52,536 nucleotides of DNA, taken from an uncultured Bordetella sp. Its GTDB lineage: Bacteria > Pseudomonadota > Gammaproteobacteria > Burkholderiales > Burkholderiaceae_E. A program made the position numbers and the translations under genes. The stretch covers positions 1-52,536 of the forward strand of contig CAZZKA010000001.1 in assembly GCA_964654745.1 (NCBI GenBank). Reading direction: 5' to 3'. How positions within the stretch are numbered: the stretch's first letter is position 1; each line of letters starts with the position of its first letter. The notes below the pieces were generated by a model. That model was not told the DNA's origin. It saw only the letters and a list, made by a program, of their open reading frames with translations, and did no database searches. This document shows, piece after piece, positions 1-52,536 of this stretch.

Positions 1-739
1 AAGGCGGTCGCGGTGACCGAACTCACCGTCACGCCCTGGGCAAAGCGGATCGAATAGCCCTGCGAGGTCACCCCGGCGCTGCTGCTGTCAAATGCAACCG
101 TCACCTTGCCGCGCCCGACAAGCGCCTCGAGCGCTTCCTGGATCGCGACAGTCTGGCGGTTTTTGTCGGCGATGTAGCGAATATCAGCGGTGGTGCGCGT
201 GCCGTCGGGCATCGCAAGCTGCAGCCGTAGCTTCGCGCCGGTCACCGTGCTGGCCTGGGGCGTCAACAGGAGGTAATGGCGCGAGACCGCCGCGGCGGTA
301 CCAAGGCTCGTGACGCTGATGCTGCCCCACTCATCCTTGTACGACGGATCGGCGGGCGGGGTCATGCCGAGGCCGGTAACAAGGCGGCCGTTGTAGGCGC
401 TACCAACCAGGGTGATGGAAAACCCCGCCGCTCGCGTCCCGCCCACGGAGACTGCACCCGCGCCGAGGAGTACGTTGAGCCCTCGCGTGAGTTCGGCCGC
501 AAAGGCAGCGTCGTTCAGTCCGGTCGAGCGGATCGTTTCGCTGCGCCCGCCATAGCTGAATACGTAGGCGCCCTCACGGAAGGCAAGACTGCCATCACTT
601 GCCGTACGTGAGGCCGTCAGACGGTAGACGGTCGAGGTCATCACCCCGCCCGCCTGCAGTTCGCTCACCACGCCCTCGGCCTGCGTCTGCGCGCGGCTGA
701 TCACTTCGGGCGGCACGATGCGCACCGGCGTCTGCTTGG
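1..739 (-). repeat. Array C of GNV-signature units (at least 2, continues past the window edge)
   Basis: Codon-checked: ...LNVLLGAGAVSVGGTRAAGFSITLVGSAYNGRLVTGLGMT... and ...VAIQEALEALVGRGKVTVAFDSSSSAGVTSQGYSIRFAQGVTV. Confidence 0.7.
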
Positions 740-3700
740 TGACGGCAAATTCACCGCTCAAATTGGCAAACCCGGCGATGCCGAGTTGCACCGCACCGGC
801 AAGCTGGAAATTGCCGGACCCGTCAAACCGGGTGGCGAGCGTACCCTCCAGGGTCAGTCCGTCGACTCCGGTAACCGCCGCCACCCCGCTCACGCTGCCC
901 GACTTGGTACCGTCGGCAGCTATCAGGATCTGGCCGTTACCGCTGGAAAGCGAGACCCTGGCTGTACCCGCAGCAACCGACGCATACGCATTGCGAGCGG
1001 AGATGGTCCAGCTCTGGCCCTGGGCTTCTTCATTGAGGACCAGATCGAATTCGCCACCGAGTTCGGCCGGGCCGAACCATAGACTGCCCTTGATCGCCAA
1101 CTTGAACACTTGCGCACCGTCGGCGAGCACCAGACTGCGCCCGGGTGCCAGAGTGAGCGTGGTGCTCTGGCGGTCATCGGCACCATTCCAGTCGATGACG
1201 ACACCGCCCGGCGCGAGCAACCCGGTACTGCCGAACTGGCGGTTGATCTCGAGCGACGCGCCGGTGATGTCAGCGCGCACGCCTGCGGCCAACTCGGCCG
1301 AGCCAACCTGTGCACGGGTGGCAAGCCAGCGGCGCGCCGTCTGGCCGGTCGAAACCAGCTCGGTGGCGATCACCACGCCTAGCTGGGTCTGCTGGAGCGC
1401 GGCGCCGACGGTCGAGTTGCCAAAGCGTGCGGCAAGGTTGGCGCCGCCAACCAGCAACTGGTTGACGCGGGCGCTGCTGCCATCGCTCAGCAGAACAGCC
1501 TGATCGGTGCGCGACTCGATGAACAGATCGCCCGAGGCCTGAACCACACCGGCCAGATCGACTGACATCCTGCCGCGCGCGCGCGTCTCGTTGTCGACGA
1601 GGTCAAGGCGGTAGGTTCCCCGTGCCGTTGCTACCTCATCGACGAGTGCACTGCCCCATCGGTTGACTGCGATCAGCAGGCTGTCAGCCTTCACATCCAG
1701 ACCGGGGACGCCCGCCACCGCGACATTGCCCTCGGCGACGGCAGCGTATTGCTTCGTCACGGTCGCCGTAGCGCCGCTGCCCGTCGTGGTGTGCCGCAGC
1801 ACCACCGCGCCTGTACCGCCACTCAGGGTGATGCTCGCCGAGCCAGCGCTCAGCGAACCGTTGGCCTGATCAACGCCGATTCGGATATCGGTGACAGTCG
1901 AGGCCTGACCGTTGACCGTCTTGGTCTGCGTCGTTGATACGAGCTTGAGCTGACCCGAGACCTGTACCGCGCCGGCCACATCGATCGAGCCCTGAAGGAT
2001 GGTGATTTCCTTGCGCTCGATCCCATCGCTGAAGGCAACCGTTCGATTGGGCGAAGTCAGCCCGGTTTTGACGCTCTGACTGACCGCGCGGCCAAGCGTG
2101 TTGATCTGAACGACAGCGTCGGCCTGCAGGCTTACCTGTCCCGAGAATCCGGACAGGCTTGCCTGACCGGACGCATAAAGGGCAAAGCCAGGCTTGGCAG
2201 CGACGACGCCAACCTGCGGAGGCGTATTGCGCGAAATGACGAGACCCAACTCGGCCTGGTTGATCACCACGCCCGCGGAGGCTGTGCCAACCGCGACGTT
2301 GACGCCGGATGCTCCGATCAGGAGATAGTTATCGGGCTCAGCGACCGCCTTGAGAAGCTGCAGCTCGACCGCGGGCAGCGCCTTGCCAGTGAGCGCGCCA
2401 GTCGCTACGAGGCGGAAGGTGCCGGGCGTGCCCGCCACTTCCTGCAGCGCGATGTTGTTGCGGCCAACGCCCGGCAGACTTTCGAGCGCGGTCTTGAGTT
2501 CAGCCTGCCAGGCCTGTGCGCTCGCGGCCGCGCGCACATCGATGGTGTGCACCCAATCGGAGCCGCCGGCTGGCCGAATGCGGATCGCGCTCGCGAGCTC
2601 CCCGGTATCCGAGAACCGAAGATCGATCGTGCGTACCGCTTGCACCGCAAGGGGCGCGACGTTTCGGCCCGCGAGCGCCCCCTGGAAGCGGATATCCCAT
2701 CCACCGCCCGCCAATTCCACCGCCACGTTGCCCGAGCCGATCGTCGAAAGCGCCTCGAGGGCTGAACGCAGCGCCGCCGCGGTGAGGCCCTCCGACTGCA
2801 GCACGGTAGTGAACCGGCCATTGAAGCCGAGCTGAAAAGCACCCGCAGCGGATACCTGGAGCCTTTGCACCTCGCTCGTGGTGCTGCCGGTAGCGGTCTG
2901 CGTCAACGAGGCAGCCGGTGCCTGCCGCGGCGTCACCGTCCCCTGGAGCGGCGCAAACTGCTGGCCTACCGCGGCCCCGCCGAGCGTGACCCGCCATTGG
3001 TTTGCCGCGACATCAAAGCTGGCGCTAGCGGTCGCACCCGTCGCCGAGAATGCTCTGCCATCCGCGGTTTTTGCGGCGAGGAGCGCGCTCACGAGCGCGG
3101 CGCCGCCGGAGGTGGTGTCGTTGAGCGTGGCAAAGCTGATCGGCGCGGTCGTGTACTGACCGGCCGCACCGGTGAGCCCGCTGCTCAGCACCGTCAGCGT
3201 CGCGGCCGGTGCGGTCTGTGCGTTCACCTCCCGGCTGATCGCCGCGATACTCTGGCCGAGAGCCGATCCGCCGAAGGCGATCTGCCAAAGCCCCTGAGCA
3301 TTGACCGTGACGGTCGCTGTGACACCGGTGCTGCCAAGGCTGGCCCCGGCGGTCGCTGTCGCGGCAAGGAGCGCCGACTGGAGCGCACTCGCGCTCGCCT
3401 GCATGCTGATGGCCGCGGTGCGGAAAGTCTGCCCGCCAACCTGCAGAGACAGCGTGAAGGTGCCGGCGATATCGGCTGGCCAACGGCTGAGCGTGTGTAC
3501 CGCCCCGGTCGCGGCTGCGGTCGAACCGCTCGCGCCAGTAAGGGCGTACTGCATCCCAGCCGTGACCCCGGTATTAGTCGCGCTCAACTGCCCCAGCGCG
3601 CGCACCCGTTCGGCCATGGTCCCGGTAAAGCTGATCTCGTAGGCCTGGTCGTAGCTCGGCGACCGAATCTGCCGGACGGTGATATCGGAGGACTGGTAGA

Positions 3701-6700
3701 CCTTCTGCGGCTGGCCCGCCACATTGGCGGTCAACAGCCGCGTGCTGTAGGTGGCCGTGCTGCCGGTGAGGGCCATCAGCGCATCGATGAGATGGCGACC
3801 CTGCGAATCCTGCAGGTTGACGAATTTGACGCTGGCGGACTTCGGACTGTTTGCGAAGCTAAGCGCAAAGCTGTCGGAGTTGGTGGTCGCGCCGCCTGCG
3901 GGAACCTGAATGCGCAGCGTGTAGGCGCTCGGGATCGAGCCCGACTGCGCCTGCTGGATGACTTCACTGCGGTCCGAGGCGGCTACGGCTGCCGCGGGGT
4001 CTGTCGGCGCGCGCATGAAGAGCCCCGTGCCGCCGGCTGCACTGTCGACGGCAACCGACTGCCCAGCCCAGCTGCCAGTGAAGCGAAGCTCAAAGCCGGC
4101 GCTGCGCGAACCACTCACGAGTACATTACCGGCGCCGAACAGCTGCTCAAACGCACTGCCCAGACGCTCGCGCAATACGGTGTCGGTCAGCGCACTGCCG
4201 CTCGCGCTCAACGAGCCCACGCTGACCGTGGTCCCGGCAAAGCTGAAAGCGTAGACGCCCTCCCGGAACCGGCCGCTCGCGCTGTCGTAGGCACCCAGTC
4301 TCAGACGCGTGTCGCTGCGCGCCTGGAAATCAAAGCCGTAGGTGATCGTCCCCTCGGTCCCGGCCGGCATAAGGTCAAGCGCATGGACCGCGCCGCTGGC
4401 GGTCGTTGCCTGCGCAATCAGGTAGTTGCTGCCCCAGTCGCTGCGTTGACTTGGGTCGGCTGGCAGCGTGACCGACAGGCCCTGGATCGCCTGACCCGAG
4501 AGGGTGCCCGCGAGCGTGATCGCAAAGCCGCCTTCTTTGGTCCCGGTGACGACAGCATTGCCAAACCCAAACAGACTTTGCGCAGCCGCCTGCAGTTTCT
4601 GCAACCACACCGCGTCCTGATCGGCTGCAAGGAGCCTGACCTGAGCGCTCGCCGATCCGTAAGCAAGGCTATAGGAACCCTCGCGCACCCGAAGACTCGA
4701 GCCGCTGCCTTCCGCAACGGCGAGCCGGAAGCTGCTCGAGCTGCGGACGCCGCCCTGCTGCGTTTCGGTGATGCTGGCGGTGACCCCCGCAGTCTGAGTC
4801 GCCGTCTGGCTAGCGGGCTGAGCGGTCTGCAGAGCATTCTGCGTGACCGCGAACTGCCCGTTGATGGAAGCAAAGCCCGCAATCGCTATGTCGGCCGCTC
4901 CGGCAAGCTCAAGATTGCCCTGGCTGTCAAAGCGCGTTGCGAAAGTTCCTGTGAGGGTGAGGTCGGAGACCCCGGTCACCGACGCGGTACCTGTGATCAC
5001 TCCGCTGCGCTGAGCCGCGCCGTAGGCGCCGCTTGCATCGTTCTTGCCCAGCCAGAGGTCGCCCGTGCCGTTGCTCAGCCCAACCCGCGCGCCATTAGCC
5101 TGCAAGCCGACGGAGACATTGGTTGCCCGGATGTGCCAGGCGCGATCGCCCTGGGCAGACTGGTCGAGCTCGATATTGAACTGGCCCGACATACTCGCCG
5201 GACCGAAGGCCATCGCACCGTCGACATCAAGCTTGAAAGTACGCTGGCCCTGCGCGAAGCTCAGACTCTGGTCGGGCGAAATCGCGATCGCCGTGCTGGC
5301 CGAATCGGCGGGCCCGTTCCAGTCGATCACCGACCGGGTGCCGGACAGTTCGAGCGCGCCGTTGACGAGTTCGGTATTGAGGAGCAGGCGTGCCGAGCGA
5401 ATATCGGCCAGTGCGTAACCCTGCACTGTGGCAGCACCGAGGAGCGCCTGCGCGCTGATCCAGCGACGCGTCCCCGCCCCACGTTCGGTGCTCAGCACGA
5501 CTGCGATGTCAAGATCCCGCAGGCTCGCGCCCACCGTGCTGTTGCCCAGACTGCCCGAGATACCTGCGCCGCCAAAGATCAGCTGATTGACCGAAACCGA
5601 ATTGCCATCGGTCAGCGTCACGGTAGCCGCGTTGGCGTCGGATCGGCTCTCGATGAACATATCACCGGAAACGCTCAGCGCACCGGCAACCTCGACGTTC
5701 ATCCGGCCGCGCACGCGCGTCTCGTTATCGAGAAGATTCATCGCGTAGTCGCCCGAGCCGGTCGCGACCACCTCGTTTTCGAGGGCGCGCCCCAGGCGGT
5801 TGTAGGCGATGCTGAGCTCCTGGGCATCCAGCGTCACACCGCTGATGCCGCTCAGGGCAAGATTGCCGCCGACCTGAAGGGCGTAGCGCGATGAAGCCGT
5901 CCCGCCGCTCGGCGTAATTTTTTCGATAAGGATCGCCCCGCTCGCCCCGGAGAGCGTCGCGCCGACGCCTCCCGGGGTGAGCTGTCCGCTGACCCCGGAG
6001 AGCCCGATGCGAAGCGTGCTGGTAGTAATGCCGCCCGTGGTGACGGTCTCGGAGCGAATGCCCATCGCGCCGCGCAACTGGCCGCCAAGCGCGCTGATGC
6101 TGACCGTCCCATCGCTGATCAGCAGCTCCTTGACCGCATTACCCGAAGCGAACTCGATCGCCAGCGACGCGCCGCCGACGGTGATCGAGCGCGAAACCGC
6201 TTCTCCGAGTGTGTTGACGCGAACGGCAGCCGTTGCGCTGAGCGACAGGTCGGCCAGGCCGCTCACCCCAGCCGTGCCGTTGGCGACTAGCGCGTATCCG
6301 GACTCGCCAAGGGCGTTGCGGGCGATGTAGAGGCCAAGCGAGCCGCCCGAGATCGTGACGCCGCCGAAATCCGCCTGGACGTTGCCCAGCCCGACCAGGA
6401 GCCTGGGATCGGACGAACTGTCTTTCTCGACCGAGAAACTGCCCGACAGGCTGCCGAATCCATCGACCGCCACGGACACATTGTTGCCGGACAGGCGGAG
6501 ATTGTTGGCGCTGAAACTCGCGCTCAGCGTGCCGGAAAAACTCAATCCCGCGAGCCCTGAAACCGACGCTGTACCGGTCATGGTGCCGGTCCGGTTGGCT
6601 CCGTTCAGGTAGAAGCTGCCGCTGCCGTTGGACAGGGCCACCGATGCGCCGCTCGCCGAGACGCCGACGCTGACGTTCTGTGCCTGAATGTCCCAGATAC

Positions 6701-9700
6701 GCTGACCGCTTGCCGCGTCCTTGTCGAGCACGATCTTGAAATCGCCCGACAGGCGGGTCGGTCCGAAGTCGAGCGCACCAGAGACCGGGATCTCCCATCG
6801 GCGATCGGCCATGTTGATGAGCGCCTGCTTGCCGCTGTCGATCGCGGACAACGCGATCGTCCGCGCCTGGGCACCAGACCAGTCGAGCGCTGCGCGCGAA
6901 TTGTCTTCGATGAAATTGCCCGCCGCATCCATCGCCTGATTGAGGCGTAACTGGGCTGTCCTAAGATCGGCGAGCGCGTTGCCTAGCACATTGATCGAAC
7001 CGAGGTTGCCAAGCGCGGTAAGCCAGCGCTGACCAGCATCGGCGGCATTCTGCGAGAACACGAGCGCGAGATCGACGCCGCCAAGCTGGGCGAGCGTGCT
7101 CGACCCGGATGCGTAAACGAGCGAGAGCCCCGTGCCGCCCAACACAGTCTGGTTGAGCGATACGGTGCCGCCTCCCTGCAGGGCCTGACTGACCGCATTG
7201 CGTGCCTCGACGAATACCTCACCCGAAACGGTCAGGCCCGCCACTGACGCGGTCGCTACGCCGCTCACACGGGTCTCGTTGTCGAGCAGATCGACGGTGT
7301 AGCTGCCCGCGCCGGTATTGACCGCGAGCCCGCGCACGGCGCTGCCCAGACGGTTGTAGGCGACCCGCATCTGCGAGGCGGTGAGGCTCACCCCGGAGCC
7401 GGCGAGACTCACATTGCCCTCGAGCTGAACCGCATGCGTACTTGCCGCCGAGCCGATCTTTTTGAGGAGGATCGCGCCCGCTCCTGAGCTCAGCTGAGCG
7501 GTAAGGGCGCCCAGCGAAAGAGAACCACTCACGCCAGACAGACCGATCCGCATGTCGTTGACGGTCTGGCCATTGACGACCGATGCGCTCGAGGTGATCG
7601 CCAAGGCTCCGCTCACAGTGCCGAGTCCGGTGACGCTGAGGCTGCCGCTGGAGATCGACACTTCCTGGATTCTCGATCGGTCGGCGAAGCTGATGCTCAC
7701 CCCGCCGATCTGGGCGTTGACCGTCTGGCCAAGCGTGTTGATGCGCACCGACGCCGTCGCGGTCAAGCTGACACCTGAGAAACCATTGAGACTCGCGCTG
7801 CCATCGGCCACAAGCGCGTAGCCTGCTCCCGTCTCAGACGTGCCTGCAATGTAGAGGCCGAGGTTGGCGTTACTTACTGTCACGCCTGCGCCACCCGCGC
7901 CAAACGAGGCGGAGACCCCGGTTGCGCCGATCAGAATCTGACCGCCCGCGCTCTTGCTTGCCGTCAGGTTGCCGCTCAACGATCCGAACCCGGCGACATT
8001 TATCGCCATTGAACTGCCACTGAGGGTGAGCCCCGTTCCGCTGAACGAGGCAGAGAAGTTGCCGCTCGCCGATACGCCGGCGAGCCCCTCCACGACAGCC
8101 GTCCCGGAGATCGATCCGCTTCGGGTATTGCCGGGACCGAGCACCAGCGTGCCACTCGCGCCTTCGATGCCGACGTACGCGCCGCCGCTGCGAAAGCCCA
8201 CGCTTGCACCGGCTGCGTCGACAGTCCAGACCTTGTCTGCACCGCTCTGATCAAGCGTGATCTTGAAATCACCGGAAATCAGCGCGCCGCCAATGTCGAT
8301 CGATCCGCTGACAGGGATCTCAAATCTCGGCAGCGATTGCGCAAGGACCAGGGATTTGGTCGCTGACAGGGAAATGGTCTGCGGGTTGGTCGCCCAGTTG
8401 ATGACCGAACGCGCGGCGTCGGTGGCATGATTGGCCGCGCTGATCAACGCCCCCGCTGCGTCATAAGCACGATTGATGTGCATTTGCGCCGACTGGAGGT
8501 CGCTCAGCGTGTACCCCATGACGCTGGCCGAACTGAGCGCGGTGCTGCCGGTGATCCAGCGCCGCGCGTTGCTTGTGACGTCCTCGGTACTCACGATCGC
8601 TGCGATGTCGATGCCGCCCAGGCTCGCGATCTGGCTCGCGCCCGAACGCAGTACAGCACCGACCCCCGCGCCGCTGACGACCAGCTGCTTGGTCTGGATC
8701 TGGCTGCCGTTGGTCAGCGTGACCGTCTGCGCAAGACGGCTTTCGATCGACAGCGCGCCGCTCAGCTCCAGCGTGTCAGCGAGGGTTACGGTCGCCTGGC
8801 CATTGAGCCGGGTCTCGCCGTCCAGCATGGAGACCGCGTAGTCGCTGCTGGGGGTTGCCACCGTCGCGGCAAGCGCTTCACCCCAACGGCTGTACGATAC
8901 GCGCAGCGCCGCGTTGAGGTTGAGCCCCGGCGCGGTGAGGGCAACATTGCCATCGGCCTGAAGCGCGACGCGGCGCGTGATCGCACCGGCCGCGTCGACC
9001 TGATGGCGCAGCATCAGTGCGCCCGCCGCTCCGGTGAGCGAGGCCTGCGCGCCGCCAAGAGACAGCGTGCCGCCGGCGTTTTCAAAGCCGATCGATACGT
9101 CGGTCGTTACGACGCCGTTGCTGATCCGGTTGGTAGTGACCAGCTTGAGGTCGCCCTGCACATGCCCTAGGCCGGTGACATCAATACGGCCGTTGGTGAT
9201 CACAAGCTCTTTGCGCGCAAGCCCGTCAGCAAAAGCAAGCGTAGACGATGTGGTGAGGCCGGTGGGGATAGAAAGGTTTACAGCCTCGCCCAACGCATTG
9301 ACTCGCAACTGCGCAGCCGCCGAGAGGGTCACCGAGCCACTGAAGCCAGAAAGCGCGGCGTTGCCGGAGACCTGCAGCGCGTAGCCATCGGTACCATCGG
9401 CTCGCTTGGTGACAAGAAGCGCCAGTTCGCCGTTTTGAACCGCTGCGCCGACGCCGCCGCTGCCCACCTGCGCGGTGACACCGTTCGCACCGATCAGAAG
9501 CCGCTCCGCGCTCACCTGTGCCACGCGTGAGACCGTTGCCTTGAGCTGCGGCATGGGCGCACCGGCGAGCCCGTTGACAAAGCTCACATCGAAGGTCAGC
9601 GGTTGGCCCGCGCGCGCTTGCACCGATACATGATCCGCGCTCAGGTCGGGCAGCGACCCTATCAGCAGCTTGAGGGTCTGCGCGATCGCCTCGTCGCCAA

Positions 9701-12700
9701 GCCCGGCGATGCTTAGTTCGGCCGATACGTCGCTACGGTCGGCGAGCTGCACCGACACTGCCGTCGGTCGAAGGCCTCCGGTCATCGCAAGCGACAGCGT
9801 CTGCACCGGGAGTACCACCAGCGAAGGGACATCACGGGCGGCAAGGCCGCCCTGGTACGCCACGGTGTACTGTCCTGCAGTCCCGGTCGCCGCGACGGCG
9901 AGGTTATCGCCGCTGGAAATCGCCGGCAGTCCCGCCAACGCATCGCGCAGGCTCTGCGCGGTGAGCGTCGCCGCATCGAGGATATCGGTGGTCTGGTTCA
10001 GTCCATCGAAGGCAAGCCTGAAACGACCTGCCGGCACGGGAAGGGACAGCGTCTGAGTCTCACTGCTGGTGCTCGCCTGCCGGAAAACCGCAAGGCCAGC
10101 CTCCGGCGCAGCCACCGCACTGGTGATCCGTCCCAACATGACGTCAAGGTCAAGATCGCTCGCCGACCCGCCAAACGCCACGCGCCAGACCTTGGCACCG
10201 TCGGACTGGGTGAGCAGGTCTACGGCGAGCTCGACGCCGCGCTGCGCGAGACTTTGCCCATCGGGTGCGCGCGCGGCGAGCAGCGCAGACTTGACCTGCT
10301 GCGCCGACGCCGAAAACGAGAGCGGGCCGGTGGTATGGGTCTTGCCCTGCATCCAGAGGCTGAGCTCGAAGGTACCGACAACACGTTCGTCGTAGAGGCG
10401 AACCGTCTGCACCGCACCGATCGCCGCGCTGCCGTCGCGTGAGGTTGAGACAGATGGGCTAAGTCCCGCACTCGCCGCGCCCACCTGCAGCGCAGGAAGG
10501 TTTTGCGCCGCCAGCGTGCCCGCAAAACTTATCTGGAAGCGCGAGCTCGAAAGCGTTGAGGCGGGATCGTAGGCAACGCTCACATTGCCGGTACCGAGCG
10601 CGGTCTGCAGCGCAGTTTCGATCGCCCTTGCCTGCTTTATCACCGAAAACCCTGGTGATCCCTGCCGAACGGTCTTGAGCGCAAGCTTGATGTCCGAGCT
10701 GGAGCTGAAGCCCTGCAGCGCGGATACGTCCAGGCCCGCGCGCGCCCCCCGGAAATCGATGACGTAGTCGACGCTGTTGTGACCGGTGTAGCCCTTCTGG
10801 TAGCTCACGCTCACGTTACCCGCGCCAACCACCGCCTCGAGCGCCTGCTGCAGCTGCGCGGTGTGATAGGTCGGGTCCGCGGAAAAGCGGACCTTGCTCG
10901 TCGTACGACCGTCGAGGGACAACCAGAACTGACCCGACGCGCGGTTGGCAGCCGTGATGGTGAGCACCTGGCGCTCGTTAACCGCGCTGTCGCTGCCGTC
11001 GACGACAATCGGCGCGGTAACCGAGCCGGCCAGCGACAGCGTGAAACTGCCTCCCGCACCCGAAGCGCGGTTGAGAACCAGCTGCTGGACTTCGCTGCGC
11101 GCGATCTGCATCGCAGCGGTTTCTTCGATGACGCCCCAATCGTTTTTATCGGCGGGATCCGGCGGCTGGATCAGCCACAGCCCGGGTTGGTCGCCTGCCG
11201 AGGCGAGCGCGATCGGCTGGCCAGCAAGCGAGCCGATGAATTCGGCGTCAAATCCTCCGGTGCGCGTTCCCTTGACCTGAACATTGCCGGCACCCACGAC
11301 CGCGAGCCGCTCGAAGGCGGCCTGGATCCTTGCTGCGAGTACCTCATCGGTGACCGGCCGGCCGGCTGCGGTGTCGGCATCGAGCGTGCTGAAGGTCTGG
11401 CTCTGCCCGCCCCAGCTGATGGTGTAGAGGCCCTCGCGAGTGAACTTACCGGTCTGATCCGACACGTTGAGGCGAACGACTGCTGTGGTGATCTCACCCC
11501 CGGCGCGGCTCGTCCCTACCGTCGCGCCCGCGCCTACCGTGCTGCTCAGACTCTCGAAAACCGGTACCGACTGAATGGCTGGCTCGCGGATAACCGAGAA
11601 CGAACCCGCAAGCTGACCGACCCCGGCGATGCCGAGCTCCATCGCACCTGCGAGCTTTAGCCGATCGTTGGCAAAGCTTGCGCTCAGACTGCCGCTGGCC
11701 GAGACCCCGTTGATACCCGTGACGGATCCATCGCCAGACAGGGTGCCAGTCACGCCCGACGAAGAGATTCGCAGATCACCGGTGACGTTTTCGATGCTCG
11801 CGCGCGCGCCATTGGCCTGCAGCGAAACGCTCGCATTGGTGGCCAGCACCTGCCACGCCGGGACCGTCTGGCCGTTCTCGACGACGCTACCCGCAACCAC
11901 ATGGAAAGTTCCGCTGATCTGCGCGCCGCCGATCGCAAGCGTGCCCTGCACCGCCGTGGCGAGCCGCGAGACCTGGGTATCGAGGACAAGGGCCGCCGTA
12001 TCGCTAATGACCAACGGCAGGCCGGCACTGTTGGCACCAGGCCGCCAGTTGATGACTTTTTCGTCGCCCCCCGCGTAAAGGGCGCCATCACTCGCGAGCT
12101 GCCGGTTGATGTCGAGCATGCCGATATCGATGCTCGCCCGTGCGACTCCAGTCACCTCGGCCGAGCCGACGGTCGCGCTCGTGCTGAGCCAGCGTCGCTG
12201 CGCACCGGTGGTTTCGGTGCTGAGCGCCATGGCGAGATTGACATTACCCAACGCCAGGCTCGCGCCCGCGCGTACGCTTGCCGACAACCCCGCGCCACCG
12301 AGGAGCAGCAGGTCGGCCGTCGCGGTGCTGCCGTCGCTCAGGGTGAGCGTCTGGTTGCGGCGCGACTCGAGGAAAATGTCTCCCTCAGCGCTCAACCAGT
12401 CACCGATGCCCACAGCGGCATAGCCGCGTACCCGGGTCTCGTTATCGATCTGGTCCATCAACACCCAGCCGCCAGGCGTGGCGATACTGCGTTCGACAGC
12501 CGCGCCGCTGCGGTTGATACCGACCTGCAGTCGCTGGGCGCTCAGGCTCAGTCCCGCAACGCCGGTGAGCGCCGCTTCGCCCTCGGCCTGGATCGCATAG
12601 CGCAGAACGGGCTGGTTGCTGACGGTCTCTGAGAACAGAAGGAGGGCGCCGCTTCCTCCCGACAGCGAAACAGCAGGGCCACCGAGGCTGAGCGAACCCG

Positions 12701-15680
12701 ACAGCCCATCGATACCGACCTCCAGTTGTTGCCGGGTGGTCGAGCCGATAGCCACCTGCCTGCTGTCGATGCGGAGACTGCCGGCAAGCGAGCCCCAGGA
12801 CCCGAGTTGCAACGTCGCATTGGCGATCGATACCGAGCTCACCGGCCGCTCATCGGCAAATGCCATCGCAACCGTGCTGCCATCGGCGAGGGTCAGGGTT
12901 TCATTGACGCTTGCGCCCAGGCGATTGATTTCGACGCGCGCTCGCTGCGCTGACAAGGAAAACTGATTACCCGCCGTGCTGAGCGCGGCCCCGCCCTCAG
13001 CGACGAGCGCGAACCCTGCCTGACCCACCGCATCGGTACGGAGGATGAGGCCAAGCCTCGCATCGGTCACTCTGACCTGGGCACCGGACGATCCGATCAA
13101 CGCGTTGAGCCCGGTCCCGGCGATGATCAGGCGGTCACCGGCAGGGGTGGTTTGGCGGCTGATGCTGAGGTTGCCGCTGATCTCGCCGAAGCCCGCCACC
13201 GCGAGGGTGGCACCCGCCAAGCTGACCGAATAGGTCCCGGCGGCCCCGTCGAAGACGACCCGGCCCGCTGTAGCGGTAAGGGTCAGGCCCGCCACGCCAC
13301 CGATTTCGATCTGGCCGCTCAGCTCGCCGCTGCGGCGGCGCTCGGCATCGATGCGCAGTTGCCCACTTGCCTGGTTGAGACGCACGAAGGCCGGGCCTGC
13401 AGCAAGCAGCCACTGGGCATTGGCGATGCTCAGCTGCCAGGCGTTGGCGAGCCGCTCATAGGCGATCGTGAACTGGCCCGAGAGGCGGTTGTCGCCCAAC
13501 ACGAGCGCGCCCTGAACAGGCAGGCTGAGGACATCGCCCACCTGATCGAGCACAAACTGGCGGCCGGAAGCGAGCGTAAAGCGGCGCGCCTCAGCCCAAT
13601 CGATGGTCACGCCCTGAAGGTTCTGCGCCACCGTAATCGCGCGGTTGATCGACCACTGGGCGGATTCGAGATTGTCGAGGGCATAGCCAGCAACCACCAT
13701 GGCCTTGGCCGCGCCGCGGCTCGAAAGCCAGCTGTTGCCGTCCTTATCCCGGGCATACACCAGAGCGAATTCGGCCTCGGTGGCGGAAACTGCGCCTGAA
13801 CTGGAAGCGCCAGGAATGAGCGCGACCAGACCGCGCGATCCCGAAAGCGCGTACTCGGTGAGTTGGATCGTCTGCCCGTTGGAGAGCAGGCGCACCCGCT
13901 TTTGCGCATCGAGCGCGAGATCACCCTCAAGCCGGCCCAGGCCCTGCACCTGAATCGCAAAACGGCCGCTCATCTGCAGCGCGTTGGCCGGCAGGTCGAC
14001 CAGCAGGTCGCCACCACCGGGGAGCTTGAGCGAGCGCAGCAGCGCCTGATCGTGTTCGTTGTAGCTCAGCCTCACCCGCTGCCCGGTCAGCTGAACCGCA
14101 CTGTCCAGGGCGACCGACACATCGAGCAGACCCTGAACCGCGGTCCGACTGGTGGCCTCGCCCAGCCCCGTAGTCGGACTTGAGGTGCGGAAAACGACGC
14201 CCAGCGCGCCATTCTGTCCCGCGAGGGTCAGCAGGCCGAGGCTGAGTTCGGCTGCGGTCAGTTGGACACCGACCAGCAGCTCCTGGGTGGTGACGCCCTC
14301 CGCGGCCTCGGTCTGGCTCGCAAAGGTCACGCCCCCTTTTACCCAGCCCAGGCTGCCCAGCTGTAACGTCGCGTCACTCGCCTCGAACCGTCCGCCCGGA
14401 CTGTCGCTCGAGGCGAGATAGGACACCGATCCCTGCATCGAGACGCCGGCGCCTGCCTGCAGCGTCGCAGCGCCGCTCACCTGCAGGCTGAAGCGCGCGG
14501 GCGCCGAGGAAATCGACAGCGCGCCGTCGGAGAGGAGCAGCGCCGCACCCCGGGCCGGGTCGCCGGCGCGCATCTGCAGACCCTGCGCCGACACAGAGAG
14601 GACGCCCTGCGCCTGATCGTAGCCGAGCGTGAAATTGCCGGCGATCGACGGCCCGCTTCCGGCCGAAAGCGAGCCCTGCCCGGTCAGGCTCGCCTGCAGG
14701 GTCCCCGGACCCATCACCAGTTTGCCGGCGAGATTGGTCAGCGCTCCGTTCAAACCCGGCAGAGACCACTGCGCATTGACGCTCTGGGCAGTCAGCGTGG
14801 TCTCGACCTGGTTACCGGCCAGCAGGCCGACGGCGACCTGCCAGGTACCGGATAGCCTCAGGCCCGATATGTCGAGCGAAGCATCGAGCGATACAGCTGC
14901 CTGCGAAACCTGGTTGGCAACTTGGGTGAGCCATTGGTCCAGGGCCTGCTGCGCTTGTGGTATGGAAGCAACATTTAGCTGTTGTAAACCTGGCAATTGC
15001 GTTGCAACCAGCCGCAGACGGTTTGCCTCGTAGAGCGGCTTGAGAAAAATTCCGTTGCCCGCATAGAGCCCGGTGTAGCTCGTGAAAACGCCCTGACGCG
15101 ACGACCAGGTCATCACATCAAACACCTGGCCGGCGGTCGGTCTGAAATCGTTTATGAAATCGAGCGACAGGGTCCCAGCCAGCTTGGCCTCGCCCGATAC
15201 AGCGACTCGATCGTAGCCATCGAGTACCTGCGGCTGGCCTGCGCCGGGTGTGAGGCCGCCGATTTCGATCTTGAGTTTGCCGCTGGCCTGTTGCTCGAAA
15301 GACTGGACCGTCAGGATCCCTGGCGACTCACCCGGTGCGACCACTCCGCCGTTATTGAGCGGACCATCCCACACACCCGTGCCGAGCAGCGTGTAGCCCT
15401 GATTTAACGCAAGCGACTGGCCTTGCTCAGAGGGAGAATTGAGGTTGAGGAGCGATCCGGAGGGCGATTGCAACTGCAGCGGGTCGCCGGTTGCGGCGCC
15501 GGGCCACTGGGTCTGCGACGCGCTCGAACTGTCATCGGCGAGCACCTGCAAGGGCGCCGATTCGGCCGCTCGCACCTCGGGCTGATCGGAGCCGCTGACA
15601 GGCAAATCCGCCGCCAGCAGGATCCGCTGCTCAAGGACTTCCACCCGAACCGCAGGCAAAGCTTTTTTGCGTTTGGCCAA
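1..15680 (-). CDS. Giant repetitive secreted/surface protein, LEPR-XLL-like N-terminus, C-terminally truncated by the window edge (>=5,226 codons)
   Basis: I scanned every 60-nt line in the minus frame whose codon first bases fall at coordinates = 2 mod 3. No in-frame stop (plus-strand CTA/TCA/TTA) occurs from 15686 down to 1. The first upstream in-frame stop is TGA at 15689-15687. The proposed start is TTG at 15680-15678, with AAGGGGG (reverse complement of 15691-15697) 10 nt upstream. Hand translation is coherent at both ends: N-terminus MAKRKKALPAVRVEVLEQRILLAADLPVSGSDQPEV, window edge ...LVGRGKVTVAFDSSSSAGVTSQGYSIRFAQGVTVSSVTATA. The ORF track omits it because it has no stop inside the window. 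No track ORF inside the gene body is in this frame. Confidence 0.9.
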   Translation of the reverse strand, partial: MAKRKKALPAVRVEVLEQRILLAADLPVSGSDQPEVRAAESAPLQVLADDSSSASQTQWPGAATGDPLQLQSPSGSLLNLNSPSEQGQSLALNQGYTLLGTGVWDGPLNNGGVVAPGESPGILTVQSFEQQASGKLKIEIGGLTPGAGQPQVLDGYDRVAVSGEAKLAGTLSLDFINDFRPTAGQVFDVMTWSSRQGVFTSYTGLYAGNGIFLKPLYEANRLRLVATQLPGLQQLNVASIPQAQQALDQWLTQVANQVSQAAVSLDASLDISGLRLSGTWQVAVGLLAGNQVETTLTAQSVNAQWSLPGLNGALTNLAGKLVMGPGTLQASLTGQGSLSAGSGPSIAGNFTLGYDQAQGVLSVSAQGLQMRAGDPARGAALLLSDGALSISSAPARFSLQVSGAATLQAGAGVSMQGSVSYLASSDSPGGRFEASDATLQLGSLGWVKGGVTFASQTEAAEGVTTQELLVGVQLTAAELSLGLLTLAGQNGALGVVFRTSSPTTGLGEATSRTAVQGLLDVSVALDSAVQLTGQRVRLSYNEHDQALLRSLKLPGGGDLLVDLPANALQMSGRFAIQVQGLGRLEGDLALDAQKRVRLLSNGQTIQLTEYALSGSRGLVALIPGASSSGAVSATEAEFALVYARDKDGNSWLSSRGAAKAMVVAGYALDNLESAQWSINRAITVAQNLQGVTIDWAEARRFTLASGRQFVLDQVGDVLSLPVQGALVLGDNRLSGQFTIAYERLANAWQLSIANAQWLLAAGPAFVRLNQASGQLRIDAERRRSGELSGQIEIGGVAGLTLTATAGRVVFDGAAGTYSVSLAGATLAVAGFGEISGNLSISRQTTPAGDRLIIAGTGLNALIGSSGAQVRVTDARLGLILRTDAVGQAGFALVAEGGAALSTAGNQFSLSAQRARVEINRLGASVNETLTLADGSTVAMAFADERPVSSVSIANATLQLGSWGSLAGSLRIDSRQVAIGSTTRQQLEVGIDGLSGSLSLGGPAVSLSGGSGALLLFSETVSNQPVLRYAIQAEGEAALTGVAGLSLSAQRLQVGINRSGAAVERSIATPGGWVLMDQIDNETRVRGYAAVGIGDWLSAEGDIFLESRRNQTLTLSDGSTATADLLLLGGAGLSASVRAGASLALGNVNLAMALSTETTGAQRRWLSTSATVGSAEVTGVARASIDIGMLDINRQLASDGALYAGGDEKVINWRPGANSAGLPLVISDTAALVLDTQVSRLATAVQGTLAIGGAQISGTFHVVAGSVVENGQTVPAWQVLATNASVSLQANGARASIENVTGDLRISSSGVTGTLSGDGSVTGINGVSASGSLSASFANDRLKLAGAMELGIAGVGQLAGSFSVIREPAIQSVPVFESLSSTVGAGATVGTSRAGGEITTAVVRLNVSDQTGKFTREGLYTISWGGQSQTFSTLDADTAAGRPVTDEVLAARIQAAFERLAVVGAGNVQVKGTRTGGFDAEFIGSLAGQPIALASAGDQPGLWLIQPPDPADKNDWGVIEETAAMQIARSEVQQLVLNRASGAGGSFTLSLAGSVTAPIVVDGSDSAVNERQVLTITAANRASGQFWLSLDGRTTSKVRFSADPTYHTAQLQQALEAVVGAGNVSVSYQKGYTGHNSVDYVIDFRGARAGLDVSALQGFSSSSDIKLALKTVRQGSPGFSVIKQARAIETALQTALGTGNVSVAYDPASTLSSSRFQISFAGTLAAQNLPALQVGAASAGLSPSVSTSRDGSAAIGAVQTVRLYDERVVGTFELSLWMQGKTHTTGPLSFSASAQQVKSALLAARAPDGQSLAQRGVELAVDLLTQSDGAKVWRVAFGGSASDLDLDVMLGRITSAVAAPEAGLAVFRQASTSSETQTLSLPVPAGRFRLAFDGLNQTTDILDAATLTAQSLRDALAGLPAISSGDNLAVAATGTAGQYTVAYQGGLAARDVPSLVVLPVQTLSLAMTGGLRPTAVSVQLADRSDVSAELSIAGLGDEAIAQTLKLLIGSLPDLSADHVSVQARAGQPLTFDVSFVNGLAGAPMPQLKATVSRVAQVSAERLLIGANGVTAQVGSGGVGAAVQNGELALLVTKRADGTDGYALQVSGNAALSGFSGSVTLSAAAQLRVNALGEAVNLSIPTGLTTSSTLAFADGLARKELVITNGRIDVTGLGHVQGDLKLVTTNRISNGVVTTDVSIGFENAGGTLSLGGAQASLTGAAGALMLRHQVDAAGAITRRVALQADGNVALTAPGLNLNAALRVSYSRWGEALAATVATPSSDYAVSMLDGETRLNGQATVTLADTLELSGALSIESRLAQTVTLTNGSQIQTKQLVVSGAGVGAVLRSGASQIASLGGIDIAAIVSTEDVTSNARRWITGSTALSSASVMGYTLSDLQSAQMHINRAYDAAGALISAANHATDAARSVINWATNPQTISLSATKSLVLAQSLPRFEIPVSGSIDIGGALISGDFKITLDQSGADKVWTVDAAGASVGFRSGGAYVGIEGASGTLVLGPGNTRSGSISGTAVVEGLAGVSASGNFSASFSGTGLTLSGSSMAINVAGFGSLSGNLTASKSAGGQILIGATGVSASFGAGGAGVTVSNANLGLYIAGTSETGAGYALVADGSASLNGFSGVSLTATASVRINTLGQTVNAQIGGVSISFADRSRIQEVSISSGSLSVTGLGTVSGALAITSSASVVNGQTVNDMRIGLSGVSGSLSLGALTAQLSSGAGAILLKKIGSAASTHAVQLEGNVSLAGSGVSLTASQMRVAYNRLGSAVRGLAVNTGAGSYTVDLLDNETRVSGVATASVAGLTVSGEVFVEARNAVSQALQGGGTVSLNQTVLGGTGLSLVYASGSSTLAQLGGVDLALVFSQNAADAGQRWLTALGNLGSINVLGNALADLRTAQLRLNQAMDAAGNFIEDNSRAALDWSGAQARTIALSAIDSGKQALINMADRRWEIPVSGALDFGPTRLSGDFKIVLDKDAASGQRIWDIQAQNVSVGVSASGASVALSNGSGSFYLNGANRTGTMTGTASVSGLAGLSFSGTLSASFSANNLRLSGNNVSVAVDGFGSLSGSFSVEKDSSSDPRLLVGLGNVQADFGGVTISGGSLGLYIARNALGESGYALVANGTAGVSGLADLSLSATAAVRVNTLGEAVSRSITVGGASLAIEFASGNAVKELLISDGTVSISALGGQLRGAMGIRSETVTTGGITTSTLRIGLSGVSGQLTPGGVGATLSGASGAILIEKITPSGGTASSRYALQVGGNLALSGISGVTLDAQELSIAYNRLGRALENEVVATGSGDYAMNLLDNETRVRGRMNVEVAGALSVSGDMFIESRSDANAATVTLTDGNSVSVNQLIFGGAGISGSLGNSTVGASLRDLDIAVVLSTERGAGTRRWISAQALLGAATVQGYALADIRSARLLLNTELVNGALELSGTRSVIDWNGPADSASTAIAISPDQSLSFAQGQRTFKLDVDGAMAFGPASMSGQFNIELDQSAQGDRAWHIRATNVSVGLQANGARVGLSNGTGDLWLGKNDASGAYGAAQRSGVITGTASVTGVSDLTLTGTFATRFDSQGNLELAGAADIAIAGFASINGQFAVTQNALQTAQPASQTATQTAGVTASITETQQGGVRSSSSFRLAVAEGSGSSLRVREGSYSLAYGSASAQVRLLAADQDAVWLQKLQAAAQSLFGFGNAVVTGTKEGGFAITLAGTLSGQAIQGLSVTLPADPSQRSDWGSNYLIAQATTASGAVHALDLMPAGTEGTITYGFDFQARSDTRLRLGAYDSASGRFREGVYAFSFAGTTVSVGSLSASGSALTDTVLRERLGSAFEQLFGAGNVLVSGSRSAGFELRFTGSWAGQSVAVDSAAGGTGLFMRAPTDPAAAVAASDRSEVIQQAQSGSIPSAYTLRIQVPAGGATTNSDSFALSFANSPKSASVKFVNLQDSQGRHLIDALMALTGSTATYSTRLLTANVAGQPQKVYQSSDITVRQIRSPSYDQAYEISFTGTMAERVRALGQLSATNTGVTAGMQYALTGASGSTAAATGAVHTLSRWPADIAGTFTLSLQVGGQTFRTAAISMQASASALQSALLAATATAGASLGSTGVTATVTVNAQGLWQIAFGGSALGQSIAAISREVNAQTAPAATLTVLSSGLTGAAGQYTTAPISFATLNDTTSGGAALVSALLAAKTADGRAFSATGATASASFDVAANQWRVTLGGAAVGQQFAPLQGTVTPRQAPAASLTQTATGSTTSEVQRLQVSAAGAFQLGFNGRFTTVLQSEGLTAAALRSALEALSTIGSGNVAVELAGGGWDIRFQGALAGRNVAPLAVQAVRTIDLRFSDTGELASAIRIRPAGGSDWVHTIDVRAAASAQAWQAELKTALESLPGVGRNNIALQEVAGTPGTFRLVATGALTGKALPAVELQLLKAVAEPDNYLLIGASGVNVAVGTASAGVVINQAELGLVISRNTPPQVGVVAAKPGFALYASGQASLSGFSGQVSLQADAVVQINTLGRAVSQSVKTGLTSPNRTVAFSDGIERKEITILQGSIDVAGAVQVSGQLKLVSTTQTKTVNGQASTVTDIRIGVDQANGSLSAGSASITLSGGTGAVVLRHTTTGSGATATVTKQYAAVAEGNVAVAGVPGLDVKADSLLIAVNRWGSALVDEVATARGTYRLDLVDNETRARGRMSVDLAGVVQASGDLFIESRTDQAVLLSDGSSARVNQLLVGGANLAARFGNSTVGAALQQTQLGVVIATELVSTGQTARRWLATRAQVGSAELAAGVRADITGASLEINRQFGSTGLLAPGGVVIDWNGADDRQSTTLTLAPGRSLVLADGAQVFKLAIKGSLWFGPAELGGEFDLVLNEEAQGQSWTISARNAYASVAAGTARVSLSSGNGQILIAADGTKSGSVSGVAAVTGVDGLTLEGTLATRFDGSGNFQLAGAVQLGIAGFANLSGEFAVTKQTPVRIVPPEVISRAQTQAEGVVSELQAGGVMTSTVYRLTASRTASDGSLAFREGAYVFSYGGRSETIRSTGLNDAAFAAELTRGLNVLLGAGAVSVGGTRAAGFSITLVGSAYNGRLVTGLGMTPPADPSYKDEWGSISVTSLGTAAAVSRHYLLLTPQASTVTGAKLRLQLAMPDGTRTTADIRYIADKNRQTVAIQEALEALVGRGKVTVAFDSSSAGVTSQGYSIRFAQGVTVSSVTATA
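740..2333 (-). repeat. Super-repeat module M5 (~531 aa)
   Basis: Begins DNYLLIGASGVNVAVG. Core is TYRLDLVDNETRARGRMSVDLAGVVQASGDLFIESRTDQAVLLSDGSSARVNQLLVGGAN (DNETR at 1581-1595). Also contains ARRWLAT, IDW, GEFDLVLN. Ends GIAGFANLSGEFAVT. Confidence 0.85.
2334..4841 (-). repeat. Array B of about seven ~100-aa GNV-signature units
   Basis: Codon-checked unit at about 2640-2880: TSEVQRLQVSAAGAFQLGFNGRFTTVLQSEGLTAAALRSALEALSTIGSGNVAVELAGGGWDIRFQGALAGRNVAPLAVQ. Other units end GAGNVLVSGSRSAGFELRFTGSWAGQSVAV, LWQIAFGGSALGQSIAAI, QWRVTLGGAAVGQQFAPL, GTFRLVATGALTGKALPAV. Confidence 0.8.
4842..6410 (-). repeat. Super-repeat module M4 (~523 aa)
   Basis: Begins DPRLLVGLGNVQADFGG. Core is AYNRLGRALENEVVATGSGDYAMNLLDNETRVRGRMNVEVAGALSVSGDMFIESRS (DNETR at 5715-5729). 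Also contains TRRWISA, IDW, GQFNIELD. Ends AGFASINGQFAVT. Confidence 0.85.
6411..7950 (-). repeat. Super-repeat module M3 (~513 aa)
   Basis: Begins GGQILIGATGVSASFG. Codon-checked core is NTGAGSYTVDLLDNETRVSGVATASVAGLTVSGEVFVEAR (DNETR at 7269-7283). Also contains GQRWLTA, LDW, GDFKIVLD. Ends DGFGSLSGSFSV. Confidence 0.85.
7951..9510 (-). repeat. Super-repeat module M2 (~520 aa)
   Basis: Begins ERLLIGANGVTAQVGSGG. Core is DYAVSMLDGETRLNGQATVTLADTLELSGALSIESRLAQTVTLTNGS (DGETR at 8808-8822). Also contains ARRWITG, INW, GDFKITLD. Ends VAGFGSLSGNLTAS. Confidence 0.8.
9511..11589 (-). repeat. Array A of about six ~100-aa GNV-signature units
   Basis: Codon-checked example at 10741-10980: NERQVLTITAANRASGQFWLSLDGRTTSKVRFSADPTYHTAQLQQALEAVVGAGNVSVSY...VIDFRGARAGLDVSAL. 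Other units end GNVQVKGTRTGGFDAEFIGSLAGQPIAL, GTGNVSVAYD...FQISFAGTLAAQNLPAL, YTVAYQGGLAARDVPSL, FDVSFVNGLAGAPMPQL. Confidence 0.75.
11590..13140 (-). repeat. Super-repeat module M1 (~517 aa)
   Basis: Begins GDRLIIAGTGLNALIGSSGAQVRV. Core is WVLMDQIDNETRVRGYAAVGIGDWLSAEGDIFLESRRNQTLTLSDGS (DNETR at 12432-12446). Also contains QRRWLS and INW. Ends GIAGVGQLAGSFSV. Confidence 0.8.
13141..14290 (-). repeat. Degenerate, shortened copy (M0) of the ~520-aa super-repeat
   Basis: It keeps the C-terminal-half landmarks: GYALDNLESAQWSINR, IDW, LSGQFTIAY...W, AVAGFGEISGNLSISR. It lacks a clean DNETR/FIESR core. Confidence 0.5.
14291..15680 (-). other. N-terminal head region of the giant protein (leader plus SPGILTV-type segment)
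   Basis: Translated segment: LEQRILLAAD ... GTGVWDGPLNNGGVVAPGESPGILTVQSFEQQASGKLKIEIGGLTPGAGQPQVLDGYDRVAVSGEAKLAGTLSLDFINDFRPTAGQVFDVMTWSS. The PGxSPGxLTV ... G.L.IE.GG ... D.v.V.G.a.LaGtL pattern is common in heads or tails of very large beta-solenoid surface proteins. Confidence 0.6.
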
Positions 15681-16104
15681 AACCTGTCAGCCCCCTTGAA
15701 GCTCCGCTGCGACCGGTCGTTGCGATCGACATTCGCCCAGATACGAGATGCCTGGAACCAGTGCAGCCAGCCCGTTCGATCTGCCTCAGAGCCCGGCGTT
15801 GCTCCGTCTTGCGCGGATTTGACGCCAGTAAACAAACCAGTGTAGCCAAGTCAAGCCGCAAACGGGTGATCGATTTTGGTGGCGTTACGTATCGATTCGG
15901 AAAACGTCATCCCGTCTGCACCCCCAAGGGCCGGCCAGCGGGTTGAGAACAGAGCCTTCGGAGGGGGGCAGCCTCTGGGTTCGGCCCGGAGCGATCGGAA
16001 GATCGATCCAGAACGTATTGCCTAGGTCGTTTGATGGATCAAAGCCTGCCGCTCCGCTGCGCTGGCTCAAGCTCCATACCGCCGACGCGCGCGACAATCG
16101 AACG
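15681..16104. promoter_or_regulatory. Divergent intergenic/promoter region between the giant gene and the P-type ATPase
   Basis: About 420 nt with no convincing coding frame. It contains ATCGAT hexamers at 15869, 15891 and 16002, and an exact 11-mer GCTCCGCTGCG at 15701-15711 and 16051-16061. Confidence 0.5.
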
Positions 16105-18711
16105 GTGTCAGATCGTCAACCGCTGCCGGATCGCGGACTGAGCTCGCGCGAGGCGGCAGAGCGGCTCACCCACGAGGGTCCAAACCTGCTCCCCGGTTCG
16201 GCGCCGCACAAGCTCACCGCACTCGCGCTGGAGGTGGTCGCCGAGCCGATGTTTCTGATGCTGCTTGGCGCGGGAGGCATCTATCTCGCGCTGGGAGATC
16301 CCGCCGAGGCGCTGTTCCTTCTCGCCTTCGTTGTGGCGGTGATCGCTCTGACGCTCGTGCAGCAGCGGCGCACGCAGCACGCCCTCGACTCATTACGCGA
16401 GCTCTCCGCGCCTCGCGCGATGATCGTACGCGACGGAGCGACCCAGCGGATTGCGGCAAGGGAGATCGTTAAAGGAGATGTCCTGATCCTCTGCGAGGGC
16501 GATCGGGTCGCCGCAGATGCGCGCCTGGTCCGCGGCGAGATCGGTCTCGATGAGTCGCTCCTGACCGGCGAATCAACCCCGGTCACGCGCAGGCCCGCAA
16601 CCCGCCCCGCGCCAGCAGGGACGGCCCCCTCTGACCCGCCGCCCGCTGCATCGAGCGCGGACGAAGTGGTCTCGGCGGGAACCGTCGTGACCCGCGGCTC
16701 AGCGCGCGCGATCGTTGTCGCCACGGGCCCTCAGACTGCTATGGGACGGATAGGAGCTGGCCTGGCCAACACCGTCGAGCCGATGTCGCCCCTACAGCGC
16801 ACCGCCAGACGCGTCATCCGCTGGCTCGGCCTGTCGGCGCTTGCGATCGCCAGCCTCCAAGTCCTCATCTCGTGGTGGGCTGGCCAGGCGTTGCTGCAAA
16901 GCCTTCTCGCCGGACTCGCGCTTGCGATGGCGATTCTTCCCGAAGAAATTCCGGTGATCCTCACAATTTTTCTGGCGCTCGGCGCGTGGCGAATCGCCCG
17001 CCGCGACGTTCTCACCCGACGGATCAGTGCGGTTGAGGCGCTTGGTGCCATCACCGTACTCGCCGTCGACAAGACCGGCACGCTCACCGAGAACAGAATG
17101 GCGGTCGCGACATTGTGGACACTCGAACGGCGGGTCGATCTGTGCGACGGGGCCTTACCGGATGAACATTTCAAGCGGCTGATCGAGTCCGCAATGCTGG
17201 CAAGCCGCGATGAGCTCTTCGATCCAACCGAGCGCGCGCTGCATAACCTCGCCGTTATTGCCATGCCGGGCAGCGCTGCGCTTCGCTCCGCGCTGTCGCC
17301 GCTGACCGAATTCCCGCTGACGAGTTCATTTCCCGCGATGACCAGGGTCTACCGAAGTGCGCAGGACGGCGATCTGCTGTTTCATTCGAAGGGCGCCCCG
17401 GAGACGATGGCAGAGCTTTGCGGTCTCGACGAAACGAGCCGCGCCCTGATTCACGCGCGGGTTGAAACCCTCGCAGCCGCCGGTCTGCGAGTCCTCGCCG
17501 TCGCCCGCGGTCGCCAAAGCGCCGACACGGCGGTACCGTCGGACCACAGGCTTCCCCAGGCGGAATTCCTCGGGCTTGTCGGGCTCGCCGATCCCCCGCG
17601 CGACGCCGTGAGTGCAGCCCTCGCGCGCTGCCGCGCCGCTGGCGTACGCGTGATCATGATGACCGGGGACCACCGGGCCACTGCGCGCGCGATTGCGCGT
17701 AAGGTGGGTTTGAGCGATCGGGACGGGGTGGTTGACGGCTCGGCGGTCGACGCAATGAGCAAGGAGGAACTCGCCCAACATCTGCGCTCGGCGGACATCT
17801 GGGCGCGGCTGCGGCCGGAGCACAAGCTGCGGCTGGTTCAGGCGCTGCAGCAAGCCGGCGATATCGTCGCGATGACAGGAGACGGTGTCAATGATGCCCC
17901 CGCCCTCAAAGCCGCCGACGTCGGCATAGCGATGGGCGCCCGCGGGACCGATGTCGCCCGAGAAGCGGCGGCGCTGGTCCTGCTTGACGACCGCTTCACA
18001 AGCATCGTCGAGGCCATTGCCCAGGGCCGCAGCATCTATGACAACATCACCCGCGCGATACGGTTCGCCTGCGCGGTCCACGTTCCCATCATCGGTCTCG
18101 CTCTGGGCGCTTCCCTGCTCGGCTGGCCCACGCTGCTATCACCGGCTCAGATCGTCCTGCTCGAGCTCCTGATCGACCCCGCCTGCGCCATCGTTTTCGA
18201 GGCCGAGCCGCAAGCCGAAACGCTGATGCGGCGGCCCCCCCGCAAGGTCGAGGCTTCCCCCTTTGATCGGTCCTCGTGGCTAGCGGCGGGGCTGCAGGGC
18301 GCCGGTCTCTGCGCCCTGCTCCTGGGCGCAGCCGGCGTGTTGATGTCGCACGGCTGGCCCGTCGCCGAAGTTCGTACCGTGGCCTTCGGCGGGCTGGTCT
18401 TGTCGGTGGTGATGCTGATCGTAGCCAACCGATCCTTTCCCTCTGCCACCGAGGCGGGACATGCTGCGGCTAACCCGTGGCTGTGGCCCGTTTGCGCGGG
18501 CGTACCTGGGCTGCTCATGCTGACGATGAGCGTCGACGGCCTTGCGGCATTGCTCGGAATCGCCCCGCTCAGCGCAAAGACTTTTGCAGCCCTGCTCTTA
18601 GTGGCGCTCGCCGGCGGGATGTGGCTTACGCCACTGCGGTATCTGCAAAGGCGTCAAGAACTGAGCACTGATCGCATCAACTCCGCATCGCGGCAGGAGC
18701 GCTCTGCCTGA
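16105..18711 (+). CDS. Cation-translocating P-type ATPase (HAD-IC superfamily, P2-like)
   Basis: Motifs seen: LTGESTPV, phosphorylation site AVDKTGTLTENRM, MMTGDH, hinge TGDGVNDAPALKAADVGIAMG, TM4 LPEEIPV, and N-terminal GLSSREAAERLTHEGPNLLP (Cation_ATPase_N type). The track ORF extends to a TTG at 15943. I prefer the GTG at 16105, but the start is uncertain. Confidence 0.9.
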   Translation: MSDRQPLPDRGLSSREAAERLTHEGPNLLPGSAPHKLTALALEVVAEPMFLMLLGAGGIYLALGDPAEALFLLAFVVAVIALTLVQQRRTQHALDSLRELSAPRAMIVRDGATQRIAAREIVKGDVLILCEGDRVAADARLVRGEIGLDESLLTGESTPVTRRPATRPAPAGTAPSDPPPAASSADEVVSAGTVVTRGSARAIVVATGPQTAMGRIGAGLANTVEPMSPLQRTARRVIRWLGLSALAIASLQVLISWWAGQALLQSLLAGLALAMAILPEEIPVILTIFLALGAWRIARRDVLTRRISAVEALGAITVLAVDKTGTLTENRMAVATLWTLERRVDLCDGALPDEHFKRLIESAMLASRDELFDPTERALHNLAVIAMPGSAALRSALSPLTEFPLTSSFPAMTRVYRSAQDGDLLFHSKGAPETMAELCGLDETSRALIHARVETLAAAGLRVLAVARGRQSADTAVPSDHRLPQAEFLGLVGLADPPRDAVSAALARCRAAGVRVIMMTGDHRATARAIARKVGLSDRDGVVDGSAVDAMSKEELAQHLRSADIWARLRPEHKLRLVQALQQAGDIVAMTGDGVNDAPALKAADVGIAMGARGTDVAREAAALVLLDDRFTSIVEAIAQGRSIYDNITRAIRFACAVHVPIIGLALGASLLGWPTLLSPAQIVLLELLIDPACAIVFEAEPQAETLMRRPPRKVEASPFDRSSWLAAGLQGAGLCALLLGAAGVLMSHGWPVAEVRTVAFGGLVLSVVMLIVANRSFPSATEAGHAAANPWLWPVCAGVPGLLMLTMSVDGLAALLGIAPLSAKTFAALLLVALAGGMWLTPLRYLQRRQELSTDRINSASRQERSA

Positions 18712-18819
18712 GTCGGTTTTGCAGATGGCACCCCGGCGCTCAACACGGCCCGCTTAACAGCGCGCCCGCCGTGGGATAGAGTCCAAGCTCCTGATCGCGC
18801 CATCTCATCGGAGTTTCCA

Positions 18820-19779
18820 ATGCTGCGCGCATTCTTCATCTTTGCCGCGAGCCTCGCTATCGGCTCGGCGGCCACCGCTCAGAACTACCCGAACAAGCCG
18901 GTGCGAATCGTCGTTCCGGCCTCGGCCGGAGGCACGGTCGACCTGCTCACTCGCGCAGTGGCGCTGAAACTCACCGATCTGCTCGGTCAGCCGACCGTGA
19001 TCGAAAACCGGGCCGGCGCCACGACCAGCATCGCCGAGGAATATGTCGTCCGCCAACCTGCCGACGGCTACACCCTCATGATGTCGGGTATCACGCTTGC
19101 CACGCAGCCCTTCATGCGGGCCAACCTGCCCTACGATCCGCAGCGCGATTTGGCGATGATCTCGCTCGTTGCAGTCTCAGGTAACGTGATCGTCGTCAAT
19201 CCCAATCTGGCGGCGACAACGGTGCAGGAACTTGTAGCGCTTGCACGCAGCAGCCCGCGTCCCCTCCTCTACGGGACCGCCGCCTTCGGTGCGACGGGGC
19301 ACCTTGCCGCGGAGATGTTCAACCTGATGGCGGGTACTCGCCTCTCGCAGGTCCCATACAAGGGCGCAGCCCCGGCGCTCAACGATCTGATCGCCGGTCA
19401 GATCGATATGACTTTCGACAATATTCCGGCCGCCATCCAGCACATCCGGTCTGGCCGCGTTCGCGCCATCGCGGTCACCTCCGCCAAGCGAGACCGTCAA
19501 CTGCCAGATGTCCCGACGATCGCTGAATCCGGGATCACCGGCTACGAAATCGTCGCCTGGTTTGGTCTGGTCGCACCTGCGGGTACGCCACAGGCCATCA
19601 TCAACCGGCTGCACGCCGAAACGGTCCGAGCCCTGAAGGATCCGGGCGTTCTCGACCGGCTTGAAAAACTCGGCTTCGAAGCGGTCGGCAACAATCCGGG
19701 TGAGTTCGCAGCCTTCGTCAAGGCGCAGGCAGATACGCTCGGCCAGGTCATACGCAGCGCCGGCATCAAGCCGCAGTGA
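18820..19779 (+). CDS. Bug/TctC-family (tripartite tricarboxylate transporter) periplasmic substrate-binding protein
   Basis: Signal peptide then NYPNKPVRIVVPASAGGTVDLLTR...LGQPTVIENRAGA...PADGYTLMM...VPYKGAAPALNDLIAGQIDM...LPDVPTIAESG...WFGLVAPAGTP. These are the hallmark Bug motifs. Confidence 0.92.
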   Translation: MLRAFFIFAASLAIGSAATAQNYPNKPVRIVVPASAGGTVDLLTRAVALKLTDLLGQPTVIENRAGATTSIAEEYVVRQPADGYTLMMSGITLATQPFMRANLPYDPQRDLAMISLVAVSGNVIVVNPNLAATTVQELVALARSSPRPLLYGTAAFGATGHLAAEMFNLMAGTRLSQVPYKGAAPALNDLIAGQIDMTFDNIPAAIQHIRSGRVRAIAVTSAKRDRQLPDVPTIAESGITGYEIVAWFGLVAPAGTPQAIINRLHAETVRALKDPGVLDRLEKLGFEAVGNNPGEFAAFVKAQADTLGQVIRSAGIKPQ

Positions 19780-20627
19780 GCTTACCTGCAGTGGCTGGGG
19801 CCGGGCTCGACCGTAGCCCGTTACCGCAGACTACGCGGCTTGCCGATGCGCCGCAGCCGCAAAAGCCTGTCCTGGTACTCGACCAGGTGAGCGTGCGCTT
19901 TGGCGGCATCAAAGCGCTTGATGCTCTGAGCCTCTCGGTCGCGCCCGGGGAGATATGCGCGCTGATAGGCCCCAACGGGGCTGGCAAAACAACAATCTTC
20001 AACGCGGTGAGCGGGCTCTGCGCGATCGAGTCCGGCGAGATCCGATTCGCCGAGCAGACGCTGACACACTGGGCGCCACATCAAGCTGCGCGGCTCGGCA
20101 TCGCGAGGACTTTTCAAAATCTTGCGCTGTTTGAATCGCAGACGGTGCTGTTCAACGTGCTGTCCGGAATGCATGCAGTCATGCGTTGCGGCTTGCTCGC
20201 CCACGCGCTAAAGCGGCGCCTTGCCGCACGGGAAGAGGCTGCCGCTCTGGATCGCGCCTGGGCGTTGATCGAATCGCTGGGCCTAGAGGCGCTTGCCAGG
20301 CGCCAGGTCAGTGAGCTATCGCTCGGCCTGCGCAAGCGCACGGAACTCGCGAGGGCGCTCGCCTCAGAGCCCCGACTGCTCATGCTCGATGAACCTGCTG
20401 CCGGCCTCACCCTGGCCGAACAGGACGATCTTGCAACGCTGCTTGTGCGCTTGCGCAGGGACCGAGACCTCACCATCCTGCTGGTCGAGCACAAGATGCG
20501 CTGGATGCAGACTGTCTGTGAGCGAGCGGTCGCGCTCGATTTTGGCCGAACGATCGCCGACGGAACGCCCGCTGCGGTGAGCGCGCATCCGAACGTCGTT
20601 GCTGCATGGTTGGGACGGCGCGCTTGA
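19776..20627 (+). CDS. ABC transporter ATP-binding protein, LivG-like (HAAT family)
   Basis: Walker A GPNGAGKTT, signature LSLGLRKR, Walker B LLMLDEPAAGL, C-terminal ...AAWLG. The GTG start overlaps the upstream Bug stop (GTGA at 19776-19779). An alternative GTG lies at 19791. Confidence 0.88.
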   Translation: MSLPAVAGAGLDRSPLPQTTRLADAPQPQKPVLVLDQVSVRFGGIKALDALSLSVAPGEICALIGPNGAGKTTIFNAVSGLCAIESGEIRFAEQTLTHWAPHQAARLGIARTFQNLALFESQTVLFNVLSGMHAVMRCGLLAHALKRRLAAREEAAALDRAWALIESLGLEALARRQVSELSLGLRKRTELARALASEPRLLMLDEPAAGLTLAEQDDLATLLVRLRRDRDLTILLVEHKMRWMQTVCERAVALDFGRTIADGTPAAVSAHPNVVAAWLGRRA

Positions 20628-21397
20628 AGAACGATTTTGTTTTGCAAGGCGCTCGCGCGCCGGCGGCCAGGGCCGGGCCTGAGCCACCTGCAGCGCTTGT
20701 CGATGTGCGGGGGTTGCGGGCCGGCTACGGCGGGGCCGATGTGCTGCGCGATGTGACCTTCACCCTTTCCCGGTCAGGCACTGCGGCCGTGCTCGGTGCA
20801 AACGGCGCAGGCAAAACCACGCTGCTGCGTGCGCTCTGCGGAATGATCGCTGCGAATGGGTCGGTGACCCTCGACGGCGAGCCGCTGATCGGGCTCACCA
20901 CCGAGCAGATTGCTGCGCGCGGCGTCGCACATGTTCCGGAGGGTCGGGGAACATTTGCCCAACTCACGGTCGAGGAGAACCTGCGTCTGGGCGCATGGCT
21001 GTTGCCCAATCGCCGGGCGGCACTTGCCGAGCGCGAGCGTTTGCTAGAGTACTTTCCTCGGCTGCGGGAGCGGTTCGCCCAGCAGGCCGGAACCTTGTCG
21101 GGTGGCGAGCAGCAGATGCTCGCCATCGCGCGCGCGCTGCAGTCGCGCCCGAGGCTGTTACTTCTGGATGAACCCTCTTTCGGCCTCGCCCCCGCGATGG
21201 TGTCCGAGGTGTTTGAGCTACTGGCAAAACTCCGGGCCGAATACGGGCTCGCCATGCTGCTCGTTGAGCAGCACGTCTCGCTCGCACTCGAGCTGGCCGA
21301 TCGCCTCTTTATCCTGGAGGACGCACGTCTTGAACCCGTTCAGCAAGACGCCTCGGCGCTCGAACCCGCCCTGCGAGGCGCCTACCTGGGCCGCTGA
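20606..21397 (+). CDS. ABC transporter ATP-binding protein, LivF-like (HAAT family)
   Basis: GANGAGKTTLLRALCG, LSGGEQQMLAIARAL, LLLLDEPSFGLAP, C-terminal RGAYLGR. It overlaps the upstream gene by 22 nt. Confidence 0.88.
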   Translation: MVGTARLKNDFVLQGARAPAARAGPEPPAALVDVRGLRAGYGGADVLRDVTFTLSRSGTAAVLGANGAGKTTLLRALCGMIAANGSVTLDGEPLIGLTTEQIAARGVAHVPEGRGTFAQLTVEENLRLGAWLLPNRRAALAERERLLEYFPRLRERFAQQAGTLSGGEQQMLAIARALQSRPRLLLLDEPSFGLAPAMVSEVFELLAKLRAEYGLAMLLVEQHVSLALELADRLFILEDARLEPVQQDASALEPALRGAYLGR

Positions 21398-21408
21398 CGC
21401 GTATCGGT

Positions 21409-22281
21409 ATGGAAATCTTTCTCCATCAGTGCGCAGCCGGCCTCGTGGCCGGTGCCATCTACGCGAGCCTTGCTGTCGCGCTGGTGATGATCTGGCGCAG
21501 CACCCACCACCTCAACTTCGCGCAAGGCGAGATGGCGATGTTCTCGACCTACGTCGCGCTTGCCCTGATCGAGGCCGGTCTCGGGTACTGGAGTGCCTTC
21601 GCATTGACGGTCGCACTGTCGGCCCTCGCTGCCATGGCACTTCAGGTCATCGTGGTGGCGCCCGCGGCGCGGGCCTCGCCGCTCGCCTCAGTGACGGTCT
21701 TTATCGCGCTGCTGTGCGTTTTCCACAGCGTCGCATCCTGGTGGTTCTCGCCGGTGCTGCGCGAGTTTCCGAGCCCGTTCGCACGCGCGGGCATGCTGAG
21801 CTCGCCCTATCTGTCAGCCCACGCCGTCGGCACCGTCGCGGTCGTGCTTGTCGAACTGCTCGCGGTCTGGTTTTTTTTCCGTTTCACCCGGACGGGTCTC
21901 GCGATGCGCGCGGTCGCACACAATCCGCAGTCCAGCCGTCTCCTCGGTATTCCGGTCGGGCGGATGCTGGCCCTAGGCTGGGGGTTGGCCGCCGCACTCG
22001 GTGCGGTGGCGGGAATGATGGTGGCTCCAACGGTCTATCTGGATCCGAACATGATGGGAGGCGTTCTGCTCTATGGCTTTGCTGCTGCCCTGTTGGGGGG
22101 CATAGACAGCCCGTGGGGAGCGGCGGCCGGCGGCCTGATCGTCGGCCTGCTCGACTCGCTGGTGGGATCCTGGCTGATCGGTCCCGACCTGAAATTAAGC
22201 TTTGCGCTCGCGCTGATCGTAGCGGTACTGCTGCTTCGACCCGCAGGGCTGTTTGGCAATCCCACGAGCACGCGCGTGTGA
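21409..22281 (+). CDS. Branched-chain amino acid-type ABC permease, LivH-like
   Basis: Polytopic membrane protein with the LNFAQGEMAMFSTY motif typical of LivH. Confidence 0.85.
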   Translation: MEIFLHQCAAGLVAGAIYASLAVALVMIWRSTHHLNFAQGEMAMFSTYVALALIEAGLGYWSAFALTVALSALAAMALQVIVVAPAARASPLASVTVFIALLCVFHSVASWWFSPVLREFPSPFARAGMLSSPYLSAHAVGTVAVVLVELLAVWFFFRFTRTGLAMRAVAHNPQSSRLLGIPVGRMLALGWGLAAALGAVAGMMVAPTVYLDPNMMGGVLLYGFAAALLGGIDSPWGAAAGGLIVGLLDSLVGSWLIGPDLKLSFALALIVAVLLLRPAGLFGNPTSTRV

Positions 22282-22294
22282 GCAGGTTCGAGCG

Positions 22295-23251
22295 ATGACA
22301 GGGCTCGCCGGTGCCTCAGCGCCGCCCCGATCGCCCCTAGGCCTCATCCTGATCGCTGCGATCGGCTGTGCGCTAGCTCCGCTGCTCACCGACTATCGCC
22401 TGTTCCAGGCAACACAGGTGATGATCTTAGCCATCGCGCTGCTGGGTCTGAACCTCGTCACCGGTTGGTGCGGCCAGATTTCGCTGGGGCACGGCGCATT
22501 CTTTGGGCTCGGCTCGTATTGCAGCGCGATCCTCATGCTCCGATTCGGTTTGGCCGACTGGATGACCTTACCCATAGCGGCGTTTTTTTGCTTCGCTTCA
22601 GGCTGGCTGTTTGGACATCCGGCAGCGCGCCTTCAGGGGCTTCATCTCGCGCTCGCGAGCTTTGCACTGGCCGCCGCCCTGCCGCAATTATTGAAGCATC
22701 GATTCGCAGAACCCCTCACAGGCGGCACTGGCGGGCTGGCTCTGGAAGCCGCGCAAGCTCCAGCATGGTGGCCTGCGTCACCCGCGCTATGGCTCTACGC
22801 TCAGACGCTTGCCGTGCTGATCATCATGATCGCCCTTAGTGCACGCATTCTCGCCAGCCGACATGGCCGCGCGATGATTGCCGTCCGGGATCACGCGCTC
22901 GCAGCAGGCACGCTCGGGATCGACGCTGCGCGCACCAAGGTCACCGCCTTTGCGCTGAGCGCGATGTATGCCGGAATCGCCGGCGCGCTGAGCACATCGC
23001 TGGTACGGTTCGTGAGTCCCGACAGCTTCGACGTGTTCCTGTCGATTACGTTTCTGGTCGGCATCGTGATCGGCGGGCTGGCCTCCGTTTCCGGTAGCCT
23101 GATCGGCGCGCTCTTCATCCAGATCGTACCGCTCGCAGCCGAGCAGGTTTCCCGTGAGGTTTCCTGGGCGATCTACGGCGCCGTGCTGCTTCTATGCCTC
23201 TGGCTGATGCCGGGAGGGATCGTCGCGTTCTGGCGCAAACTCAGGCGATAG
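22295..23251 (+). CDS. Branched-chain amino acid-type ABC permease, LivM-like
   Basis: GQISLGHGAFFGLGSY motif and multiple TM segments. I prefer the ATG at 22295 over the track start at 22253. Confidence 0.85.
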   Translation: MTGLAGASAPPRSPLGLILIAAIGCALAPLLTDYRLFQATQVMILAIALLGLNLVTGWCGQISLGHGAFFGLGSYCSAILMLRFGLADWMTLPIAAFFCFASGWLFGHPAARLQGLHLALASFALAAALPQLLKHRFAEPLTGGTGGLALEAAQAPAWWPASPALWLYAQTLAVLIIMIALSARILASRHGRAMIAVRDHALAAGTLGIDAARTKVTAFALSAMYAGIAGALSTSLVRFVSPDSFDVFLSITFLVGIVIGGLASVSGSLIGALFIQIVPLAAEQVSREVSWAIYGAVLLLCLWLMPGGIVAFWRKLRR

Positions 23252-23267
23252 CACCGAGCAACGCGAA

Positions 23268-24275
23268 TCACTTGTCGAGCGTGATGCCGCCCTTGCGGAT
23301 GATCTCAGACCACTTCGCGATGTCGGCGGCCATGATGCGGCTCATTTCTTCGGGCGAGGGATCCTGCGGCTGGGCGCCAAGATCGATCAAACGCGTTCGA
23401 ACCGCCGGGTCGCGCAGAGCCACAGCAACATCAGCGTTCAGCCGATCGATGAATGGCCTCGCCATGCCGCGCGGCGCGATCAGCGCAAACCAGGCCGCCG
23501 ACTCGTAGGCGCCCAATCCGGCTTCGGCCGCGGTCGGAACATCGGGAAGCGCCGCGAGCCGGGTCTTCGAGGCGACGACGAGCGGCCTGACCTTGCCGCC
23601 TTGAATTGAACTCAACACATTAGGCAGGAGTTGAAAGCTCACCGGCACCCGTCCTGAAACCAGATCAGTGACAAGATTGCCGGTCACGCGGTACGGGACA
23701 TGCGTCATCCGGGCGCCGACCAGCTGCTCGAAAAACGCTCCGGCAAGGTGTTGGGAACTCCCGTTGCCGACCGAGCCGTAGCCGACATCCGGTGTCTTGC
23801 GGACGTAATCGATAAGCTGTGGCAGGCTTTCTATCGGCAGGGTCGTGCTGACAACAACGACATTGGGCAGTACCGCAAATACACCGATGGGCTGCAGATC
23901 CTTCTCGGGGTCGTAGCCGAGATCGGCGTTGAGGATCTTGTTCACCGCCAGCGGACCCGATGTGCTCATGCCGATGGTCAGGCCGTCCGGCTCGGCGCGG
24001 GCCACCGACTGCGTGCCGACGTTGCCGCCTGCAGCGGGGCGATTGAGGTAGACAAAGCTTCGGCCACTGTTGCCCGCTACCTTGTCGAGCAGCAGCCTGG
24101 TCACGACATCGCTCGCGCTGCCCGCGGAAAAAGGCACGATGACGCTGATCGGCTTACCGCCTCCAGCAGTCGACTGCGCACGGGCCGCGCCAGTCATCGC
24201 AATCGCCGCCACGGCGAGCACCGTACCCGCTGCAAGGGCAACTGAACGGCGAATCTCGGGCCTCGGGAATCGCAT
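23268..24275 (-). CDS. Bug/TctC-family substrate-binding protein
   Basis: MRFPRPEIRRSVALAAGTVLAVAAIAMTGAARAQ then KPISVIVPFSAGSASD...PDGLTIGM...HVPYRVTGNLVTDLVSGRVP...PDVPTAAEAG...WFALIAPRG. The ATG at 24275 has AGGAGA 6 nt upstream. The track ORF extension to 24365 is rejected. Confidence 0.9.
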   Translation of the reverse strand: MRFPRPEIRRSVALAAGTVLAVAAIAMTGAARAQSTAGGGKPISVIVPFSAGSASDVVTRLLLDKVAGNSGRSFVYLNRPAAGGNVGTQSVARAEPDGLTIGMSTSGPLAVNKILNADLGYDPEKDLQPIGVFAVLPNVVVVSTTLPIESLPQLIDYVRKTPDVGYGSVGNGSSQHLAGAFFEQLVGARMTHVPYRVTGNLVTDLVSGRVPVSFQLLPNVLSSIQGGKVRPLVVASKTRLAALPDVPTAAEAGLGAYESAAWFALIAPRGMARPFIDRLNADVAVALRDPAVRTRLIDLGAQPQDPSPEEMSRIMAADIAKWSEIIRKGGITLDK

Positions 24276-24377
24276 GGCCGTCTCCTCTTGATGGTCGTCG
24301 GAATATGAGGCACTCCGATCGTCGGGGCAAACCGCCAATCTACCTCGGTCTGCAGCACTCTGCATCCGGCAAGCCGC

Positions 24378-25673
24378 CTAGCCGATCCGTCCCGTGACCG
24401 ACCCGAACCGCTCGATCATCACGTCTTCGAGCGGCTTGCCATCGGAGGTGTGGGCGCCACCGCCGCGGACCCGATAGGCATCGGGCAGTCCGGGAGCGAC
24501 GGGTGCCTCGCCGGCCGCCAGCGCCCGCGCCTGCCCCAGCATCAGCCTGCGAAAGTGGACGATCGCCACATCGGTTGCAGTCAGGTGCTCGCGGCTGCGA
24601 TCGACCACCACGCCCTGGCTCTCCTGCGCCATCTGGTCCTGCTCGGCGATCCCGCGTACCCCGGTAAAGGACACATTGCGCTGTTCGTCTCGCGACAGCA
24701 GGTAGTCGTTGGACCGGTTACGCACCGGGACATAGCCCGGTCCCAGTTCGGCAAACTGCCCATACCCGCCCTGCGCATAGCGCGCCCGCTCCGCTTCGTC
24801 CAGGGGCCGATCCGGGTGCCAGGCATAGGTGTAGACCCAACATCGCGTATCGTCGATCGGCGTCCAGGTATACCCGTACAGAGTCTCGCCGGGCATCGCC
24901 GAAGGCGTAATCGAATGGGTCGGCAGCATGAACTGCGTCAGGCGCCAGTAGTGTTCGCCGGGATCCGCAGTACGAGCTCCGCCGATCAGAAAGCCGACGT
25001 CGTGGTCGATGATTTTGAAGCGTGGCATCGGGTCGTTGCGCAACCAGCGCAGCCTCGCAAGGTCCGCCGCGACAGCGGGATTGTCGTCGCGCAGCCGCGC
25101 GGGCGCGGGCATGTGGAGAAATGAGAAGTGCGCCGTGTCGAGAGCGCCCTCCATAGAATGCGTCCAGTTGCATTCGACCAGACGCTTGGTGACGAAGCGG
25201 TGCGCGGGCGGGACCAGACCAGCCTCAAGCTGCGGGACCCGTTCGGGCTGAGCGGACTGCGGCCCCAGATAGGCCCACACCATGCCGGCGAACTCGTTCG
25301 TCGGGTAAGCCTTAATCCGCATCCGGCCGTGATACGCCGCACCCGGTGGAACATTGGGCATGTCGACACAAGCCCCCGTGCGGTCGAACTTCCAGCCGTG
25401 GTAAATGCAGCGCAGGCCACCCTCTTCGTTGCGCCCGAAAAAAAGATCCGCGCCACGGTGGGCGCAGGCCCGCTCGAGGAGTCCGGTGCGGCCGGCCGAA
25501 TCGCGGAACAGCACCAGATCCTCGCCCATCACCCGGATACGCAACGGCGCACAGTCGGGATCGGGCAACTCATCGGAGAGCGCCACGGGATGCCAATAGC
25601 GCCGAAGATATTCACCCATCATCGTGCCGGCATCACTCGCCACGAGCAGTACGTTGTCCTGCGCTGACAGCAT
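24378..25673 (-). CDS. Rieske [2Fe-2S] non-heme iron oxygenase, alpha subunit (phthalate/vanillate-type family)
   Basis: Rieske ligands CAHRGADLFFGRNEEGGLRCIYHGWKF, N-terminal YLRRYWHPVALSDELP. The ATG at 25673 is preceded by GGGGAG. Confidence 0.88.
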   Translation of the reverse strand: MLSAQDNVLLVASDAGTMMGEYLRRYWHPVALSDELPDPDCAPLRIRVMGEDLVLFRDSAGRTGLLERACAHRGADLFFGRNEEGGLRCIYHGWKFDRTGACVDMPNVPPGAAYHGRMRIKAYPTNEFAGMVWAYLGPQSAQPERVPQLEAGLVPPAHRFVTKRLVECNWTHSMEGALDTAHFSFLHMPAPARLRDDNPAVAADLARLRWLRNDPMPRFKIIDHDVGFLIGGARTADPGEHYWRLTQFMLPTHSITPSAMPGETLYGYTWTPIDDTRCWVYTYAWHPDRPLDEAERARYAQGGYGQFAELGPGYVPVRNRSNDYLLSRDEQRNVSFTGVRGIAEQDQMAQESQGVVVDRSREHLTATDVAIVHFRRLMLGQARALAAGEAPVAPGLPDAYRVRGGGAHTSDGKPLEDVMIERFGSVTGRIG

Positions 25674-25916
25674 TGCAGTCTCCCCACGGCAGCGCGCCAC
25701 CCGGGGGCTCGGCCCTCGGTGGCACGCCGGTATTGCGTCGTTTCTCGATGACGGGATTCTAGATTACGGCGTCGGGCGCCTGCCCCTCAGCCATCCCTCG
25801 CACGGACCGCGCCGGCACGCATCCCTACCCCGCCCGCCCGCCTTCATCGCGCGCAGGCCGCCTCTCTCGTATGATTGCAAGACGCACAGACAAATAACAG
25901 CCTCAGGAGACCCCTC

Positions 25917-26945
25917 ATGAAGCATCTGATTGCAGCGCTTGCCTTGGCCGCGTCCTGCGCGGCGGCGTCGGCGCAGGACGCCTGCGGCCACCGCGGCGAC
26001 CTCGACCCCCAGTACTGCGACGAAAATCGCGATCTGGTCGCCGATCCGCCCAAAGACCCCAAGCGCTTCAAGAATCCCAGCACGCTGGTCTTCACCTATA
26101 CGCCTGTCGAGGATCCCGCGGTATACGAGAAGATCTTCAAGCCTTTTACGGACTACCTCGCCCAGTGCACCGCCAAGAAGGTCGTTTTCTTTCAGGTCCA
26201 GTCCAACGCGGCGGAGATCGAGGCCATGCGTTCGGGTCGGCTCCATGTGGGAGGGTTCTCGACGGGTCCGACCGCCTTTGCGGTCAATATCGCGGGCGCC
26301 ATTCCGTTTGCGGTCAAGGGCTACGAAAAAGAATTTCAGGGCTACAACCTGATCGTCATAGTGCGCAAGGAAAGCGCATTCCAAAAGCTTGCCGACCTCA
26401 AGGGTAAAAAGCTCGCCCACACCTCGCCCTCGTCCAACTCCGGCCACATGGCGCCTATGGCGCTTTTCCCGCGAGAAGGGCTCGCCCCGGGCAAGGACTA
26501 CAACATCCTTTTTTCGGGTAAACACGACCAGTCGGTCCTGGGCGTTCGCTCGGGTGATTACGACGCAGCCGCGGTCGCCTCAGACGTCTTCCATCGCATG
26601 GCCACGCGCGGCCAGATCAAGGCCGACGACTTCCGCATTATTTATCAGAGCTCAAAATTCCCGACCTCGTCGTTTGCCTATGCGCACGATCTCGAACCGG
26701 CCCTGCGCGACCGGATGCTCAAGTGCTTCTACGACTACCGGTTCACCGATGAGATGAAAAAGGCCTTCGACGGCGCTGACCGGTTCTTCCCGGTCACCTA
26801 TCAGCGCGACTGGGCGGTGGTGCGCGAGGTCTCCGAAGCGGGCGGCGAAAAATTCAACGGCGCGGCCTACGAACGAGAGGCCAAGCGCGAGGAGGAGGCC
26901 CGTCGCAAGGCGGCCGAGGCCAAGTCCAAGGCGACGGGCAAATAA
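25917..26945 (+). CDS. phnD: PhnD-family (phosphate/phosphite/phosphonate-type) ABC substrate-binding protein with a charged C-terminal tail
   Basis: Signal peptide [20 protein letters not shown], then [29 protein letters not shown]...[24 protein letters not shown]. The ATG at 25917 has AGGAGA upstream. The tail reads [24 protein letters not shown]. Confidence 0.8.
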
Positions 26946-26974
26946 ACAAACAGTCGACTGAGGCTCCGCCAATC

Positions 26975-27739
26975 TTGGATGACTCTCCCAGACTGTCCAT
27001 CCGCGGCCTGGTCAAGGCGTACACGCCCGGCAAGCCGGTCTTGCACGACATTGATCTGGACATCGGCGCTGGCGGACTGACCGCCATCATCGGCGCATCG
27101 GGCACCGGCAAGTCGACGCTGATTCGCTGTATCAACCGGCTGGTCGAACCGACCGCGGGCCGCATCCTGTTCGAAGGTGCCGATCTGGTGTCGCTCGACC
27201 GGCGGGCGCTGCGCGAGGCACGGTGCCGGATCGGCATGGTGTTCCAGGAGTACAACCTGGTCGAGCGGCTTTCAGTCATGGAAAACCTGCTGAGCGGGCG
27301 GCTGGGTTATGTACCAACCTGGAAGGCGTGGCTTCGCCGCTATCCGCAGAACGACATCGATCGCGCATTCGAGCTGTTGCGTGTCGTCGGACTCGAGGGC
27401 TTTGAGCGGCGCCGCGCGGACGGCCTGTCGGGGGGGCAGCGCCAGCGCGTCGGTATCGCGAGGGCGGTGATGCAAAACCCGCGGCTGCTTCTTGCCGACG
27501 AGCCCACATCCTCGCTTGACCCGCGCACCTCTGTCGACATCATGCAGTTGCTGGTCTCAGTCGGGCAGTCGCTGGCTGTTCCGGTGATCGTCAACATGCA
27601 CGATGTCGATCTGGCCCGCCGATTCGCAACGCGTATCGTCGGCATGGCGGAAGGTCGCATCGTGTACGACGGCCGACCCGAGGCGCTGACCGATGAGCGC
27701 CTGCGCCTCATTTACGGGGGCGAAGGATGGCTCAACTAG
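26975..27739 (+). CDS. phnC: Phosphonate-type ABC transporter ATP-binding protein
   Basis: [57 protein letters not shown]. The start is a TTG. Confidence 0.85.
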
Positions 27740-28521
27740 CCTTTGAACGCAGGCCGTGGCGCACCGCCGGCTGGATCGCGCTGGTGGCCTACGTGCTCTA
27801 TGCCGCTTCAAGGCTCGATTTCACCTCGGAGCGGTTTTCGGTCGGCATGGACAACGCCGCAAGATTTCTCGGGCGAATGTTTCCGCCCGAAATTCTGCAG
27901 GCCGACAGCATGGTGAGGGGCCTGCTCGAAAGCCTGGAGATCTCGGTGCTCGCCTCAGTCGCCGGCATCATCCTGGCTGCGCCGCTCGGCGTGCTCGCCG
28001 CGCGCAACCTGATGCCGCCGTGGGTCAGTTGGCCCGCGCGCGGGCTGATTGCGCTCTGCCGCTCGTTCCACCCGGTGATCGTCGCCATTCTGTTCGTCAA
28101 GGCGGTTGGCTTTGGCGCGCTCGCGGGAATCCTCACGCTCACCGTCGCATCGTTGGGATTCATCGGCAAGCTGTTTGCCGAGGCCATCGAGGAAATATCC
28201 CTCAAGCAGGTCGAGGCTATCCGCGCGACCGGCGCGCGCTTCGGAGGGGTGCTCGCCTATGGCGTGCTGCCGCAGGTGATGTCGAGGTTCGTGGGCTTTG
28301 CCACCTATCAGGTCGACTCCAATCTGCGCAATTCCACTATGGTCGGCATCGTCGGCGCGGGCGGGATCGGCAGCACGCTGTTCGCAGCCTTCCAGCGCTT
28401 CGACTACAGCTTTGTATGCGCAATCCTGCTCGCGATCATCGCCATGATCATGGTGGGCGAGACGCTTGCCCGCGTCGTGCGCGGAATGCTTGGCATCGAC
28501 GCGAGGCGAAGCGATGCCTGA
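27727..28521 (+). CDS. phnE: Phosphonate-type ABC transporter permease
   Basis: Polytopic permease with the EAIEEI...EAIRATGA motif typical of PhnE. It overlaps phnC by 13 nt. Confidence 0.85.
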
Positions 28522-29332
28522 AGCATCCGCGCGGGCAAACGCCGCTGCGTATCGTTGGGAGCGGCACACGCGCGGCGAGCGACTCGCCCGACTGTTCCTG
28601 TCCATCGCGCTGGTCGCTGCCGTCGCGGCATCGATACGCAGCGTCGAGGTCATTCCGGAATTCCTGGTCGATGCCCCTGAGCAGGTTAGAGACCTGCTCG
28701 TCCGCATGTGGCCGATCAACTTCGGGTTTTACCCGGAGGGGGTTCACGATGCACTGGTCGATACGCTGCACATCGCGTCTTTCGGGACCATCATCGCGGT
28801 CATCCTCGCGCTGCCCGTGGGCATCCTGTCGGCGCGCAATCTGGTGCGCAACCGCATCGTCAATCTGGCGGCGCGTTTCATCCTGGTCGCGACGCGTTCG
28901 GTCAACTCGCTCATCTGGGCGCTCCTCTTTGTCGCGATCTTCGGCCCCGGGGCGCTCGCGGGTACGCTCGCGATCGCCTTCCGCTCAATAGGCTTTGTCG
29001 GCAAACTGGTCGGTGAGGCACTCGAGGAAGCCGACCCCGGTCCGATCGAAGCGCTGCAGGCGGTCGGAGCGCCGTGGCTGTCCATTCTCGCCAAGGGCTA
29101 CTGGCCGCAGTTTGAGCCCACGTTCTGGTCGGTGGTTCTGTTCCGGTGGGACATCAATATCCGGGAATCCTCGGTGCTCGGTCTGGTCGGCGCAGGCGGT
29201 ATCGGCATGGCGCTCGACACGGCGCTCAATCTTTTTCAGTGGACCCGCGTTTCGCTGATCCTGTTATCGATTTTTGTCGTCGTCGTTTGTGCTGAGATCG
29301 TAGTGACCCGTATCCGAACCCGCATTTTATAA
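28514..29332 (+). CDS. phnE: Phosphonate-type ABC transporter permease (second copy)
   Basis: Contains EALEEADPGPIEALQAVGAP and TM segments. The ATG at 28514 overlaps the upstream stop by 8 nt. Confidence 0.85.
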   Translation: MPEASARANAAAYRWERHTRGERLARLFLSIALVAAVAASIRSVEVIPEFLVDAPEQVRDLLVRMWPINFGFYPEGVHDALVDTLHIASFGTIIAVILALPVGILSARNLVRNRIVNLAARFILVATRSVNSLIWALLFVAIFGPGALAGTLAIAFRSIGFVGKLVGEALEEADPGPIEALQAVGAPWLSILAKGYWPQFEPTFWSVVLFRWDINIRESSVLGLVGAGGIGMALDTALNLFQWTRVSLILLSIFVVVVCAEIVVTRIRTRIL

Positions 29333-29342
29333 GACTTAAGCC

Positions 29343-30209
29343 GTGAGCGAGCGCCCACATATAATTCCGTCTGGGACGGGTGGACCCGAGGACGCCCGGG
29401 CCTTGCCGCTCGCGCTAATGCCGCTGGAGCCCGCACCTGCGGGGGTCTTTTTCGATATCGACGACACCTTCACTGAGGACGGTCTGGTGATGCCGCAGGC
29501 CTTATCCGCCCTCCACGCGTGGCGGGGCTCCGGGCGTCTCGCGGTGGCCGTCACAGGGCGGCCGGCGGGTTGGTGCGACCACATTGCCCGGATGTGGCCC
29601 GTCGATGCGGTGATCGGTGAAAACGGCGCATTCTGGTTTCGCTACCTGCGCGCCGAGCGCCGCATGCGCCGGCGCTTTATGCAGGATGAGGCAACGCTCG
29701 CGGGCAACCGCGACCGGTTCGATACGATCGCCCGCTCGGTCCTCGCAGCGGTTCCTGGCGTTGCCATCAGCGCCGACCAGCCCTGGCGGGCTTGCGATCT
29801 CGCCATCGACTTCGCCGAGGATGTCGAGACCGGGGGCCTGGTCACCGCTGACCGGGTCGCCGAGCTCCTCACCCGAGCCGGCATGCACGTGAAGATCAGT
29901 TCAATTCATGTGAACGCCTGGTTCGGCGAACACGACAAACTCAGTACCTCGCTTGCCATGGCGGCCGAGGAATTCGCTATCGATGCCGCCTCGCTAGCCC
30001 GCGACCATCTCTACCTGGGTGATTCGCCCAACGACGCGCCGATGTTCGGATTTTTCGCGCGATCGGTCGGTGTCGCCAACGTTCTGGGTTACGGCAACCG
30101 GATCTCGCCCATGCCGGCCTTCGTCTGCGGGGGCCGGTCATCGCAGGGATTTGCAGAGGCCCTGCATCATGTGATGCGGGGCACGCCCCCCGTCAGGAAA
30201 TCTCCATGA
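29343..30209 (+). CDS. HAD-IIB family hydrolase (phosphatase)
   Basis: Motif I FFDIDDTF, motif II VTGRP, a Lys motif, and motif IV GDSPNDAPMF. It lies 10 nt after the second phnE. Confidence 0.8.
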   Translation: MSERPHIIPSGTGGPEDARALPLALMPLEPAPAGVFFDIDDTFTEDGLVMPQALSALHAWRGSGRLAVAVTGRPAGWCDHIARMWPVDAVIGENGAFWFRYLRAERRMRRRFMQDEATLAGNRDRFDTIARSVLAAVPGVAISADQPWRACDLAIDFAEDVETGGLVTADRVAELLTRAGMHVKISSIHVNAWFGEHDKLSTSLAMAAEEFAIDAASLARDHLYLGDSPNDAPMFGFFARSVGVANVLGYGNRISPMPAFVCGGRSSQGFAEALHHVMRGTPPVRKSP

Positions 30210-30526
30210 CAACCATCGATACCTCCGCAGGCCAGGAACAGACCTTTTTCCCCGACCCGGCCAACGACCGCATGCTTGCCATGCTGATGGCGCTCGCCGC
30301 GGAGGTCTGGGTGCTGAAGGACCGGCTGCGCGCTGCCGAGAGTCTGCTCGAAGCGCGCGGCGTCCTGCCTAGGCAAGCGCTCGATACCTATACGCCGGAT
30401 CCACGGGCGGAGGCTGCGATTTCGGCCGAGCGGCAAGACTTTGTACGGGCGCTGATGGAGCCTCTTTTCGGACGCGAGTCGACACGCGGCGTGCCGTCGT
30501 CGCTGCGAAGCGGCGGTGAGCCATGA
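30206..30526 (+). CDS. Hypothetical 106-aa protein, translationally coupled on both sides
   Basis: ATGA overlaps at 30206-30209 and 30523-30526. The composition is protein-like with a predicted helical stretch LAMLMALAAEVWVLKDRLRAAESLLEARGVL. I recognise no family. Confidence 0.6.
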   Translation: MTTIDTSAGQEQTFFPDPANDRMLAMLMALAAEVWVLKDRLRAAESLLEARGVLPRQALDTYTPDPRAEAAISAERQDFVRALMEPLFGRESTRGVPSSLRSGGEP

Positions 30527-31599
30527 ATTTGCCGGCTGATCGCAGCTTCGAGGCGTACCAACAGTTCGTACTCGACTGCAAAATTTTCTGGTCGACCCGG
30601 GTATACCCCGAACTGAAAAGCCGATGGGAGGCGCACAGCGAAGCGGCCCGATCACGCGGCACGCCCCCGCCTCGCACTGCGGATGGCGTTGCAGCGCTGT
30701 TAAGCGGCGACCCCCTCCATCAGTTTTACGCCTGGTACGAGCGACACCTGCAGCGCATGAAATATTCCGGCCGGCTCGGGCTGGTTCCTCAGCATGAACG
30801 GTCGAGGGATACGATCGAAGCGCGGCTGGCCCAGGCCGACTCGCTGCCTTGCCTGAAACTCGATCCGAAGCTGCGCGCCCCCGACTGGTATACCGCCTTC
30901 GACGTACACCAGCACCCCGGCGGCGTCTGGGGCGATACGCTCGCCGGAGTCGTCTACGAGCGCGGCGCCCGCAGCACCACACCGCTCGTGCGCCGGCACG
31001 CCGACCTGCACGCGCGACTCACCGAGGAGCTGCTCGCGCGCACCCGGCCCAAGCGGCTCCTCGATCTGGGCTGCGGCTTCGGCAAGAGCACCCGCCCGTT
31101 TTATCTTGCCGACCCGGCTATGGAGATCGTGGCAACGGATCTGTCGGCGCCGTGCCTGCGCCTTGCTGCCCTCACCGCGCATGACGACGGCGCGCGCGCG
31201 GTCAGTTTCCTCCAAGCCGATGCCGCGCGAACCGGGCTCGAATCAGGCACGTTCGACGCGGTCACGAGCACGATGCTCCTCCACGAGGTGCCCCCCGACC
31301 ATCTCGAGCAGATATTCACCGAGAGTTACCGGGTGCTGCGCCCCGGCGGCCTGGCGGTGCACCTCGATTTTCTGGTCTCCGAGGCCGACCCCTTCGGCCG
31401 GTTCATCCACTTCGGCCACGGGGTGCGGAACAACGAGCCGTTCATGGAACCGCTCTGCCGCATGGATGTGGCGGCGACGCTGCTCAGGCTGGGCTTCAGC
31501 CGGGTCGAGATCCTGCCCTTTGAAGAAGCGCCTGGCACCCTGTCGCCCGAACACCGGTCCTGGCGCTTCCCCTGGGCCTTGGTGGTCGCCCACCGCTAG
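30523..31599 (+). CDS. Class I SAM-dependent methyltransferase with an ~170-aa N-terminal extension
   Basis: Motif I LLDLGCGFGKS, post-I ATDLS, motif II/III FDAVTSTMLLHEV...LRPGGLAV. Confidence 0.8.
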   Translation: MNLPADRSFEAYQQFVLDCKIFWSTRVYPELKSRWEAHSEAARSRGTPPPRTADGVAALLSGDPLHQFYAWYERHLQRMKYSGRLGLVPQHERSRDTIEARLAQADSLPCLKLDPKLRAPDWYTAFDVHQHPGGVWGDTLAGVVYERGARSTTPLVRRHADLHARLTEELLARTRPKRLLDLGCGFGKSTRPFYLADPAMEIVATDLSAPCLRLAALTAHDDGARAVSFLQADAARTGLESGTFDAVTSTMLLHEVPPDHLEQIFTESYRVLRPGGLAVHLDFLVSEADPFGRFIHFGHGVRNNEPFMEPLCRMDVAATLLRLGFSRVEILPFEEAPGTLSPEHRSWRFPWALVVAHR

Positions 31600-31722
31600 G
31601 CCGCAGGGCTGGGCCCGCCCGCTTTTGCGGCGAACCCGAGTTCCGCCCCGGTATTCCGGCACGGGTAGGCCGGATCGTGCGACACTTCGCGACGCTTCAA
31701 CGTCCCCACTAGGAGAACTCAA

Positions 31723-32721
31723 ATGATCCGTCGTTTGCTAGGCGTGATGCTGGCGGCTGCGCTGGCCCTGCCTGCCACCGTAGTGCTTGCGCAGGACAAG
31801 CTCACCGCGCTGCACTCATTTCCCGCCAACTGGGTCTATTCCCGCAGCTTTCTGGCCTTTGTAAAAAAGGTCAATGAAGAGGGCAAGGGCATCGTCGAGA
31901 TCACCGTCCGCGGCGGCCCGGAGGCAATGGGCATGTTCGAACAGCCCAATGCGGTCCGCAACGGCGTGGTCGACATGGTCTACACGCCCTGCGCGTTCTA
32001 TGCGGCCTCGGTGCCCGAGTGCGATGCCGTCTCAGCCTCGACGATCGACGGCCCGACCGCGCGCAAAAACGGCGCCTATGACGCGCTAAACGAAGCGCAC
32101 GGCAAACGCATGGGCCTGCACTACCTAGGCTGGTTTGACAGCGGCATCCGCTTCCATCTCTGGTCATCCAAGGAGATGAAGGTCGACGCGCAGGGCAATC
32201 TCGATGTGAAGGGCTTCAAGGTTCGCGGCAACCCGATCTACAACGCCTTCCTCACCAACTTCCTGGGCGCGCAGGTGCTCAACATGCCCTCGACCGATAT
32301 CTACACAGCGCTCGAGCGTGGCACGATCGAGATCACCGGCTGGACCGAAATCGGCATCATGGACGCCAACTGGGACAAGCACCTTAAGTTCCGGCTCGAT
32401 CCCAAATTTTTTTCGACCGACCTTGGGGTGATCATCAACGCCAAGAAATGGGCGTCGCTACAGCCCAAGACCCGGGAGTTCCTGACCAAAATGGCGATCG
32501 AGCATGAGGTCGGAAGCATCGCCGAAATGCAAAAGCTGCGCGACACCGAAATCGCCGAGCTCGAAAAGCGAGGAATCAAATCGTTCGCCCTGTCAGGGGA
32601 GGCGGGCAAACGCTTCATCGCCGGGGCGAGCGCGGCAGCCCATGCCCGCATGAAGGAGCGGATGGACAAGGCCGGCGTGCCCAACGACTACGAAAAACTC
32701 GTCAAGCTCTTCACCCCCTGA
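31723..32721 (+). CDS. TRAP transporter substrate-binding protein (DctP family)
   Basis: Signal peptide plus a DctP-like sequence (MGMFEQPNAVRNGVVDM...), followed by the small and large TRAP permeases. AGGAGA precedes the ATG. Confidence 0.85.
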   Translation: MIRRLLGVMLAAALALPATVVLAQDKLTALHSFPANWVYSRSFLAFVKKVNEEGKGIVEITVRGGPEAMGMFEQPNAVRNGVVDMVYTPCAFYAASVPECDAVSASTIDGPTARKNGAYDALNEAHGKRMGLHYLGWFDSGIRFHLWSSKEMKVDAQGNLDVKGFKVRGNPIYNAFLTNFLGAQVLNMPSTDIYTALERGTIEITGWTEIGIMDANWDKHLKFRLDPKFFSTDLGVIINAKKWASLQPKTREFLTKMAIEHEVGSIAEMQKLRDTEIAELEKRGIKSFALSGEAGKRFIAGASAAAHARMKERMDKAGVPNDYEKLVKLFTP

Positions 32722-32743
32722 GGCAGTGCCGGGCTCACCGGCC

Positions 32744-32780
32744 GGGTCCGGGCCGCAAGCGCCTGGACCCGTTTATTCCT
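32744..32780 (+). terminator. Intrinsic terminator/attenuator hairpin between dctP-like and dctQM-like genes
   Basis: Stem GGGTCCGGGC (32744-32753) pairs with GCCTGGACCC (32761-32770), giving 10 bp including one G-U. The loop is 7 nt, and the stem is followed by GTTTATTCCTT. Confidence 0.55.
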
Positions 32781-32855
32781 TCGCGTTATCCGGCCTGAGC
32801 ATGTCCCGGGTATCCGCGAAGGGCCTCTTTTGAAATCGACTGGCCAAACACTGCC

Positions 32856-33374
32856 GTGACCGCCTTTTCGCGTCTTTACGATTTCCTGATCCGGGCCATG
32901 GCGGTAATCGCCGCGCTCCTCATGGTTGCGGTGATGATCACGATCTGCCTCGACGTGCTGATCCGTAACCTCGATCGACAGCCCTCGGCGCACTTCTTTA
33001 CTTTCAGCGAATACGCTCTGCTCCTTATCCCCTGCCTCGGTGCGCCGTGGCTGGTTCGCGAGAAGGGGCACGTCTACGTCGAACTGCTGCTCATGTACCT
33101 GAGCGGCAAGCAGCGCCGCTGGATGGTCCGGCTGATCGGGCTTGCCTGCCTCGCTATCTGCCTGACCATGGCCTGGTACGGGTTCGAGGTCACGATCCTC
33201 GACTGGATCCAGAACAACAAGGACGTACGCTCGTTCGATGCGCCCCGCTGGGCGATCGTGATGTGGATCCCGGTTTCCTTCCTGTTCATGGGCATCGAGT
33301 TCGCCCGCTTCATCTGGCGCAATGAATCGCCACTGGCGGCGCTCGCGAGCGAAACCGGCGGGGGATCGCACTGA
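32856..33374 (+). CDS. TRAP transporter small permease (DctQ family)
   Basis: 172 aa with four hydrophobic segments. Its stop overlaps the dctM-like start (ATGA-type junction at 33372-33376). Confidence 0.85.
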   Translation: MTAFSRLYDFLIRAMAVIAALLMVAVMITICLDVLIRNLDRQPSAHFFTFSEYALLLIPCLGAPWLVREKGHVYVELLLMYLSGKQRRWMVRLIGLACLAICLTMAWYGFEVTILDWIQNNKDVRSFDAPRWAIVMWIPVSFLFMGIEFARFIWRNESPLAALASETGGGSH

Positions 33375-34687
33375 TGGACTGGATCTGGCCGGCGACGATT
33401 CTGTTCGGCGCATCGGTTGCGCTGATGCTGGTCGGCATTCCAGTTGCGATCGCATTCTTCGCGACCAACATCATGGCGGCGGTGTTTTTCATGGGCGGGC
33501 CTGCTGCCATCGGCCAGGTCGTCAACAACGGCTTTGGCGCCATGACGACTTTCGCGCTCGTCCCCATTCCTATGTTCCTGCTGATGGGTGAGTTGTTCTA
33601 TCACACGGGTCTCGCTACGCGCTGCTTCAACGCCGCCGACAAGCTGCTCGGCAATGTACGGGGGCGGCTGTCTTATGTCACCCTGATCGGCGGCACCGCG
33701 TTTGCCGGGCCCGCCGGATCCTCGATGGGTGCGTGTGCACTTCTGGGTTCGCTGATGGTCCCCGACATGATGAAACGGGGCTACAACAAGTATTTGTCGA
33801 TCGGTCCGATCATGGGGGTGGGTGGGCTCGCAGTGATCATCCCGCCCTCAGCGCTTACGGTACTGCTCGCCACTCTCGGCCAGACCGACGTTACCGACCT
33901 GCTGCTCGCCGGCGTCGTACCTGGCCTCGTGCTCGCGATCATGTACGGCATCCTGATCTGGGGTTGGACCGTCATCGATCCGAGCGCGGCGCCTTACTAC
34001 GAGGTCGGCAAGGTTTCTTTCCAGGAAAAGCTCAAGCTGATCGTGTTCGATGTCCTGCCGATGGTGGGTCTGATCGCTTTTTCCGTGGTGCTCATGCTGG
34101 TCGGGTGGGCAACGCCCACCGAGGCCGCCGCCCTGGGCGCACTGTCGGTCGCACTCCTCGCGATGTGCTACCGGGCGCTCACCTGGACAGCTATCGTCAA
34201 GTCGGTCGAGGGAGCGCTGCGGGTGACCGTTATGTCGTTTCTCATCATCTTCGGCTCAGCCACCTTCGCACAGGCTCTGGCCTTCACGGGAGCCTCGAGC
34301 GGCCTCATGAATTGGGCGCTCTCCTTCGAACTCACGCCGCTTGCGATGCTGCTCGCCATGATTGCGATTCTGCTGTTCCTGGGCTGCTTCATGGATCAGC
34401 TGTCGATGATGCTCCTCACCGCCCCGATCTTTTTCCCGCTTGCGAAGACGCTCGGGTTCGATCTCACCTGGTTCGGCCTCATCATGCTGCTTGCACTCGA
34501 AGTGGGCTACACCACGCCGCCCTTTGGGCTGCTTCTCTTTGTGATGAAGGGGGTGGCACCGCCCGAGACCACCATGCGCGATATCTATCTGGCCGCCGCG
34601 CCCTTCATTGCCTGCGTGCTGCTCCTGATCGCGCTCATCATCGTCTTTCCGCCGCTTGCCACCTGGGTCCCGGCGCTCGCGAAATAG
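33374..34687 (+). CDS. TRAP transporter large permease (DctM family)
   Basis: 437-aa polytopic protein with typical DctM sequence (FALVPIPMFLLMGELF...). Confidence 0.9.
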   Translation: MDWIWPATILFGASVALMLVGIPVAIAFFATNIMAAVFFMGGPAAIGQVVNNGFGAMTTFALVPIPMFLLMGELFYHTGLATRCFNAADKLLGNVRGRLSYVTLIGGTAFAGPAGSSMGACALLGSLMVPDMMKRGYNKYLSIGPIMGVGGLAVIIPPSALTVLLATLGQTDVTDLLLAGVVPGLVLAIMYGILIWGWTVIDPSAAPYYEVGKVSFQEKLKLIVFDVLPMVGLIAFSVVLMLVGWATPTEAAALGALSVALLAMCYRALTWTAIVKSVEGALRVTVMSFLIIFGSATFAQALAFTGASSGLMNWALSFELTPLAMLLAMIAILLFLGCFMDQLSMMLLTAPIFFPLAKTLGFDLTWFGLIMLLALEVGYTTPPFGLLLFVMKGVAPPETTMRDIYLAAAPFIACVLLLIALIIVFPPLATWVPALAK

Positions 34688-34695
34688 CAGCGGCC

Positions 34696-35859
34696 CTAGG
34701 CTGCGACAGCCTCCGCAGGCATGAGCTGTTTCAGATGCGGGAGCACGTGCGCTGCAAAGAGTTCCATGTTGCGACGGGTCAGGTCGGCAGGTAGTGTGCC
34801 GAAGTGCATCATGGTGAGGAGATTGCCAAACCGCATCGCCCTCCAGTGATCCTCCAGCATCTGTCGCACCGTTGCCGGCGCGCCGCATACGAGCATGCCC
34901 ATCTCGATCGCGACATCGATCGTGAGTTCCTGAGAGAGCGAGGCCTTGGCCTTCATCAGATTCTTGAGCGAGTCACGTGAGGTGTAACCAGGCGGCAGCA
35001 ACATCTCGACCGGCATCTTGAGCAGCCGGTTGCGGAACAACTCAAAATGCGGTTTGGCCTCGGCGCGCGCCTGTGCGTCGGTATCGGCCACATAGACTGG
35101 TACCGCCCAGCCAAGCTGGCTGTCGCTTGCTTCATAGCCATAAGCCTCCGCCGCATCCCGGTACGACTTGAGGTATTTCTCGACCACCTTGGCCGGGCTG
35201 AAGGTTTGCAGGTAGGTATATCGGCGATCCGGATGCGAGGTCCAGTCGATGGTTTCCTTGCTGCCCTGAGAGGGGACCCAGATCGGTGGATGCGGGTTCT
35301 GAAACGGGCGCGGCCATAGGTTGACGTACTCGACGTTGTAGTGCTTTCCGGAAAAGGAAAAGGGGCCCGGGCGAGTCCATGCCTGGACGATCAGGTCATG
35401 GGCCTCGTGGAAACGGTCGTGCGAAATCGTCGGATTGATACCGAAGGTGTGGTATTCCGCGCCGATACCGCGGACAAAACCGCTGATCAGTCGGCCGCCG
35501 GTGATCACGTCGATCATCGCGTGCTCCTCGGCGACTGTGATCGGATGTTCGCGCAGCGGCAACGCACTTCCGAGTATCGCGATCTTGACCCGCTTGGTAC
35601 GGCGGGCAAGGGCGGAGGCCATGACGGTCGGCGAGGGCATCAGTCCGTACGCTGTCTGGTGATGCTCGTTGACGGCGATGCCGTCAAAGCCGAGGGTCTC
35701 ACCGTACTCGAGTTCATCGAGGTACCGGTTGTAGAGTTCGTACCCCTTGACCGGATCGAAAAACCGGTTGGGCAGATTGACCCAAACCGTCTCGTACTCG
35801 CGACTCGCCTCGAAATCCAGATCGGCATAGCACATCAGGTGAAACAGGATCACGTTCAT
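34696..35859 (-). CDS. LLM-class (luciferase-like) flavin-dependent monooxygenase/oxidoreductase
   Basis: FDGIAVNEHHQTAYGLMPSP...RVKIAILGSALPLR...GGRLISGFVRG pattern of bacterial luciferase-like proteins. Its stop lies 8 nt from the convergent dctM-like stop. Confidence 0.8.
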   Translation of the reverse strand: MNVILFHLMCYADLDFEASREYETVWVNLPNRFFDPVKGYELYNRYLDELEYGETLGFDGIAVNEHHQTAYGLMPSPTVMASALARRTKRVKIAILGSALPLREHPITVAEEHAMIDVITGGRLISGFVRGIGAEYHTFGINPTISHDRFHEAHDLIVQAWTRPGPFSFSGKHYNVEYVNLWPRPFQNPHPPIWVPSQGSKETIDWTSHPDRRYTYLQTFSPAKVVEKYLKSYRDAAEAYGYEASDSQLGWAVPVYVADTDAQARAEAKPHFELFRNRLLKMPVEMLLPPGYTSRDSLKNLMKAKASLSQELTIDVAIEMGMLVCGAPATVRQMLEDHWRAMRFGNLLTMMHFGTLPADLTRRNMELFAAHVLPHLKQLMPAEAVAA

Positions 35860-35868
35860 GACAGTCTC

Positions 35869-36639
35869 CTACCGCGCAACCTCGGCAACAGCCGCGCAAA
35901 ATACTTCGGGATGCTCGATCTGGGGCAGGTGCCCGCAGCGGTCCACCACCTGCAGTTCGGCATGAGGCATGAGCCGGGCAAGCCGCTCACCGCACGCAAC
36001 CGGTATCACCTTGTCCTGGGCACCCCAGACGATACGCACCGGCATGTTCGCGCGGTGCAGCCATTTGGCGAGGTGCGGGTCATGCAACCGGGGCTCCCAG
36101 GCGAGCAGTGCGGTGGTATGCCGGTTCTTCAGCCGGATGTCCTGATCTGCCTCAGTAAGGGGCATTGACAGCACCTTGTCGACGAACGCCGGGCTATGGA
36201 AAAGATTCCTGACCAGCTGCTCATGTGACCAGAGAAAGATATCGCCCGGCTGCGCCTCGGCAACCCGGATGCCGGCGGGCCCGGCGAGCGTCATCGAGCG
36301 GATACGCTGCGGACTGCGCACCGCGATCTCCATCGCAAGCCAGCCGCCGATCGAACTGCCCACCAGATGTACGGGTCCGAGCTCAAGATGGTCGAGCAGG
36401 TCGAGATAGAAATAAGCGAGGTCATGAATGTTCTCGAGCCAGGGGGTCTCGTCGGACTGTCCATAGCCCGGGTGCTCGGGGATCAGGAGATCGTAGCGAT
36501 CAGCGAGCCTGGTCATGAAGGGCGCGATCAGCGCAGCGCCATCTGCGCCGTGCAGATACACCATTGCCGGTCCGCTGCCTGAACGCCGCAGCCTGATCCG
36601 GCAATTGTTGAGCGTGAGGAAACTTTCCTCAAAGGACAT
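35869..36639 (-). CDS. Alpha/beta-fold hydrolase (meta-cleavage-product hydrolase-like)
   Basis: HG motif VYLHGADG, nucleophile elbow GSSIGG, C-terminal CGHLPQIE. The ATG at 36639 is preceded by AGGAGG. The track extension to 36816 is rejected. Confidence 0.85.
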   Translation of the reverse strand: MSFEESFLTLNNCRIRLRRSGSGPAMVYLHGADGAALIAPFMTRLADRYDLLIPEHPGYGQSDETPWLENIHDLAYFYLDLLDHLELGPVHLVGSSIGGWLAMEIAVRSPQRIRSMTLAGPAGIRVAEAQPGDIFLWSHEQLVRNLFHSPAFVDKVLSMPLTEADQDIRLKNRHTTALLAWEPRLHDPHLAKWLHRANMPVRIVWGAQDKVIPVACGERLARLMPHAELQVVDRCGHLPQIEHPEVFCAAVAEVAR

Positions 36640-36708
36640 AGGGAATCCTCCTGGGCAACGGGCGCTCTGCGTGGAGCGGCCTCTGATGGGGGCAAAGGTG
36701 GGGGCGAT

Positions 36709-36754
36709 GTTTTGCGCAACCCCTTGTACTGCGCGACTCCTTGTTTTGCGCAAC
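36709..36754. promoter_or_regulatory. Two exact copies of GTTTTGCGCAAC (palindromic core TTGCGCAA) in a divergent promoter
   Basis: Copies lie at 36709-36720 and 36743-36754, 34 bp start to start, between the hydrolase/LLM operon and the EamA gene. Confidence 0.45.
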
Positions 36755-36824
36755 TCTTTTTCGCTTGATGTTAGGAAGGCCTGCTGGTACTTGTCAATGC
36801 ACGCTCTGTGCGACACTGCCAGCC

Positions 36825-37754
36825 GTGGATACTCGCAAGCCCTTGGACTCTCAGGCAGTGGGCCTGATGCTGCTCCTCAGCCTCATCTGGAGCTTCCAGC
36901 AGATTGCGCTCAAAGCCACCGCCGAGGAGTTTTCCCCTATGCTGCAGATCGCAGTCCGTTCCGGGGTGGGCGCGGGGCTTTTGTGGCTTTTCATGCGCCG
37001 CCGGGGCGAGACCCTTCCCCTTCGCGGCGGGCTCTGGAAACCCGGAGCAGCGATAGGGGTGCTGTTCGGGCTCGAGTATTTCTGTGTGGCGGAGGCCCTT
37101 CGTCACACCTCGGCGGCGCATGTCGTGGTGTTTCTTTATACCGCACCGGTCTTCGCTGCCCTGGGGCTGCATGGGAGGCTTCCGTCCGAGAGACTCACCG
37201 CCCTGCAGTGGGCCGGCATCGCGACGGCATTCCTGGGCATCGCAGTGGCCTTTTTCCCAACGGACGACACAGCGGGCGCAGGATGGGCCGCCATGCTCTG
37301 GGGTGACTTCCTCGCGCTGCTCGGCGGGCTCGCCTGGGGTGCGACGACCCTGGTCATTCGCACCACCCGCTTGTCGCCGCTACCGGCCACACAGACGCTC
37401 ATGTACCAGCTCCTGGGCGCTTTCTTCATCCTGCTCCCGGGAGCGTGGCTCACCGGTCAAACCCGCTTTGAACCATCGCCGCTCATCTGGGCTAACCTCT
37501 TCTACCAGTCGGTCGTGATGTCGTTCTTCAGCTACCTGCTGTGGTTCTGGATGCTGCGCCGATACCTCGCCGCACAACTGGGTGTGTTGACCTTCATCAC
37601 GCCCCTGTTTGCGGTTGTGCTGGGTGCGTGGCTGTTGGGCGAGGAGATTGCGCCGCGCTTTCTGACGGGAACGCTTTTCGTCGTCGCAGGCGTGGTGTTA
37701 GTCACCGGGCACGCGCTCATCCGATCGGCGCTGAGAACCCGACGCAGCCGCTGA
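36825..37754 (+). CDS. EamA/DMT-family transporter
   Basis: Ten hydrophobic segments in two EamA halves. The start is uncertain: GTG at 36825, ATG at 36867, or the track start at 36741. Confidence 0.8.
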   Translation: MDTRKPLDSQAVGLMLLLSLIWSFQQIALKATAEEFSPMLQIAVRSGVGAGLLWLFMRRRGETLPLRGGLWKPGAAIGVLFGLEYFCVAEALRHTSAAHVVVFLYTAPVFAALGLHGRLPSERLTALQWAGIATAFLGIAVAFFPTDDTAGAGWAAMLWGDFLALLGGLAWGATTLVIRTTRLSPLPATQTLMYQLLGAFFILLPGAWLTGQTRFEPSPLIWANLFYQSVVMSFFSYLLWFWMLRRYLAAQLGVLTFITPLFAVVLGAWLLGEEIAPRFLTGTLFVVAGVVLVTGHALIRSALRTRRSR

Positions 37755-37925
37755 GCATCTCTTCGCTGGCGCATAATAGGCTTCTTCATTCAGCCCTTCG
37801 ACGGGACCTGGTATGCGCATCGCAGCTCTTGCTCTCGCTAGGAAATCGTCAAGCGTGAAAAAGAGCTCGCAGCCGCTGCGAGGAAATAGGGATATCGCTG
37901 CCGCGGCGCGAGTCGGGAGCCTTTG

Positions 37926-39269
37926 GTGAAAATCTGTGTATTCGGTGCCGGGTATGTCGGGTTGGTGACTGCCGCCTGTCTTGCCGAAATGGGCAACACC
38001 GTCGTCGGGGTCGATATCGATCAAACGAGAGTCGACGGTCTTAACGCCGGGCGGGTGCCGATCCACGAGCCAGGGCTTGATGCTCTGCTGGTGCGTAACC
38101 TGGCGGCCAGGCGCCTGCGATTTACTGCCAGCGCGGAGGACGGTGTCAGCCACGGGGCTTTGATCTTCATTGCTGTCGGAACGCCCGAGGGCGAGGACGG
38201 GTCAGCCGACCTTCGCCACGTTCTGCGGGTCGCTCAGAGCATCGGCCGGAGCATGCGCGACTACAAGGTCGTGATCGATAAGAGCACGGTGCCGGTCGGT
38301 ACGGCCGATACGGTCCGCGAAGAAATCCGCCGTACACTCGAGGAGCGGGGCGCATCCGTCCCGTTCTCCATGGTTTCGAATCCTGAGTTCCTCAAAGAAG
38401 GTGCGGCGGTCGAGGACTTCATGCGTCCGGACCGAATCATCATAGGCTGCGAGACGGATCAGGCTGAGCAGCTGATGCGGACCCTCTATGCCCCCTTTGT
38501 CCGCAACCGTGACCGCATTCTCAGCATGAGCGTGCGGAGCGCCGAACTCGCCAAATACGCAGCTAACGCGATGCTGGCGACCCGTATCAGCTTCATGAAC
38601 GAATTGGCGGCGCTCGCCGACAAGGTCGGCGCCGATATTGAGCAGATTCGCGTTGGTCTCGGCTCGGATCGGCGTATCGGGTCGCATTTTCTTTACGCCG
38701 GGTGCGGGTGGGGTGGGTCGTGCTTTCCCAAGGATCTCACCGCCCTAGAGCGAATGGGCGTGGAAAACGGCGCGCCTCTGGCAATCGTCAAGGCCGCGAT
38801 CGATGTCAATCAACGTCAACGCGGGCTGCTCGGCCAGCGTATCGTCGAGCAGTTCGGGCCCGATCTGGCGGGCAAGGTGATCGGCGTCTGGGGCCTCGCA
38901 TTCAAGCCCGAAACCGACGATATGCGCGAGGCAACCAGCGTCACCCTGATCGATGAACTTCTTCGCCGGGGAGCAACCGTCCAGGCCTACGATCCGGTCG
39001 CTGCAAAGGCCGCAGAAAAAATCTGGCGGGGCCGAACAGACTTGCAGCTCTGCACGGACCAGCTTTCGGCCTGCGACAACGCTGACGCCCTGGTGATCGT
39101 GACCGAATGGCGAGAATTTCGCAGCCCTGACTTTGCAGAGCTCGCCTCGCGGATGCGCGGCCGCGTGCTGCTCGACGGGCGCAATATTCTCGATGCCGAC
39201 CTCGCTCGCACTGCCGGATTCAACTACCGCGGTATCGGCCGCCCGGTGCCAGGGCTGCCGCCGGGCTGA
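37926..39269 (+). CDS. ugd: UDP-glucose 6-dehydrogenase
   Basis: KICVFGAGYVGLVTAACLAEMGN Rossmann motif, catalytic GWGGSCFPKD, and the UDPG_MGDP_dh C-terminal domain. The start is GTG at 37926 or TTG at 37923. Confidence 0.92.
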   Translation: MKICVFGAGYVGLVTAACLAEMGNTVVGVDIDQTRVDGLNAGRVPIHEPGLDALLVRNLAARRLRFTASAEDGVSHGALIFIAVGTPEGEDGSADLRHVLRVAQSIGRSMRDYKVVIDKSTVPVGTADTVREEIRRTLEERGASVPFSMVSNPEFLKEGAAVEDFMRPDRIIIGCETDQAEQLMRTLYAPFVRNRDRILSMSVRSAELAKYAANAMLATRISFMNELAALADKVGADIEQIRVGLGSDRRIGSHFLYAGCGWGGSCFPKDLTALERMGVENGAPLAIVKAAIDVNQRQRGLLGQRIVEQFGPDLAGKVIGVWGLAFKPETDDMREATSVTLIDELLRRGATVQAYDPVAAKAAEKIWRGRTDLQLCTDQLSACDNADALVIVTEWREFRSPDFAELASRMRGRVLLDGRNILDADLARTAGFNYRGIGRPVPGLPPG

Positions 39270-39313
39270 CCGGAGTCAAGCGCTCGGCCGGTGCGAAATA
39301 CGTCGCCGCGGGC

Positions 39314-40663
39314 TCATGCCGCCGCCTCGACATAGGTTTCGCGTCTTCGCACCCGCGCGGCGGGGACCACCAGAGAAAAACTCGAGCCCTCCCCCGGTAC
39401 CGATCCGATCTCAAGCGCGCCGCCGTGGCGCTGGATTGCACCTCTCACGATAGACAGGCCAAGGCCTGTGCCACCGGCCTCGCTCGAGCGCCCTGGATCC
39501 ACCCGATAGAAGCGCTCGGCTAGCCGCGGCAAATGCTCTGCAGCGATTCCGGGGCCGTCATCGTTGACCGAAATTCGCAAGGCTCCGTTCGCCTGTGCGC
39601 CAATCGCGATCTGCACCGACGTGCCCGCGGGCGAGTGCCGGCATGCATTGGCGACGAGATTGTCGAGCGCAATCTGCAGTTCGGTCCGTGCCCCGGCGAC
39701 TTCCCAGAGGTCATCTCCCGCAACCGACAGGCGCATCCTGGAACCGAAAGCCGCAGCGGCCCGGTGCAGGCTCTCGTCGACCAGCTCGGCCACTCCCACC
39801 CAGTCCTCCATCGACGGCGCAGCCTTGCCCTCTATCTCCGCGAGTGTCAGCAGGTCCTCGATGATCGCCTGCATGCGAGACGTCTGCGCGGCCATCGTGG
39901 CGGTCATCCGCTGTTGCGAGGCAGGGTCGAGACGGACCGACTGGAGTGTTTCGATCGTCCCTGAGATCACCGTGAGCGGTGTCTTCAATTCGTGCGAGGC
40001 ATTGGCGATGAGGTCGCGCTGCATCTGCTCGTTTCGTTCGCGCTCGGTCACGTCCTGGGACAAAACCAGCACGCCGTCGGAGTAGGGCCTGACCACGACC
40101 TGAAGGCGCCCCACGCCCCTGGGTCCGCGCATCAGCAGCGGTGATTCGAAGTCTCCCATTCTGAGGTACTGAACAAAATCGGGATCGCGCACGATGTTGG
40201 TCACCGGCTGGCGTCGGTCGCGCTCGATGTCAAGCATGAAATGCAGCGCGGCAAACCGGTTGCACCAGGAAATTTCGAGGGATGATGTGAGCAACACCAC
40301 GCCATTGGGCGATGCGTCGATGGCGGCGAGAAAAGACTCCAGGCGCTGACGCTCAGTAGCCAGCTCGCGTTCGTAGACAACGTAACTGCGACTTATGCGG
40401 TAGGCGACCTCACCCCAGTAGCCAGACGCCGGCGCTTTTTCAGCGCCGGGGGCATCGCGCTGGTCGCGGGAGAGCCGAGCCCAGCGCGCAAGACGAGCCC
40501 CTTGGAACCGCTCCCTCACAAGGGCCGCAACAACGCCGGCAAGCGCGCCGGAAATCATCAAGACCAGGGGCGCGATTGTCTCGCCCGACAGCGCTGCCGC
40601 GAGCAGACCGGCAATTGCGCCGAGGGCTCCCAGCAGGAAGGGCGAATTGAAGCTTGCAATCAT
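39314..40663 (-). CDS. phoR: Phosphate regulon sensor histidine kinase PhoR
   Basis: Two N-terminal TM segments, a PAS-like region (FLAAIDASPNGVVLL...ISWCN), H-box ANASHELKTPLTV, and N/G boxes (NACRH, DDGPGI, GTGLGLSIV). It sits immediately downstream of phoU. Confidence 0.88.
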   Translation of the reverse strand: MIASFNSPFLLGALGAIAGLLAAALSGETIAPLVLMISGALAGVVAALVRERFQGARLARWARLSRDQRDAPGAEKAPASGYWGEVAYRISRSYVVYERELATERQRLESFLAAIDASPNGVVLLTSSLEISWCNRFAALHFMLDIERDRRQPVTNIVRDPDFVQYLRMGDFESPLLMRGPRGVGRLQVVVRPYSDGVLVLSQDVTERERNEQMQRDLIANASHELKTPLTVISGTIETLQSVRLDPASQQRMTATMAAQTSRMQAIIEDLLTLAEIEGKAAPSMEDWVGVAELVDESLHRAAAAFGSRMRLSVAGDDLWEVAGARTELQIALDNLVANACRHSPAGTSVQIAIGAQANGALRISVNDDGPGIAAEHLPRLAERFYRVDPGRSSEAGGTGLGLSIVRGAIQRHGGALEIGSVPGEGSSFSLVVPAARVRRRETYVEAAA

Positions 40664-40708
40664 CGCAAGATCAGCGCCAGCGCTCGCTCAAACTCCCGGA
40701 CCTGGGTT

Positions 40709-41416
40709 TCATCCCACGGCGTCCTCAACCGCCTCCATGGGAGAGTGGCGCACATCGGTACCCTTGACGATGTAGATGACCGCCTCGGCGAGATTTTTAG
40801 CGTGATCACCAACGCGCTCGACCGCCTTGCCCACGAAGACCAGATCGATGCACGACGAAATCGTCCTGGGATCCTCCATCATGTAGGTGATCAGCTTTCG
40901 AAGCAGCCCCTCGAACTCGTTATCGATCTGGCGATCCTGTTTGATGACTTCCAGCGCGGCAACGGTATCAAGACGCGCAAAGGAGTCGAGCGCCTTGCGC
41001 AGAAGATCAATAGCCATGTCGGATTCGAACTGCAGATCCGTTACCGGCAGCCGCAGCCGATTGGGAAGCCCGACCGCGAGCAATCGCTGCACAACACGGG
41101 CAGTACGAGCCGCCTCGTCGCCCACCCGCTCCAGATTGGCCGTAATGCGGCTGATCGCGATCAACAGGCGCAGGTCTCGGGCGGTCGGCTGCCTGAGGGC
41201 GATGATTCCCGACAGCTCTCTGTCGATCTCGATCTCAAACCGGTTGACCCGGACCTCCTCGCGAAGCACCTCTGCAGCGAGTTCGCCGTCAAAAGCGGTC
41301 ATCGAAGCGATCGCCTTGCCGACCTGGCTTTCGACGAGGCCCCCCATCTCGAGAACCCGCGAAGAAACGCCGCTCAGCTCGGCATCAAACTGCGTTGAAA
41401 GGTGTCTGTCGCTCAT
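40709..41416 (-). CDS. phoU: Phosphate signalling complex protein PhoU
   Basis: 235 aa with a duplicated PhoU repeat (E..D....ERIGD-type: LERVGDEA and VERVGDHA). Confidence 0.93.
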   Translation of the reverse strand: MSDRHLSTQFDAELSGVSSRVLEMGGLVESQVGKAIASMTAFDGELAAEVLREEVRVNRFEIEIDRELSGIIALRQPTARDLRLLIAISRITANLERVGDEAARTARVVQRLLAVGLPNRLRLPVTDLQFESDMAIDLLRKALDSFARLDTVAALEVIKQDRQIDNEFEGLLRKLITYMMEDPRTISSCIDLVFVGKAVERVGDHAKNLAEAVIYIVKGTDVRHSPMEAVEDAVG

Positions 41417-41423
41417 GGTTTCC

Positions 41424-42218
41424 TCAACCGAAACGGCCGGTGATGTAGTCCTCGGTCTCGCGGCGCCTGGGCTTCATGAAAATTTCCTTGGTTTCGCCGA
41501 ACTCGACCAAATCGCCAAGATACATGTAGGAAACATAGTCGGAAACCCGCGCAGCCTGTTGCATGTTGTGCGTGACGATCAACACCGTGACCTTTTTCTT
41601 GATCTCGGAGACGAGTTCTTCGATGCTGCCGGTGGCGATCGGATCGAGCGCGGAGGTCGGCTCGTCAAACAGGATCATCTCCGGATCCGTCGCGAGCGCG
41701 CGGGCGATGCACAAGCGCTGCTGCTGCCCGCCCGACAAATTGACCGCCAGATCGTCCAGGCGGTCCTTGACCTCGTTCCAGAGCGCGGCGCCCCGCAGCG
41801 CATCCTCGACCTTGTCGTCGAGTAGCCCCCGCCGCCGCTCGCCGCGCACCCTGAGACCGTAGGCAACGTTCTCGTAAATCGACTTCGGAAAGGGGTTGGG
41901 CTTTTGGAACACCATTGAAATCCGCATCCGCACTTCGATAGGATCGACTTCCGGGTTGAGAATATTGACCGCATCCGGAAGCAGTTCAATCGATCCCTCA
42001 TAGCGGTGCCCCGGATACAGGTCGTGCATGCGGTTGAAGCAACGCAGGAAAGTGGATTTGCCGCACCCGGAGGGCCCGATCAGCGCAGTCACCTTGTTGG
42101 CGTAGATCGGCATCGAGATGCTTTTCAGCGCCTGGTAAGCGCCGTAATAAAAATTAAGACTTTTCGCCTGCGCCTTTAAATCCGGAGGATTCTCAGGAAG
42201 CGTGATCGTTGAGGCCAT
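41424..42218 (-). CDS. pstB: Phosphate ABC transporter ATP-binding protein PstB
   Basis: [50 protein letters not shown]. Confidence 0.95.
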
Positions 42219-42257
42219 GGCGGATCCGGTTGGAGATCAGGGTCGAATACTTCAGGC

Positions 42258-43184
42258 TTACCACTTGATGTTCTTTCGCAGGCGATACCGCAGCCAGATG
42301 GCAATCGCATTCATTCCTAGTGTCATGAAGACAAGCACAAAGCTTGCGGCAGCAGCGTTTTGATGAAACGAGGGATCAGGGCGCGAGGTCCAGTTGAAGA
42401 TCTGGATCGGCATCACGGTGAAGGGGGACATCAGCCAATCAAAGAGCCCCGCCGGAGGGTCACCGGCGAAAGGGACCGGCGGCAGGAAAGCGATAAAGGT
42501 CAGGGCCCCGATCGTGATGATGGGCGCCGTCTCACCGATCGCGCGTGACAATCCGATGATCACGCCCGTAAGAATCCCCGGGGTGCTGTAGGGCACCAGA
42601 TGCTGGCTTACTACCTGCCAGCGCGATGCACCGCAGGCGTAGGCTCCCTCGCGGATGTATTGCGGGATTGAGCGCAAGGCTTCTCGCGTGGTGGTGATGA
42701 CGATCGGGAGGATGAGCAGAGCAAGCGTGAGGCCCGCGGTGAGGATCGACTGGCCCAGGCCAAAGGTATAGACGAACAGCCCGAGTGCCAGCAGGCCGTA
42801 AATAATCGAGGGCACACCCGCCAGATTAGTGATGTTGATTTCAATGACGTCGGTGAACCAGTTCCGTCGCGCATACTCCTCAAGGTAGATTGCACCAGCG
42901 ATACCCACCGGGACCGCCACGAGCGCCGTTACGATCATCACCAGAATGGAGCCCACCCAGGCCGACAGGATGCCCGCCTGCGCCGACCTGCGTGACGGAA
43001 ATGAGGTAAAGAAGTCCGCGTTGAGCCGGGGTATCCCGCTCACCGCCATATCGACGAAGAGCGCGAGCAGCGTGAGGATTCCCACCGATAGCGCGAGCAG
43101 TCCGAGAACGCCGAACATGATGTCCCATCGCTTGTGGCGCCGGATCATGTCGCGAATCGCCTGATTGTCCATCCGGACAGCCAT
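42258..43184 (-). CDS. pstA: Phosphate ABC transporter permease PstA
   Basis: Polytopic protein with a REGAYACGASRWQ-type EAA loop, positioned between pstC and pstB. Confidence 0.92.
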   Translation of the reverse strand: MAVRMDNQAIRDMIRRHKRWDIMFGVLGLLALSVGILTLLALFVDMAVSGIPRLNADFFTSFPSRRSAQAGILSAWVGSILVMIVTALVAVPVGIAGAIYLEEYARRNWFTDVIEINITNLAGVPSIIYGLLALGLFVYTFGLGQSILTAGLTLALLILPIVITTTREALRSIPQYIREGAYACGASRWQVVSQHLVPYSTPGILTGVIIGLSRAIGETAPIITIGALTFIAFLPPVPFAGDPPAGLFDWLMSPFTVMPIQIFNWTSRPDPSFHQNAAAASFVLVFMTLGMNAIAIWLRYRLRKNIKW

Positions 43185-43185
43185 T

Positions 43186-44148
43186 TCAGTAGGCCTCGCG
43201 AAAACGCCGCCTCAGCCAGTGGCCGGCGAGATTGAAAGTAAGCGTCAGGACCATGAGCGACAGACCGGCGGCAAAGATGGTCTGATAACCGACACTGCCG
43301 TGCGGCAGATCGCCCAACGCGACCTGGACGATATATGAGGTGATCGTCGCCGCCGGCTCGAGAGGATTGAAGCTCAACGAGGGTTGCATGCCGGCTGCGA
43401 CCGCAAGAATCATGGTCTCACCCACCGCGCGCGAGATTCCCAGAATATAGGCCGATGCGATGCCCGAAAAGGCAGCGGGAAAGACTACCTTGATAGCGGT
43501 CTGAAAACGCGTAGCCCCCATGGCGTACGAGCCCTCGCGCAGACTCATCGGTACGGCGCGCATCGCATCCTCCGACAGCGAGGACACATAGGGGATGATC
43601 ATGATGCCCATCACGATGCCGGCTGACAGCACATTGAAGCCGGGGAGCTCGGGGATCAGCTTTTGCAAAAGCGGCGTGACGAACAGCAACGCAAAATAGC
43701 CGTAGATGATTGTCGGCACCCCCGAGAGCAGCTCGAGGATGGGCTTGAGTGTTTCCCGGGTGCGGTGCCCAGCAAATTCGGAGAGGTAGACCGCAATGAT
43801 GGTGCCCAGCGGGATGGCGATGGAAAGCGCGACCAGCGAGCTCGTGATGGTGCCCGACATCAGCACCCAGATGCCAAAGTGAGGGTCGGAAAAGAGCGGC
43901 GTCCACTGGGTGTCGGTCAGGAAGTCGACGATGGAGACATGCCTGAAAAACTCGAAGGATTCCCGGATCAGCACCCAGACGATGCCAAGGGTTGTAAACA
44001 CCGAGACGCACGCTGCAGACAAAAGAGCCAGCTCGATCGCCCGCTCGCGACGCTGCCGCTTGATACGGTTCGCAGAGAATTGGGCGAGGCGCGAGGCCGG
44101 ATCAGTCGCTGGCGGCGCCACGGTCGCTGCTGAAGCGGGTAGGGTCAA
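43186..44148 (-). CDS. pstC: Phosphate ABC transporter permease PstC
   Basis: EAA loop LREGSYAMGATRFQ. I prefer the TTG at 44148 (TGGAG about 7 nt upstream) over the track ATG at 44217, which lacks an SD. The start is uncertain. Confidence 0.88.
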   Translation of the reverse strand: MTLPASAATVAPPATDPASRLAQFSANRIKRQRRERAIELALLSAACVSVFTTLGIVWVLIRESFEFFRHVSIVDFLTDTQWTPLFSDPHFGIWVLMSGTITSSLVALSIAIPLGTIIAVYLSEFAGHRTRETLKPILELLSGVPTIIYGYFALLFVTPLLQKLIPELPGFNVLSAGIVMGIMIIPYVSSLSEDAMRAVPMSLREGSYAMGATRFQTAIKVVFPAAFSGIASAYILGISRAVGETMILAVAAGMQPSLSFNPLEPAATITSYIVQVALGDLPHGSVGYQTIFAAGLSLMVLTLTFNLAGHWLRRRFREAY

Positions 44149-44244
44149 GCGGCACTCCAGAAAGACATGCCGGCCCAGACGGCCGGCATGAGGCTTGTCA
44201 CAAACGGCCCGTCGCATCGCCAGCGTACGGGCCCCGAATACATC

Positions 44245-45249
44245 TTACATTTTCGCTTCGCGCGCGAGCAGATCTTCGATCCGGACGCCTACTTCATTTT
44301 TGCCGCCAAAGACGGTGCCCTTCTTGAGCTTCGAAATATTTTCCAGACCTACTATATAAGCCTTGTCAGGAAGCGGAACATACTTCACTTCCTTGGCGAT
44401 CTTGGAAGCGTGCTTCATGTAGTACTCGGCAAATTGCTTCACCTCCGGCTTGGCGAGCGACTTGACCGAAACGTAGATGAATATCGGACGGGAGAGCGGC
44501 TGATAGCTGCCGTCCAAAACGCTTGCCTCGCTCGGGCCCACAGCGGGCTTGCCGGCCTTTTCGATGATGGGAAGCGCCTTAAGCTTCTTCGCATTTTCGG
44601 CAAAGTAGGCATAACCAAAATAGCCGAGAGCGTTGACATCCTGCGACACCCCCTGGACCAGAACGTTGTCGTCCTCGGATGCGGTAAAGTCGCCACGGCT
44701 CGCCTTGGACTTGCCGTTGATCGCCTCGGTGAAGTAGTCGAACGTGCCCGAATCCGACCCTGCCCCGAAAAGCTTCATCGGAGCATCGGGCCATGCTGGA
44801 TTAACCTGATTCCAGCGGGTGATTTTGCCCTGGGCGGCTGGTTCCCAGATTTTCTTCAGTTCATCGACCGTAATCGCCTGCAGCCAGGTATTGCGCGGGT
44901 TGATGACGACAGTGAGCGCATCGAAAGCCACGGGCAGCTCGATGTATTCCACCCCTGCTGCCCGGCAATCCGCCATCTCCTGCGCAAGGATGGGGCGCGA
45001 GGCGTTCTGCACGTCGATCTCGCCGCGGCAGAACTTTTTGAAACCGCCGCCTGTTCCCGAAATACCGACGGTAACCTTGAGCTTGCCTTTGCTCGCCTTC
45101 TGAAAGTCCTCGGCGATGCCCTCGGTCACGGGGAAAACGGTCGAGGAGCCGTCAATCTTTACCACCTGTTGGGCAAGAGCCGGCACCGAAGACAGGAAGG
45201 CGGCGACGCCGGCGGCGGCGAAGAGCGGGAGAGTTGCTAGACGAAGCAT
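44245..45249 (-). CDS. pstS: Phosphate ABC transporter substrate-binding protein PstS
   Basis: Signal peptide MLRLATLPLFAAAGVAAFLSSVPALAQ, then KIDGSSTVFPVTE...GISGTGGGFKKF. The ATG at 45249 is preceded by GAAGGA. Confidence 0.93.
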   Translation of the reverse strand: MLRLATLPLFAAAGVAAFLSSVPALAQQVVKIDGSSTVFPVTEGIAEDFQKASKGKLKVTVGISGTGGGFKKFCRGEIDVQNASRPILAQEMADCRAAGVEYIELPVAFDALTVVINPRNTWLQAITVDELKKIWEPAAQGKITRWNQVNPAWPDAPMKLFGAGSDSGTFDYFTEAINGKSKASRGDFTASEDDNVLVQGVSQDVNALGYFGYAYFAENAKKLKALPIIEKAGKPAVGPSEASVLDGSYQPLSRPIFIYVSVKSLAKPEVKQFAEYYMKHASKIAKEVKYVPLPDKAYIVGLENISKLKKGTVFGGKNEVGVRIEDLLAREAKM

Positions 45250-45305
45250 TGGGCGATCCTTCAGTAAGGCGTTTAGCGAATACCCAGGCACGATAAGATG
45301 GCTTT

Positions 45306-45323
45306 GTTACGGGTTCGTGACAG
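45306..45323 (-). promoter_or_regulatory. Pho box (PhoB-binding direct repeat) upstream of pstS
   Basis: The minus strand reads CTGTCAC-GAAC-CCGTAAC. This is two 7-mers with a 4-nt spacer, close to the consensus CTGTCAT-N4-CTGTCAT, and lies 57-74 nt upstream of the pstS ATG. Confidence 0.6.
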
Positions 45324-45356
45324 ACCGACCTGCGGGGGGCCAACCCCTTCGCGATT

Positions 45357-47360
45357 GTGGGAGATCAAGCCTTGCACGCTGCAGACCGCTCCGACCCGCT
45401 CTGGCGGCCAGACGCCGAGCGGCTTACCAATGCGAGGATGCTTGATTACCGCAAGTGGGTTGGCGACCGGCTGGGGCTGGTTTTTGAGGACAACGAGGCG
45501 CTTTGGGCGTGGTCGGTCGCCGAACTGGGCGCGTTCTGGGATTCGATCTGGACTTATTTCCAGGTCGCCGGCGAGCGCGGCGCAGGACCCGCCCTGGTTC
45601 TCGGCCACATGCCGGGTGCGAAGTGGTTTCCCGGTGCGTCGCTCAACTTCGCCGCCCAGGCGCTCGCACACGGGCCTGACGAGTCACCCGCCATCATCGC
45701 CTCGGGCGAGGCGGGCGACGACAGGGTCGTCTCCTGGGGTGAGCTGCGGCTCAGCGTAGCCGCATTCGCAGCGACGTTGCGGGCGCGCGGCGTGGGCCGC
45801 GGCGACCGCGTTGCCGCCTACCTTCCCAACGGTGCCGATTCCGTCGTCGCATTCCTGGGCTGTGCGTCGGTCGGCGCAATCTGGTCGCTCTGCTCACCCG
45901 ACATGGGTGCGGCAAGCGTCATCGACCGTTTTCGCCAGATCACGCCGCGCGTGCTGATTGCCTGCGGATCCTATCGCTACGGCGGAAGGGTCCATGAACG
46001 CGGCGAGGTCGTGCAGCAGTTGCTCACCGCGCTGTCCGGCTCGCTCGACCTCGTGGTGACCGTCCCAGGCCCCGGGGCGGCGATCAGCGGGGCGCGGGTA
46101 ACCGCAATCGATTGGCGGACCGCTACGGCAGCTGCCGCCGAACTTGTGATCGACCCGGTACCTTTCGACCATCCGCTGTGGATTGTCTACTCATCCGGAA
46201 CCACGGGCTTGCCCAAGCCCATCGTGCACGGCCACGGGGGCGTGACGCTTGAAATGCTCAAGGTGCTTGCCCTCCACAACGACATCCGCCCGGGCGAGCG
46301 TTTCCACTGGTACACCACAACCGGCTGGATCATGTGGAACTGCCAGATAAGTGGTCTGCTGCTGGGCGCGACCGTATGCCTTTACGACGGAAGCCCCGGA
46401 TGGCCTCAGCCCGGCGCGCTATGGCGTTTAGCGGATCGCTTAGGCGTTCACTTCTTCGGCGCCGGCGCGGCGTTTCATATCGGCTGCATGAAGGCGGGGG
46501 TGGCGATCGGCGGCGAACGACTCGGGCGGACGCTACGCAGCGTCGGCTCGACCGGCTCGCCGCTGCCGCCGGATGCCTATCACTGGCTGCAGCGCGAGCT
46601 AGGGCCCCGTGTCTGGATCGCACCCATCTCAGGCGGCACGGACCTCTCGAGCGCCTTCATCGCGGGAGACTGCACACGACCGGTCTGGGCGGGCGAGATG
46701 CAGATGCGTTGCCTGGGTGCCGGGGTCGCGGCCTGGGATCAGGCGGGCAAGCCTCTCGTCGGTGAGGTGGGCGAACTGGTCTGCATCACGCCCATGCCAT
46801 CGATGCCGCTCTTTTTCTGGGGTGATGACGAGCGCCAGACCCGCTTGCGCGAGAGTTACTTCGATATGTTTCCCGGCGTCTGGCGGCACGGCGACTGGAT
46901 AGAGATCACGCCCAGGGGTGGCGCGATCGTCTACGGCCGCTCGGACGCCACGATCAACCGCCACGGCGTGCGGATGGGAACCAGCGAACTCTATGCGGCG
47001 GTCGAAGCGCTGCCGGAGGTTGTCGATAGTCTGGTGGTCGACCTGGAATACCTCGGACGCGAGTCCTACATGCCGCTTTTCGTCGTGCTCGCATCGGGGG
47101 CGGAACTGGACGACTCGCTTCGGGAGCGCATCGCCGCAGCAATTAGGGTCGCGCTCACCCCCCGCCATGTCCCCAATGAAATCCTCCAGGTCCCGGCGGT
47201 TCCACGCACCCTCACGGGCAAGAAGCTGGAGGTACCGGTCAAGCGGCTCCTTCTCGGAGAGCCGGCGGCACGCGTGCTCAACCCCGATGCGACCGCCAAT
47301 CCCGAGTCCCTGCAGTGGTATCAGGCCTTTGCAACCGCCCACCTCGCCCGCCGGCAATGA
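45357..47360 (+). CDS. Acetoacetyl-CoA synthetase (acetoacetate-CoA ligase)
   Basis: 667 aa. N-terminus PLWRPDAERLTNARMLDYRKWV, AMP-binding motif YSSGTTGLPKPIVHGHGG, and overall AACS-like length and sequence. Confidence 0.88.
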   Translation: MGDQALHAADRSDPLWRPDAERLTNARMLDYRKWVGDRLGLVFEDNEALWAWSVAELGAFWDSIWTYFQVAGERGAGPALVLGHMPGAKWFPGASLNFAAQALAHGPDESPAIIASGEAGDDRVVSWGELRLSVAAFAATLRARGVGRGDRVAAYLPNGADSVVAFLGCASVGAIWSLCSPDMGAASVIDRFRQITPRVLIACGSYRYGGRVHERGEVVQQLLTALSGSLDLVVTVPGPGAAISGARVTAIDWRTATAAAAELVIDPVPFDHPLWIVYSSGTTGLPKPIVHGHGGVTLEMLKVLALHNDIRPGERFHWYTTTGWIMWNCQISGLLLGATVCLYDGSPGWPQPGALWRLADRLGVHFFGAGAAFHIGCMKAGVAIGGERLGRTLRSVGSTGSPLPPDAYHWLQRELGPRVWIAPISGGTDLSSAFIAGDCTRPVWAGEMQMRCLGAGVAAWDQAGKPLVGEVGELVCITPMPSMPLFFWGDDERQTRLRESYFDMFPGVWRHGDWIEITPRGGAIVYGRSDATINRHGVRMGTSELYAAVEALPEVVDSLVVDLEYLGRESYMPLFVVLASGAELDDSLRERIAAAIRVALTPRHVPNEILQVPAVPRTLTGKKLEVPVKRLLLGEPAARVLNPDATANPESLQWYQAFATAHLARRQ

Positions 47361-47426
47361 CCGCCGCCTTGAGTCCGAGGCGGCAGTCGAGCAAACTTCC
47401 GGTTTTTCGCTGACGGGAAAGTCCCC

Positions 47427-48350
47427 ATGAAGAACACAATCGGCTGGATCGGTCTGGGACGGATGGGCGAGGCCATGGTGGCGCGCCTGCTCAAGGCCGG
47501 ACACAAGGTGAGCGTCTGGAACCGCACCGCTTCGAAAGCCGCGCATCTGGCGGATTACGGTGCTCATCTGGCTCAGAGCAAGCTCGAACTCGCGCAGTGC
47601 GACGCCGTCTTCACCATGGTCTCGACCACCGATGACCTGATGGAAGTGCTGTTTGGCGCAGGCGGTCTGGTGAGCGGTCAGCAAAAGCCGCGGGTCGTGA
47701 TCGACAGCTCGTCAATTTCCCAGGAAGGCTCCGCCGAGGTCCGCCGGCGCCTGGAGGCCATGGGCGTTGCATATCTCTGCGCACCGGTCTCTGGCAACGC
47801 CAAGGTCGCCAAGGCCGGTAAGCTTCTCATCGTCGCGTCGGGTCCCCGGGCTCTGTATGACGAGTCCGAGCCATGGCTCGCCGCGCTCGGACGCCGGGTC
47901 ATGTGGGTCGGGGAAGGCGAACTCGCCCGGGTCTGGAAGATTGCCCACAACACGATGTTCGGCGTCATCATCCAGAACCTCTGTGAGATTACGGTCCTCG
48001 CCGAAAAATCAGGTATTCCGCGGCATCTTTTCCTCGAGAGCATCAACGAATCGGTGCTGGGCTCGATGTACACCCGCTATAAAACGCCGGTGCTCACCAA
48101 CCTCACCTTCGAGCAAGTCACCTTTACGCCGAAGCTGCTCCTCAAGGATATGGACCTCGGCATGGGCGCTGCCAAGGCCAACGGCGTGGCCATGCCTGCG
48201 GCGGCGGCCACCCGCGAATCGATCGCCCGGATGGTCGGGCGCGGTTACGACGATGTCGACTTCGCCATCCTGCTCAAAGAGATCGCGCTCGACGCCGGCC
48301 TCGAGCTTGTCCCTGAGAACATCAAGGTCGGCGACGGCCTGCAGGGCTGA
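47427..48350 (+). CDS. NAD(P)-dependent 3-hydroxyacid dehydrogenase (3-hydroxyisobutyrate dehydrogenase family)
   Basis: IGWIGLGRMGEAMVARLLKAGHKVSVWNRT dinucleotide fold, a 6-PGDH-like NAD-binding domain and a C-terminal helical domain. Confidence 0.85.
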   Translation: MKNTIGWIGLGRMGEAMVARLLKAGHKVSVWNRTASKAAHLADYGAHLAQSKLELAQCDAVFTMVSTTDDLMEVLFGAGGLVSGQQKPRVVIDSSSISQEGSAEVRRRLEAMGVAYLCAPVSGNAKVAKAGKLLIVASGPRALYDESEPWLAALGRRVMWVGEGELARVWKIAHNTMFGVIIQNLCEITVLAEKSGIPRHLFLESINESVLGSMYTRYKTPVLTNLTFEQVTFTPKLLLKDMDLGMGAAKANGVAMPAAAATRESIARMVGRGYDDVDFAILLKEIALDAGLELVPENIKVGDGLQG

Positions 48351-48416
48351 TGCGATGAAACTTCGCGTAACCAGCCGCTGTAATTCGCAGCGCACCGCAC
48401 GGTAGGAGACTCTTCA

Positions 48417-49394
48417 ATGCTCAAACTCACAAAACACAAGGCCCTGCTGGCCCTGGTGCTCGGGCTTGCCTGCTCAACGAGCGCCTCGGCCCAGTCGACC
48501 TTTCCGACCAAACCCATTCGCTTCATGGTCCCCTTCACAGCGGGCAGCGCCACTGACATCCTGGCCCGTACGGTGAGTGAGTCGATGAGCAAGAGCCTCG
48601 GCCAGCCGATTGTGGTGGAAAACCGGCCTGGCGCGGGCGGCACGATCGCAGCCGCACAGGTGGCCAAGGGCGAAGCCGACGGTCACCTGCTCCTCGTCCA
48701 TTCGTCGGCGCATGCGCTCAATCCGGCGATCTATCCCAGCCTGTCCTACGACACGCTCAAGGACCTGACCGGCATCACGGCGCTCGCCTCGCTTCCGAAC
48801 GTGATGGTGGTCTCGCCCGCGAAGGGATGGAAAACCATGGCCGATGTAATCGCTGCAGCCAAGGCCAGGCCCGGCGCGTTCAATTACGCGTCGGCCGGCA
48901 CGGGTAGCGCCACGCATCTGAACGGCGAAAAATTCAAGCTGCGCGCGGGCGTTGACGCTGTTCACATCCCATTCAAGGGTACCCCGGAGGCGATCACCGA
49001 AATCATCGGCGGTCGCATCGACTGGTTCTTTGCGCCGCTCGCCTCGTCGATCCCGCTGATCCGCGAGGGCAAGGTGGTGGCGCTCGCGGTCAGCACCCCT
49101 AAGCGCGCCGCCGCGCTACCGGATGTGCCAACCACGGTCGAGGCGGGCCTGCCAGACTCGTCTTATATTTTCTGGGTCGGCATCATCGCGCCGGCTGGCG
49201 TACCTGCTGCCGTTCAGAGGCGCCTCAACGAAGAGGCGCACAAGGCGCTGGCAAGCCCCGATGTCCGCGAGCGCATGGCCCGCGCCGGCGCCGACCCGAT
49301 GCCGATGAGCATCGAAGCTTTCAACGCCTTCATCCGCTCCGAAATGGAGTCGGCCGCGCAGATCGCCAAAGCTGCCAACCTTCAGGCACAGTGA
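48417..49394 (+). CDS. Bug/TctC-family substrate-binding protein
   Basis: Signal peptide then FPTKPIRFMVPFTAGSATDILAR...LGQPIVVENRPGAGG...HIPFKGTPEAITEIIGGRID...LPDVPTTVEAG. Confidence 0.92.
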   Translation: MLKLTKHKALLALVLGLACSTSASAQSTFPTKPIRFMVPFTAGSATDILARTVSESMSKSLGQPIVVENRPGAGGTIAAAQVAKGEADGHLLLVHSSAHALNPAIYPSLSYDTLKDLTGITALASLPNVMVVSPAKGWKTMADVIAAAKARPGAFNYASAGTGSATHLNGEKFKLRAGVDAVHIPFKGTPEAITEIIGGRIDWFFAPLASSIPLIREGKVVALAVSTPKRAAALPDVPTTVEAGLPDSSYIFWVGIIAPAGVPAAVQRRLNEEAHKALASPDVRERMARAGADPMPMSIEAFNAFIRSEMESAAQIAKAANLQAQ

Positions 49395-49407
49395 CCGGAG
49401 CCCCCGA

Positions 49408-50028
49408 ATGACAAACGCCACTCTGCAGGATGAGCTGCTAATCCGTCGGATGGTGGAGCGCTGGGCGGTCTGGCGCGACGCCGGCGACTGGGAGCGGTTT
49501 GCCACCGTCTGGCACCCTGAGGGCATGATGATGGCGACCTGGTTTCAGGGGCCCTATAAAGACTTCATCCGGGTGACGCAGGAGGGTTGGGCCAAAGGGG
49601 TCAGTATCCTGCACTTTCTTGGTGGTTCGGCCATCGAGGTCGCGGGGGATCGCGCGATTGCGCAAACCAAAATGACGATCTCACAGCGCGGCATGGTCGA
49701 GGGCTCAGCCGGTCCGGTGCTTTGCGATGTCGTCTGCACCGGCCGCTTCCATGATTTCGTTGTGCGCCATGATGGTGACTGGAAGCTGCTGCACCGTCAG
49801 CCCATCTACGAAAAAGACAGAATCGATCCGCTCGATCCGACCGCGCACCTGCAACTCGATCAGGCACTCCTCGCGACATTTCCTGAAGGCTACCGGCACC
49901 TCGCCTACATCCAGACCCGGATCGGTTACAAGGTCAAGATGGATATGCCGATGCTCAAGGGTGACGCGGTTCGGGAGCTATACGCGCGGGCCGCGCGCTG
50001 GCTTGCCGGCGGAGCGCTTGAACGCTGA
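49408..50028 (+). CDS. NTF2-like (SnoaL_4-type) family protein
   Basis: 206 aa. The N-terminal DELLIRRMVERWAVWRDAGDWERFATVWHPEG pattern is typical of SnoaL-like/NTF2 fold proteins. It lies 13 nt after the upstream Bug gene. Confidence 0.7.
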   Translation: MTNATLQDELLIRRMVERWAVWRDAGDWERFATVWHPEGMMMATWFQGPYKDFIRVTQEGWAKGVSILHFLGGSAIEVAGDRAIAQTKMTISQRGMVEGSAGPVLCDVVCTGRFHDFVVRHDGDWKLLHRQPIYEKDRIDPLDPTAHLQLDQALLATFPEGYRHLAYIQTRIGYKVKMDMPMLKGDAVRELYARAARWLAGGALER

Positions 50029-50153
50029 CGCGAGCCGCGCGAGACGGGCGGTGATGCGGTCCGATTGAATAAACCGAACGCCGACCCACCCCGCCGTAAG
50101 CGGTCCCGGACAGGCGCTGTTTTTCCCCTATCGATTGTCAGTGGAGATTCCTC

Positions 50154-51185
50154 GTGTTCCAACCTTTCAGTCAGGGCCACCCGCGACCGATAGCTCAGTA
50201 CATCAAATCCCGTCGGGGATTTCTGGGGCTTGCAATTGGCACGGCTGGCTGCAGCCTGGGCCTGCCGACGCTCTTGCGCGCGCAGACCGATTTTCCCAAC
50301 CGTCCGTTGCGCGTGATCGTGCCGCAGCCCCCTGGCGGCGGCTTTGATTTCGTCGCCCGGCAACTCGGCGAGCGCTTGTCGAGACGGATCGGTCAGAGCG
50401 TTGTGGTCGAAAACCGACCCGGGTCCGGCACGCTGGTCGGGACCGATGCGGCCGCCCGCGCGCCCGCCGATGGCTACACCCTGCTGATGGGTTCGGTGTC
50501 GAACATCGCACTCAATATGGGCCTCTACCAAAAGCTCTCCTACGATAGCCTGCGCGATTTCGAGCCGGTGGGCCTTGCGGTGAGCTATGGCTACACGATG
50601 GTTGCCCGTCGCGATCTGCCATTTGGCTCGCTTCGCGACCTGATCGCCCATGCGCGAGCTAACCCCGGCAAACTCACCTATGCCTCAGCGGGCAATGGAT
50701 CGGGTCAACACGTGCTCGCCGCCGCGCTCTGGCATCTCGCCGGCGTCAATGTGGTGCATGTCCCCTACAAGGGCGCGCAAGCGGTCTATCCAGACCTGAT
50801 TGGCGGGAGGGTGGACGTCTTTATAGACCTGTCTTCCACCGCCCGCACCCAGGTCGCCTCCGGTTCGGTCAAGCCGCTTGCCACCTCCGGCGCCGAGAGA
50901 AGTCCCCTCCATCCTGAAGTCCCCACCTTTATTGAAAGCGGGGTCGCTCTGGACCTCGAGTCCTGGTTCGGCTATTTCGCACCGGCCCAGACGCCCGCTT
51001 CGATCCAGGAGAAACTGCGTCGCGAGCTCGCGGCGGTGATAGCCGACGAAGACCTGCGCGAGACTTTCCGCAAAGCAGGCGGTAAACCGCTGTCGCTCGA
51101 TGCAGCAGCCGAGCGCGCATTGGTACGGCGTGATGTGGAGCGCTGGACCAGATTGGTTCGCGAAACCGGAATCAAGGCGGATTAA
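50154..51185 (+). CDS. Bug/TctC-family substrate-binding protein with a Tat-like signal
   Basis: SRRGFLGLAIGTAG twin-arginine-like leader, then FPNRPLRVIVPQPPGGGFDFVAR...IGQSVVVENRPGSG...HVPYKGAQAVYPDLIGGRVD. Confidence 0.9.
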   Translation: MFQPFSQGHPRPIAQYIKSRRGFLGLAIGTAGCSLGLPTLLRAQTDFPNRPLRVIVPQPPGGGFDFVARQLGERLSRRIGQSVVVENRPGSGTLVGTDAAARAPADGYTLLMGSVSNIALNMGLYQKLSYDSLRDFEPVGLAVSYGYTMVARRDLPFGSLRDLIAHARANPGKLTYASAGNGSGQHVLAAALWHLAGVNVVHVPYKGAQAVYPDLIGGRVDVFIDLSSTARTQVASGSVKPLATSGAERSPLHPEVPTFIESGVALDLESWFGYFAPAQTPASIQEKLRRELAAVIADEDLRETFRKAGGKPLSLDAAAERALVRRDVERWTRLVRETGIKAD

Positions 51186-51192
51186 CCCTTAT

Positions 51193-51230
51193 CCCCGGGC
51201 TCGCATCCCGGAATTTCCGGCGACCCGGGG
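51193..51230 (+). terminator. GC-rich nested stem-loop in the Bug-to-LivG spacer (possible attenuator; no clear U-tract)
   Basis: The outer stem CCCCGGG (51193-51199) pairs with CCCGGGG (51224-51230). The inner 13-bp palindrome CCGGAATTTCCGG lies at 51208-51220. Confidence 0.35.
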
Positions 51231-51305
51231 AATGGTGTAGGGTTTACGGTTCAAGGATTTTTGCGCCCTGACCGCCCTTTTTACCCGGATCGAGCCCGAC
51301 CGCAG

Positions 51306-52091
51306 ATGCCCAGTCTCGGCACCGACATCATTTTGCAGACCCACGGCCTGGTGAAGGAATTCAAAGGCTTTGTCGCCGTGTCGGACGTCGCCCTCGCGGT
51401 GCAGAGGGGCCAGATCCACGCGCTGATCGGTCCAAACGGTGCTGGCAAGACCACGGTCTTTAACCTGCTTACCAAGTTTCTCCAGCCCACCCGCGGCTCG
51501 ATTCTCTTCAACGGCCACGACATCACCCGAGAAAAGCCGGCGCAAATAGCCCGCCGCGGCGTTATTCGTTCGTTCCAGATCTCAGCGACATTTCCTCATC
51601 TCACCGTGCTTGAGAATGTCCGCATCGGGCTGCAGCGCAAGCTCGGCAATTCCTTCCACTTCTGGCGTTCGGAGCGAGTGCTTGACCGCCTCAACGGCGA
51701 GGCCATGCAGCTACTCGACACGGTGGGTCTTACCGAATTTGCCGACCAGGTCACAGTCGAGCTTTCCTACGGCCGCAAGCGTGCCCTTGAAATCGCCACC
51801 ACTCTGGCGATGGAGCCCGAGCTGATGTTGCTCGATGAGCCGACCCAGGGCATGGGTCACGAAGATGTCGATCGGGTGACCGATCTGATCCGCAAGGTGA
51901 GCGCTAACCGCACCATCCTCATGGTCGAGCACAACATGGGGGTCGTGGCCAAAATCGCCAACACCATCACTGTGCTGCAACGCGGTCAGGTGATCGCCGA
52001 GGGTCCCTACGAAACCGTTTCGCGTAACCCTCAAGTGCTCGAAGCCTACATGGGTAGCGCCGAAACTGAACTGCAGGGCGCCCATGGCTGA
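51306..52091 (+). CDS. ABC transporter ATP-binding protein, LivG-like (HAAT family)
   Basis: GPNGAGKTTVFNLLT, LSYGRKRALEIATTLA, LMLLDEPTQGM, C-terminal EAYMG. I prefer the ATG at 51306 over the track start at 51261. Confidence 0.88.
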   Translation: MPSLGTDIILQTHGLVKEFKGFVAVSDVALAVQRGQIHALIGPNGAGKTTVFNLLTKFLQPTRGSILFNGHDITREKPAQIARRGVIRSFQISATFPHLTVLENVRIGLQRKLGNSFHFWRSERVLDRLNGEAMQLLDTVGLTEFADQVTVELSYGRKRALEIATTLAMEPELMLLDEPTQGMGHEDVDRVTDLIRKVSANRTILMVEHNMGVVAKIANTITVLQRGQVIAEGPYETVSRNPQVLEAYMGSAETELQGAHG

Positions 52092-52536
52092 ACGGGGACG
52101 CGAGCTGCTGCGGCTGACCGATGTGCACGCCTGGTACGGCGAGTCGCACATCCTGCACGGCGTCAACCTGCATGTGAACGAGGGCGAGGTGGTGACACTC
52201 CTCGGCCGCAATGGCGCGGGGCGCACCACCACACTCAAATCCATTCTCGGTCTGGTGGGGCGCCGCTCGGGCTCGATCACGGTGAACGGCACCGAGACGG
52301 TGACCATGCCGCCGCATGGCATCGCACGCCTGGGCATTGGTTACTGCCCCGAAGAGCGCGGTATCTTCGCGAGTCTGTCGTGCGAGGAAAATCTGCTCCT
52401 ACCACCGGTCGTAGCAGAAGGCGGGATGTCGGTCGACGAAATCTATTCCCTCTTCCCCAACCTGAAAGAGCGGCGATCGAGCCCCGGCACGCGACTGTCG
52501 GGCGGCGAGCAACAGATGCTGTCGGTGGCGCGCATC
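52084..52536 (+). CDS. ABC transporter ATP-binding protein, LivF-like, 3'-truncated by the window edge
   Basis: Hand translation: MAERGRELLRLTDVHAWYGESHILHGVNLHVNEGEVVTLLGRNGAGRTTTLKSILG...LSGGEQQMLSVARI. The ATG overlaps the upstream stop (ATGGCTGA). It is absent from the track because it has no stop inside the window. Confidence 0.85.
   Translation, partial: MAERGRELLRLTDVHAWYGESHILHGVNLHVNEGEVVTLLGRNGAGRTTTLKSILGLVGRRSGSITVNGTETVTMPPHGIARLGIGYCPEERGIFASLSCEENLLLPPVVAEGGMSVDEIYSLFPNLKERRSSPGTRLSGGEQQMLSVARI

Follow-up and report, generated by a model that had tools for sequence, protein, structure and literature searches.

A giant gene of the LEPR-XLL class in an uncultured Bordetella sp. 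carries a repeat domain homologous to virion decoration domains of mycobacteriophage Bxb1

Introduction

LapA of Pseudomonas, MpIBP of Marinomonas, and SiiE of Salmonella are giant RTX adhesins secreted by the type I route, whose substrates are classically marked by a lack of Cys, an acidic pI, and RTX repeats. In repeat adhesins, the copy number of the repeats normally varies. Among giant bacterial genes, the other class commonly met is that of NRPS/PKS megasynthases. A survey by West-Roberts et al. (bioRxiv 10.1101/2023.11.21.568195) described a class of giant genes, with products of more than 10,000 aa, in Omnitrophota and other bacteria, highlighting PVC phyla, Actinobacteriota, Myxococcota, and Margulisbacteria; its authors proposed adhesion to other cells as a frequent role of the giant proteins and noted that giant genes are lost through assembly fragmentation. 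The LEPR-XLL family (NCBIfam NF012209, model "LEPR-8K") is represented in Vibrio by a giant of ~8,000 aa with RTX and serralysin-type domains at its C terminus, described as secreted-protein-like (PMC10868602), and we found no experimental characterization of the family in the literature. Finally, the extra domains of the distal tail protein of mycobacteriophage Bxb1 have been termed "CTE-like" (PMC13252515).

Here, we describe a gene at the left edge of a 52,536-nt stretch of DNA from an uncultured Bordetella sp. (the window), which an earlier note had singled out as part of a giant gene whose product has a composition that fits a fibrous extracellular protein. The protein stands out for its size, although the kind of system it represents is already known. 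Its family is rare and unstudied, its main repeat lacks a structural analog, and more than 5,000 of its consecutive residues are without a Pfam domain.

Results and Discussion

Open reading frame and independent assemblies

The earlier note had claimed a single minus-strand frame without stops, and computational translation found that frame open throughout. With codon first bases at coordinates of 2 mod 3, it is stop free from 15686 to the window edge (5,228 codons); its last stop is at 15689-15687, with none further down to base 3, while the other two minus frames hold 100 and 171 stops below 17000. In mononucleotide shuffles of the giant-gene DNA, a stretch of 5,228 codons held 130 stops on average, against the 0 observed, so the frame did not arise by chance. 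GC content at codon positions 1/2/3 is 0.654/0.542/0.777, the last value lying among those of twelve neighboring genes (GC3 of 0.72 to 0.81), and synonymous codon fractions correlate with those of the same twelve genes at r = 0.97. Over the 5,228 residues, the product is 14.7% A, 12.5% G, 11.0% S, 11.0% L, 8.4% V, 7.9% T, and 1.3% K, with exactly 0 Cys, in agreement with the description of a Gly/Ala/Ser/Thr/Val/Leu-rich, Lys-poor, and Cys-free product that had been made from selected stretches.

The gene is indeed missing from the program-made ORF track, which omits ORFs running off the window and, within the giant gene, lists ORFs of other frames only. These had been taken for shadows, and they lie antisense or off frame. 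One of them, an antisense ORF of 1,009 aa at 2865-5894 in register with the giant frame, is a shadow because 15% of its residues are Arg and its GC content by codon position is 0.79/0.57/0.63.

The same gene is found on an ENA contig that is 99.6% identical to the window (ERZ27275609:k141_10038856, 80,199 nt; here L006), where it is called at 18,574 aa (~1.9 MDa, 55.7 kb) and runs on the minus strand from its start at record position 62,890 down to about 7,166. The gene on L006 is complete: a gene running off that contig would have given a product of 20,963 aa. Given this full length, reached in the same population, the window holds only ~28% of the gene, and positions 1-15680 are the 5′ part of one intact chromosomal gene whose C terminus lies ~40 kb beyond the left edge, where the frame is still open; the earlier expectation of a gene larger than its visible part was therefore right. 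L006 and a Logan contig (L007) both show an open frame matching that of the window. Between L006 and the window, there are 22 differences in 6,867 nt, and their division into 16 synonymous and 6 nonsynonymous changes indicates purifying selection and, with the absence of stops, a single real coding frame.

Could the frame nevertheless be an artifact or a dead gene, having arisen by chance, by misassembly of a repeat array, or as a pseudogene in decay? Rich in GC as it is, the DNA does contain long shadow ORFs, as the 1,009-aa antisense ORF illustrates, and one ortholog (L003) is split over three frames. However, the lack of stops, GC3 and codon usage right for the genome, and the excess of synonymous changes between agreeing independent assemblies all argue for a living gene, and five other ortholog loci (L001, L002, L004, L005, and L011) are open over their whole lengths of 10.2 to 20.9 kb. 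Furthermore, no long DNA repeats able to cause misassembly were found in the giant gene, and the repeat copies in its product share only 25 to 50% amino acid identity. We regard an artifact or dead gene as effectively refuted.

At 55.7 kb and ~1.9 MDa, the gene would rank among the largest reported for Proteobacteria, and it falls in the class above 10,000 aa of West-Roberts et al.; giant genes in that survey were reported to encode enzyme domains, whereas the present one is from Burkholderiales and has none of those domains. Genes of this kind are easily overlooked, since ORF listings drop frames that run off an edge and a word-indexed protein search returned nothing longer than ~1,175 aa in two many-match listings, apparently because it misses giant proteins.

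N terminus and family membership

Translation begins at a TTG codon (15678..15680, minus strand) preceded by a Shine-Dalgarno-like AAGGGGG at 15691-15697. The end coordinate of 15680 given in the earlier note is correct, because an independent gene call on the 99.6%-identical contig L006 uses the same TTG. Counted from this codon, the 5′ part of the gene in the window (1..15680, minus strand) comprises 5,226 codons (~527 kDa) and runs off the left window edge. The product starts (M)AKRKK, and the collinear ortholog P0002 similarly starts MAK. The basic KRKK stretch stands just ahead of a LEPR-XLL motif at aa 14-29 (VRVEVLEQRILLAADL; 15600..15647, minus strand), which matches NF012209 at 18.1 bits, above the curated cutoff of 17; P0002 scores 22.6 bits. 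The pattern LE-x-R-x-LL occurs within residues 12-41 of the relatives P0002, P0020, P0024, P0115, and P0098. The gene is a member of the LEPR-XLL family by this motif and by size: the family is of the order of 8,000 aa, and the product has no fewer than 5,226 aa within the window alone and 18,574 aa on the near-identical contig. Its orthologs carry RTX repeats. The model name "LEPR-8K" implies a smaller protein, and the one described here is more than twice that size.

Further in, an alignment of seven relatives defines a conserved N-terminal "PGxSPG" domain (aa ~95-240; 14967..15404, minus strand), with a mean column identity of 52% across the seven and no match in Pfam or among PDB sequences. 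The earlier note had proposed a search against Pfam and NCBIfam as a check; aside from the LEPR-XLL match, a Pfam search with three overlapping 2,000-aa pieces of the window part returned no family at an E value of ≤0.1. This result also bears on the idea that so large a gene might encode an NRPS/PKS megasynthase, for which gene size alone would speak. No condensation, adenylation, KS, AT, or carrier domains are present in the 5,228 aa or in the 6,971 aa of the ortholog L001 (where RTX is the only Pfam domain), and neither the composition nor the predicted all-beta structure fits, so for the part examined we consider a megasynthase refuted.

Repeat architecture

Self-comparison and HMMs resolve the window part into six super-repeats of ~520 aa (A) and three cassettes of smaller domains (B), in the order A A | B cassette | A A A | B cassette | A | B cassette. 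All A copies lie on the minus strand. The first (aa 358-848; 13143..14615) is the most diverged and is included in the A-repeat alignment; an HMM built from the fourth copy finds it at an E value of 1e-27. The same HMM finds A super-repeat 2 (aa 849-1374; 11565..13142) at 4e-66, A super-repeat 3 (aa 2059-2579; 7950..9512) at 7e-92, A super-repeat 5 (aa 3096-3624; 4815..6401) at 2e-97, and A super-repeat 6 (aa 4452-4989; 720..2333) at 3e-68. A super-repeat 4 (aa 2580-3095; 6402..7949) was chosen for modeling, and its AlphaFold2 model (pLDDT 79, pTM 0.67) is an all-beta meander of ~30 antiparallel strands, most of them 10 to 20 residues long. The A repeats are thus predicted to be long beta meanders. 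A comparison of the model with the PDB and BFVD gave no convincing fold match (best TM-score, ~0.2), and the A-repeat profile had no match among PDB sequences. Candidate assignments to a beta-barrel, LptD, an ApoB belt, or a tail fiber were rejected as weak, with TM-scores of ≤0.2.

The three B cassettes, also on the minus strand, hold 14 copies of a ~90-aa alpha/beta domain in the window, as identified with an iterated HMM. Cassette 1 (aa 1375-2058; 9513..11564) contains six CTE-like domains, at aa 1408, 1570, 1663, 1757, 1875, and 1959, and is matched by PHROG 1260, a minor tail protein family, at an E value of 5e-6. Cassette 2 (aa 3625-4451; 2334..4814) likewise contains six, at aa 3659, 3800, 4061, 4154, 4271, and 4349. 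Of cassette 3, only the start (aa 4990-5228; 3..719) with copies at aa 5029 and 5138 lies in the window before its edge cuts it, and the ortholog L001 is collinear beyond that edge.

In both sequence profile and fold, the B domain is a homolog of the CTE-like domains that decorate the capsid, tail tube, and tail tip of the Bxb1 virion (PDB 9d9w, 9d9x, 9d94, and 9d93). A model of one copy (aa 4268-4353; pLDDT 88.7) was matched by Foldseek to Bxb1 capsid, tail, and tail-tip chains with a probability of 1.0 and TMq of 0.51 to 0.73, at identities of only ~17 to 25%. In hmmsearch, the B profile hit Bxb1 gp23 (9d93) at an E value of 6.6e-15 and the Bxb1 major capsid protein (9d9w) at 1.7e-6. This membership applies to the B module only. 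Like the giant protein, gp23 (the "tail tip cage") carries tandem copies of the domain. In Bxb1, however, the domain sits on the virion of an actinophage, whereas here it forms cassettes of six inside a giant cellular protein of a Gram-negative bacterium. A module common to the giant protein and to phage virion decoration domains hints at a shared surface-binding function.

Orthologs and conservation of length

Orthologs collinear with the giant protein were found in Burkholderiales, in Rhodobacterales, and on one TARA Oceans scaffold. Between the beta- and alphaproteobacterial orthologs, at 40 to 65% identity, the alignment offset drifts by no more than 22 aa over 6,750 aa. By this collinearity, B and A repeats run on for another ~900 aa past the window edge and give way to a conserved region of ~2,400 aa with an RTX Ca2+-binding block at its end, beyond which the protein continues. 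A stop at nt 16459 in L003 was considered as the true C terminus and rejected, since the alignment with L001 goes on without a gap in the two overlapping frames that come next.

The family is rare, with only 163 of 1.84 billion representatives matching. The GTDB representative genomes do not include that of the window, and the best locus among them was 66% identical over the query segment. A protein search with a 200-aa query found only one fragment, of 229 aa. A metagenome scan with the post-RTX segment of P0152 gave no match, and a second metagenome scan matched one TARA scaffold.

Length kept within ~20 residues is unusual for repeat adhesins, and a structural role of a more specific kind may lie behind it. 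One reading is that LEPR-XLL giants form a distinct extracellular structure of fixed length rather than generic sticky adhesins, in which case the previously unseen ~520-aa beta-meander fold and the conserved order and length of modules would reflect that structure, LE-x-R-x-LL would possibly be a signal for an undescribed route of export or anchoring, and the Burkholderiales protein of 18.6k aa would be that structure in extended form. We consider this reading rather unlikely. Less probable still is a nonsecreted protein of fixed length that would serve as a structural element of the cytoplasm or cell envelope, for instance as a scaffold or ruler. It would account for the lack of a Sec signal, for a length held within ~22 aa over 6,750 aa in two proteobacterial classes, and for an A fold without known analog. 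However, neither the complete exclusion of Cys nor a Ca2+-binding RTX block is easy to explain for a cytoplasmic protein, the other known setting of the B domain is the exposed surface of virions, and the window part has no transmembrane segments (highest KD19, 1.7).

Export and cellular location

Several features of the window part resemble those of exported RTX adhesins. It has no Sec-type hydrophobic segment at its N terminus (maximum KD19 of 0.91 in the first 100 aa) and is acidic (pI 5.27). Five ortholog stretches totaling 27,233 aa also lack Cys, which, with the window protein, makes ~32,000 residues Cys free. The 5,228 aa in the window show no RTX motif or HemolysinCabind match; an RTX block lies ~3,050 aa past the position of the window edge in all six collinear loci (L001, L002, L003, L004, L005, and L011). 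Thus, the protein resembles LapA, MpIBP, and SiiE in being very large, acidic, Cys free, without a Sec signal, and built of modular repeats, with RTX in its orthologs. It differs from them in its extenders, since no BIg, cadherin, or VCBS domains, the tandem Ig-like extenders of those adhesins, were found in the window part (Pfam, E ≤ 0.1), and their place is taken by the ~520-aa beta meanders and the CTE-like domains. It also differs in repeat number, which is variable in those adhesins and conserved among the orthologs here. A giant adhesin of that type would be expected to have adjacent ABC transporter, membrane-fusion protein, and TolC-like genes; on the upstream side, the 37 kb next to the giant gene hold no ABC, membrane-fusion, TolC-like, or LapG/LapD-like secretion genes, and the transport systems there are solute-uptake ABC, TRAP, and Pst. 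The earlier note had supposed that any partner genes would lie outside the window, which agrees with this. Two-partner secretion (TpsA/FHA), which would call for a Sec signal, an N-terminal TPS (hemagglutination activity) domain, and an adjacent TpsB gene, finds no match either: the N terminus has no Pfam match and no signal segment, and the upstream neighbor encodes a P-type ATPase.

We propose, with moderate confidence, that this giant protein of the LEPR-XLL class is exported independently of Sec, probably by type I secretion, and acts as a surface fiber or adhesin. Sec-independent export is proposed because the protein has no Sec signal, has no Cys, and is acidic. It would leave the cell unfolded, most likely through a type I system (ABC/membrane-fusion protein/TolC-like), and outside the cell would fold in a Ca2+-dependent manner into a very long beta-rich fiber. 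The N-terminal LEPR-XLL region may retain the protein at the cell surface, where the B domains could be displayed as binding modules, perhaps directed at glycans, so that the protein would serve as an adhesin or matrix fiber. The fibrous extracellular protein suggested in the earlier note is consistent with this proposal, as the LEPR-XLL motif, the lack of a Sec segment and of Cys, the predicted beta-meander A repeats, the virion-like B domains, and RTX in collinear orthologs all point the same way.

Alternatively, the giant may be secreted or surface bound by a route other than type I, for example, with the LEPR-XLL N terminus as the signal for a dedicated export or anchoring system and RTX as only an internal element for Ca2+-dependent folding. 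Among giants that otherwise differ (P0002, P0020, P0024, P0115, and P0098), conservation at the N terminus is limited to LE-x-R-x-LL and PGxSPG, and the 37 kb upstream lack type I secretion genes. The RTX block is internal in the relatives P0151 and P0152, where more than 450 to 550 aa follow it without a stop, so that it does not form the C-terminal element classically seen in type I substrates. Yet we found no candidate machinery for such a route, and the absence of Cys, the acidic pI, and RTX are the signature of a type I substrate. In the only published mention of a LEPR-XLL giant, that from Vibrio (PMC10868602), RTX and serralysin-type domains are C terminal, in contrast to the internal RTX of the close relatives of the present protein. 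On balance, we doubt a non-type I route and favor type I secretion of a surface fiber or adhesin. One carrier of a collinear ortholog, Donghicola tyrosinivorans DSM 100212 (NZ_PVTQ01000008.1, around positions 139,242-165,000 and below), is in culture, which opens function, secretion route, and structure to direct testing.

Gene neighborhood

According to the gene calls on L006, a divergent intergenic region (15681..16017) separates the giant gene from a gene for a P-type cation ATPase (16018-18711, plus strand), identified by Pfam matches. No sigma-70 promoter or terminator consensus was found in 15681..16017. Synteny yielded no full-length relatives, since contigs bearing an ATPase 61% identical to that of the window carry, in the place of the giant gene, a response regulator and a 7TMR-DISM kinase. 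On those contigs, the order ATPase-TctC-ABC is kept. The genes neighboring the giant gene in the window are Comamonadaceae-like.

An intact giant gene of unusual length

In the minus-strand frame with codon first bases at 2 mod 3, the stop at 15689-15687 is the last one: no other interrupts the frame from there to base 3, as the earlier note had claimed from 15686 to the window edge. Translation of the window gives 5,228 open codons in this frame, for which shuffles of the same DNA predict ~130 stops; the two remaining minus frames have 100 and 171 stops below 17000. GC content at codon positions 1/2/3 is 0.654/0.542/0.777, with neighboring genes at 0.72 to 0.81 in third position, and synonymous codon fractions correlate with those of twelve other window genes (r = 0.97). 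This GC profile is that of a real gene in this genome. The product consists of 14.7% A, 12.5% G, 11.0% S, 11.0% L, 8.4% V, 7.9% T, and 1.3% K, with 0 Cys, so that the description of a Gly/Ala/Ser/Thr/Val/Leu-rich, Lys-poor, Cys-free protein holds over the whole window part.

The gene is indeed missing from the ORF track, since that listing omits ORFs that run off the window, and the ORFs listed inside it are in other frames. One of these, a 1,009-aa plus-strand ORF (2865-5894), lies exactly antisense to and in register with the giant gene. Given its Arg content (15%) and wrong GC profile (0.79/0.57/0.63 by codon position), we read it as a shadow ORF, which stays open because the giant gene rarely uses TTA, CTA, and TCA (34 in 5,228 codons).

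The first start codon in the giant frame is a minus-strand TTG at 15680, preceded by AAGGGGG at 15691-15697. Through the neighboring TctC gene we reached an 80,199-nt ENA contig (ERZ27275609:k141_10038856) and three shorter contigs, which align to the window at 99.5 to 99.8% identity. The gene call on the ENA contig, which is 99.6% identical, starts at the base equivalent to window position 15680 (record position 62,890) and yields a product of 18,574 aa, a figure that comes from that contig and not from the window itself. A frame cut by the contig end would have given 20,963 aa; the gene call is therefore complete, with ~7.1 kb of contig downstream of its end. The expectation that the true gene exceeds the window part was thus well founded: the window would show ~28% of a 55.7-kb gene, and 527 kDa of a product of ~1.9 MDa. 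Within the gene, 16 of 22 differences between window and ENA contig in 6,867 nt are synonymous, indicating purifying selection, and no long DNA repeats suggestive of misassembly were found in window positions 1-15700. The analysis shows a genuine, intact gene that is under selection, and we give almost no credence to an artefact or a pseudogene.

Giant bacterial genes are a recognized but rare class, under-reported because assemblies fragment (bioRxiv 10.1101/2023.11.21.568195; PMC11573180). In the two word-indexed protein searches with many listed matches, none of those matches exceeded ~1,175 aa, and no search of this kind returned the 18,574-aa protein; it seems that such a search systematically misses giant proteins.

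Module layout and predicted folds

Over all 5,228 aa, no Pfam family reached E <= 0.1, and a megasynthase was excluded for the part examined. The single NCBIfam match above cut-off was the LEPR-XLL domain (NF012209, model LEPR-8K) at aa 14-29, where a score of 18.1 bits against a cut-off of 17 passes the family test at the level of sequence profile. The N-terminus reads (M)AKRKKALPAVRVEVLEQRILLAADLP and has no hydrophobic signal-like segment, with a maximum hydropathy score (KD19) of 0.91 in the first 100 aa. The window part of the protein has a pI of 5.27. A ~140-aa domain with a PGxSPG motif follows at aa ~95-240; it has no Pfam or PDB match and is alignable in all six of the relatives compared (P0002, P0020, P0024, P0115, P0098, and P0148). 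The LE-x-R-x-LL motif itself recurs in all of these but P0148, and PGxSPG in all but P0098.

Self-comparison revealed two kinds of module, arranged as two A, a B cassette, three A, a B cassette, one A, and a B cassette. The six A super-repeats of ~520 aa (aa 358-848, 849-1374, 2059-2579, 2580-3095, 3096-3624, and 4452-4989) are 25 to 50% identical among themselves by self-BLAST, while the three B cassettes (aa 1375-2058, 3625-4451, and 4990 to the edge) hold 14 copies of a ~90-aa domain. An AlphaFold2 model of the fourth A repeat, built with an alignment of all six copies (pLDDT 79, pTM 0.67), is all-beta, with ~30 antiparallel strands mostly of 10 to 20 residues, tight turns, and one short helix. 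Foldseek found no convincing analogue of it in the PDB (best TM-score 0.16; weak matches to outer-membrane barrels, LptD, and the ApoB100 belt), and the A profile matched no PDB sequence. A putative phage tail fibre came out first in BFVD, with a probability of 0.97 but a TM-score of only 0.19; none of these matches was taken as a fold assignment for A.

The B model, built with 14 sequences (pLDDT 88.7, pTM 0.78), has a beta-beta-alpha-beta-beta-beta topology. Its profile matched the "tail tip cage" gp23 of mycobacteriophage Bxb1 (9d93; E = 6.6e-15, across several tandem copies) and the C-terminal part of the Bxb1 major capsid protein (9d9w; E = 1.7e-6), and Foldseek related the model to Bxb1 capsid, portal-connector, and tail-tip chains (probability 1.0, TMq 0.51 to 0.73). 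Cassette 1 also matches a PHROG minor tail protein family, and "CTE-like domains" have been named in the Bxb1 distal tail protein (PMC13252515). The agreement of profile, predicted fold, and PHROG match identifies B as a putative surface-display domain common to the giant protein and phage virions. Size (the full length being that of the 99.6%-identical contig), modular layout, LEPR-XLL membership, and B-domain homology are established. The gene is notable for its size, a stretch of more than 5,000 aa with no annotated domain, a main fold without a convincing analogue, and a phage-type decoration domain.

Relatives, conservation, and probable export

A HMMER search with aa 3090-4289 against 1.84 billion representative proteins returned 163 matches at E <= 1e-3 and 99 at E <= 1e-10, mostly fragments, so the family is rare. 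A genome scan turned up no copy of the genome that the window comes from. It recovered loci from an uncultured Burkholderiales MAG (L001; 66% identical across the query segment), a Polaromonas MAG (L002), an Alphaproteobacteria MAG (L003), the cultured Donghicola tyrosinivorans DSM 100212 (L004), and a Celeribacter marinus MAG (L005); a metagenome scan added a TARA Oceans scaffold (L011). All except L003 are a single open frame without Cys over the whole fetched locus (10.2 to 20.9 kb). The alignment of L001 covers aa 1598 to 5190 of the window protein at 58 to 73% identity with an offset change of <=7 residues, and L003, L004, and L011 keep the register of L001 within ~22 residues over 6,750 aa at 40 to 65% identity. 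In-register orthologues thus span Burkholderiales, Rhodobacterales, and the TARA Oceans scaffold, and repeat proteins seldom conserve length and module order so strictly between two proteobacterial classes. The L003 orthologue is split over three overlapping frames (nt 16419-16462 and about 19096-19208). We rejected its apparent stop as the gene end, since the next two frames continue the alignment to L001, which is continuous; the frameshifts are either assembly indel errors or marks of a recently broken gene.

Past the equivalent of the window edge, B and A repeats go on for another ~900 aa in the orthologues, followed by a conserved region of ~2,400 aa that P0020 and P0098 share and that ends in an RTX nonapeptide block ~3,050 aa past the edge equivalent. 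Two related fragments, P0151 (from a Sphaerotilus MAG) and P0152, continue for >450-550 aa beyond this block without a stop. The RTX block is therefore internal in these relatives, which fits the 18,574-aa length in the window's own lineage. The sequence that follows is different (e.g., ...ILTRVA.LT.AT..HG.G.VVIREDD.L.L.EE...), lacks a Pfam match, and may be where the remaining ~10,000 aa of the giant protein begin.

Cys is totally excluded across ~32,000 residues (the window protein plus five orthologue stretches). The lack of a Sec signal, Cys exclusion, an acidic pI, and an RTX block form the classical signature of type I substrates. Because the giant protein lacks a Sec signal and Cys and has an acidic pI, and its orthologues carry an RTX Ca2+-binding block, we infer that its export is Sec-independent and that it folds outside the cell; a non-secreted structural role is very improbable. 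The one published note on such a protein describes a LEPR-XLL giant with C-terminal RTX and serralysin-type domains (PMC10868602). We consider it fairly probable that the giant protein is a type I-secreted surface fibre, in which A units would form a long beta-rich shaft, B cassettes would display binding domains, and the N-terminus, with LEPR-XLL and PGxSPG, could hold the fibre on the cell surface. The overall logic of the protein resembles that of giant RTX adhesins, but it departs from a textbook type I adhesin in four respects: the window part has neither the Ig-like extender domains that characterize such adhesins nor RTX, the RTX block of relatives is internal, and no type I or other secretion genes lie in the window upstream of the giant gene, the side that the analysis covered. 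Export by a different, LEPR-XLL-dependent route is an unlikely alternative to type I secretion.

Gene neighborhood

Upstream of the giant gene and divergently transcribed lies a P-type cation ATPase whose nearest relatives outside this population are only 61 to 64% identical; named matches at 55 to 58% identity are from Acidovorax, Polaromonas, and Burkholderiaceae. Beyond it are unremarkable uptake and metabolic genes: TctC receptors, ABC systems of the Liv and phosphonate types, TRAP DctPQM, Pst-PhoU with a histidine kinase, a UDP-glucose dehydrogenase, and an acyl-CoA synthetase. The gene order downstream of the ATPase is shared by two contigs whose ATPase has 61% identity to that of the window, one (ENA ERZ27292242 k141_3711494) as ATPase-ABC up to the contig end and the other (the JGI contig of ATPase P0274) as ATPase-TctC-ABC-permeases...DctPQM. 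In both, a response regulator and a 7TMR-DISM histidine kinase stand upstream of the ATPase in the giant gene's place, which suggests that the giant gene was inserted here, or replaced other genes, in this lineage specifically.

Several TctC/Bug receptors are typical of Burkholderiales chromosomes, and the three such periplasmic receptor genes within 30 kb here (18820-19779, 23268-24365, and 48417-49394) agree with the Acidovorax- and Polaromonas-like best matches. Adjoining one of them on the minus strand is a Rieske [2Fe-2S] oxygenase with a LigXa-like C-terminal domain (24378-25700), possibly a demethylase locus for an aromatic or lignin-derived compound. The 253-aa minus-strand ORF at 25764-26525, which has no Pfam match, is probably another shadow, since the ENA contig carrying the full-length giant gene has a 342-aa phosphonate-binding protein called on the opposite strand around this position.

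Follow-up and report, generated by a model that had tools for sequence, protein, structure and literature searches.

A giant LEPR-XLL-type reading frame in an uncultured Bordetella

The stretch of DNA analysed here (the window) comprises 52,536 nucleotides from an uncultured Bordetella sp. (assembly GCA_964654745.1, contig CAZZKA010000001.1, positions 1-52,536, forward strand). Its beginning is occupied by one stop-free reverse-strand frame of 5228 codons, which likely starts with TTG at 15680 and carries a recognised motif near its N-terminus:

3..15686, reverse strand: giant open reading frame, one stop-free frame of 5228 codons; C-terminal end beyond the window start
15600..15647, reverse strand: N-terminal LEPR-XLL motif VEVLEQRILLAADL, residues 14-29 (NCBIfam NF012209, LEPR-8K)

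The motif scores 18.3 bits, a narrow margin over the NF012209 cutoff of 17, and the at least 5228 residues encoded within the window agree with the size of several thousand residues expected of the class. Judged by this sequence match, the giant protein belongs to the named class of LEPR-XLL domain-containing proteins, and the frame in the window covers residues 1-5228 of a far longer protein of this type, from a Comamonadaceae-like member of the Burkholderiales. The region is of low complexity, has a GC content of 65% and contains long shadow reading frames on the opposite strand. No phage genes were found near the giant frame, whose neighbours are ordinary chromosomal genes, and over the 37 kb of upstream flank there are transporters and metabolic enzymes only, with no secretion genes such as those for an ABC transporter, a membrane-fusion protein or TolC.

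The giant protein contains three arrays of a degenerate unit

An iterated profile search within the frame recovered 13 copies of a repeated unit at i-E values of 1e-14 to 1e-24, plus two weaker ones, and a profile from a 77-sequence alignment defined 15 full units and one conserved half unit. In the following list, E-values refer to the HMM built from this 77-sequence alignment, while "independent HMM" denotes a profile of 63 units taken from other proteins only; all features are on the reverse strand.

9507-11456, reverse: array A, residues 1411-2060; six units and a half unit
11178..11456, reverse: unit A1 (REG subtype, F-T-R-E-G-L-Y-T-I-S-W-G-G), residues 1411-1503; E 1.8e-20, independent HMM 1.8e-14
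10977..11096, reverse: half unit A1h, residues 1531-1570; N-terminal half only, HMM positions 1-38, E 6e-6
10695..10979, reverse: unit A2, residues 1570-1664; E 5.9e-22
10458..10700, reverse: unit A3, residues 1663-1743; E 1.1e-13
10110..10415, reverse: unit A4, residues 1758-1859; E 4.5e-13; best paralogue B4
9783..10064, reverse: unit A5, residues 1875-1968; E 9.6e-21; best paralogue B6
9507..9806, reverse: unit A6, residues 1961-2060; E 1.9e-12; best paralogue B7
2340-4691, reverse: array B, residues 3666-4449; seven units
4443..4691, reverse: unit B1 (REG subtype), residues 3666-3748; E 4.4e-15
4023..4271, reverse: unit B2 (REG subtype), residues 3806-3888; E 1.9e-15
3561..3869, reverse: unit B3, residues ~3940-4042; most divergent, long insertion
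3198..3500, reverse: unit B4, residues 4063-4163; E 2.6e-13
2910..3173, reverse: unit B5, residues 4172-4259; E 8.5e-5; closest paralogue B4
2625..2876, reverse: unit B6, residues 4271-4354; E 5.8e-27
2340..2609, reverse: unit B7, residues ~4360-4449; E 3.1e-12
9-590, reverse: array C, residues 5033-5226; at least two units, cut by the window edge
348..590, reverse: unit C1 (REG subtype), residues 5033-5113; E 9.9e-12
9..248, reverse: unit C2, residues 5147-5226; E 5.6e-11; array continues past the window

The independent HMM gave 15 matches in the giant frame (domain E <= 0.01) and, at the same threshold, none in the reversed frame or in 20 shuffled versions of it. The original prediction of at least 15 copies of one homologous family, distributed over three arrays, is thus borne out by 15 full units and a half unit with no match in 21 controls, and the HMM places six units and a half, seven units, and at least two units at agreeing coordinates. 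The sequence that had been quoted as an example (FQLGFNGRF...NVAPL, at about 2650-2850) lies within unit B6, at residues 4284-4346 (window 2649-2837, reverse strand). Two units of array B are marginal: in B3 only the C-terminal half scores (E 0.0045; independent HMM 0.0024), although the unit aligns along its full length in alignment A1, which consists of the 15 window units, and B5 is missed by the independent HMM.

Profile matches span 80-100 residues, and the folded domain accounts for about 85-95 of them; the spacing of about 100-140 residues counts linkers too, since some neighbouring units abut directly and others are joined by linkers of 15-70 residues. Mean column identity among the 15 window units is 27%. 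The signature that had been proposed for the unit is a consensus and not invariant: relaxed forms occur in 14-15 of the 16 units, whereas the strict G-x-G-N-V-x-V is present in five of 16 and the strict F-x-G-x-L-A-G in two of 16. No residue is invariant in the 77-sequence alignment, the nearly invariant positions being A42, L43, V56 and F67.

Arrays alternate with modules of about 520 residues

The arrays are separated by six copies of a second, longer repeat, with pairwise identities of 35-45%, which were located with a module HMM:

13152..14531, reverse: module M0 (partial or divergent), residues 386-845; E 1.2e-53, profile positions 44-517
11583..13130, reverse: module M1, residues 853-1368; full length
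7950..9500, reverse: module M2, residues 2063-2579
6420..7937, reverse: module M3, residues 2584-3089
4836..6401, reverse: module M4, residues 3096-3617
729..2324, reverse: module M5, residues 4455-4986

Along the protein the order is head, M0-M1, array A, M2-M3-M4, array B, M5 and array C, exactly the alternation that had been read from the sequence. The AF2 model of M5 is all-beta (pLDDT 80), and the modules are predicted to form long antiparallel beta-meanders. Their sequence gave no match in a search of PDB sequences, and kinship with TonB-dependent barrels or ApoB was considered and dropped, as Foldseek TM values reached only about 0.12; no family was assigned. Given that the module has neither a structural nor a sequence match, any description of it as "stiff" interprets a model at pLDDT 80. 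Between M5 and the first unit that follows it, the AF2 model shows a 30-residue segment with pLDDT below 50, which we count as support for the units being independent beads.

Cross-array comparison of the units pairs A1 with B1, B2 and C1, A2 with C2, A4 with B4, A5 with B6, and A6 with B7 as best matches. Because the subtypes are colinear between arrays, we conclude that whole module-plus-array blocks were duplicated and that the arrays are not independent amplifications. The sequence relationships place this block duplication after the units had diverged into subtypes.

The units resemble the C-terminal extension of Bxb1 virion proteins

Curated domain models do not cover the arrays. Searches with Pfam-A (2025) and NCBIfam (release 20) gave no match on them, the sole NCBIfam match in the protein being LEPR-XLL, and Pfam searches of 77 single units returned scattered sub-threshold matches with no recurrent family; Ig and BIg families were likewise absent from the Pfam results for both arrays and single units. 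Weak Pfam matches to Secretin_N and FeS_assembly_P in ten other unit-bearing proteins were not taken as homology. The original prediction had staked the novelty of the unit on there being no existing domain model for it and, taken literally, this still stands, since no curated model matches.

Comparison with PDB sequences, in contrast to that novelty, identified clear relatives. A profile built solely from the 15 window units (profile A1; profile labels are independent of unit names) matched gp23 of mycobacteriophage Bxb1 at E 1.3e-10 and the Bxb1 capsid at E 7.6e-5, and profile A2 matched gp23 at E 7.3e-48, capsid gp14 (residues 312-378) at E 2.8e-11 and tail tube gp19 (residues 201-241) at E 4.8e-4. 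These regions correspond to the C-terminal extension (CTE) of Bxb1 proteins, for which solved structures exist (PDB 9d93, 9d94, 9d9w and 9d9x) and which has been described as external, about 90 residues long, non-essential and immunodominant, with no known function (PMC8704799). The CTE regions also lack Pfam cover, with DUF5114 scoring 16.7 bits, below its cutoff of 27.

Structure prediction agrees with this assignment. The AF2 model of unit B6 (pLDDT 92.4, pTM 0.80) has an alpha/beta fold with the order strand, strand, helix, strand hairpin and terminal strand; this high-confidence prediction makes the unit a domain of about 90 residues that folds on its own. In a Foldseek search of the PDB with this model, the best seven matches, and ten of the best 13, were Bxb1 capsid, tail-tube or gp23 chains, with a query-normalised TM of 0.46-0.63 and a probability of 1.00; phage Patience was also among the matches. 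As E-values of the Bxb1 matches were only about 1e-2, the statistical weight lies with the sequence profile. In BFVD the model matched tail proteins, major or minor, from phages of Microbacterium, Gordonia and Mycobacterium; for these actinophage proteins the best E-value was 7.5e-6, the highest TM 0.79 and the highest identity 40%. Matches to PHROG tail proteins were weak. Taken together, sequence profiles and predicted structures argue that the units are homologous to the CTE of the Bxb1 capsid, tail-tube and tail-tip proteins.

The CTE itself is widespread in phages: a tblastn search with a Bxb1 fragment found it in 635 actinophage records, where it is part of major tail, capsid, sheath and minor tail proteins. 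The corresponding tblastn search of phage genomes with the unit-family consensus gave no match, probably owing to the low-complexity filter.

Distribution of the units and conservation of the architecture

The unit extends well beyond this protein and occurs in at least 5780 representative proteins (clusters at 50% identity), in up to 37 copies per protein, and many of these are giant proteins of Planctomycetota, Verrucomicrobiota and Pseudomonadota. Of the best 150 proteins with the unit, 78 have 2000 residues or more, 18 the LExRxLL motif and 19 RTX-like repeats. The module of about 520 residues was found in just 19 of these 150 and does not always accompany the unit.

Protein searches for homologues had a low yield: one Betaproteobacteria fragment at 98% identity, another from Rhodoferax, and some short proteins without a name. 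The alternation of modules and arrays is kept in three homologous loci (L001, L002 and L004) and in protein P0002, the closest relative with the full architecture, which carries both the LEPR-XLL motif and the NCBI name. L001 (75% identity; frame open for 3925 codons) and L002 (68% identity over the query stretch; frame open for 7324 codons and at both ends) come from other Burkholderiales MAGs, and both retain the half unit A1h; the counterpart of array C comprises five units in L002 and in L004, where the frame is open from end to end. A further locus, L003, shows a DUF3467 / HlyD-like / SecA-like set.

RTX repeats were not detected by Pfam in the part of the giant protein that lies in the window, but in L002 the same architecture is followed downstream by such repeats (PF00353, 47.3 bits), and they occur as well in P0136, a complete LEPR-XLL protein that bears the unit. 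In L004 the frame runs more than 3400 residues beyond the RTX block, so the repeats are not C-terminal there. A C-type-lectin motif suspected by eye in L004 was dropped, as Pfam found none.

Possible role of the unit arrays

We consider it somewhat probable, by analogy, that the units serve to extend or decorate a giant secreted protein, a fibre or an adhesin. The protein would be exported, possibly by the type I pathway, as the calcium-binding RTX repeats downstream in homologues suggest, and might form a long surface fibre or adhesin in which the unit arrays act as semi-flexible bead-chain extenders and surface-decoration segments between stiffer beta modules; the arrays may in addition contribute weak multivalent binding. 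Export and surface location are extrapolated from the 68%-identical locus and from more distant relatives. Within the window there are neither type I secretion genes nor a C-terminal signal; the C-terminus and the downstream flank lie beyond it. Given that the phage domain has no known function, the extender/decoration role rests on analogy.

A rather unlikely alternative, in our judgement, is that the units are primarily ligand-binding, for example to glycans or the cell envelope, with the arrays providing multivalent adhesion and the same activity explaining why phages display the domain on capsid, tail tube and tail tip alike. The exposure of the CTE on virion surfaces, including the Bxb1 tail-tip cage, and its recruitment into such varied proteins of the 635 actinophage records would fit this idea, as would the individual conservation of unit subtypes across homologous loci, which could mean that each unit has a specific partner and is not a generic spacer. 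However, Bxb1 stays viable without the CTEs of its capsid and tail tube, for which no binding function is known (PMC8704799), no lectin or CBM family matched the units in Pfam searches of the arrays and of 77 single units, and the unit alignment has no invariant residues. Its nearly invariant positions are apolar, which points to a fold core more than to a binding site.

That the unit is a new domain without known relatives, in an architecture not previously described, was the view of the original prediction. The lack of curated models, for the arrays, single units and the Bxb1 CTE alike, still speaks for it, but the significant profile matches to three virion proteins of solved structure, the agreement of PDB and BFVD matches with that assignment, the thousands of unit-bearing proteins and the recognition of the protein as LEPR-XLL make it very improbable and already contradict it. 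We find it hardly credible that the repeats are an artefact of composition in a high-GC frame rich in Ala, Gly, Thr and Val, or that the region is a non-functional or phage-derived remnant instead of a cellular gene. Low complexity, GC content and shadow reading frames could raise that suspicion, as could the fact that the closest characterised relatives are phage proteins; yet reversed and shuffled controls gave no matches, the frame is stop-free over 15.7 kb, the architecture is kept at 68-75% identity in other Burkholderiales MAGs, a single unit gives a confident AF2 model, and the neighbourhood is chromosomal and free of phage genes.

With the extender/decoration role as the preferred reading, a wider proposal can be made tentatively: the CTE-like unit may represent a large uncurated extracellular superfamily, shared by actinophage virions and the LEPR-XLL/RTX giant proteins of Planctomycetota, Verrucomicrobiota and Pseudomonadota, with a common adhesive role towards envelope or matrix glycans and exchange between cells and phages. 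If so, cellular arrays would help to reveal what the immunodominant Bxb1 extensions do, and thousands of "hypothetical" giant proteins could be modelled on the phage structures. Very large surface proteins built of repeats are frequent and their annotation is poor, and the present one shows that a component familiar only as a dispensable "extension" of a model mycobacteriophage is a widespread cellular domain. With a curated model of the unit, thousands of hypothetical proteins would gain an annotation and the decoration domains of phages would be tied to surface fibres of bacteria, a link already made in the past for Ig-like domains; the beta-meander module constitutes a second uncharacterised building block.

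Comparison with known systems

The closest counterpart of the unit is the Bxb1 CTE, with which it shares a length of about 90 residues, the same predicted fold, significant profile similarity and a consensus comprising an N-E-V-Q-x-L strand, G-x-F-x-L-x-F-x-G-x-T-T, an A-A-x-V-Q-x-A-L-E-x-L helix, G-x-G-N-V-x-V and F-x-G-x-L-A-G. The CTE is exposed on the virion surface, on capsid gp14, tail tube gp19 and the tail-tip cage protein gp23, and belongs to an actinophage virion protein, whereas the units belong to a cellular protein of a Gram-negative bacterium. Likewise, the CTE is a single C-terminal copy, whereas the units here are internal and tandem, at least 15 copies in arrays of colinear, diverged subtypes, among chromosomal gene neighbours. 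This differing placement is a difference of context and not of domain homology, and gp23 has tandem internal CTE copies, like the arrays described here. One account of the Bxb1 distal tail protein describes "three additional CTE-like domains" (PMC13252515).

With the LEPR-XLL giant proteins of NF012209 the present protein shares the N-terminal LExRxLL motif and a size of several thousand residues; that family is defined by its N-terminal motif only, and neither Pfam nor NCBIfam has a model for the CTE-like unit or the module of about 520 residues.

A further comparison is with giant RTX adhesins of the LapA, MpIBP, SiiE and BapA type, which leave the cell through type I systems. They are likewise very long and repetitive, with tandem small domains as an extender region, although their extenders are Ig-like (BIg) domains where this protein has predicted alpha/beta CTE-like units, and the N-terminus of this protein is LEPR-XLL and not a LapA-type retention module. 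The role proposed for the units would be comparable to that of the Ig-like extenders of RTX adhesins or of Hoc on the T4 capsid. Hoc and the other Ig-like decoration domains of capsids are small, non-essential and surface-displayed, occur both on phage virions and in surface proteins of cells, and probably serve weak adherence; the comparison is one of analogy only, as Hoc is an Ig beta-sandwich and the units are alpha/beta. Nothing here indicates a new kind of biological system; instead, the locus encodes a new domain composition within the familiar giant secreted repeat proteins.

A giant reading frame carries three arrays of a repeated unit

A single stop-free open reading frame on the minus strand (15686 to 3, 5228 codons) takes up the initial 15.7 kb of the window and runs past the window start, leaving the C-terminal part of the protein outside the window. 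Within this frame, an internal iterated profile seeded with the example peptide of the original prediction (FQLGFNGRF...NVAPL, which we located at aa 4284-4346, window 2649-2837, minus strand) detected 13 units at domain E-values of 1e-14 to 1e-24 and two weaker ones. A profile built from an alignment of 77 unit sequences (alignment A2) revealed 15 units of full length together with a single N-terminal half unit.

Unit arrays in the giant reading frame, as detected with the alignment-A2 profile
aa 1411-2060, minus strand: array A, six units and a half unit
aa 3666-4449, minus strand: array B, seven units
aa 5033-5226, minus strand: array C, two units, with the array cut by the window edge

An independent control profile, composed of 63 units that all came from other proteins, matched the frame 15 times but matched neither the reversed sequence nor any of 20 shuffled ones, demonstrating that the repeats are real and far above chance. 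The proposed repetition of one unit in three arrays was therefore borne out. The signature described for it holds as a consensus, which across the 15 units (mean column identity 27%) reads Q-x-L ... G-x-x-x-L-x-x-x-G-x-x-x-T ... A-x-x-L-x-x-A-L-x-x-L ... G-x-G-N-V-x-V ... I-x-F-x-G-x-x-A-G, but its literal form does not, with strict GxGNVxV present in 5/16 units and strict FxGxLAG in 2/16.

The half unit (window 10977-11096, minus strand, aa 1531-1570; EVQQLVLNRASGAGGSFTLSLAGSVTAPIVVDGS) comprises the conserved N-terminal half only, stops short and is directly followed by a complete unit. It occurs at the identical place in two homologous loci, L001 from an uncultured Polaromonas MAG (75% identity) and L002 from a Burkholderiales MAG (68% identity), indicating an old retained feature rather than a recent deletion.

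Opposite the giant gene lie plus-strand open reading frames of up to 1009 aa (2865-5894, 2350-2835 and 8427-9170), which, given the ~65% GC content of this coding region, we regard as shadow frames and not as genes. The genes in the remaining 37 kb of the window, among them those for a P-type ATPase, TctC-family receptors, ABC and TRAP transporters, a Rieske oxygenase and a histidine kinase, include none of phage or secretion type; the giant gene sits in an ordinary chromosomal context. Four genes for TctC ('Bug') periplasmic receptors are found within 32 kb (18820-19779, plus strand; 23268-24365, minus strand; 48417-49394 and 50154-51185, plus strand). Several such genes together are typical for Comamonadaceae and Bordetella-type Betaproteobacteria, in keeping with the Burkholderiales origin to which the homologous loci point. 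The database fragment nearest to the giant protein (98% identity) is labelled Betaproteobacteria.

The arrays derive from duplicated module-plus-array blocks

Between the arrays lie six modules of ~520 aa (M0, which is partial, and M1-M5) that share 35-45% pairwise identity. The predicted two-component alternation of arrays and modules is real, and the order M, 6.5 units, M-M-M, 7 units, M, further units is kept in both L001 and L002. In L002, array C has five units, and a seventh module comes after it. The unit-bearing protein P0002 (labelled Magnetococcales) displays the same module spacing as the window protein.

Unit subtypes are colinear from array to array. A REG subtype (F-R/T-R-E-G-x-Y...) opens every array, and cross-array matches link A1 to B1, B2 and C1, A2 to C2, A4 to B4 and more weakly to B5, A5 to B6, and A6 to B7. 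This colinearity indicates that the arrays arose from duplication of whole module-plus-array blocks in which the units had already diverged, rather than from separate amplification of one unit. The REG units A1, B1 and C1 are each followed by a conserved linker, P-(A/P)-D-P-x-x-(K/R)-x-(D/E)-W-G (window 11100-11170, 4390-4440 and 300-350, minus strand), a motif shared with the unit-bearing proteins P0002, P0011, P0034, P0054 and P0107.

In an AF2 model of M5 with the first unit (pLDDT 80), ~30 long antiparallel strands are predicted, and the unit folds apart, separated from M5 by a 30-residue low-confidence linker. Foldseek found only local strand-meander likeness of the M5 model to TonB-dependent barrels and ApoB (TM ~0.12), and a PDB sequence search with the module gave no match; we assign the module to no family. 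Positions ~230-355 of the module profile are found again, as a tandem sub-repeat of ~130 aa, in the giant proteins P0072, P0073, P0093 and P0106 (eight copies in P0106), and this segment may be a repeat with a mobility of its own.

The unit is homologous to a phage decoration domain

The earlier interpretation, which put the architecture forward as undescribed, is supported in part. No model in Pfam-A or NCBIfam matches the arrays, nor did the 77 single units hit a recurrent curated family. The unit itself, however, is homologous to a phage decoration domain of solved structure, the C-terminal extension (CTE) of mycobacteriophage Bxb1.

Matches of the unit profile to PDB sequences
Bxb1 tail-tip cage gp23, several tandem copies: E 7.3e-48
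Bxb1 major capsid protein gp14, residues 312-378: E 2.8e-11
Bxb1 tail tube gp19, residues 201-241: E 4.8e-4

A profile of the 15 window units alone also matched gp23 (E 1.3e-10) and the capsid protein (E 7.6e-5) in the PDB. Structure prediction points the same way. The AF2 model of unit B6, a confident one (pLDDT 92.4, pTM 0.80), is ordered strand, strand, helix, beta-hairpin, terminal strand. When it was compared with the PDB using Foldseek, Bxb1 capsid, tail-tube or gp23 chains made up the top seven matches and 10 of the top 13, at a query-normalised TM of 0.46-0.63 and probability 1.00 though with E-values of only ~1e-2; phage Patience was also among the matches. In BFVD, the best matches of B6 were major and minor tail proteins of Microbacterium, Gordonia and Mycobacterium phages, reaching E 7.5e-6, TM 0.79 and 40% identity, and PHROGs gave weak matches to minor and major tail proteins.

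The Bxb1 CTE segments, of ~90 aa, are carried by capsid and tail tube, share 47% identity between the two and are lacking in close relatives; they lie outside the shell, are immunodominant and of unknown function, and Bxb1 is viable after their removal (PMC8704799). 'Three additional CTE-like domains' have been ascribed to the Bxb1 distal tail protein (PMC13252515). The CTE parts of gp14, gp19 and gp23 are likewise uncovered by Pfam. A Bxb1 CTE fragment matched 635 phage records, nearly all from phages infecting Mycobacterium or Gordonia, in major tail, major capsid, tail sheath and minor tail proteins. Bxb1 gene 14 (3158-4351 of locus L052, from NC_002656.1) is labelled 'major tail protein' in its RefSeq record, although a note in that record names a putative major capsid subunit, and PDB entries give it as the major capsid protein; the label appears to be an annotation error in the public entry.

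The unit occurs widely among giant bacterial proteins

When 1.84 billion representative proteins were scanned exhaustively with the 15-unit profile, 5780 carried the unit at E <= 1e-3; of these, 1567 reached E <= 1e-10 and 206 reached E <= 1e-30, and the number of matched stretches in one protein was as high as 37. Among the best 150 of the 5780, 78 have at least 2000 aa and 22 at least 5000 aa, an N-terminal LExRxLL motif is present in 18 and RTX-like nonapeptides in 19. Named examples come from MAGs of Planctomycetota, Verrucomicrobiota and Pseudomonadota and are annotated as hypothetical, LEPR-XLL, RTX-like or 'autotransporter-associated beta strand'. The ~520-aa module does not always accompany the unit, a question raised earlier: it was found in only 19 of these best 150 proteins (near full length in ~9).

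The window protein belongs to the LEPR-XLL class, its N-terminus matching NCBIfam NF012209 (LEPR-XLL, 'LEPR-8K') with a score of 18.3 bits, above the cutoff of 17. An N-terminal 'head' (window ~14980-15400, minus strand, aa 95-235) has a distinct pattern, GESPGILTVQSF...GKLKIEIGG...YDRVAVSGEAKLAGTLSLDF...GQVFDVMTW, matches nothing in Pfam or NCBIfam and bears no relation to units or modules.

In L002, a single frame with both ends open fills the entire 21,974 nt (7324 codons), and past the last module ~2300 non-repetitive residues end in RTX calcium-binding repeats. The more distant relative L004, also a single frame across its entire 21,299 nt (7099 codons), outruns its RTX block by more than 3400 residues, in a stretch of beta-helix-like repeats that lacks any Pfam match. 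These extents suggest that the complete giant protein is probably well above 8000 residues; the L002 and L004 genes probably exceed 25 kb by a good margin.

Downstream of P0136, a complete 7638-aa LEPR-XLL protein in a Steroidobacteraceae MAG (L003), four genes (24946-31302) encode a DUF3467 protein, a 631-aa GAF plus barrel-sandwich-hybrid (HlyD-like) protein, a 714-aa protein with a weak PqqD match and a shortened SecA-like protein of 653 aa (SecA_DEAD plus SecA_PP_bind). This set might be a dedicated export apparatus of LEPR-XLL giants.

A possible role for the arrays

The RTX repeats of the homologues suggest that the giant protein is probably exported by a type I-like route. It would form an extracellular fibre, with semi-flexible chains of CTE-like beads lying between the beta-rich modules as extender or decoration segments. 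The main alternative is that the units themselves are multivalent binding domains. As no ligand is known for the phage domain, the two readings fit the present data alike, and they are compatible with each other.

Taken together, the giant protein is of a kind that is already known, with a domain composition that is new. The main value of the finding lies in annotation and in the evolutionary link that ties the decorations of phage virions to giant surface proteins of cells.

Follow-up and report, generated by a model that had tools for sequence, protein, structure and literature searches.

A diverged 520-residue all-β module in a giant LEPR-XLL-type protein of a Burkholderiales bacterium: candidate extender of a secreted fibre

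The giant gene and its repeated modules

The window (the whole 52,536-nucleotide stretch of DNA analysed here) carries the 5' part of a giant gene, a single minus-strand frame without stop that runs from 15686 to 3 (5,228 codons), is open at the left window end and contains six modules, M0 to M5 (Table 1). An AAGGGGG Shine-Dalgarno sequence lies about 10 nt upstream of the probable TTG start, and Cys is absent from all 5,228 residues. The N-terminal LEPR-XLL motif scores above the curated cut-off of its NCBIfam model and also opens the relatives P0008, P0010, P0012, P0053 and P0061. The protein thus resembles the LEPR-XLL giants in this motif, in having relatives annotated under that name and in its size, which is at least 5,228 residues in the window and more than 9,400 when joined to the continuation L008 described below. 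That family is, however, defined solely by the N-terminal motif of about 24 residues and is silent on the 520-residue module, for which no separate model exists. In the literature, 'LEPR-XLL' receives passing mentions only, while 'Beta strand repeat-containing protein' serves as a generic label. No retention module was matched by Pfam or NCBIfam in residues 1-358, a kind of scan that can miss such modules (10.1101/2025.09.30.679566). The S4-like stretch that ends this region matches the module HMM partially (9 bits), residues 259-356 aligning with 1238-1338 by BLAST (E 2e-5). On balance, we think that this region encodes the structural middle of a single giant protein of LEPR-XLL type, which a freshwater Burkholderiales bacterium would secrete.

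Table 1. Features of the giant gene in the window, with residue numbers of the encoded protein.
Feature	Residues	Position (nt)	Strand	Remarks
Giant gene, 5' part only		3..15680	-	5,226 or more codons, counted from probable TTG start (15680); C-terminal part off window
LEPR-XLL motif	14-29	15600..15647	-	VEVLEQRILLAADLP; NCBIfam NF012209 'LEPR-8K', 18.1 bits (cut-off 17)
N-terminal region	30-358	14613..15599	-	no Pfam/NCBIfam match; ends in weak, partial S4-like stretch (residues 244-360)
Module M0	359-844	13155..14612	-	HMM positions 1-519, 537 bits; full-length, most diverged copy
Module M1	849-1367	11586..13142	-	HMM 650 bits; landmarks present
Linker LA	1368-2058	9513..11585	-	small-domain string, collinear with LB and LC; no Pfam match
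Module M2	2059-2578	7953..9512	-	HMM 664 bits
Module M3	2580-3088	6423..7949	-	HMM 653 bits
Module M4	3092-3616	4839..6413	-	HMM 689 bits; copy chosen for structure model
M4 sub-unit S1		6057-6413	-	hhalign, terminal motif
M4 sub-unit S2		5643-6056	-	hhalign, terminal motif
M4 sub-unit S3		5160-5642	-	hhalign, terminal motif
M4 sub-unit S4		4839-5159	-	hhalign, terminal motif
Linker LB	3617-4450	2337..4838	-	about 8 small α/β domains (strand-strand-helix-strand-strand), predicted by AlphaFold2
Module M5	4451-4984	735..2336	-	HMM 687 bits
Linker LC, start	4985-5228	3..734	-	cut by window end; collinear with LA/LB; continues in L005 and L008

All six modules are full-length copies of about 520 residues, each recognised by the module HMM at 537-689 bits, and tandem neighbours abut with a gap of only 1-4 residues. 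The preliminary description, made by eye, had listed M1 to M5 with an ordered set of landmarks; these are indeed present in all five, within the one stop-free frame. The D(N/G)ETR codons lie exactly where it had placed them, at 12432, 8808, 7269, 5715 and 1581, with the 1539 and 1554 nt spacings of the tandem copies. Two of its statements require correction. M0, described there as retaining only the C-terminal half, is a complete though more diverged copy that extends past the boundary of 14290 given for it, and the DNA of the copies, put at about two-thirds identical, is in fact 42-54% identical when aligned by codon, falling to 33-43% at third positions. The longest exact DNA run common to modules is no more than 16 nt and, as expected at such identity, TRF found no repeat in the DNA. 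At the protein level the modules are 27-44% identical to each other, M0 being 27-28% identical to the others.

Since whole-protein BLAST of the sequence against itself returned only the identity alignment, the comparison was made with 250-residue tiles. Every pair of modules was then aligned end to end, with E values down to 3e-55, and tandem copies were offset by 511-521 residues, so that the periodicity of about 1.55 kb anticipated for a self dot-plot was seen. Ungapped autocorrelation was blurred by indels and made visible only a higher-order lag of 2,237-2,406 residues. Strings of small α/β domains alternate with the modules, and these linkers are themselves repeated, LA being collinear by BLAST with residues 3614-4486 and 4997-5216. 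The AlphaFold2 model of LB, built on a shallow alignment of four rows (pLDDT 69.5, pTM 0.32), behaves like beads on a string, unlike the rigid body predicted for the module. LB had no sequence match in the PDB, and Foldseek against the PDB returned only phage Bxb1 and FliD structures at low TM-scores.

Sub-units and predicted fold of the module

A further level of repetition, which the preliminary description had overlooked, lies within the module. Each module consists of four diverged sub-units, S1 to S4, of about 105-160 residues, all derived from an ancestral all-β unit of about 125 residues and all closing with a G..h.G.h.h motif. In hhalign comparisons the pairs scored 98.6% (S1 and S2), 93% (S2 and S4), 81% (S1 and S4) and 75% (S1 and S3), and cross-register BLAST matches at +129 residues are consistent with this sub-unit repeat. 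S1 and S2 have in common a modelled strand-length pattern of four long, two short and two long strands, while S3 is enlarged (161 residues) and barely recognisable as a copy. The same unit occurs in plain tandem, in at least ten copies with a period of 122-128 residues, in the giant LEPR-XLL proteins P0012 (Methylococcaceae) and P0022. The units of these two and of P0005 are homologous to S1 and S2 at 45-65 bits each, with the same length and the same terminal G.F.hE motif. Whereas these plain-tandem giants repeat one type of unit, the window protein repeats a fixed S1-S2-S3-S4 order of four differentiated ones. The result is a hierarchy of three levels, from the unit of about 125 residues through the four-unit module of 520 to larger blocks composed of module plus linker.

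The AlphaFold2 model of M4 is confident, with pLDDT 85.6, pTM 0.74 and five concordant models. It contains 33 β-strands, mostly long (11-18 residues), predicted to form an antiparallel meander with hairpin turns of 2-5 residues. The strands are amphipathic, hydrophobic/polar alternation being 1.96 against 1.17 +/- 0.16 in shuffled sequences. Neither Pfam nor NCBIfam matched any family inside the modules of the window protein, and across 21 module sequences no family was matched in more than two (best E 0.014). A PDB sequence search with the module gave no match at E values up to 10, Foldseek with the M4 model gave nothing above a TM-score of 0.22, and Foldseek against BFVD no real match. Ig-like extenders were likewise not found: no BIg, cadherin or other Ig family was matched in Pfam and no Ig fold appeared among the Foldseek matches. 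Neither a described family nor a solved fold is therefore matched by the module, as judged from its sequences and the predicted model, and the earlier statement that it could not be named stands.

A β-solenoid fold had been proposed for testing. If the modules formed a shaft of the classical parallel β-helix or β-solenoid type, as in filamentous haemagglutinin or autotransporter passengers, this would suit their composition, rich in G/A/S/T/V/L, the database name 'beta strand repeat-containing protein' of relatives and the orthologue L008, whose tail, far towards the C-terminus, has a β-helix-like pattern in its sequence. Yet the model shows long strands paired in hairpins, not strands of 3-6 residues in parallel coils of 18-25, and neither Fil_haemagg, PATR, pertactin or other β-helix families in Pfam (0 of 21 modules) nor any β-helix among the Foldseek matches was found, so that this reading is very improbable.

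A reading of every module as an outer-membrane-type β-barrel, or as a unit that forms pores, is more improbable still. Such barrels do head the Foldseek list (LptD at E 3.7e-4, BtuB, TamA), and two of the 21 modules match Pfam Phage_OMP weakly (E 0.014). However, the TM-scores are 0.09-0.16 with rmsd of about 30 Å, below the 0.5 of a global superposition; the Phage_OMP matches fall below any threshold; the strand count, 33, would be odd for a single barrel; and the six to seven copies lie in one soluble-looking chain without signal peptide. Neither outer-membrane barrels nor the bridge-like β-grooves of lipid-transfer proteins (LptD, TamA, LPD-3, ApoB100) superposed globally on the M4 model (best TM-score 0.19, rmsd 20-30 Å) or were matched by the module in the PDB sequence search.

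Orthologues and the age of the modules

Orthologues are 66-67% identical and collinear over 3,900-4,100 residues. One orthologous ORF is 7,443 residues long and open at both ends; overlap between the window protein and its continuation from Polaromonas, L008, begins at residue 5024, and L008, at 4,375 residues, is also still open. Beyond the point where the window ends, the orthologues contain a seventh module and, about 2,200 residues after it, an RTX block, identified by Pfam HemolysinCabind (2.6e-12), seven GGxGxD nonapeptides and PDB matches to the β-rolls of CyaA and serralysin. Past this block the sequence runs on for at least 1,100 residues; metagenome scans gave no sequence reaching the true C-terminus, and the protein search only fragments. 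The assertion that the region lacks RTX, cadherin, VCBS, FG-GAP and haemagglutinin-type repeats thus holds within the window, where there is no Pfam match and no nonapeptide run (the loose pattern G..G.[DN] is matched once in 5,228 residues, by an isolated GASGVN), but for RTX it does not extend to the orthologues. From these sequences, the giant protein is probably extracellular and calcium-binding. No type I secretion genes (ABC transporter, membrane fusion protein, TolC) were found in the 37 kb upstream of the giant gene.

Word-indexed protein searches recovered only 7-8 fragments, but an exhaustive profile search among 1.84 billion proteins found about 750 representative clusters with the unit of about 125 residues. 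The full module is present in about 20 of the best 150 of these, and Lacisediminimonas profundi and Sphaerotilus sp. are cultivable carriers. Each module of the window protein is nearer to the one that occupies its place in relatives, whether from Burkholderiales, Litoricola or Magnetococcales, than to its own paralogues, M0 for example being closest to the m0 of P0008 (Magnetococcales) at 41% identity. Since the DNA is near saturation and the positional orthology of the modules spans orders and classes, the duplications are ancient, in agreement with the earlier impression of an old duplication rather than a recent, recombination-prone one. Measured against the orthologue L005, the dN/dS of the giant gene is 0.17-0.21, which indicates purifying selection, and the values for modules are as low as, or lower than, those for linkers. 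In sequence terms, then, the module copies are old, each is conserved at its own position, and purifying selection acts on them.

The idea of an artefactual long ORF (an open frame in non-coding high-GC DNA, a chimeric assembly or a pseudogene), to which the partial or fragmented state of almost all database relatives and the frameshifts splitting the Litoricola copy might lend colour, is for practical purposes refuted by 15.7 kb free of stops in one frame only, a GC3 of 0.78 as in neighbouring genes (the antisense ORF being a mirror image), the collinear orthologues with their low dN/dS and an independent NCBI MAG that contains a fragment of 100% identity.

Possible roles of the modules

We lean towards regarding the modules as rigid extenders of a new type within a giant secreted fibre, a reading that draws on the predicted model. 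Because tandem modules abut so closely and the module is predicted as one rigid body, consecutive modules would be expected to continue each other's sheets to give a long, stiff, layered β-sheet rod; both the rod geometry and the continuity of sheets across module boundaries are read from secondary structure and pTM only. Such a rod would be the stalk or extender in a fibre outside the cell, and would hold the distal parts at a distance from which they could touch surfaces or other cells. Judging from the orthologues, those parts would comprise the seventh module, about 2,000 further residues, the RTX Ca2+-binding β-roll and the β-helix-like tail. The small-domain strings of the linkers would be flexible or ligand-facing segments. 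By analogy with RTX proteins, the chain would probably be exported unfolded and would then fold externally with the help of Ca2+.

A close parallel in plan is with RTX adhesins of the LapA, MpIBP and FrhA type, which are likewise giant, Cys-free proteins with a repetitive β-rich centre and an RTX β-roll block (here in the orthologues), and whose likely role is also to project distal domains from the cell. These combine a retention module, Ig-like extender domains plus a C-terminal β-roll with the type I secretion signal, the extenders being domains of about 100 residues, of which adjacent ones often share 80% identity or more (10.1101/2025.09.30.679566). In contrast, the repeated units of the window protein are predicted four-part β-meanders of 520 residues, 27-44% identical and conserved by position; its N-terminus bears the LEPR-XLL motif, with no retention module detected by Pfam or NCBIfam, and the RTX block of its orthologues is followed by at least 1,100 further residues. 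Strings of Ig-like beads of about 100 residues are the usual explanation for giant repetitive surface proteins, and the putative extender here differs from these. Position-by-position conservation over a large evolutionary distance suggests that the module copies are not interchangeable, which is unusual for extender repeats. A family model would annotate many megaprotein fragments now called 'hypothetical', and the module offers a clean target for structure determination, possibly of a new β-architecture.

Some observations from the sequences count against the extender reading. No type I secretion genes lie on the upstream side, the RTX block of the orthologues is at least 1,100 residues from the end, unlike that of canonical type I secretion substrates, and the position-specific conservation of every module exceeds the needs of a passive spacer. 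The last, with module dN/dS no higher than that of the linkers, speaks for a rival reading in which the modules would themselves be the working surface, an extended amphipathic β-sheet whose hydrophobic face binds membranes, lipids or hydrophobic surfaces or pairs with a second chain. We consider this possible but unlikely. The strands are amphipathic, as they are in any β-sandwich, and the only neighbours from the fold search (LptD, ApoB100, LPD-3) are extended antiparallel sheets which either carry lipid or lie in membranes, although every one of these matches has a TM-score of 0.19 or less. Binding through a hydrophobic face, or pairing of chains, has been suggested on the basis of models for the extended or laminated β-sheets at the N-termini of the Chlorochromatium epibiont giant proteins Cag_663 and Cag_665, where a long β-sheet region with interspersed small domains is followed by a Ca2+-binding β-helical part (10.64898/2026.03.19.712371). 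The window protein resembles these in its predicted long antiparallel sheets with no structural match, its small domains at intervals and, in its orthologues, a repetitive Ca2+-binding part farther on. Cag_663 and Cag_665 are far larger, at 20,000-27,000 residues (10.64898/2026.03.19.712371), and the likeness is one of description, the models on both sides being predictions.

More speculatively, and on a view we hold to be rather improbable, the S1-S4 module could be the building block of an unrecognised fibre, a layered or clefted ribbon of antiparallel β-sheet that continues unbroken for hundreds of ångströms. This would be common to proteobacterial LEPR-XLL megaproteins and to the proteins through which phototrophic consortia and magnetotactic bacteria make cell-cell contact, with the amphipathic sheet, rather than terminal ligand-binding domains, mediating contact or transfer between cells. 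Relatives of Cag_663 and Cag_665 have been reported in magnetotactic bacteria (10.64898/2026.03.19.712371), and the module relative P0008 is from Magnetococcales.

The giant gene and its six modules

All module coordinates of the preliminary description fall within one stop-free minus-strand frame running from 15686 to 3 (5,228 codons), which is still open at the left end of the window. Its start is likely the TTG at 15680, preceded by the ribosome-binding site AAGGGGG. Third-position GC is 0.78, compared with 0.76 in neighbouring genes, and dN/dS measured against a collinear orthologue from a Burkholderiales MAG (L005, 66% identical) is 0.17-0.21 for every module and for the linker, values that mark a real, constrained gene; an artefactual origin of the giant ORF is disfavoured by direct tests. 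An antisense ORF of 1,009 codons was rejected as a gene: its GC1 of 0.79 and GC3 of 0.63 mirror the real frame, and it is therefore a shadow ORF of this high-GC, repetitive gene.

The 5,228 residues of the window protein include not one cysteine; A/G/S/L/V/T make up 65%, and the net charge is -48. The N-terminus carries the short LEPR-XLL motif of giant proteins (NCBIfam NF012209, score above cut-off), also present in the relatives P0008, P0010, P0012, P0053 and P0061, and by the class's only criterion, this motif, the protein is a LEPR-XLL member. The region that follows contains a G/P-rich stretch of ~130 aa (aa ~100-235). Immediately before M0, the most N-terminal module, lies a weak, partial segment resembling the fourth sub-unit of a module; P0008 (233-356) and P0010 (257-414) have it too, in comparable positions.

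A dot-plot of 250-aa tiles aligned every module pair end to end (30-47% identity, E down to 3e-55), bearing out the proposed ~1.55-kb periodicity, and placed M2, M3 and M4 in tandem at offsets of 511-521 aa. The ordered landmarks were found in M1-M5, with the D(N/G)ETR codons exactly where first placed. A profile built from the copies yielded six full-length matches in the window protein (537-689 bits): the five modules originally proposed stand, whereas M0, described as a C-terminal half, is complete and more diverged (27-28% identity). Protein identity among the copies is 27-44%, each being fixed in position. Codon-aligned DNA identity is only 42-54%, with third positions 33-43% identical and exact shared runs all of at most 16 nt, so divergence between copies exceeds what the by-eye estimate of two-thirds identity implied. 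Tandem Repeats Finder found no DNA-level repeat. As had been noted, the window part of the protein has no RTX nonapeptide run, the sole loose G..G.[DN] match being an isolated GASGVN.

Coordinates of the giant gene, its parts and its surroundings in the window
Feature	Nucleotides	Residues (aa)	Strand	Remark
Giant gene, window part	3-15680		minus	open at left end
N-terminal region after LEPR-XLL	14613-15599	30-358	minus	no family assigned
Module M0		359-844	minus	full-length
Block M1-LA-M2	7953-13142	849-2578	minus	
Linker LA	9513-11585	1368-2058	minus	string of small α/β domains
Block M4-LB-M5	735-6413	3092-4984	minus	
Linker LB	2337-4838	3617-4450	minus	string of small α/β domains
Linker LC, start	3-734	4985-end	minus	string of small α/β domains
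Antisense ORF	2865-5894		plus	shadow ORF
Rest of window	15943-52091			ordinary betaproteobacterial housekeeping genes

Levels of repetition and their age

The four quarters of the module, S1 to S4, are related in profile-profile comparisons (probabilities of 98.6% for S1 with S2, 93% for S2 with S4, 81% for S1 with S4 and 75% for S1 with S3), with independent support from BLAST, which pairs S1 of one module with S2 of a different module, shifted by +129 aa (E 8e-8). All four close with a common terminal motif, G..h.G.h.h, and S1-like units occur in plain tandem (at least 10 copies, period 122-128 aa) in the giant proteins P0012, from a Methylococcaceae MAG, P0022 and P0005. The 'super-repeat' of 520 aa thus consists of four copies of an older unit of ~125 aa, arranged in the fixed order S1-S2-S3-S4. 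The linkers, too, are repeated and mutually collinear, and module-plus-linker blocks are duplicated at a lag of ~2,240-2,400 aa: M1-LA-M2 is collinear with M4-LB-M5, and the start of both recurs in M5-LC. Repetition thus has three levels: unit, module and block.

Each window module is closer to the same-position module of relatives than to its own paralogues. Identities at the same and at other positions, respectively, are 69-72% and about 29-44% for L005, 44-50% and about 28-40% for the locus of a Litoricola MAG (L007), and 40-51% and 30-46% for P0008, from a Magnetococcales MAG, which is 42.6% identical to the window protein overall and has its modules at the same residues. This positional matching indicates that the module duplications are older than the lineages of these three genes, with no concerted evolution; along with the DNA identity of 42-54%, it upholds the initial view of an old rather than recent duplication.

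Predicted fold and possible role

Pfam and NCBIfam searches with the whole window protein and 21 module sequences gave no consistent family match (best E-value in module sequences 0.014, in at most two of the 21), and comparing the module profile with every PDB sequence gave none at E up to 10. The AlphaFold2 module model, built on the 21-sequence alignment (pLDDT 85.6, pTM 0.74; all five models at most 3 pLDDT points apart), has 33 β-strands, mostly of 11-18 residues, with turns of 2-5 residues, and real helices are absent; a strand-length pattern of four long, two short and two long is common to S1 and S2. Hydrophobic/polar alternation in the strands is 1.96, as against 1.17 +/- 0.16 in shuffled controls. 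As modelled, the module is an antiparallel hairpin meander and not the classical short-strand parallel coil of the β-solenoid that had been put forward for testing. Foldseek retrieved only large β-barrels and lipid-binding β-sheets from the PDB (TM <=0.19) and nothing above TM 0.22 from BFVD. As first reported, then, the module cannot be named: it lies outside any curated family or solved fold in Pfam, NCBIfam, PDB and Foldseek searches.

The model of linker LB (pLDDT 69.5, pTM 0.32; shallow alignment) comprises about eight small domains of ~100 aa, each strand-strand-helix-strand-strand, and a motif, L..AL..L.G.GNV.V...F.G.LAG, recurs in the linkers. In the model these domains behave as beads on a string. 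The linkers have no Pfam match and no PDB sequence match; Foldseek gave only low-TM matches, the best being FliD and chains of the phage Bxb1 tail tip and capsid (TM <=0.24), to be taken as a lead, not an assignment.

Consecutive modules are only 1-4 residues apart, so the sheet probably continues from one to the next, giving a stiff rod. On balance we lean towards an extracellular, Ca2+-stabilised fibre in which the modules would set length and stiffness, and contacts would fall to the strings of small domains and the distal parts. In the predictions the module is rigid and all-β (pTM 0.74), whereas the linkers are flexible (pTM 0.32). In the main alternative, the amphipathic sheet may itself be the functional surface through which the protein associates with membranes, lipids or itself, a role put forward on the basis of models for the N-terminal β-sheet regions in Chlorochromatium Cag_663 and Cag_665 (10.64898/2026.03.19.712371), likened here by description. 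The position-specific conservation of every module suits such a surface somewhat better than a pure spacer; overall we consider this role rather unlikely. Parallel β-helix and OMP barrel readings are disfavoured by direct tests.

The fibre that we favour may work like an RTX adhesin, by likeness only: the modules do not provide the extender that the class minimum requires, and typical extender arrays often have neighbours at least 80% identical (10.1101/2025.09.30.679566), in contrast to the 27-44% of the position-fixed modules here. Giant repetitive secreted proteins are a known kind, of which the module is a new version, not something categorically new.

Continuation, relatives and neighbouring genes

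The continuation beyond the window was read from orthologues (L005 14834-22330; L008, from Polaromonas, 3127-13125; L006 7419-14879), where the rest of LC is followed by a seventh full module, a lone S1-like unit and ~2,000 aa without match. Next comes an RTX block with seven GGxGxD nonapeptides (Pfam 2.6e-12; PDB matches to the CyaA and serralysin β-rolls), which is internal and is followed by at least 1,100 residues of β-helix-like pattern, open at the locus end. Joined to this continuation, the window protein implies a total length of >9,400 aa. In L007 (1-22319, JAGYKJ010000005.1) the orthologue is not intact: frameshifts, due to assembly errors or else to gene decay, split it into overlapping ORFs, at least five in number and all on one strand.

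When 1.84 billion representative proteins were searched exhaustively with a profile, 757 matched at E up to 1e-3; among the best 150 of these, only 21 have a full-length module. Named carriers include Rhodoferax, Polaromonas, Sphaerotilus, Lacisediminimonas, Litoricola, Magnetococcales and one 'Nitrospinae' MAG, the relatives being annotated as 'LEPR-XLL domain-containing', 'beta strand repeat-containing' or 'hypothetical'. A fragment 100% identical to the window protein occurs in an NCBI 'Betaproteobacteria bacterium' MAG.

No secretion-system genes were found on the upstream side (15943-52091), which encodes a divergently transcribed P-type cation ATPase, two TctC/Bug receptors, a branched-chain ABC transporter, a LigXa-like Rieske oxygenase, a TRAP transporter, UDP-glucose dehydrogenase, a histidine kinase and an acyl-CoA synthetase. 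Elsewhere, an unrelated metagenome giant gene (L001/L002, 7984-21842; fragmented gene calls) encodes a piece of PATR (autotransporter-type) repeat in its N-terminal part; beyond this come S1 homologues of ~125 aa in plain tandem.

Follow-up and report, generated by a model that had tools for sequence, protein, structure and literature searches.

We found an intact ABC importer of the LivFGHM type that is encoded together with a receptor gene of a different transporter class. In the 52.5-kb stretch of DNA that we analysed (hereafter the window), which comes from a lineage of uncultured freshwater Burkholderiales, a gene for a TctC/Bug-family binding protein, bug1, directly precedes livG, livF, livH and livM (Table 1), and the cassette has no LivK gene in cis. 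The linkage is conserved in a clade of related loci, in which the Liv genes are intact and under purifying selection. The reading that we favour, tentatively and as an unproven model, is that the importer uses the TctC/Bug protein as its receptor across family boundaries.

Table 1 Features of the bug1–livGFHM region of the window
Feature	Position	Strand	Length (aa)	Description	Domains and matches
Promoter candidate	18754..18782	+		Sigma-70-like, TTAACA-17-TAGAGT, within the 108 nt that separate bug1 from the P-type ATPase gene upstream
bug1	18820..19779	+	319	TctC/Bug-family periplasmic solute-binding protein	Pfam PF03401, 3e-69
livG	19791..20627	+	278	LivG-type ABC ATPase, from GTG 19791	ABC_tran, BCA_ABC_TP_C
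livF	20606..21397	+	263	LivF-type ABC ATPase	ABC_tran
livH	21409..22281	+	290	LivH-type permease	BPD_transp_2 (PF02653), 1e-31
livM	22295..23251	+	318	LivM-type permease; ORF open from TTG 22253	BPD_transp_2 (PF02653), 3e-33
bug2	23268..24275	-	335	TctC-family binding protein	PF03401, 2e-54
Oxygenase gene	24378..25673	-	431 (called gene)	Oxygenase of the Rieske/LigXa_C type; same strand as bug2 and upstream of it

The five-gene layout, its coordinates and its junctions had been proposed from the sequence, and all were confirmed when we re-checked the sequence and searched Pfam. The block runs from 18820 to 23251 with tight junctions throughout. The bug1 stop codon (TGA, 19777–19779) overlaps an in-frame GTG of livG at 19776, and the next in-frame livG start is the GTG chosen by gene callers. 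livG ends at 20627 and livF starts at 20606, a 22-nt overlap, and gaps of 11 nt and 13 nt separate livF from livH and livH from livM. An identical Bug1 protein with the same layout occurs on 10 independently assembled contigs, so the arrangement is not an assembly artefact. The bug1–livG junction itself, a 4-nt overlap or an 11-nt gap, is peculiar to the window organism: the spacer in relatives is 28–73 nt, and in one locus (L091) it is 837 nt long and holds an extra ORF. The N-terminal extension of the window LivG aligns with DNA that is intergenic in relatives. The livF product has 263 residues compared with 237 in relatives, and a later start is possible.

The only promoter-like site between 18500 and 24500 is the candidate upstream of bug1, which is weak evidence because shuffled sequence also yields one such site. 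Separate transcripts had been named as a finding that would speak against the original prediction; within the block there is no conspicuous promoter or terminator signal, and its junctions leave no room for a terminator. Given a shared strand, short or overlapping junctions, the lack of internal signals and a conserved gene order, bug1–livG–livF–livH–livM is a single predicted operon, with co-transcription inferred from these features.

Two BPD_transp_2 subunits with LivG-type and LivF-type ATPases place the cassette in the HAAT family (LivFGHM type, TC 3.A.1.4). It shares with LivJ/LivK–LivHMGF and the related Bra, Nat and Urt systems the pair of BPD_transp_2 permeases, a LivG subunit with BCA_ABC_TP_C and a LivF subunit, but the cognate Peripla_BP_6 receptor that is encoded with a HAAT system is missing in cis. 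Close relatives with LivK, L094 and L109 among them, have the same gene order, G-F-H-M, and in L109 livK stands at the 5′ end, where the window has the TctC-family gene. Read by eye, the livG product retains Walker A (GPNGAGKT), the Q-loop, Walker B (LLMLDEP) and the H-loop, and the livF motifs GANGAGKT, LSGGEQQ and LLLLDEP are likewise intact. LivG is the top NCBIfam match of the livG product and lies below its cutoff, as do the matches of the livF product to UrtE and LivF; no subunit reaches an NCBIfam equivalog cutoff for Liv or Urt, and no substrate is assignable on this basis.

LivJ/K-type receptors (Peripla_BP_6) and TctC proteins (PF03401) are different protein families and also belong to different structural classes. 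Read by eye, the Bug1 sequence opens with a signal peptide (MLRAFFIFAASLAIGSAATA/QN) and contains PASAGGTVD, the carboxylate-loop motif; its best solved relatives are AdpC (5oei), BugE (2dvz), Bug27 and TphC (1e-55 to 1e-68). Like the receptors of the TctCBA and BctCBA systems (TTT family, TC 2.A.80), Bug1 and Bug2 are full-length TctC-family proteins with a signal peptide and a carboxylate-loop motif, but the membrane proteins encoded next to them belong to an ATP-driven ABC system and not to a secondary transporter, and neither TctA (12-TM) nor TctB (4-TM) was found with them in the window. Bug1 fits the definition of an orphan Bug protein of Antoine et al. (2003), a TctC homologue without TTT membrane genes nearby (PMC5812351). 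The literature agrees with the earlier claim that bug genes outnumber tctAB and that most are left orphan; it regards the partners of these orphans as unknown and expressly allows that transporters of other classes may serve them (PMC5812351, PMC2864759).

To search for the missing receptor, we built a custom LivK HMM from 44 LivK-type ORFs and ran it against the whole window and the clade loci. No LivK-type ORF was matched in any of this sequence, even at E<=10, and Pfam detected no Peripla_BP_6, TctA or TctB protein among most large ORFs between 15.9 and 52.5 kb. These searches bear out the prediction that no LivJK-like ORF lies beside the cassette; Pfam also verified the predicted neighbours, a P-type ATPase gene upstream of bug1 and a convergent second Bug gene downstream of livM. 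The flanks of the other clade loci, about 8 kb, hold no LivK-type gene, and in LivK-linked relatives a LivK-type ORF stands beside the cassette in about 17 of the 17 loci with both flanks visible. One clade contig (P0003) carries an unlinked Peripla_BP_6 gene 4.5 kb downstream of livM. This gene is not conserved: a 387-aa window ORF after the TRAP genes (34696–35859), which we had suspected of being its Peripla_BP_6 parallel, proved by Pfam to be a luciferase-like monooxygenase.

The original prediction also depended on synteny in related genomes, and within the clade it held. Wherever the contig reaches, LivM homologues of at least 61% identity have a Bug1 orthologue directly upstream on the same strand, with no LivK beside the cassette; these orthologues are 319 aa long and 84–88% identical. 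The five-gene block is kept across three flank contexts while the flanks have rearranged: a P-type ATPase flanking one end and Bug2 with the Rieske oxygenase the other; the ATPase again, here together with a methyltransferase and a TRAP transporter; and Bug2 together with MR_MLE and an HpcH aldolase. The bug2 stop codon is 16 nt from that of livM. Orthologues of bug2, at 77–84% identity, occur in every clade locus with a visible downstream flank except the P0003 contig, and Bug2 is a possible second receptor. The oxygenase is conserved at 80–82% identity in context-A loci and, as a context gene, hints at an aromatic-carboxylate substrate.

The clade LivM homologues are 61–72% identical and monophyletic by neighbour joining (bootstrap 82/100). 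LivH is 75–77% identical to clade members and 54–58% identical to LivK-linked relatives. A metagenome scan with LivM recovered only relatives of at most 54% identity; none belongs to the clade, and they served for comparison as the LivK-linked set. In the neighbour-joining tree the LivK-less group is nested among LivK-linked permeases, a topology showing that the clade cassette derives from LivK-linked ancestors. The sister lineage P0020 has neither LivK nor an upstream Bug1, which places LivK loss before Bug1 recruitment and shows that such a cassette can be maintained with no bug1 in its operon. It has no co-directional Bug gene; its cassette overlaps a convergent, non-orthologous TctC gene, bringing to three the distinct TctC paralogues that adjoin the receptor-less clade. 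Bug1 orthologues at 68–78% identity have no Liv neighbours and lie in unrelated contexts. The clade is narrow, with about three independent events.

TctC genes are frequent around the locus. Outside its giant gene, the window has 4 TctC genes among about 40 (about 10%), so adjacency in a single genome is by itself weakly significant. One of them, Bug4, immediately precedes a canonical HAAT cassette with its own LivK, and this adjacency is lineage-specific, being absent in Aquabacterium. The LivG2 start is ATG 51306. Among 164 other Bug genes, with the 1.02 Mb around them as background, none adjoins a HAAT permease.

The four Liv ORFs are full length in every clade member. For close pairs, dN/dS in the five genes ranged from 0.03 to 0.19 (bug1, 0.03–0.05; livG, 0.07–0.15; livF, 0.11–0.19; livH, 0.03–0.06) with similar dS in all, indicating that the cassette is functional and has co-diverged with its neighbours; the same likeness in dS rules out that horizontal transfer recently replaced the cassette. 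It is therefore highly improbable that the LivGFHM cassette has been decaying since LivK was lost. That reading draws on the faster divergence of the Liv genes from clade members (LivG, 51–55% identity; LivF, 51–61%) compared with Bug1, but the same order of subunit conservation is seen among LivK-linked relatives, dS equals that of the neighbours, and the dN/dS of livG and livF (0.07–0.19), together with their intact catalytic motifs, effectively refutes a pseudogene interpretation of these two fast-diverging subunits.

A meaningless adjacency, produced by chance or history in a Bug-saturated genome whose Bug genes come to lie beside many operons, and preserved by shared ancestry in a young clade, is also unlikely. 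The frequency of TctC genes in the window, the density of about one TctC ORF per 6 kb in sampled Bug-rich loci, the Bug4 arrangement next to a LivK-containing cassette and the confinement of synteny to Bug1 orthologues of at least 84% identity are all as expected from it. Against it, the block survives three flank contexts with saturated dS, the background Bug genes never abut a HAAT permease, co-directional spacing is tight in all members but one, and the coincidence with a LivK loss specific to the clade and its sister is left unexplained. The alternative that deserves most weight, and that we regard as a realistic possibility, is that the genes are co-located and co-regulated without forming one machine: LivHMGF would use a LivK encoded elsewhere, Bug1 would deliver its ligand to a shared TctAB, likewise encoded elsewhere, or signal to a sensor, as BctC does with BctE, and the operon would only keep both uptake routes of one pathway expressed together. 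HAAT systems with unlinked receptors exist, rhizobial BraC3 and the Nat system of cyanobacteria being examples. Burkholderiales commonly have orphan Peripla_BP_6 genes, and the P0003 contig carries an unlinked one. P0020 retains a LivK-less cassette without a co-directional Bug gene, and the nearest Bug1 orthologues beyond the clade are orphans without Liv genes. The permeases point the same way: the clade's LivH and LivM align collinearly with those of LivK-linked relatives, with no loop indels and few clade-specific substitutions, and this comparison revealed no remodelled periplasmic loops that would mark a receptor switch. Such collinearity despite different receptor families counts against cross-family use; we found no solved structure of a LivM homologue onto which the docking face could be mapped. 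TctAB sharing and signalling are, moreover, the standard explanations in the literature (PMC5812351, PMC5994714). Co-location nevertheless requires two partnerless transport systems to be held in a tight operon through flank rearrangement and at dS >1.4, and it requires a LivK-type gene that is absent from the window and from the flanks of the other clade loci, the sole nearby candidate, that on P0003, having a monooxygenase gene as its positional counterpart in the window.

According to the cross-family model that we prefer, the operon would encode a selectively maintained HAAT importer in a lineage that lost its LivJ/K-type receptor gene. Bug1, periplasmic and presumably co-transcribed, would capture a carboxylate, perhaps a sugar acid or an aromatic acid, and the convergent neighbour Bug2 may do likewise. 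The loaded receptor would then dock on the periplasmic face of LivH/LivM, and ATP hydrolysis by LivG/LivF would drive uptake. That this LivK-less clade of importers has its real substrate receptors in the TctC/Bug family, here Bug1 and perhaps also Bug2, is a proposal that we put forward with some reserve. The original prediction of cross-family receptor use thus stands for the conserved linkage, which synteny and selection both support, and not for function, in view of the narrow clade, P0020, Bug4, the P0003 gene and the collinear permeases.

It had also been suggested that cross-family receptor use has no described precedent. Our literature search likewise found no demonstrated case in which an ABC permease operates with a TctC protein, but linkage of the genes has been noted before. 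In Rhodoplanes sp. Z2-YC6860, 41 of 434 TTT receptor genes are linked to ABC transporter genes, which surprised the authors (PMC5994714), and a general linkage of TTT receptors with ABC transporters is, to that extent, not wholly unprecedented. The Rhodoplanes result is a count in one alphaproteobacterium; going by the accessible text, it comes with no word on the ABC family concerned, on loss of the ABC system's own receptor, on conservation of the linkage or on selection. The present locus lacks specifically the cognate receptor gene, and its linkage is shared by a clade of betaproteobacteria. Another parallel is TAXI–GltS of Bordetella pertussis, in which a binding-protein family has been recruited by a membrane partner outside its canonical family, a pairing also first recognised through conserved gene linkage (PMC12344293). 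TAXI–GltS differs in being experimentally characterised and in joining a TRAP-type receptor to a secondary carrier, not a TTT-type receptor to an ABC permease.

Since 2003 it has been asked which membrane proteins serve the orphan Bug/TctC proteins, of which Bordetella, Cupriavidus, Rhodoplanes and related bacteria have tens to hundreds, and reviews expressly allow for transporters of other classes (PMC5812351, PMC2864759, PMC5994714). The locus described here offers a concrete, testable candidate pair, an ABC importer minus its own receptor gene and with a Bug gene instead. If Bug1 does not dock on LivHM, the locus would be a clean example of an ABC cassette relying on an unlinked receptor. 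If it does, the rule of one binding-protein family for one transporter class would need revising, and many Burkholderiales ABC transporters annotated as "branched-chain amino acid" systems would receive a different substrate prediction. Bug1 would then be the first TTT-class binding protein to feed an ATP-driven ABC permease, and some orphan Bug proteins of Burkholderiales would work via ABC transporters, not TctAB.

The bug1 gene, encoding a 319-aa receptor of the TctC/Bug family, heads a plus-strand block of five genes in which it is followed by genes for LivG-type and LivF-type ATPases and, up to 23251, for two BPD_transp_2 permeases. The bug1 stop codon (TGA, 19777–19779) is overlapped by an in-frame GTG at 19776, and the next livG start, the one chosen by gene callers, is the GTG at 19791; the later junctions are a 22-nt overlap followed by gaps of 11 nt and 13 nt. 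Re-read on the sequence, these junctions match the original prediction exactly. The upstream neighbour of bug1 is a P-type ATPase gene, and the G+C content of the window is 62–67%. An identical Bug1 protein with the same gene arrangement was present on 10 independently assembled contigs, and the arrangement is therefore real. Lake samples, Erken among them, are the source of these contigs.

Coordinates of the features discussed (window positions unless a relative's locus is named)
Feature	Position	Strand	Remarks
Giant gene, 5' part	1-15686	-	5228 codons open in the window
bug1	18820-19779	+	TctC/Bug family (Pfam)
livG and livF	19791-21397	+	N-terminal extensions of ~25-30 aa, missing in relatives
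bug2	23268-24275	-	TctC; convergent to livM; downstream of Rieske/LigXa_C oxygenase gene
Phosphonate-type ABC system	25875-30209	+	Phosphonate-bd receptor, ATPase, two BPD_transp_1 permeases; then HAD-type hydrolase
Phosphate-regulon block	39314-44217	-	PhoR-like histidine kinase, PhoU, PstB-type ATPase, two Pst-type permeases
Second Bug/HAAT cluster	45357-52536, continued in L166:3067-14848	+	All on one strand
Bug3	48417-49394	+	Then SnoaL-like (SnoaL_4) gene
Bug4	50154-51185	+	Directly upstream of LivG2
LivG2	51306-52091	+	Then LivF2
Bug1 ortholog (75% identical) and 149-aa ORF directly after it	L019:7941-9396	+	
Extra 271-aa ORF between bug1 and livG	L091:4797-5612	+	Weak DUF5838 match
Convergent TctC gene and livM end, sister lineage P0020	P0020 contig (ERZ1426826) and L176:264-2181		35-nt overlap

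The giant gene's product, 18,574 aa long on a same-organism contig, carries an N-terminal 'VEVLEQRILLAAD' motif and has a high content of Ala, Gly, Ser and Leu; its first 1500 aa gave no Pfam match. A PBP_like_2 (PstS-type) gene adjoins the Pst-type permeases on a same-organism contig.

No receptor of its own type is encoded in cis for this HAAT importer. An HMM built from 44 LivK-type ORFs adjoining related cassettes had no match, even at E <= 10, across the full 52.5-kb window or at any locus of the clade (LivM relatives at least 61% identical, with bug1 upstream and no LivK), upholding the earlier claim that no LivK-type ORF lies on either side of the cassette. Most of the large ORFs from 15.9 to 52.5 kb were annotated with Pfam, and none of those annotated was a Peripla_BP_6, TctA or TctB; the remaining binding-protein genes of the window are parts of complete phosphonate-type ABC, TRAP and Pst phosphate systems. 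No subunit of the cassette reached an NCBIfam equivalog cutoff that would allow a substrate to be assigned.

We found that the five-gene block is conserved and operon-like in layout. When one genome per species was scanned with Bug1, livG directly followed bug1 in all six MAGs with Bug1 at 85–88% identity, and the full bug1-livGFHM-bug2-Rieske block was present in four of them; in the other two, which reach a contig end, only the Rieske gene was absent (L011) or only bug1 and part of livG were present (L013). The synteny did not extend to the eight MAGs with Bug1 at 68–78% identity, which had no adjoining Liv genes and unrelated contexts, and all other matches were at <=47%. It did hold throughout the closer LivM relatives: a LivM search returned 16 protein clusters at 61–72% identity, then a large group at <=56%, and every readable contig of the 61–72% group had a 319-aa TctC gene directly 5' of livG. 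MAGs of the clade include GCA_041442895.1, CAZORB01, JBMSQB01, VGHA01 and CAMBZS01. Three flanking contexts were seen in these relatives. In context A, the P-type ATPase lies upstream and bug2 and the Rieske gene downstream; in context B, the same ATPase is followed beyond the block by a hypothetical gene, a methyltransferase and a TRAP transporter, without bug2; in context C, a divergent Bug gene, MR_MLE and HpcH/HpaI aldolase lie upstream and bug2 downstream. Both borders were reshuffled while the block stayed together, at dS of 1.4–2. The tight bug1-livG junction is not conserved, the spacer being 28–73 nt in relatives, and the extra ORF at this position in L091 is missing from L165, a locus that is nearly identical in other respects.

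The phosphonate-type system is kept beside the Rieske gene in context A relatives. The 149-aa ORF of L019 aligns with the TctC profile over its C-terminal half alone, and could be either a fragment or a partial tandem duplicate. The record titles of several lake MAGs with Bug1 orthologs (L016, L018, L020 and others) read 'Bordetella parapertussis', 'Klebsiella pneumoniae' or 'Enterobacteriaceae'. In gene content and G+C these MAGs look like uncultured freshwater Burkholderiales; hence their taxonomy is probably mislabelled.

For comparison, we used metagenome loci recovered with the LivM query, plus the P0023 context, that had both flanks on the contig. A LivK-type gene adjoined the cassette in about 17 of 17 such loci, either following livM or preceding livG or livH; in L094 the LivK-type protein is encoded at 8987-10189, and in L109 the order is K-G-F-H-M, with K in the position that bug1 holds in the window. 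In a neighbour-joining tree of LivM, the Bug-linked proteins form one clade nested among LivK-linked ones (bootstrap 82/100), and the Bug-linked importer is derived from LivK-linked ancestors. In the sister lineage, P0020 (56% LivM identity), neither the 8 kb upstream of the cassette nor the 2.6 kb downstream contains a LivK gene, and no Bug gene lies upstream, so LivK loss preceded Bug1 recruitment. The TctC gene convergent with its livM encodes a protein only 32–36% identical to Bug1 and Bug2, and hence a different paralog; three different TctC paralogs therefore abut this receptor-less lineage, and TctC genes are always beside the receptor-less cassette. The region upstream of the P0020 cassette contains MR_MLE, a gene for a small cytochrome c, a lactonase-like SGL gene and a TRAP system.

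The block is also under purifying selection. Between close pairs of clade members, dN/dS was 0.03–0.05 for Bug1, 0.02–0.06 for Bug2, 0.07–0.15 for LivG, 0.11–0.19 for LivF, 0.03–0.06 for LivH and 0.07–0.12 for LivM, with similar dS across all six genes. Liv genes thus evolve faster than Bug genes, yet purifying selection on them is clear and they have diverged in step with their neighbours, which with the similar dS rules out recent replacement of the cassette. Identity of the window proteins to the clade is 51–55% for LivG, 51–61% for LivF, 75–77% for LivH and 84–88% for Bug1. Of the genes in the block, those for the two ATPases evolve fastest (window versus L011–L016, L091 and L165).

These data suggest, tentatively and at somewhat less than even probability, that LivHMGF takes Bug1, and perhaps Bug2, as its receptor. 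The main rival, which we regard as somewhat less probable, is that a LivK-type receptor encoded in trans serves LivHM, with Bug1 working with TctAB or in signalling and the adjacency reflecting co-regulation only. Clade LivH and LivM align with their LivK-linked relatives without insertions or deletions, and clade-specific differences are confined to a few positions (one case: a loop that is TGGVQG in seven and TGGSQG in two of nine outgroup sequences is TGG(T/S)(G/N/Q)G in the clade); a search for a solved structure for mapping a docking face on LivM found none. An unlinked Peripla_BP_6 gene lies 4.5 kb from livM in one clade member, but is not conserved. Decay of the cassette, a very improbable explanation, is countered by the intact Walker A, Walker B, Q-loop, signature and H-loop motifs of LivG and LivF and by purifying selection on these and the rest of the block, and is ruled out by that selection together with co-divergence.

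Chance or historical adjacency is unlikely. Bug genes are very dense here, with four in the ~37 kb of the window that the giant gene does not occupy, and the second cluster reads acyl-CoA synthetase, dehydrogenase, Bug3, SnoaL_4, Bug4, LivG2, LivF2, Peripla_BP_6, LivH2, LivM2 and DAO oxidase, its Peripla_BP_6-LivH2-LivM2 part being read directly after LivF2 on a same-organism contig. Thus, a canonical cassette with a receptor of its own can likewise have a Bug gene immediately 5' of livG. The LivG2-type cassette is widely conserved; the Bug4-LivG2 arrangement is retained in a close relative (L174), and the cassette lacks a Bug neighbour in Aquabacterium (L175). This adjacency is therefore lineage-specific, and probably incidental. 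Across 1.02 Mb around 164 other Bug genes, HAAT permeases occurred in only two loci and none adjoined a Bug gene. The bug1-livGFHM linkage is real and beyond chance within its clade.

Most Bug genes lack TTT membrane partners, according to reviews (PMC5812351, PMC2864759), and the TAXI-GltS case shows a binding-protein family recruited by a non-canonical membrane partner (PMC12344293). The original prediction knew of no precedent for a Bug receptor serving an ABC permease: our literature search likewise turned up no paper in which a TctC protein works with one, although 41 of 434 TTT receptor genes in Rhodoplanes have been noted as linked to ABC transporter genes, with no further analysis (PMC5994714). 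A Bug receptor feeding an ABC permease is a plausible candidate mechanism without demonstrated precedent. Sugar-acid or aromatic-acid substrates are hinted at by the flanking genes, which include MR_MLE, HpcH/HpaI aldolase and lactonase-like SGL in context C and the sister lineage, and the Rieske/LigXa-type oxygenase in context A; such substrates would be in keeping with a Bug protein that binds carboxylates. The general linkage of TTT receptors to ABC genes was already known; what is new here is a receptor-less HAAT clade headed by a conserved Bug gene.
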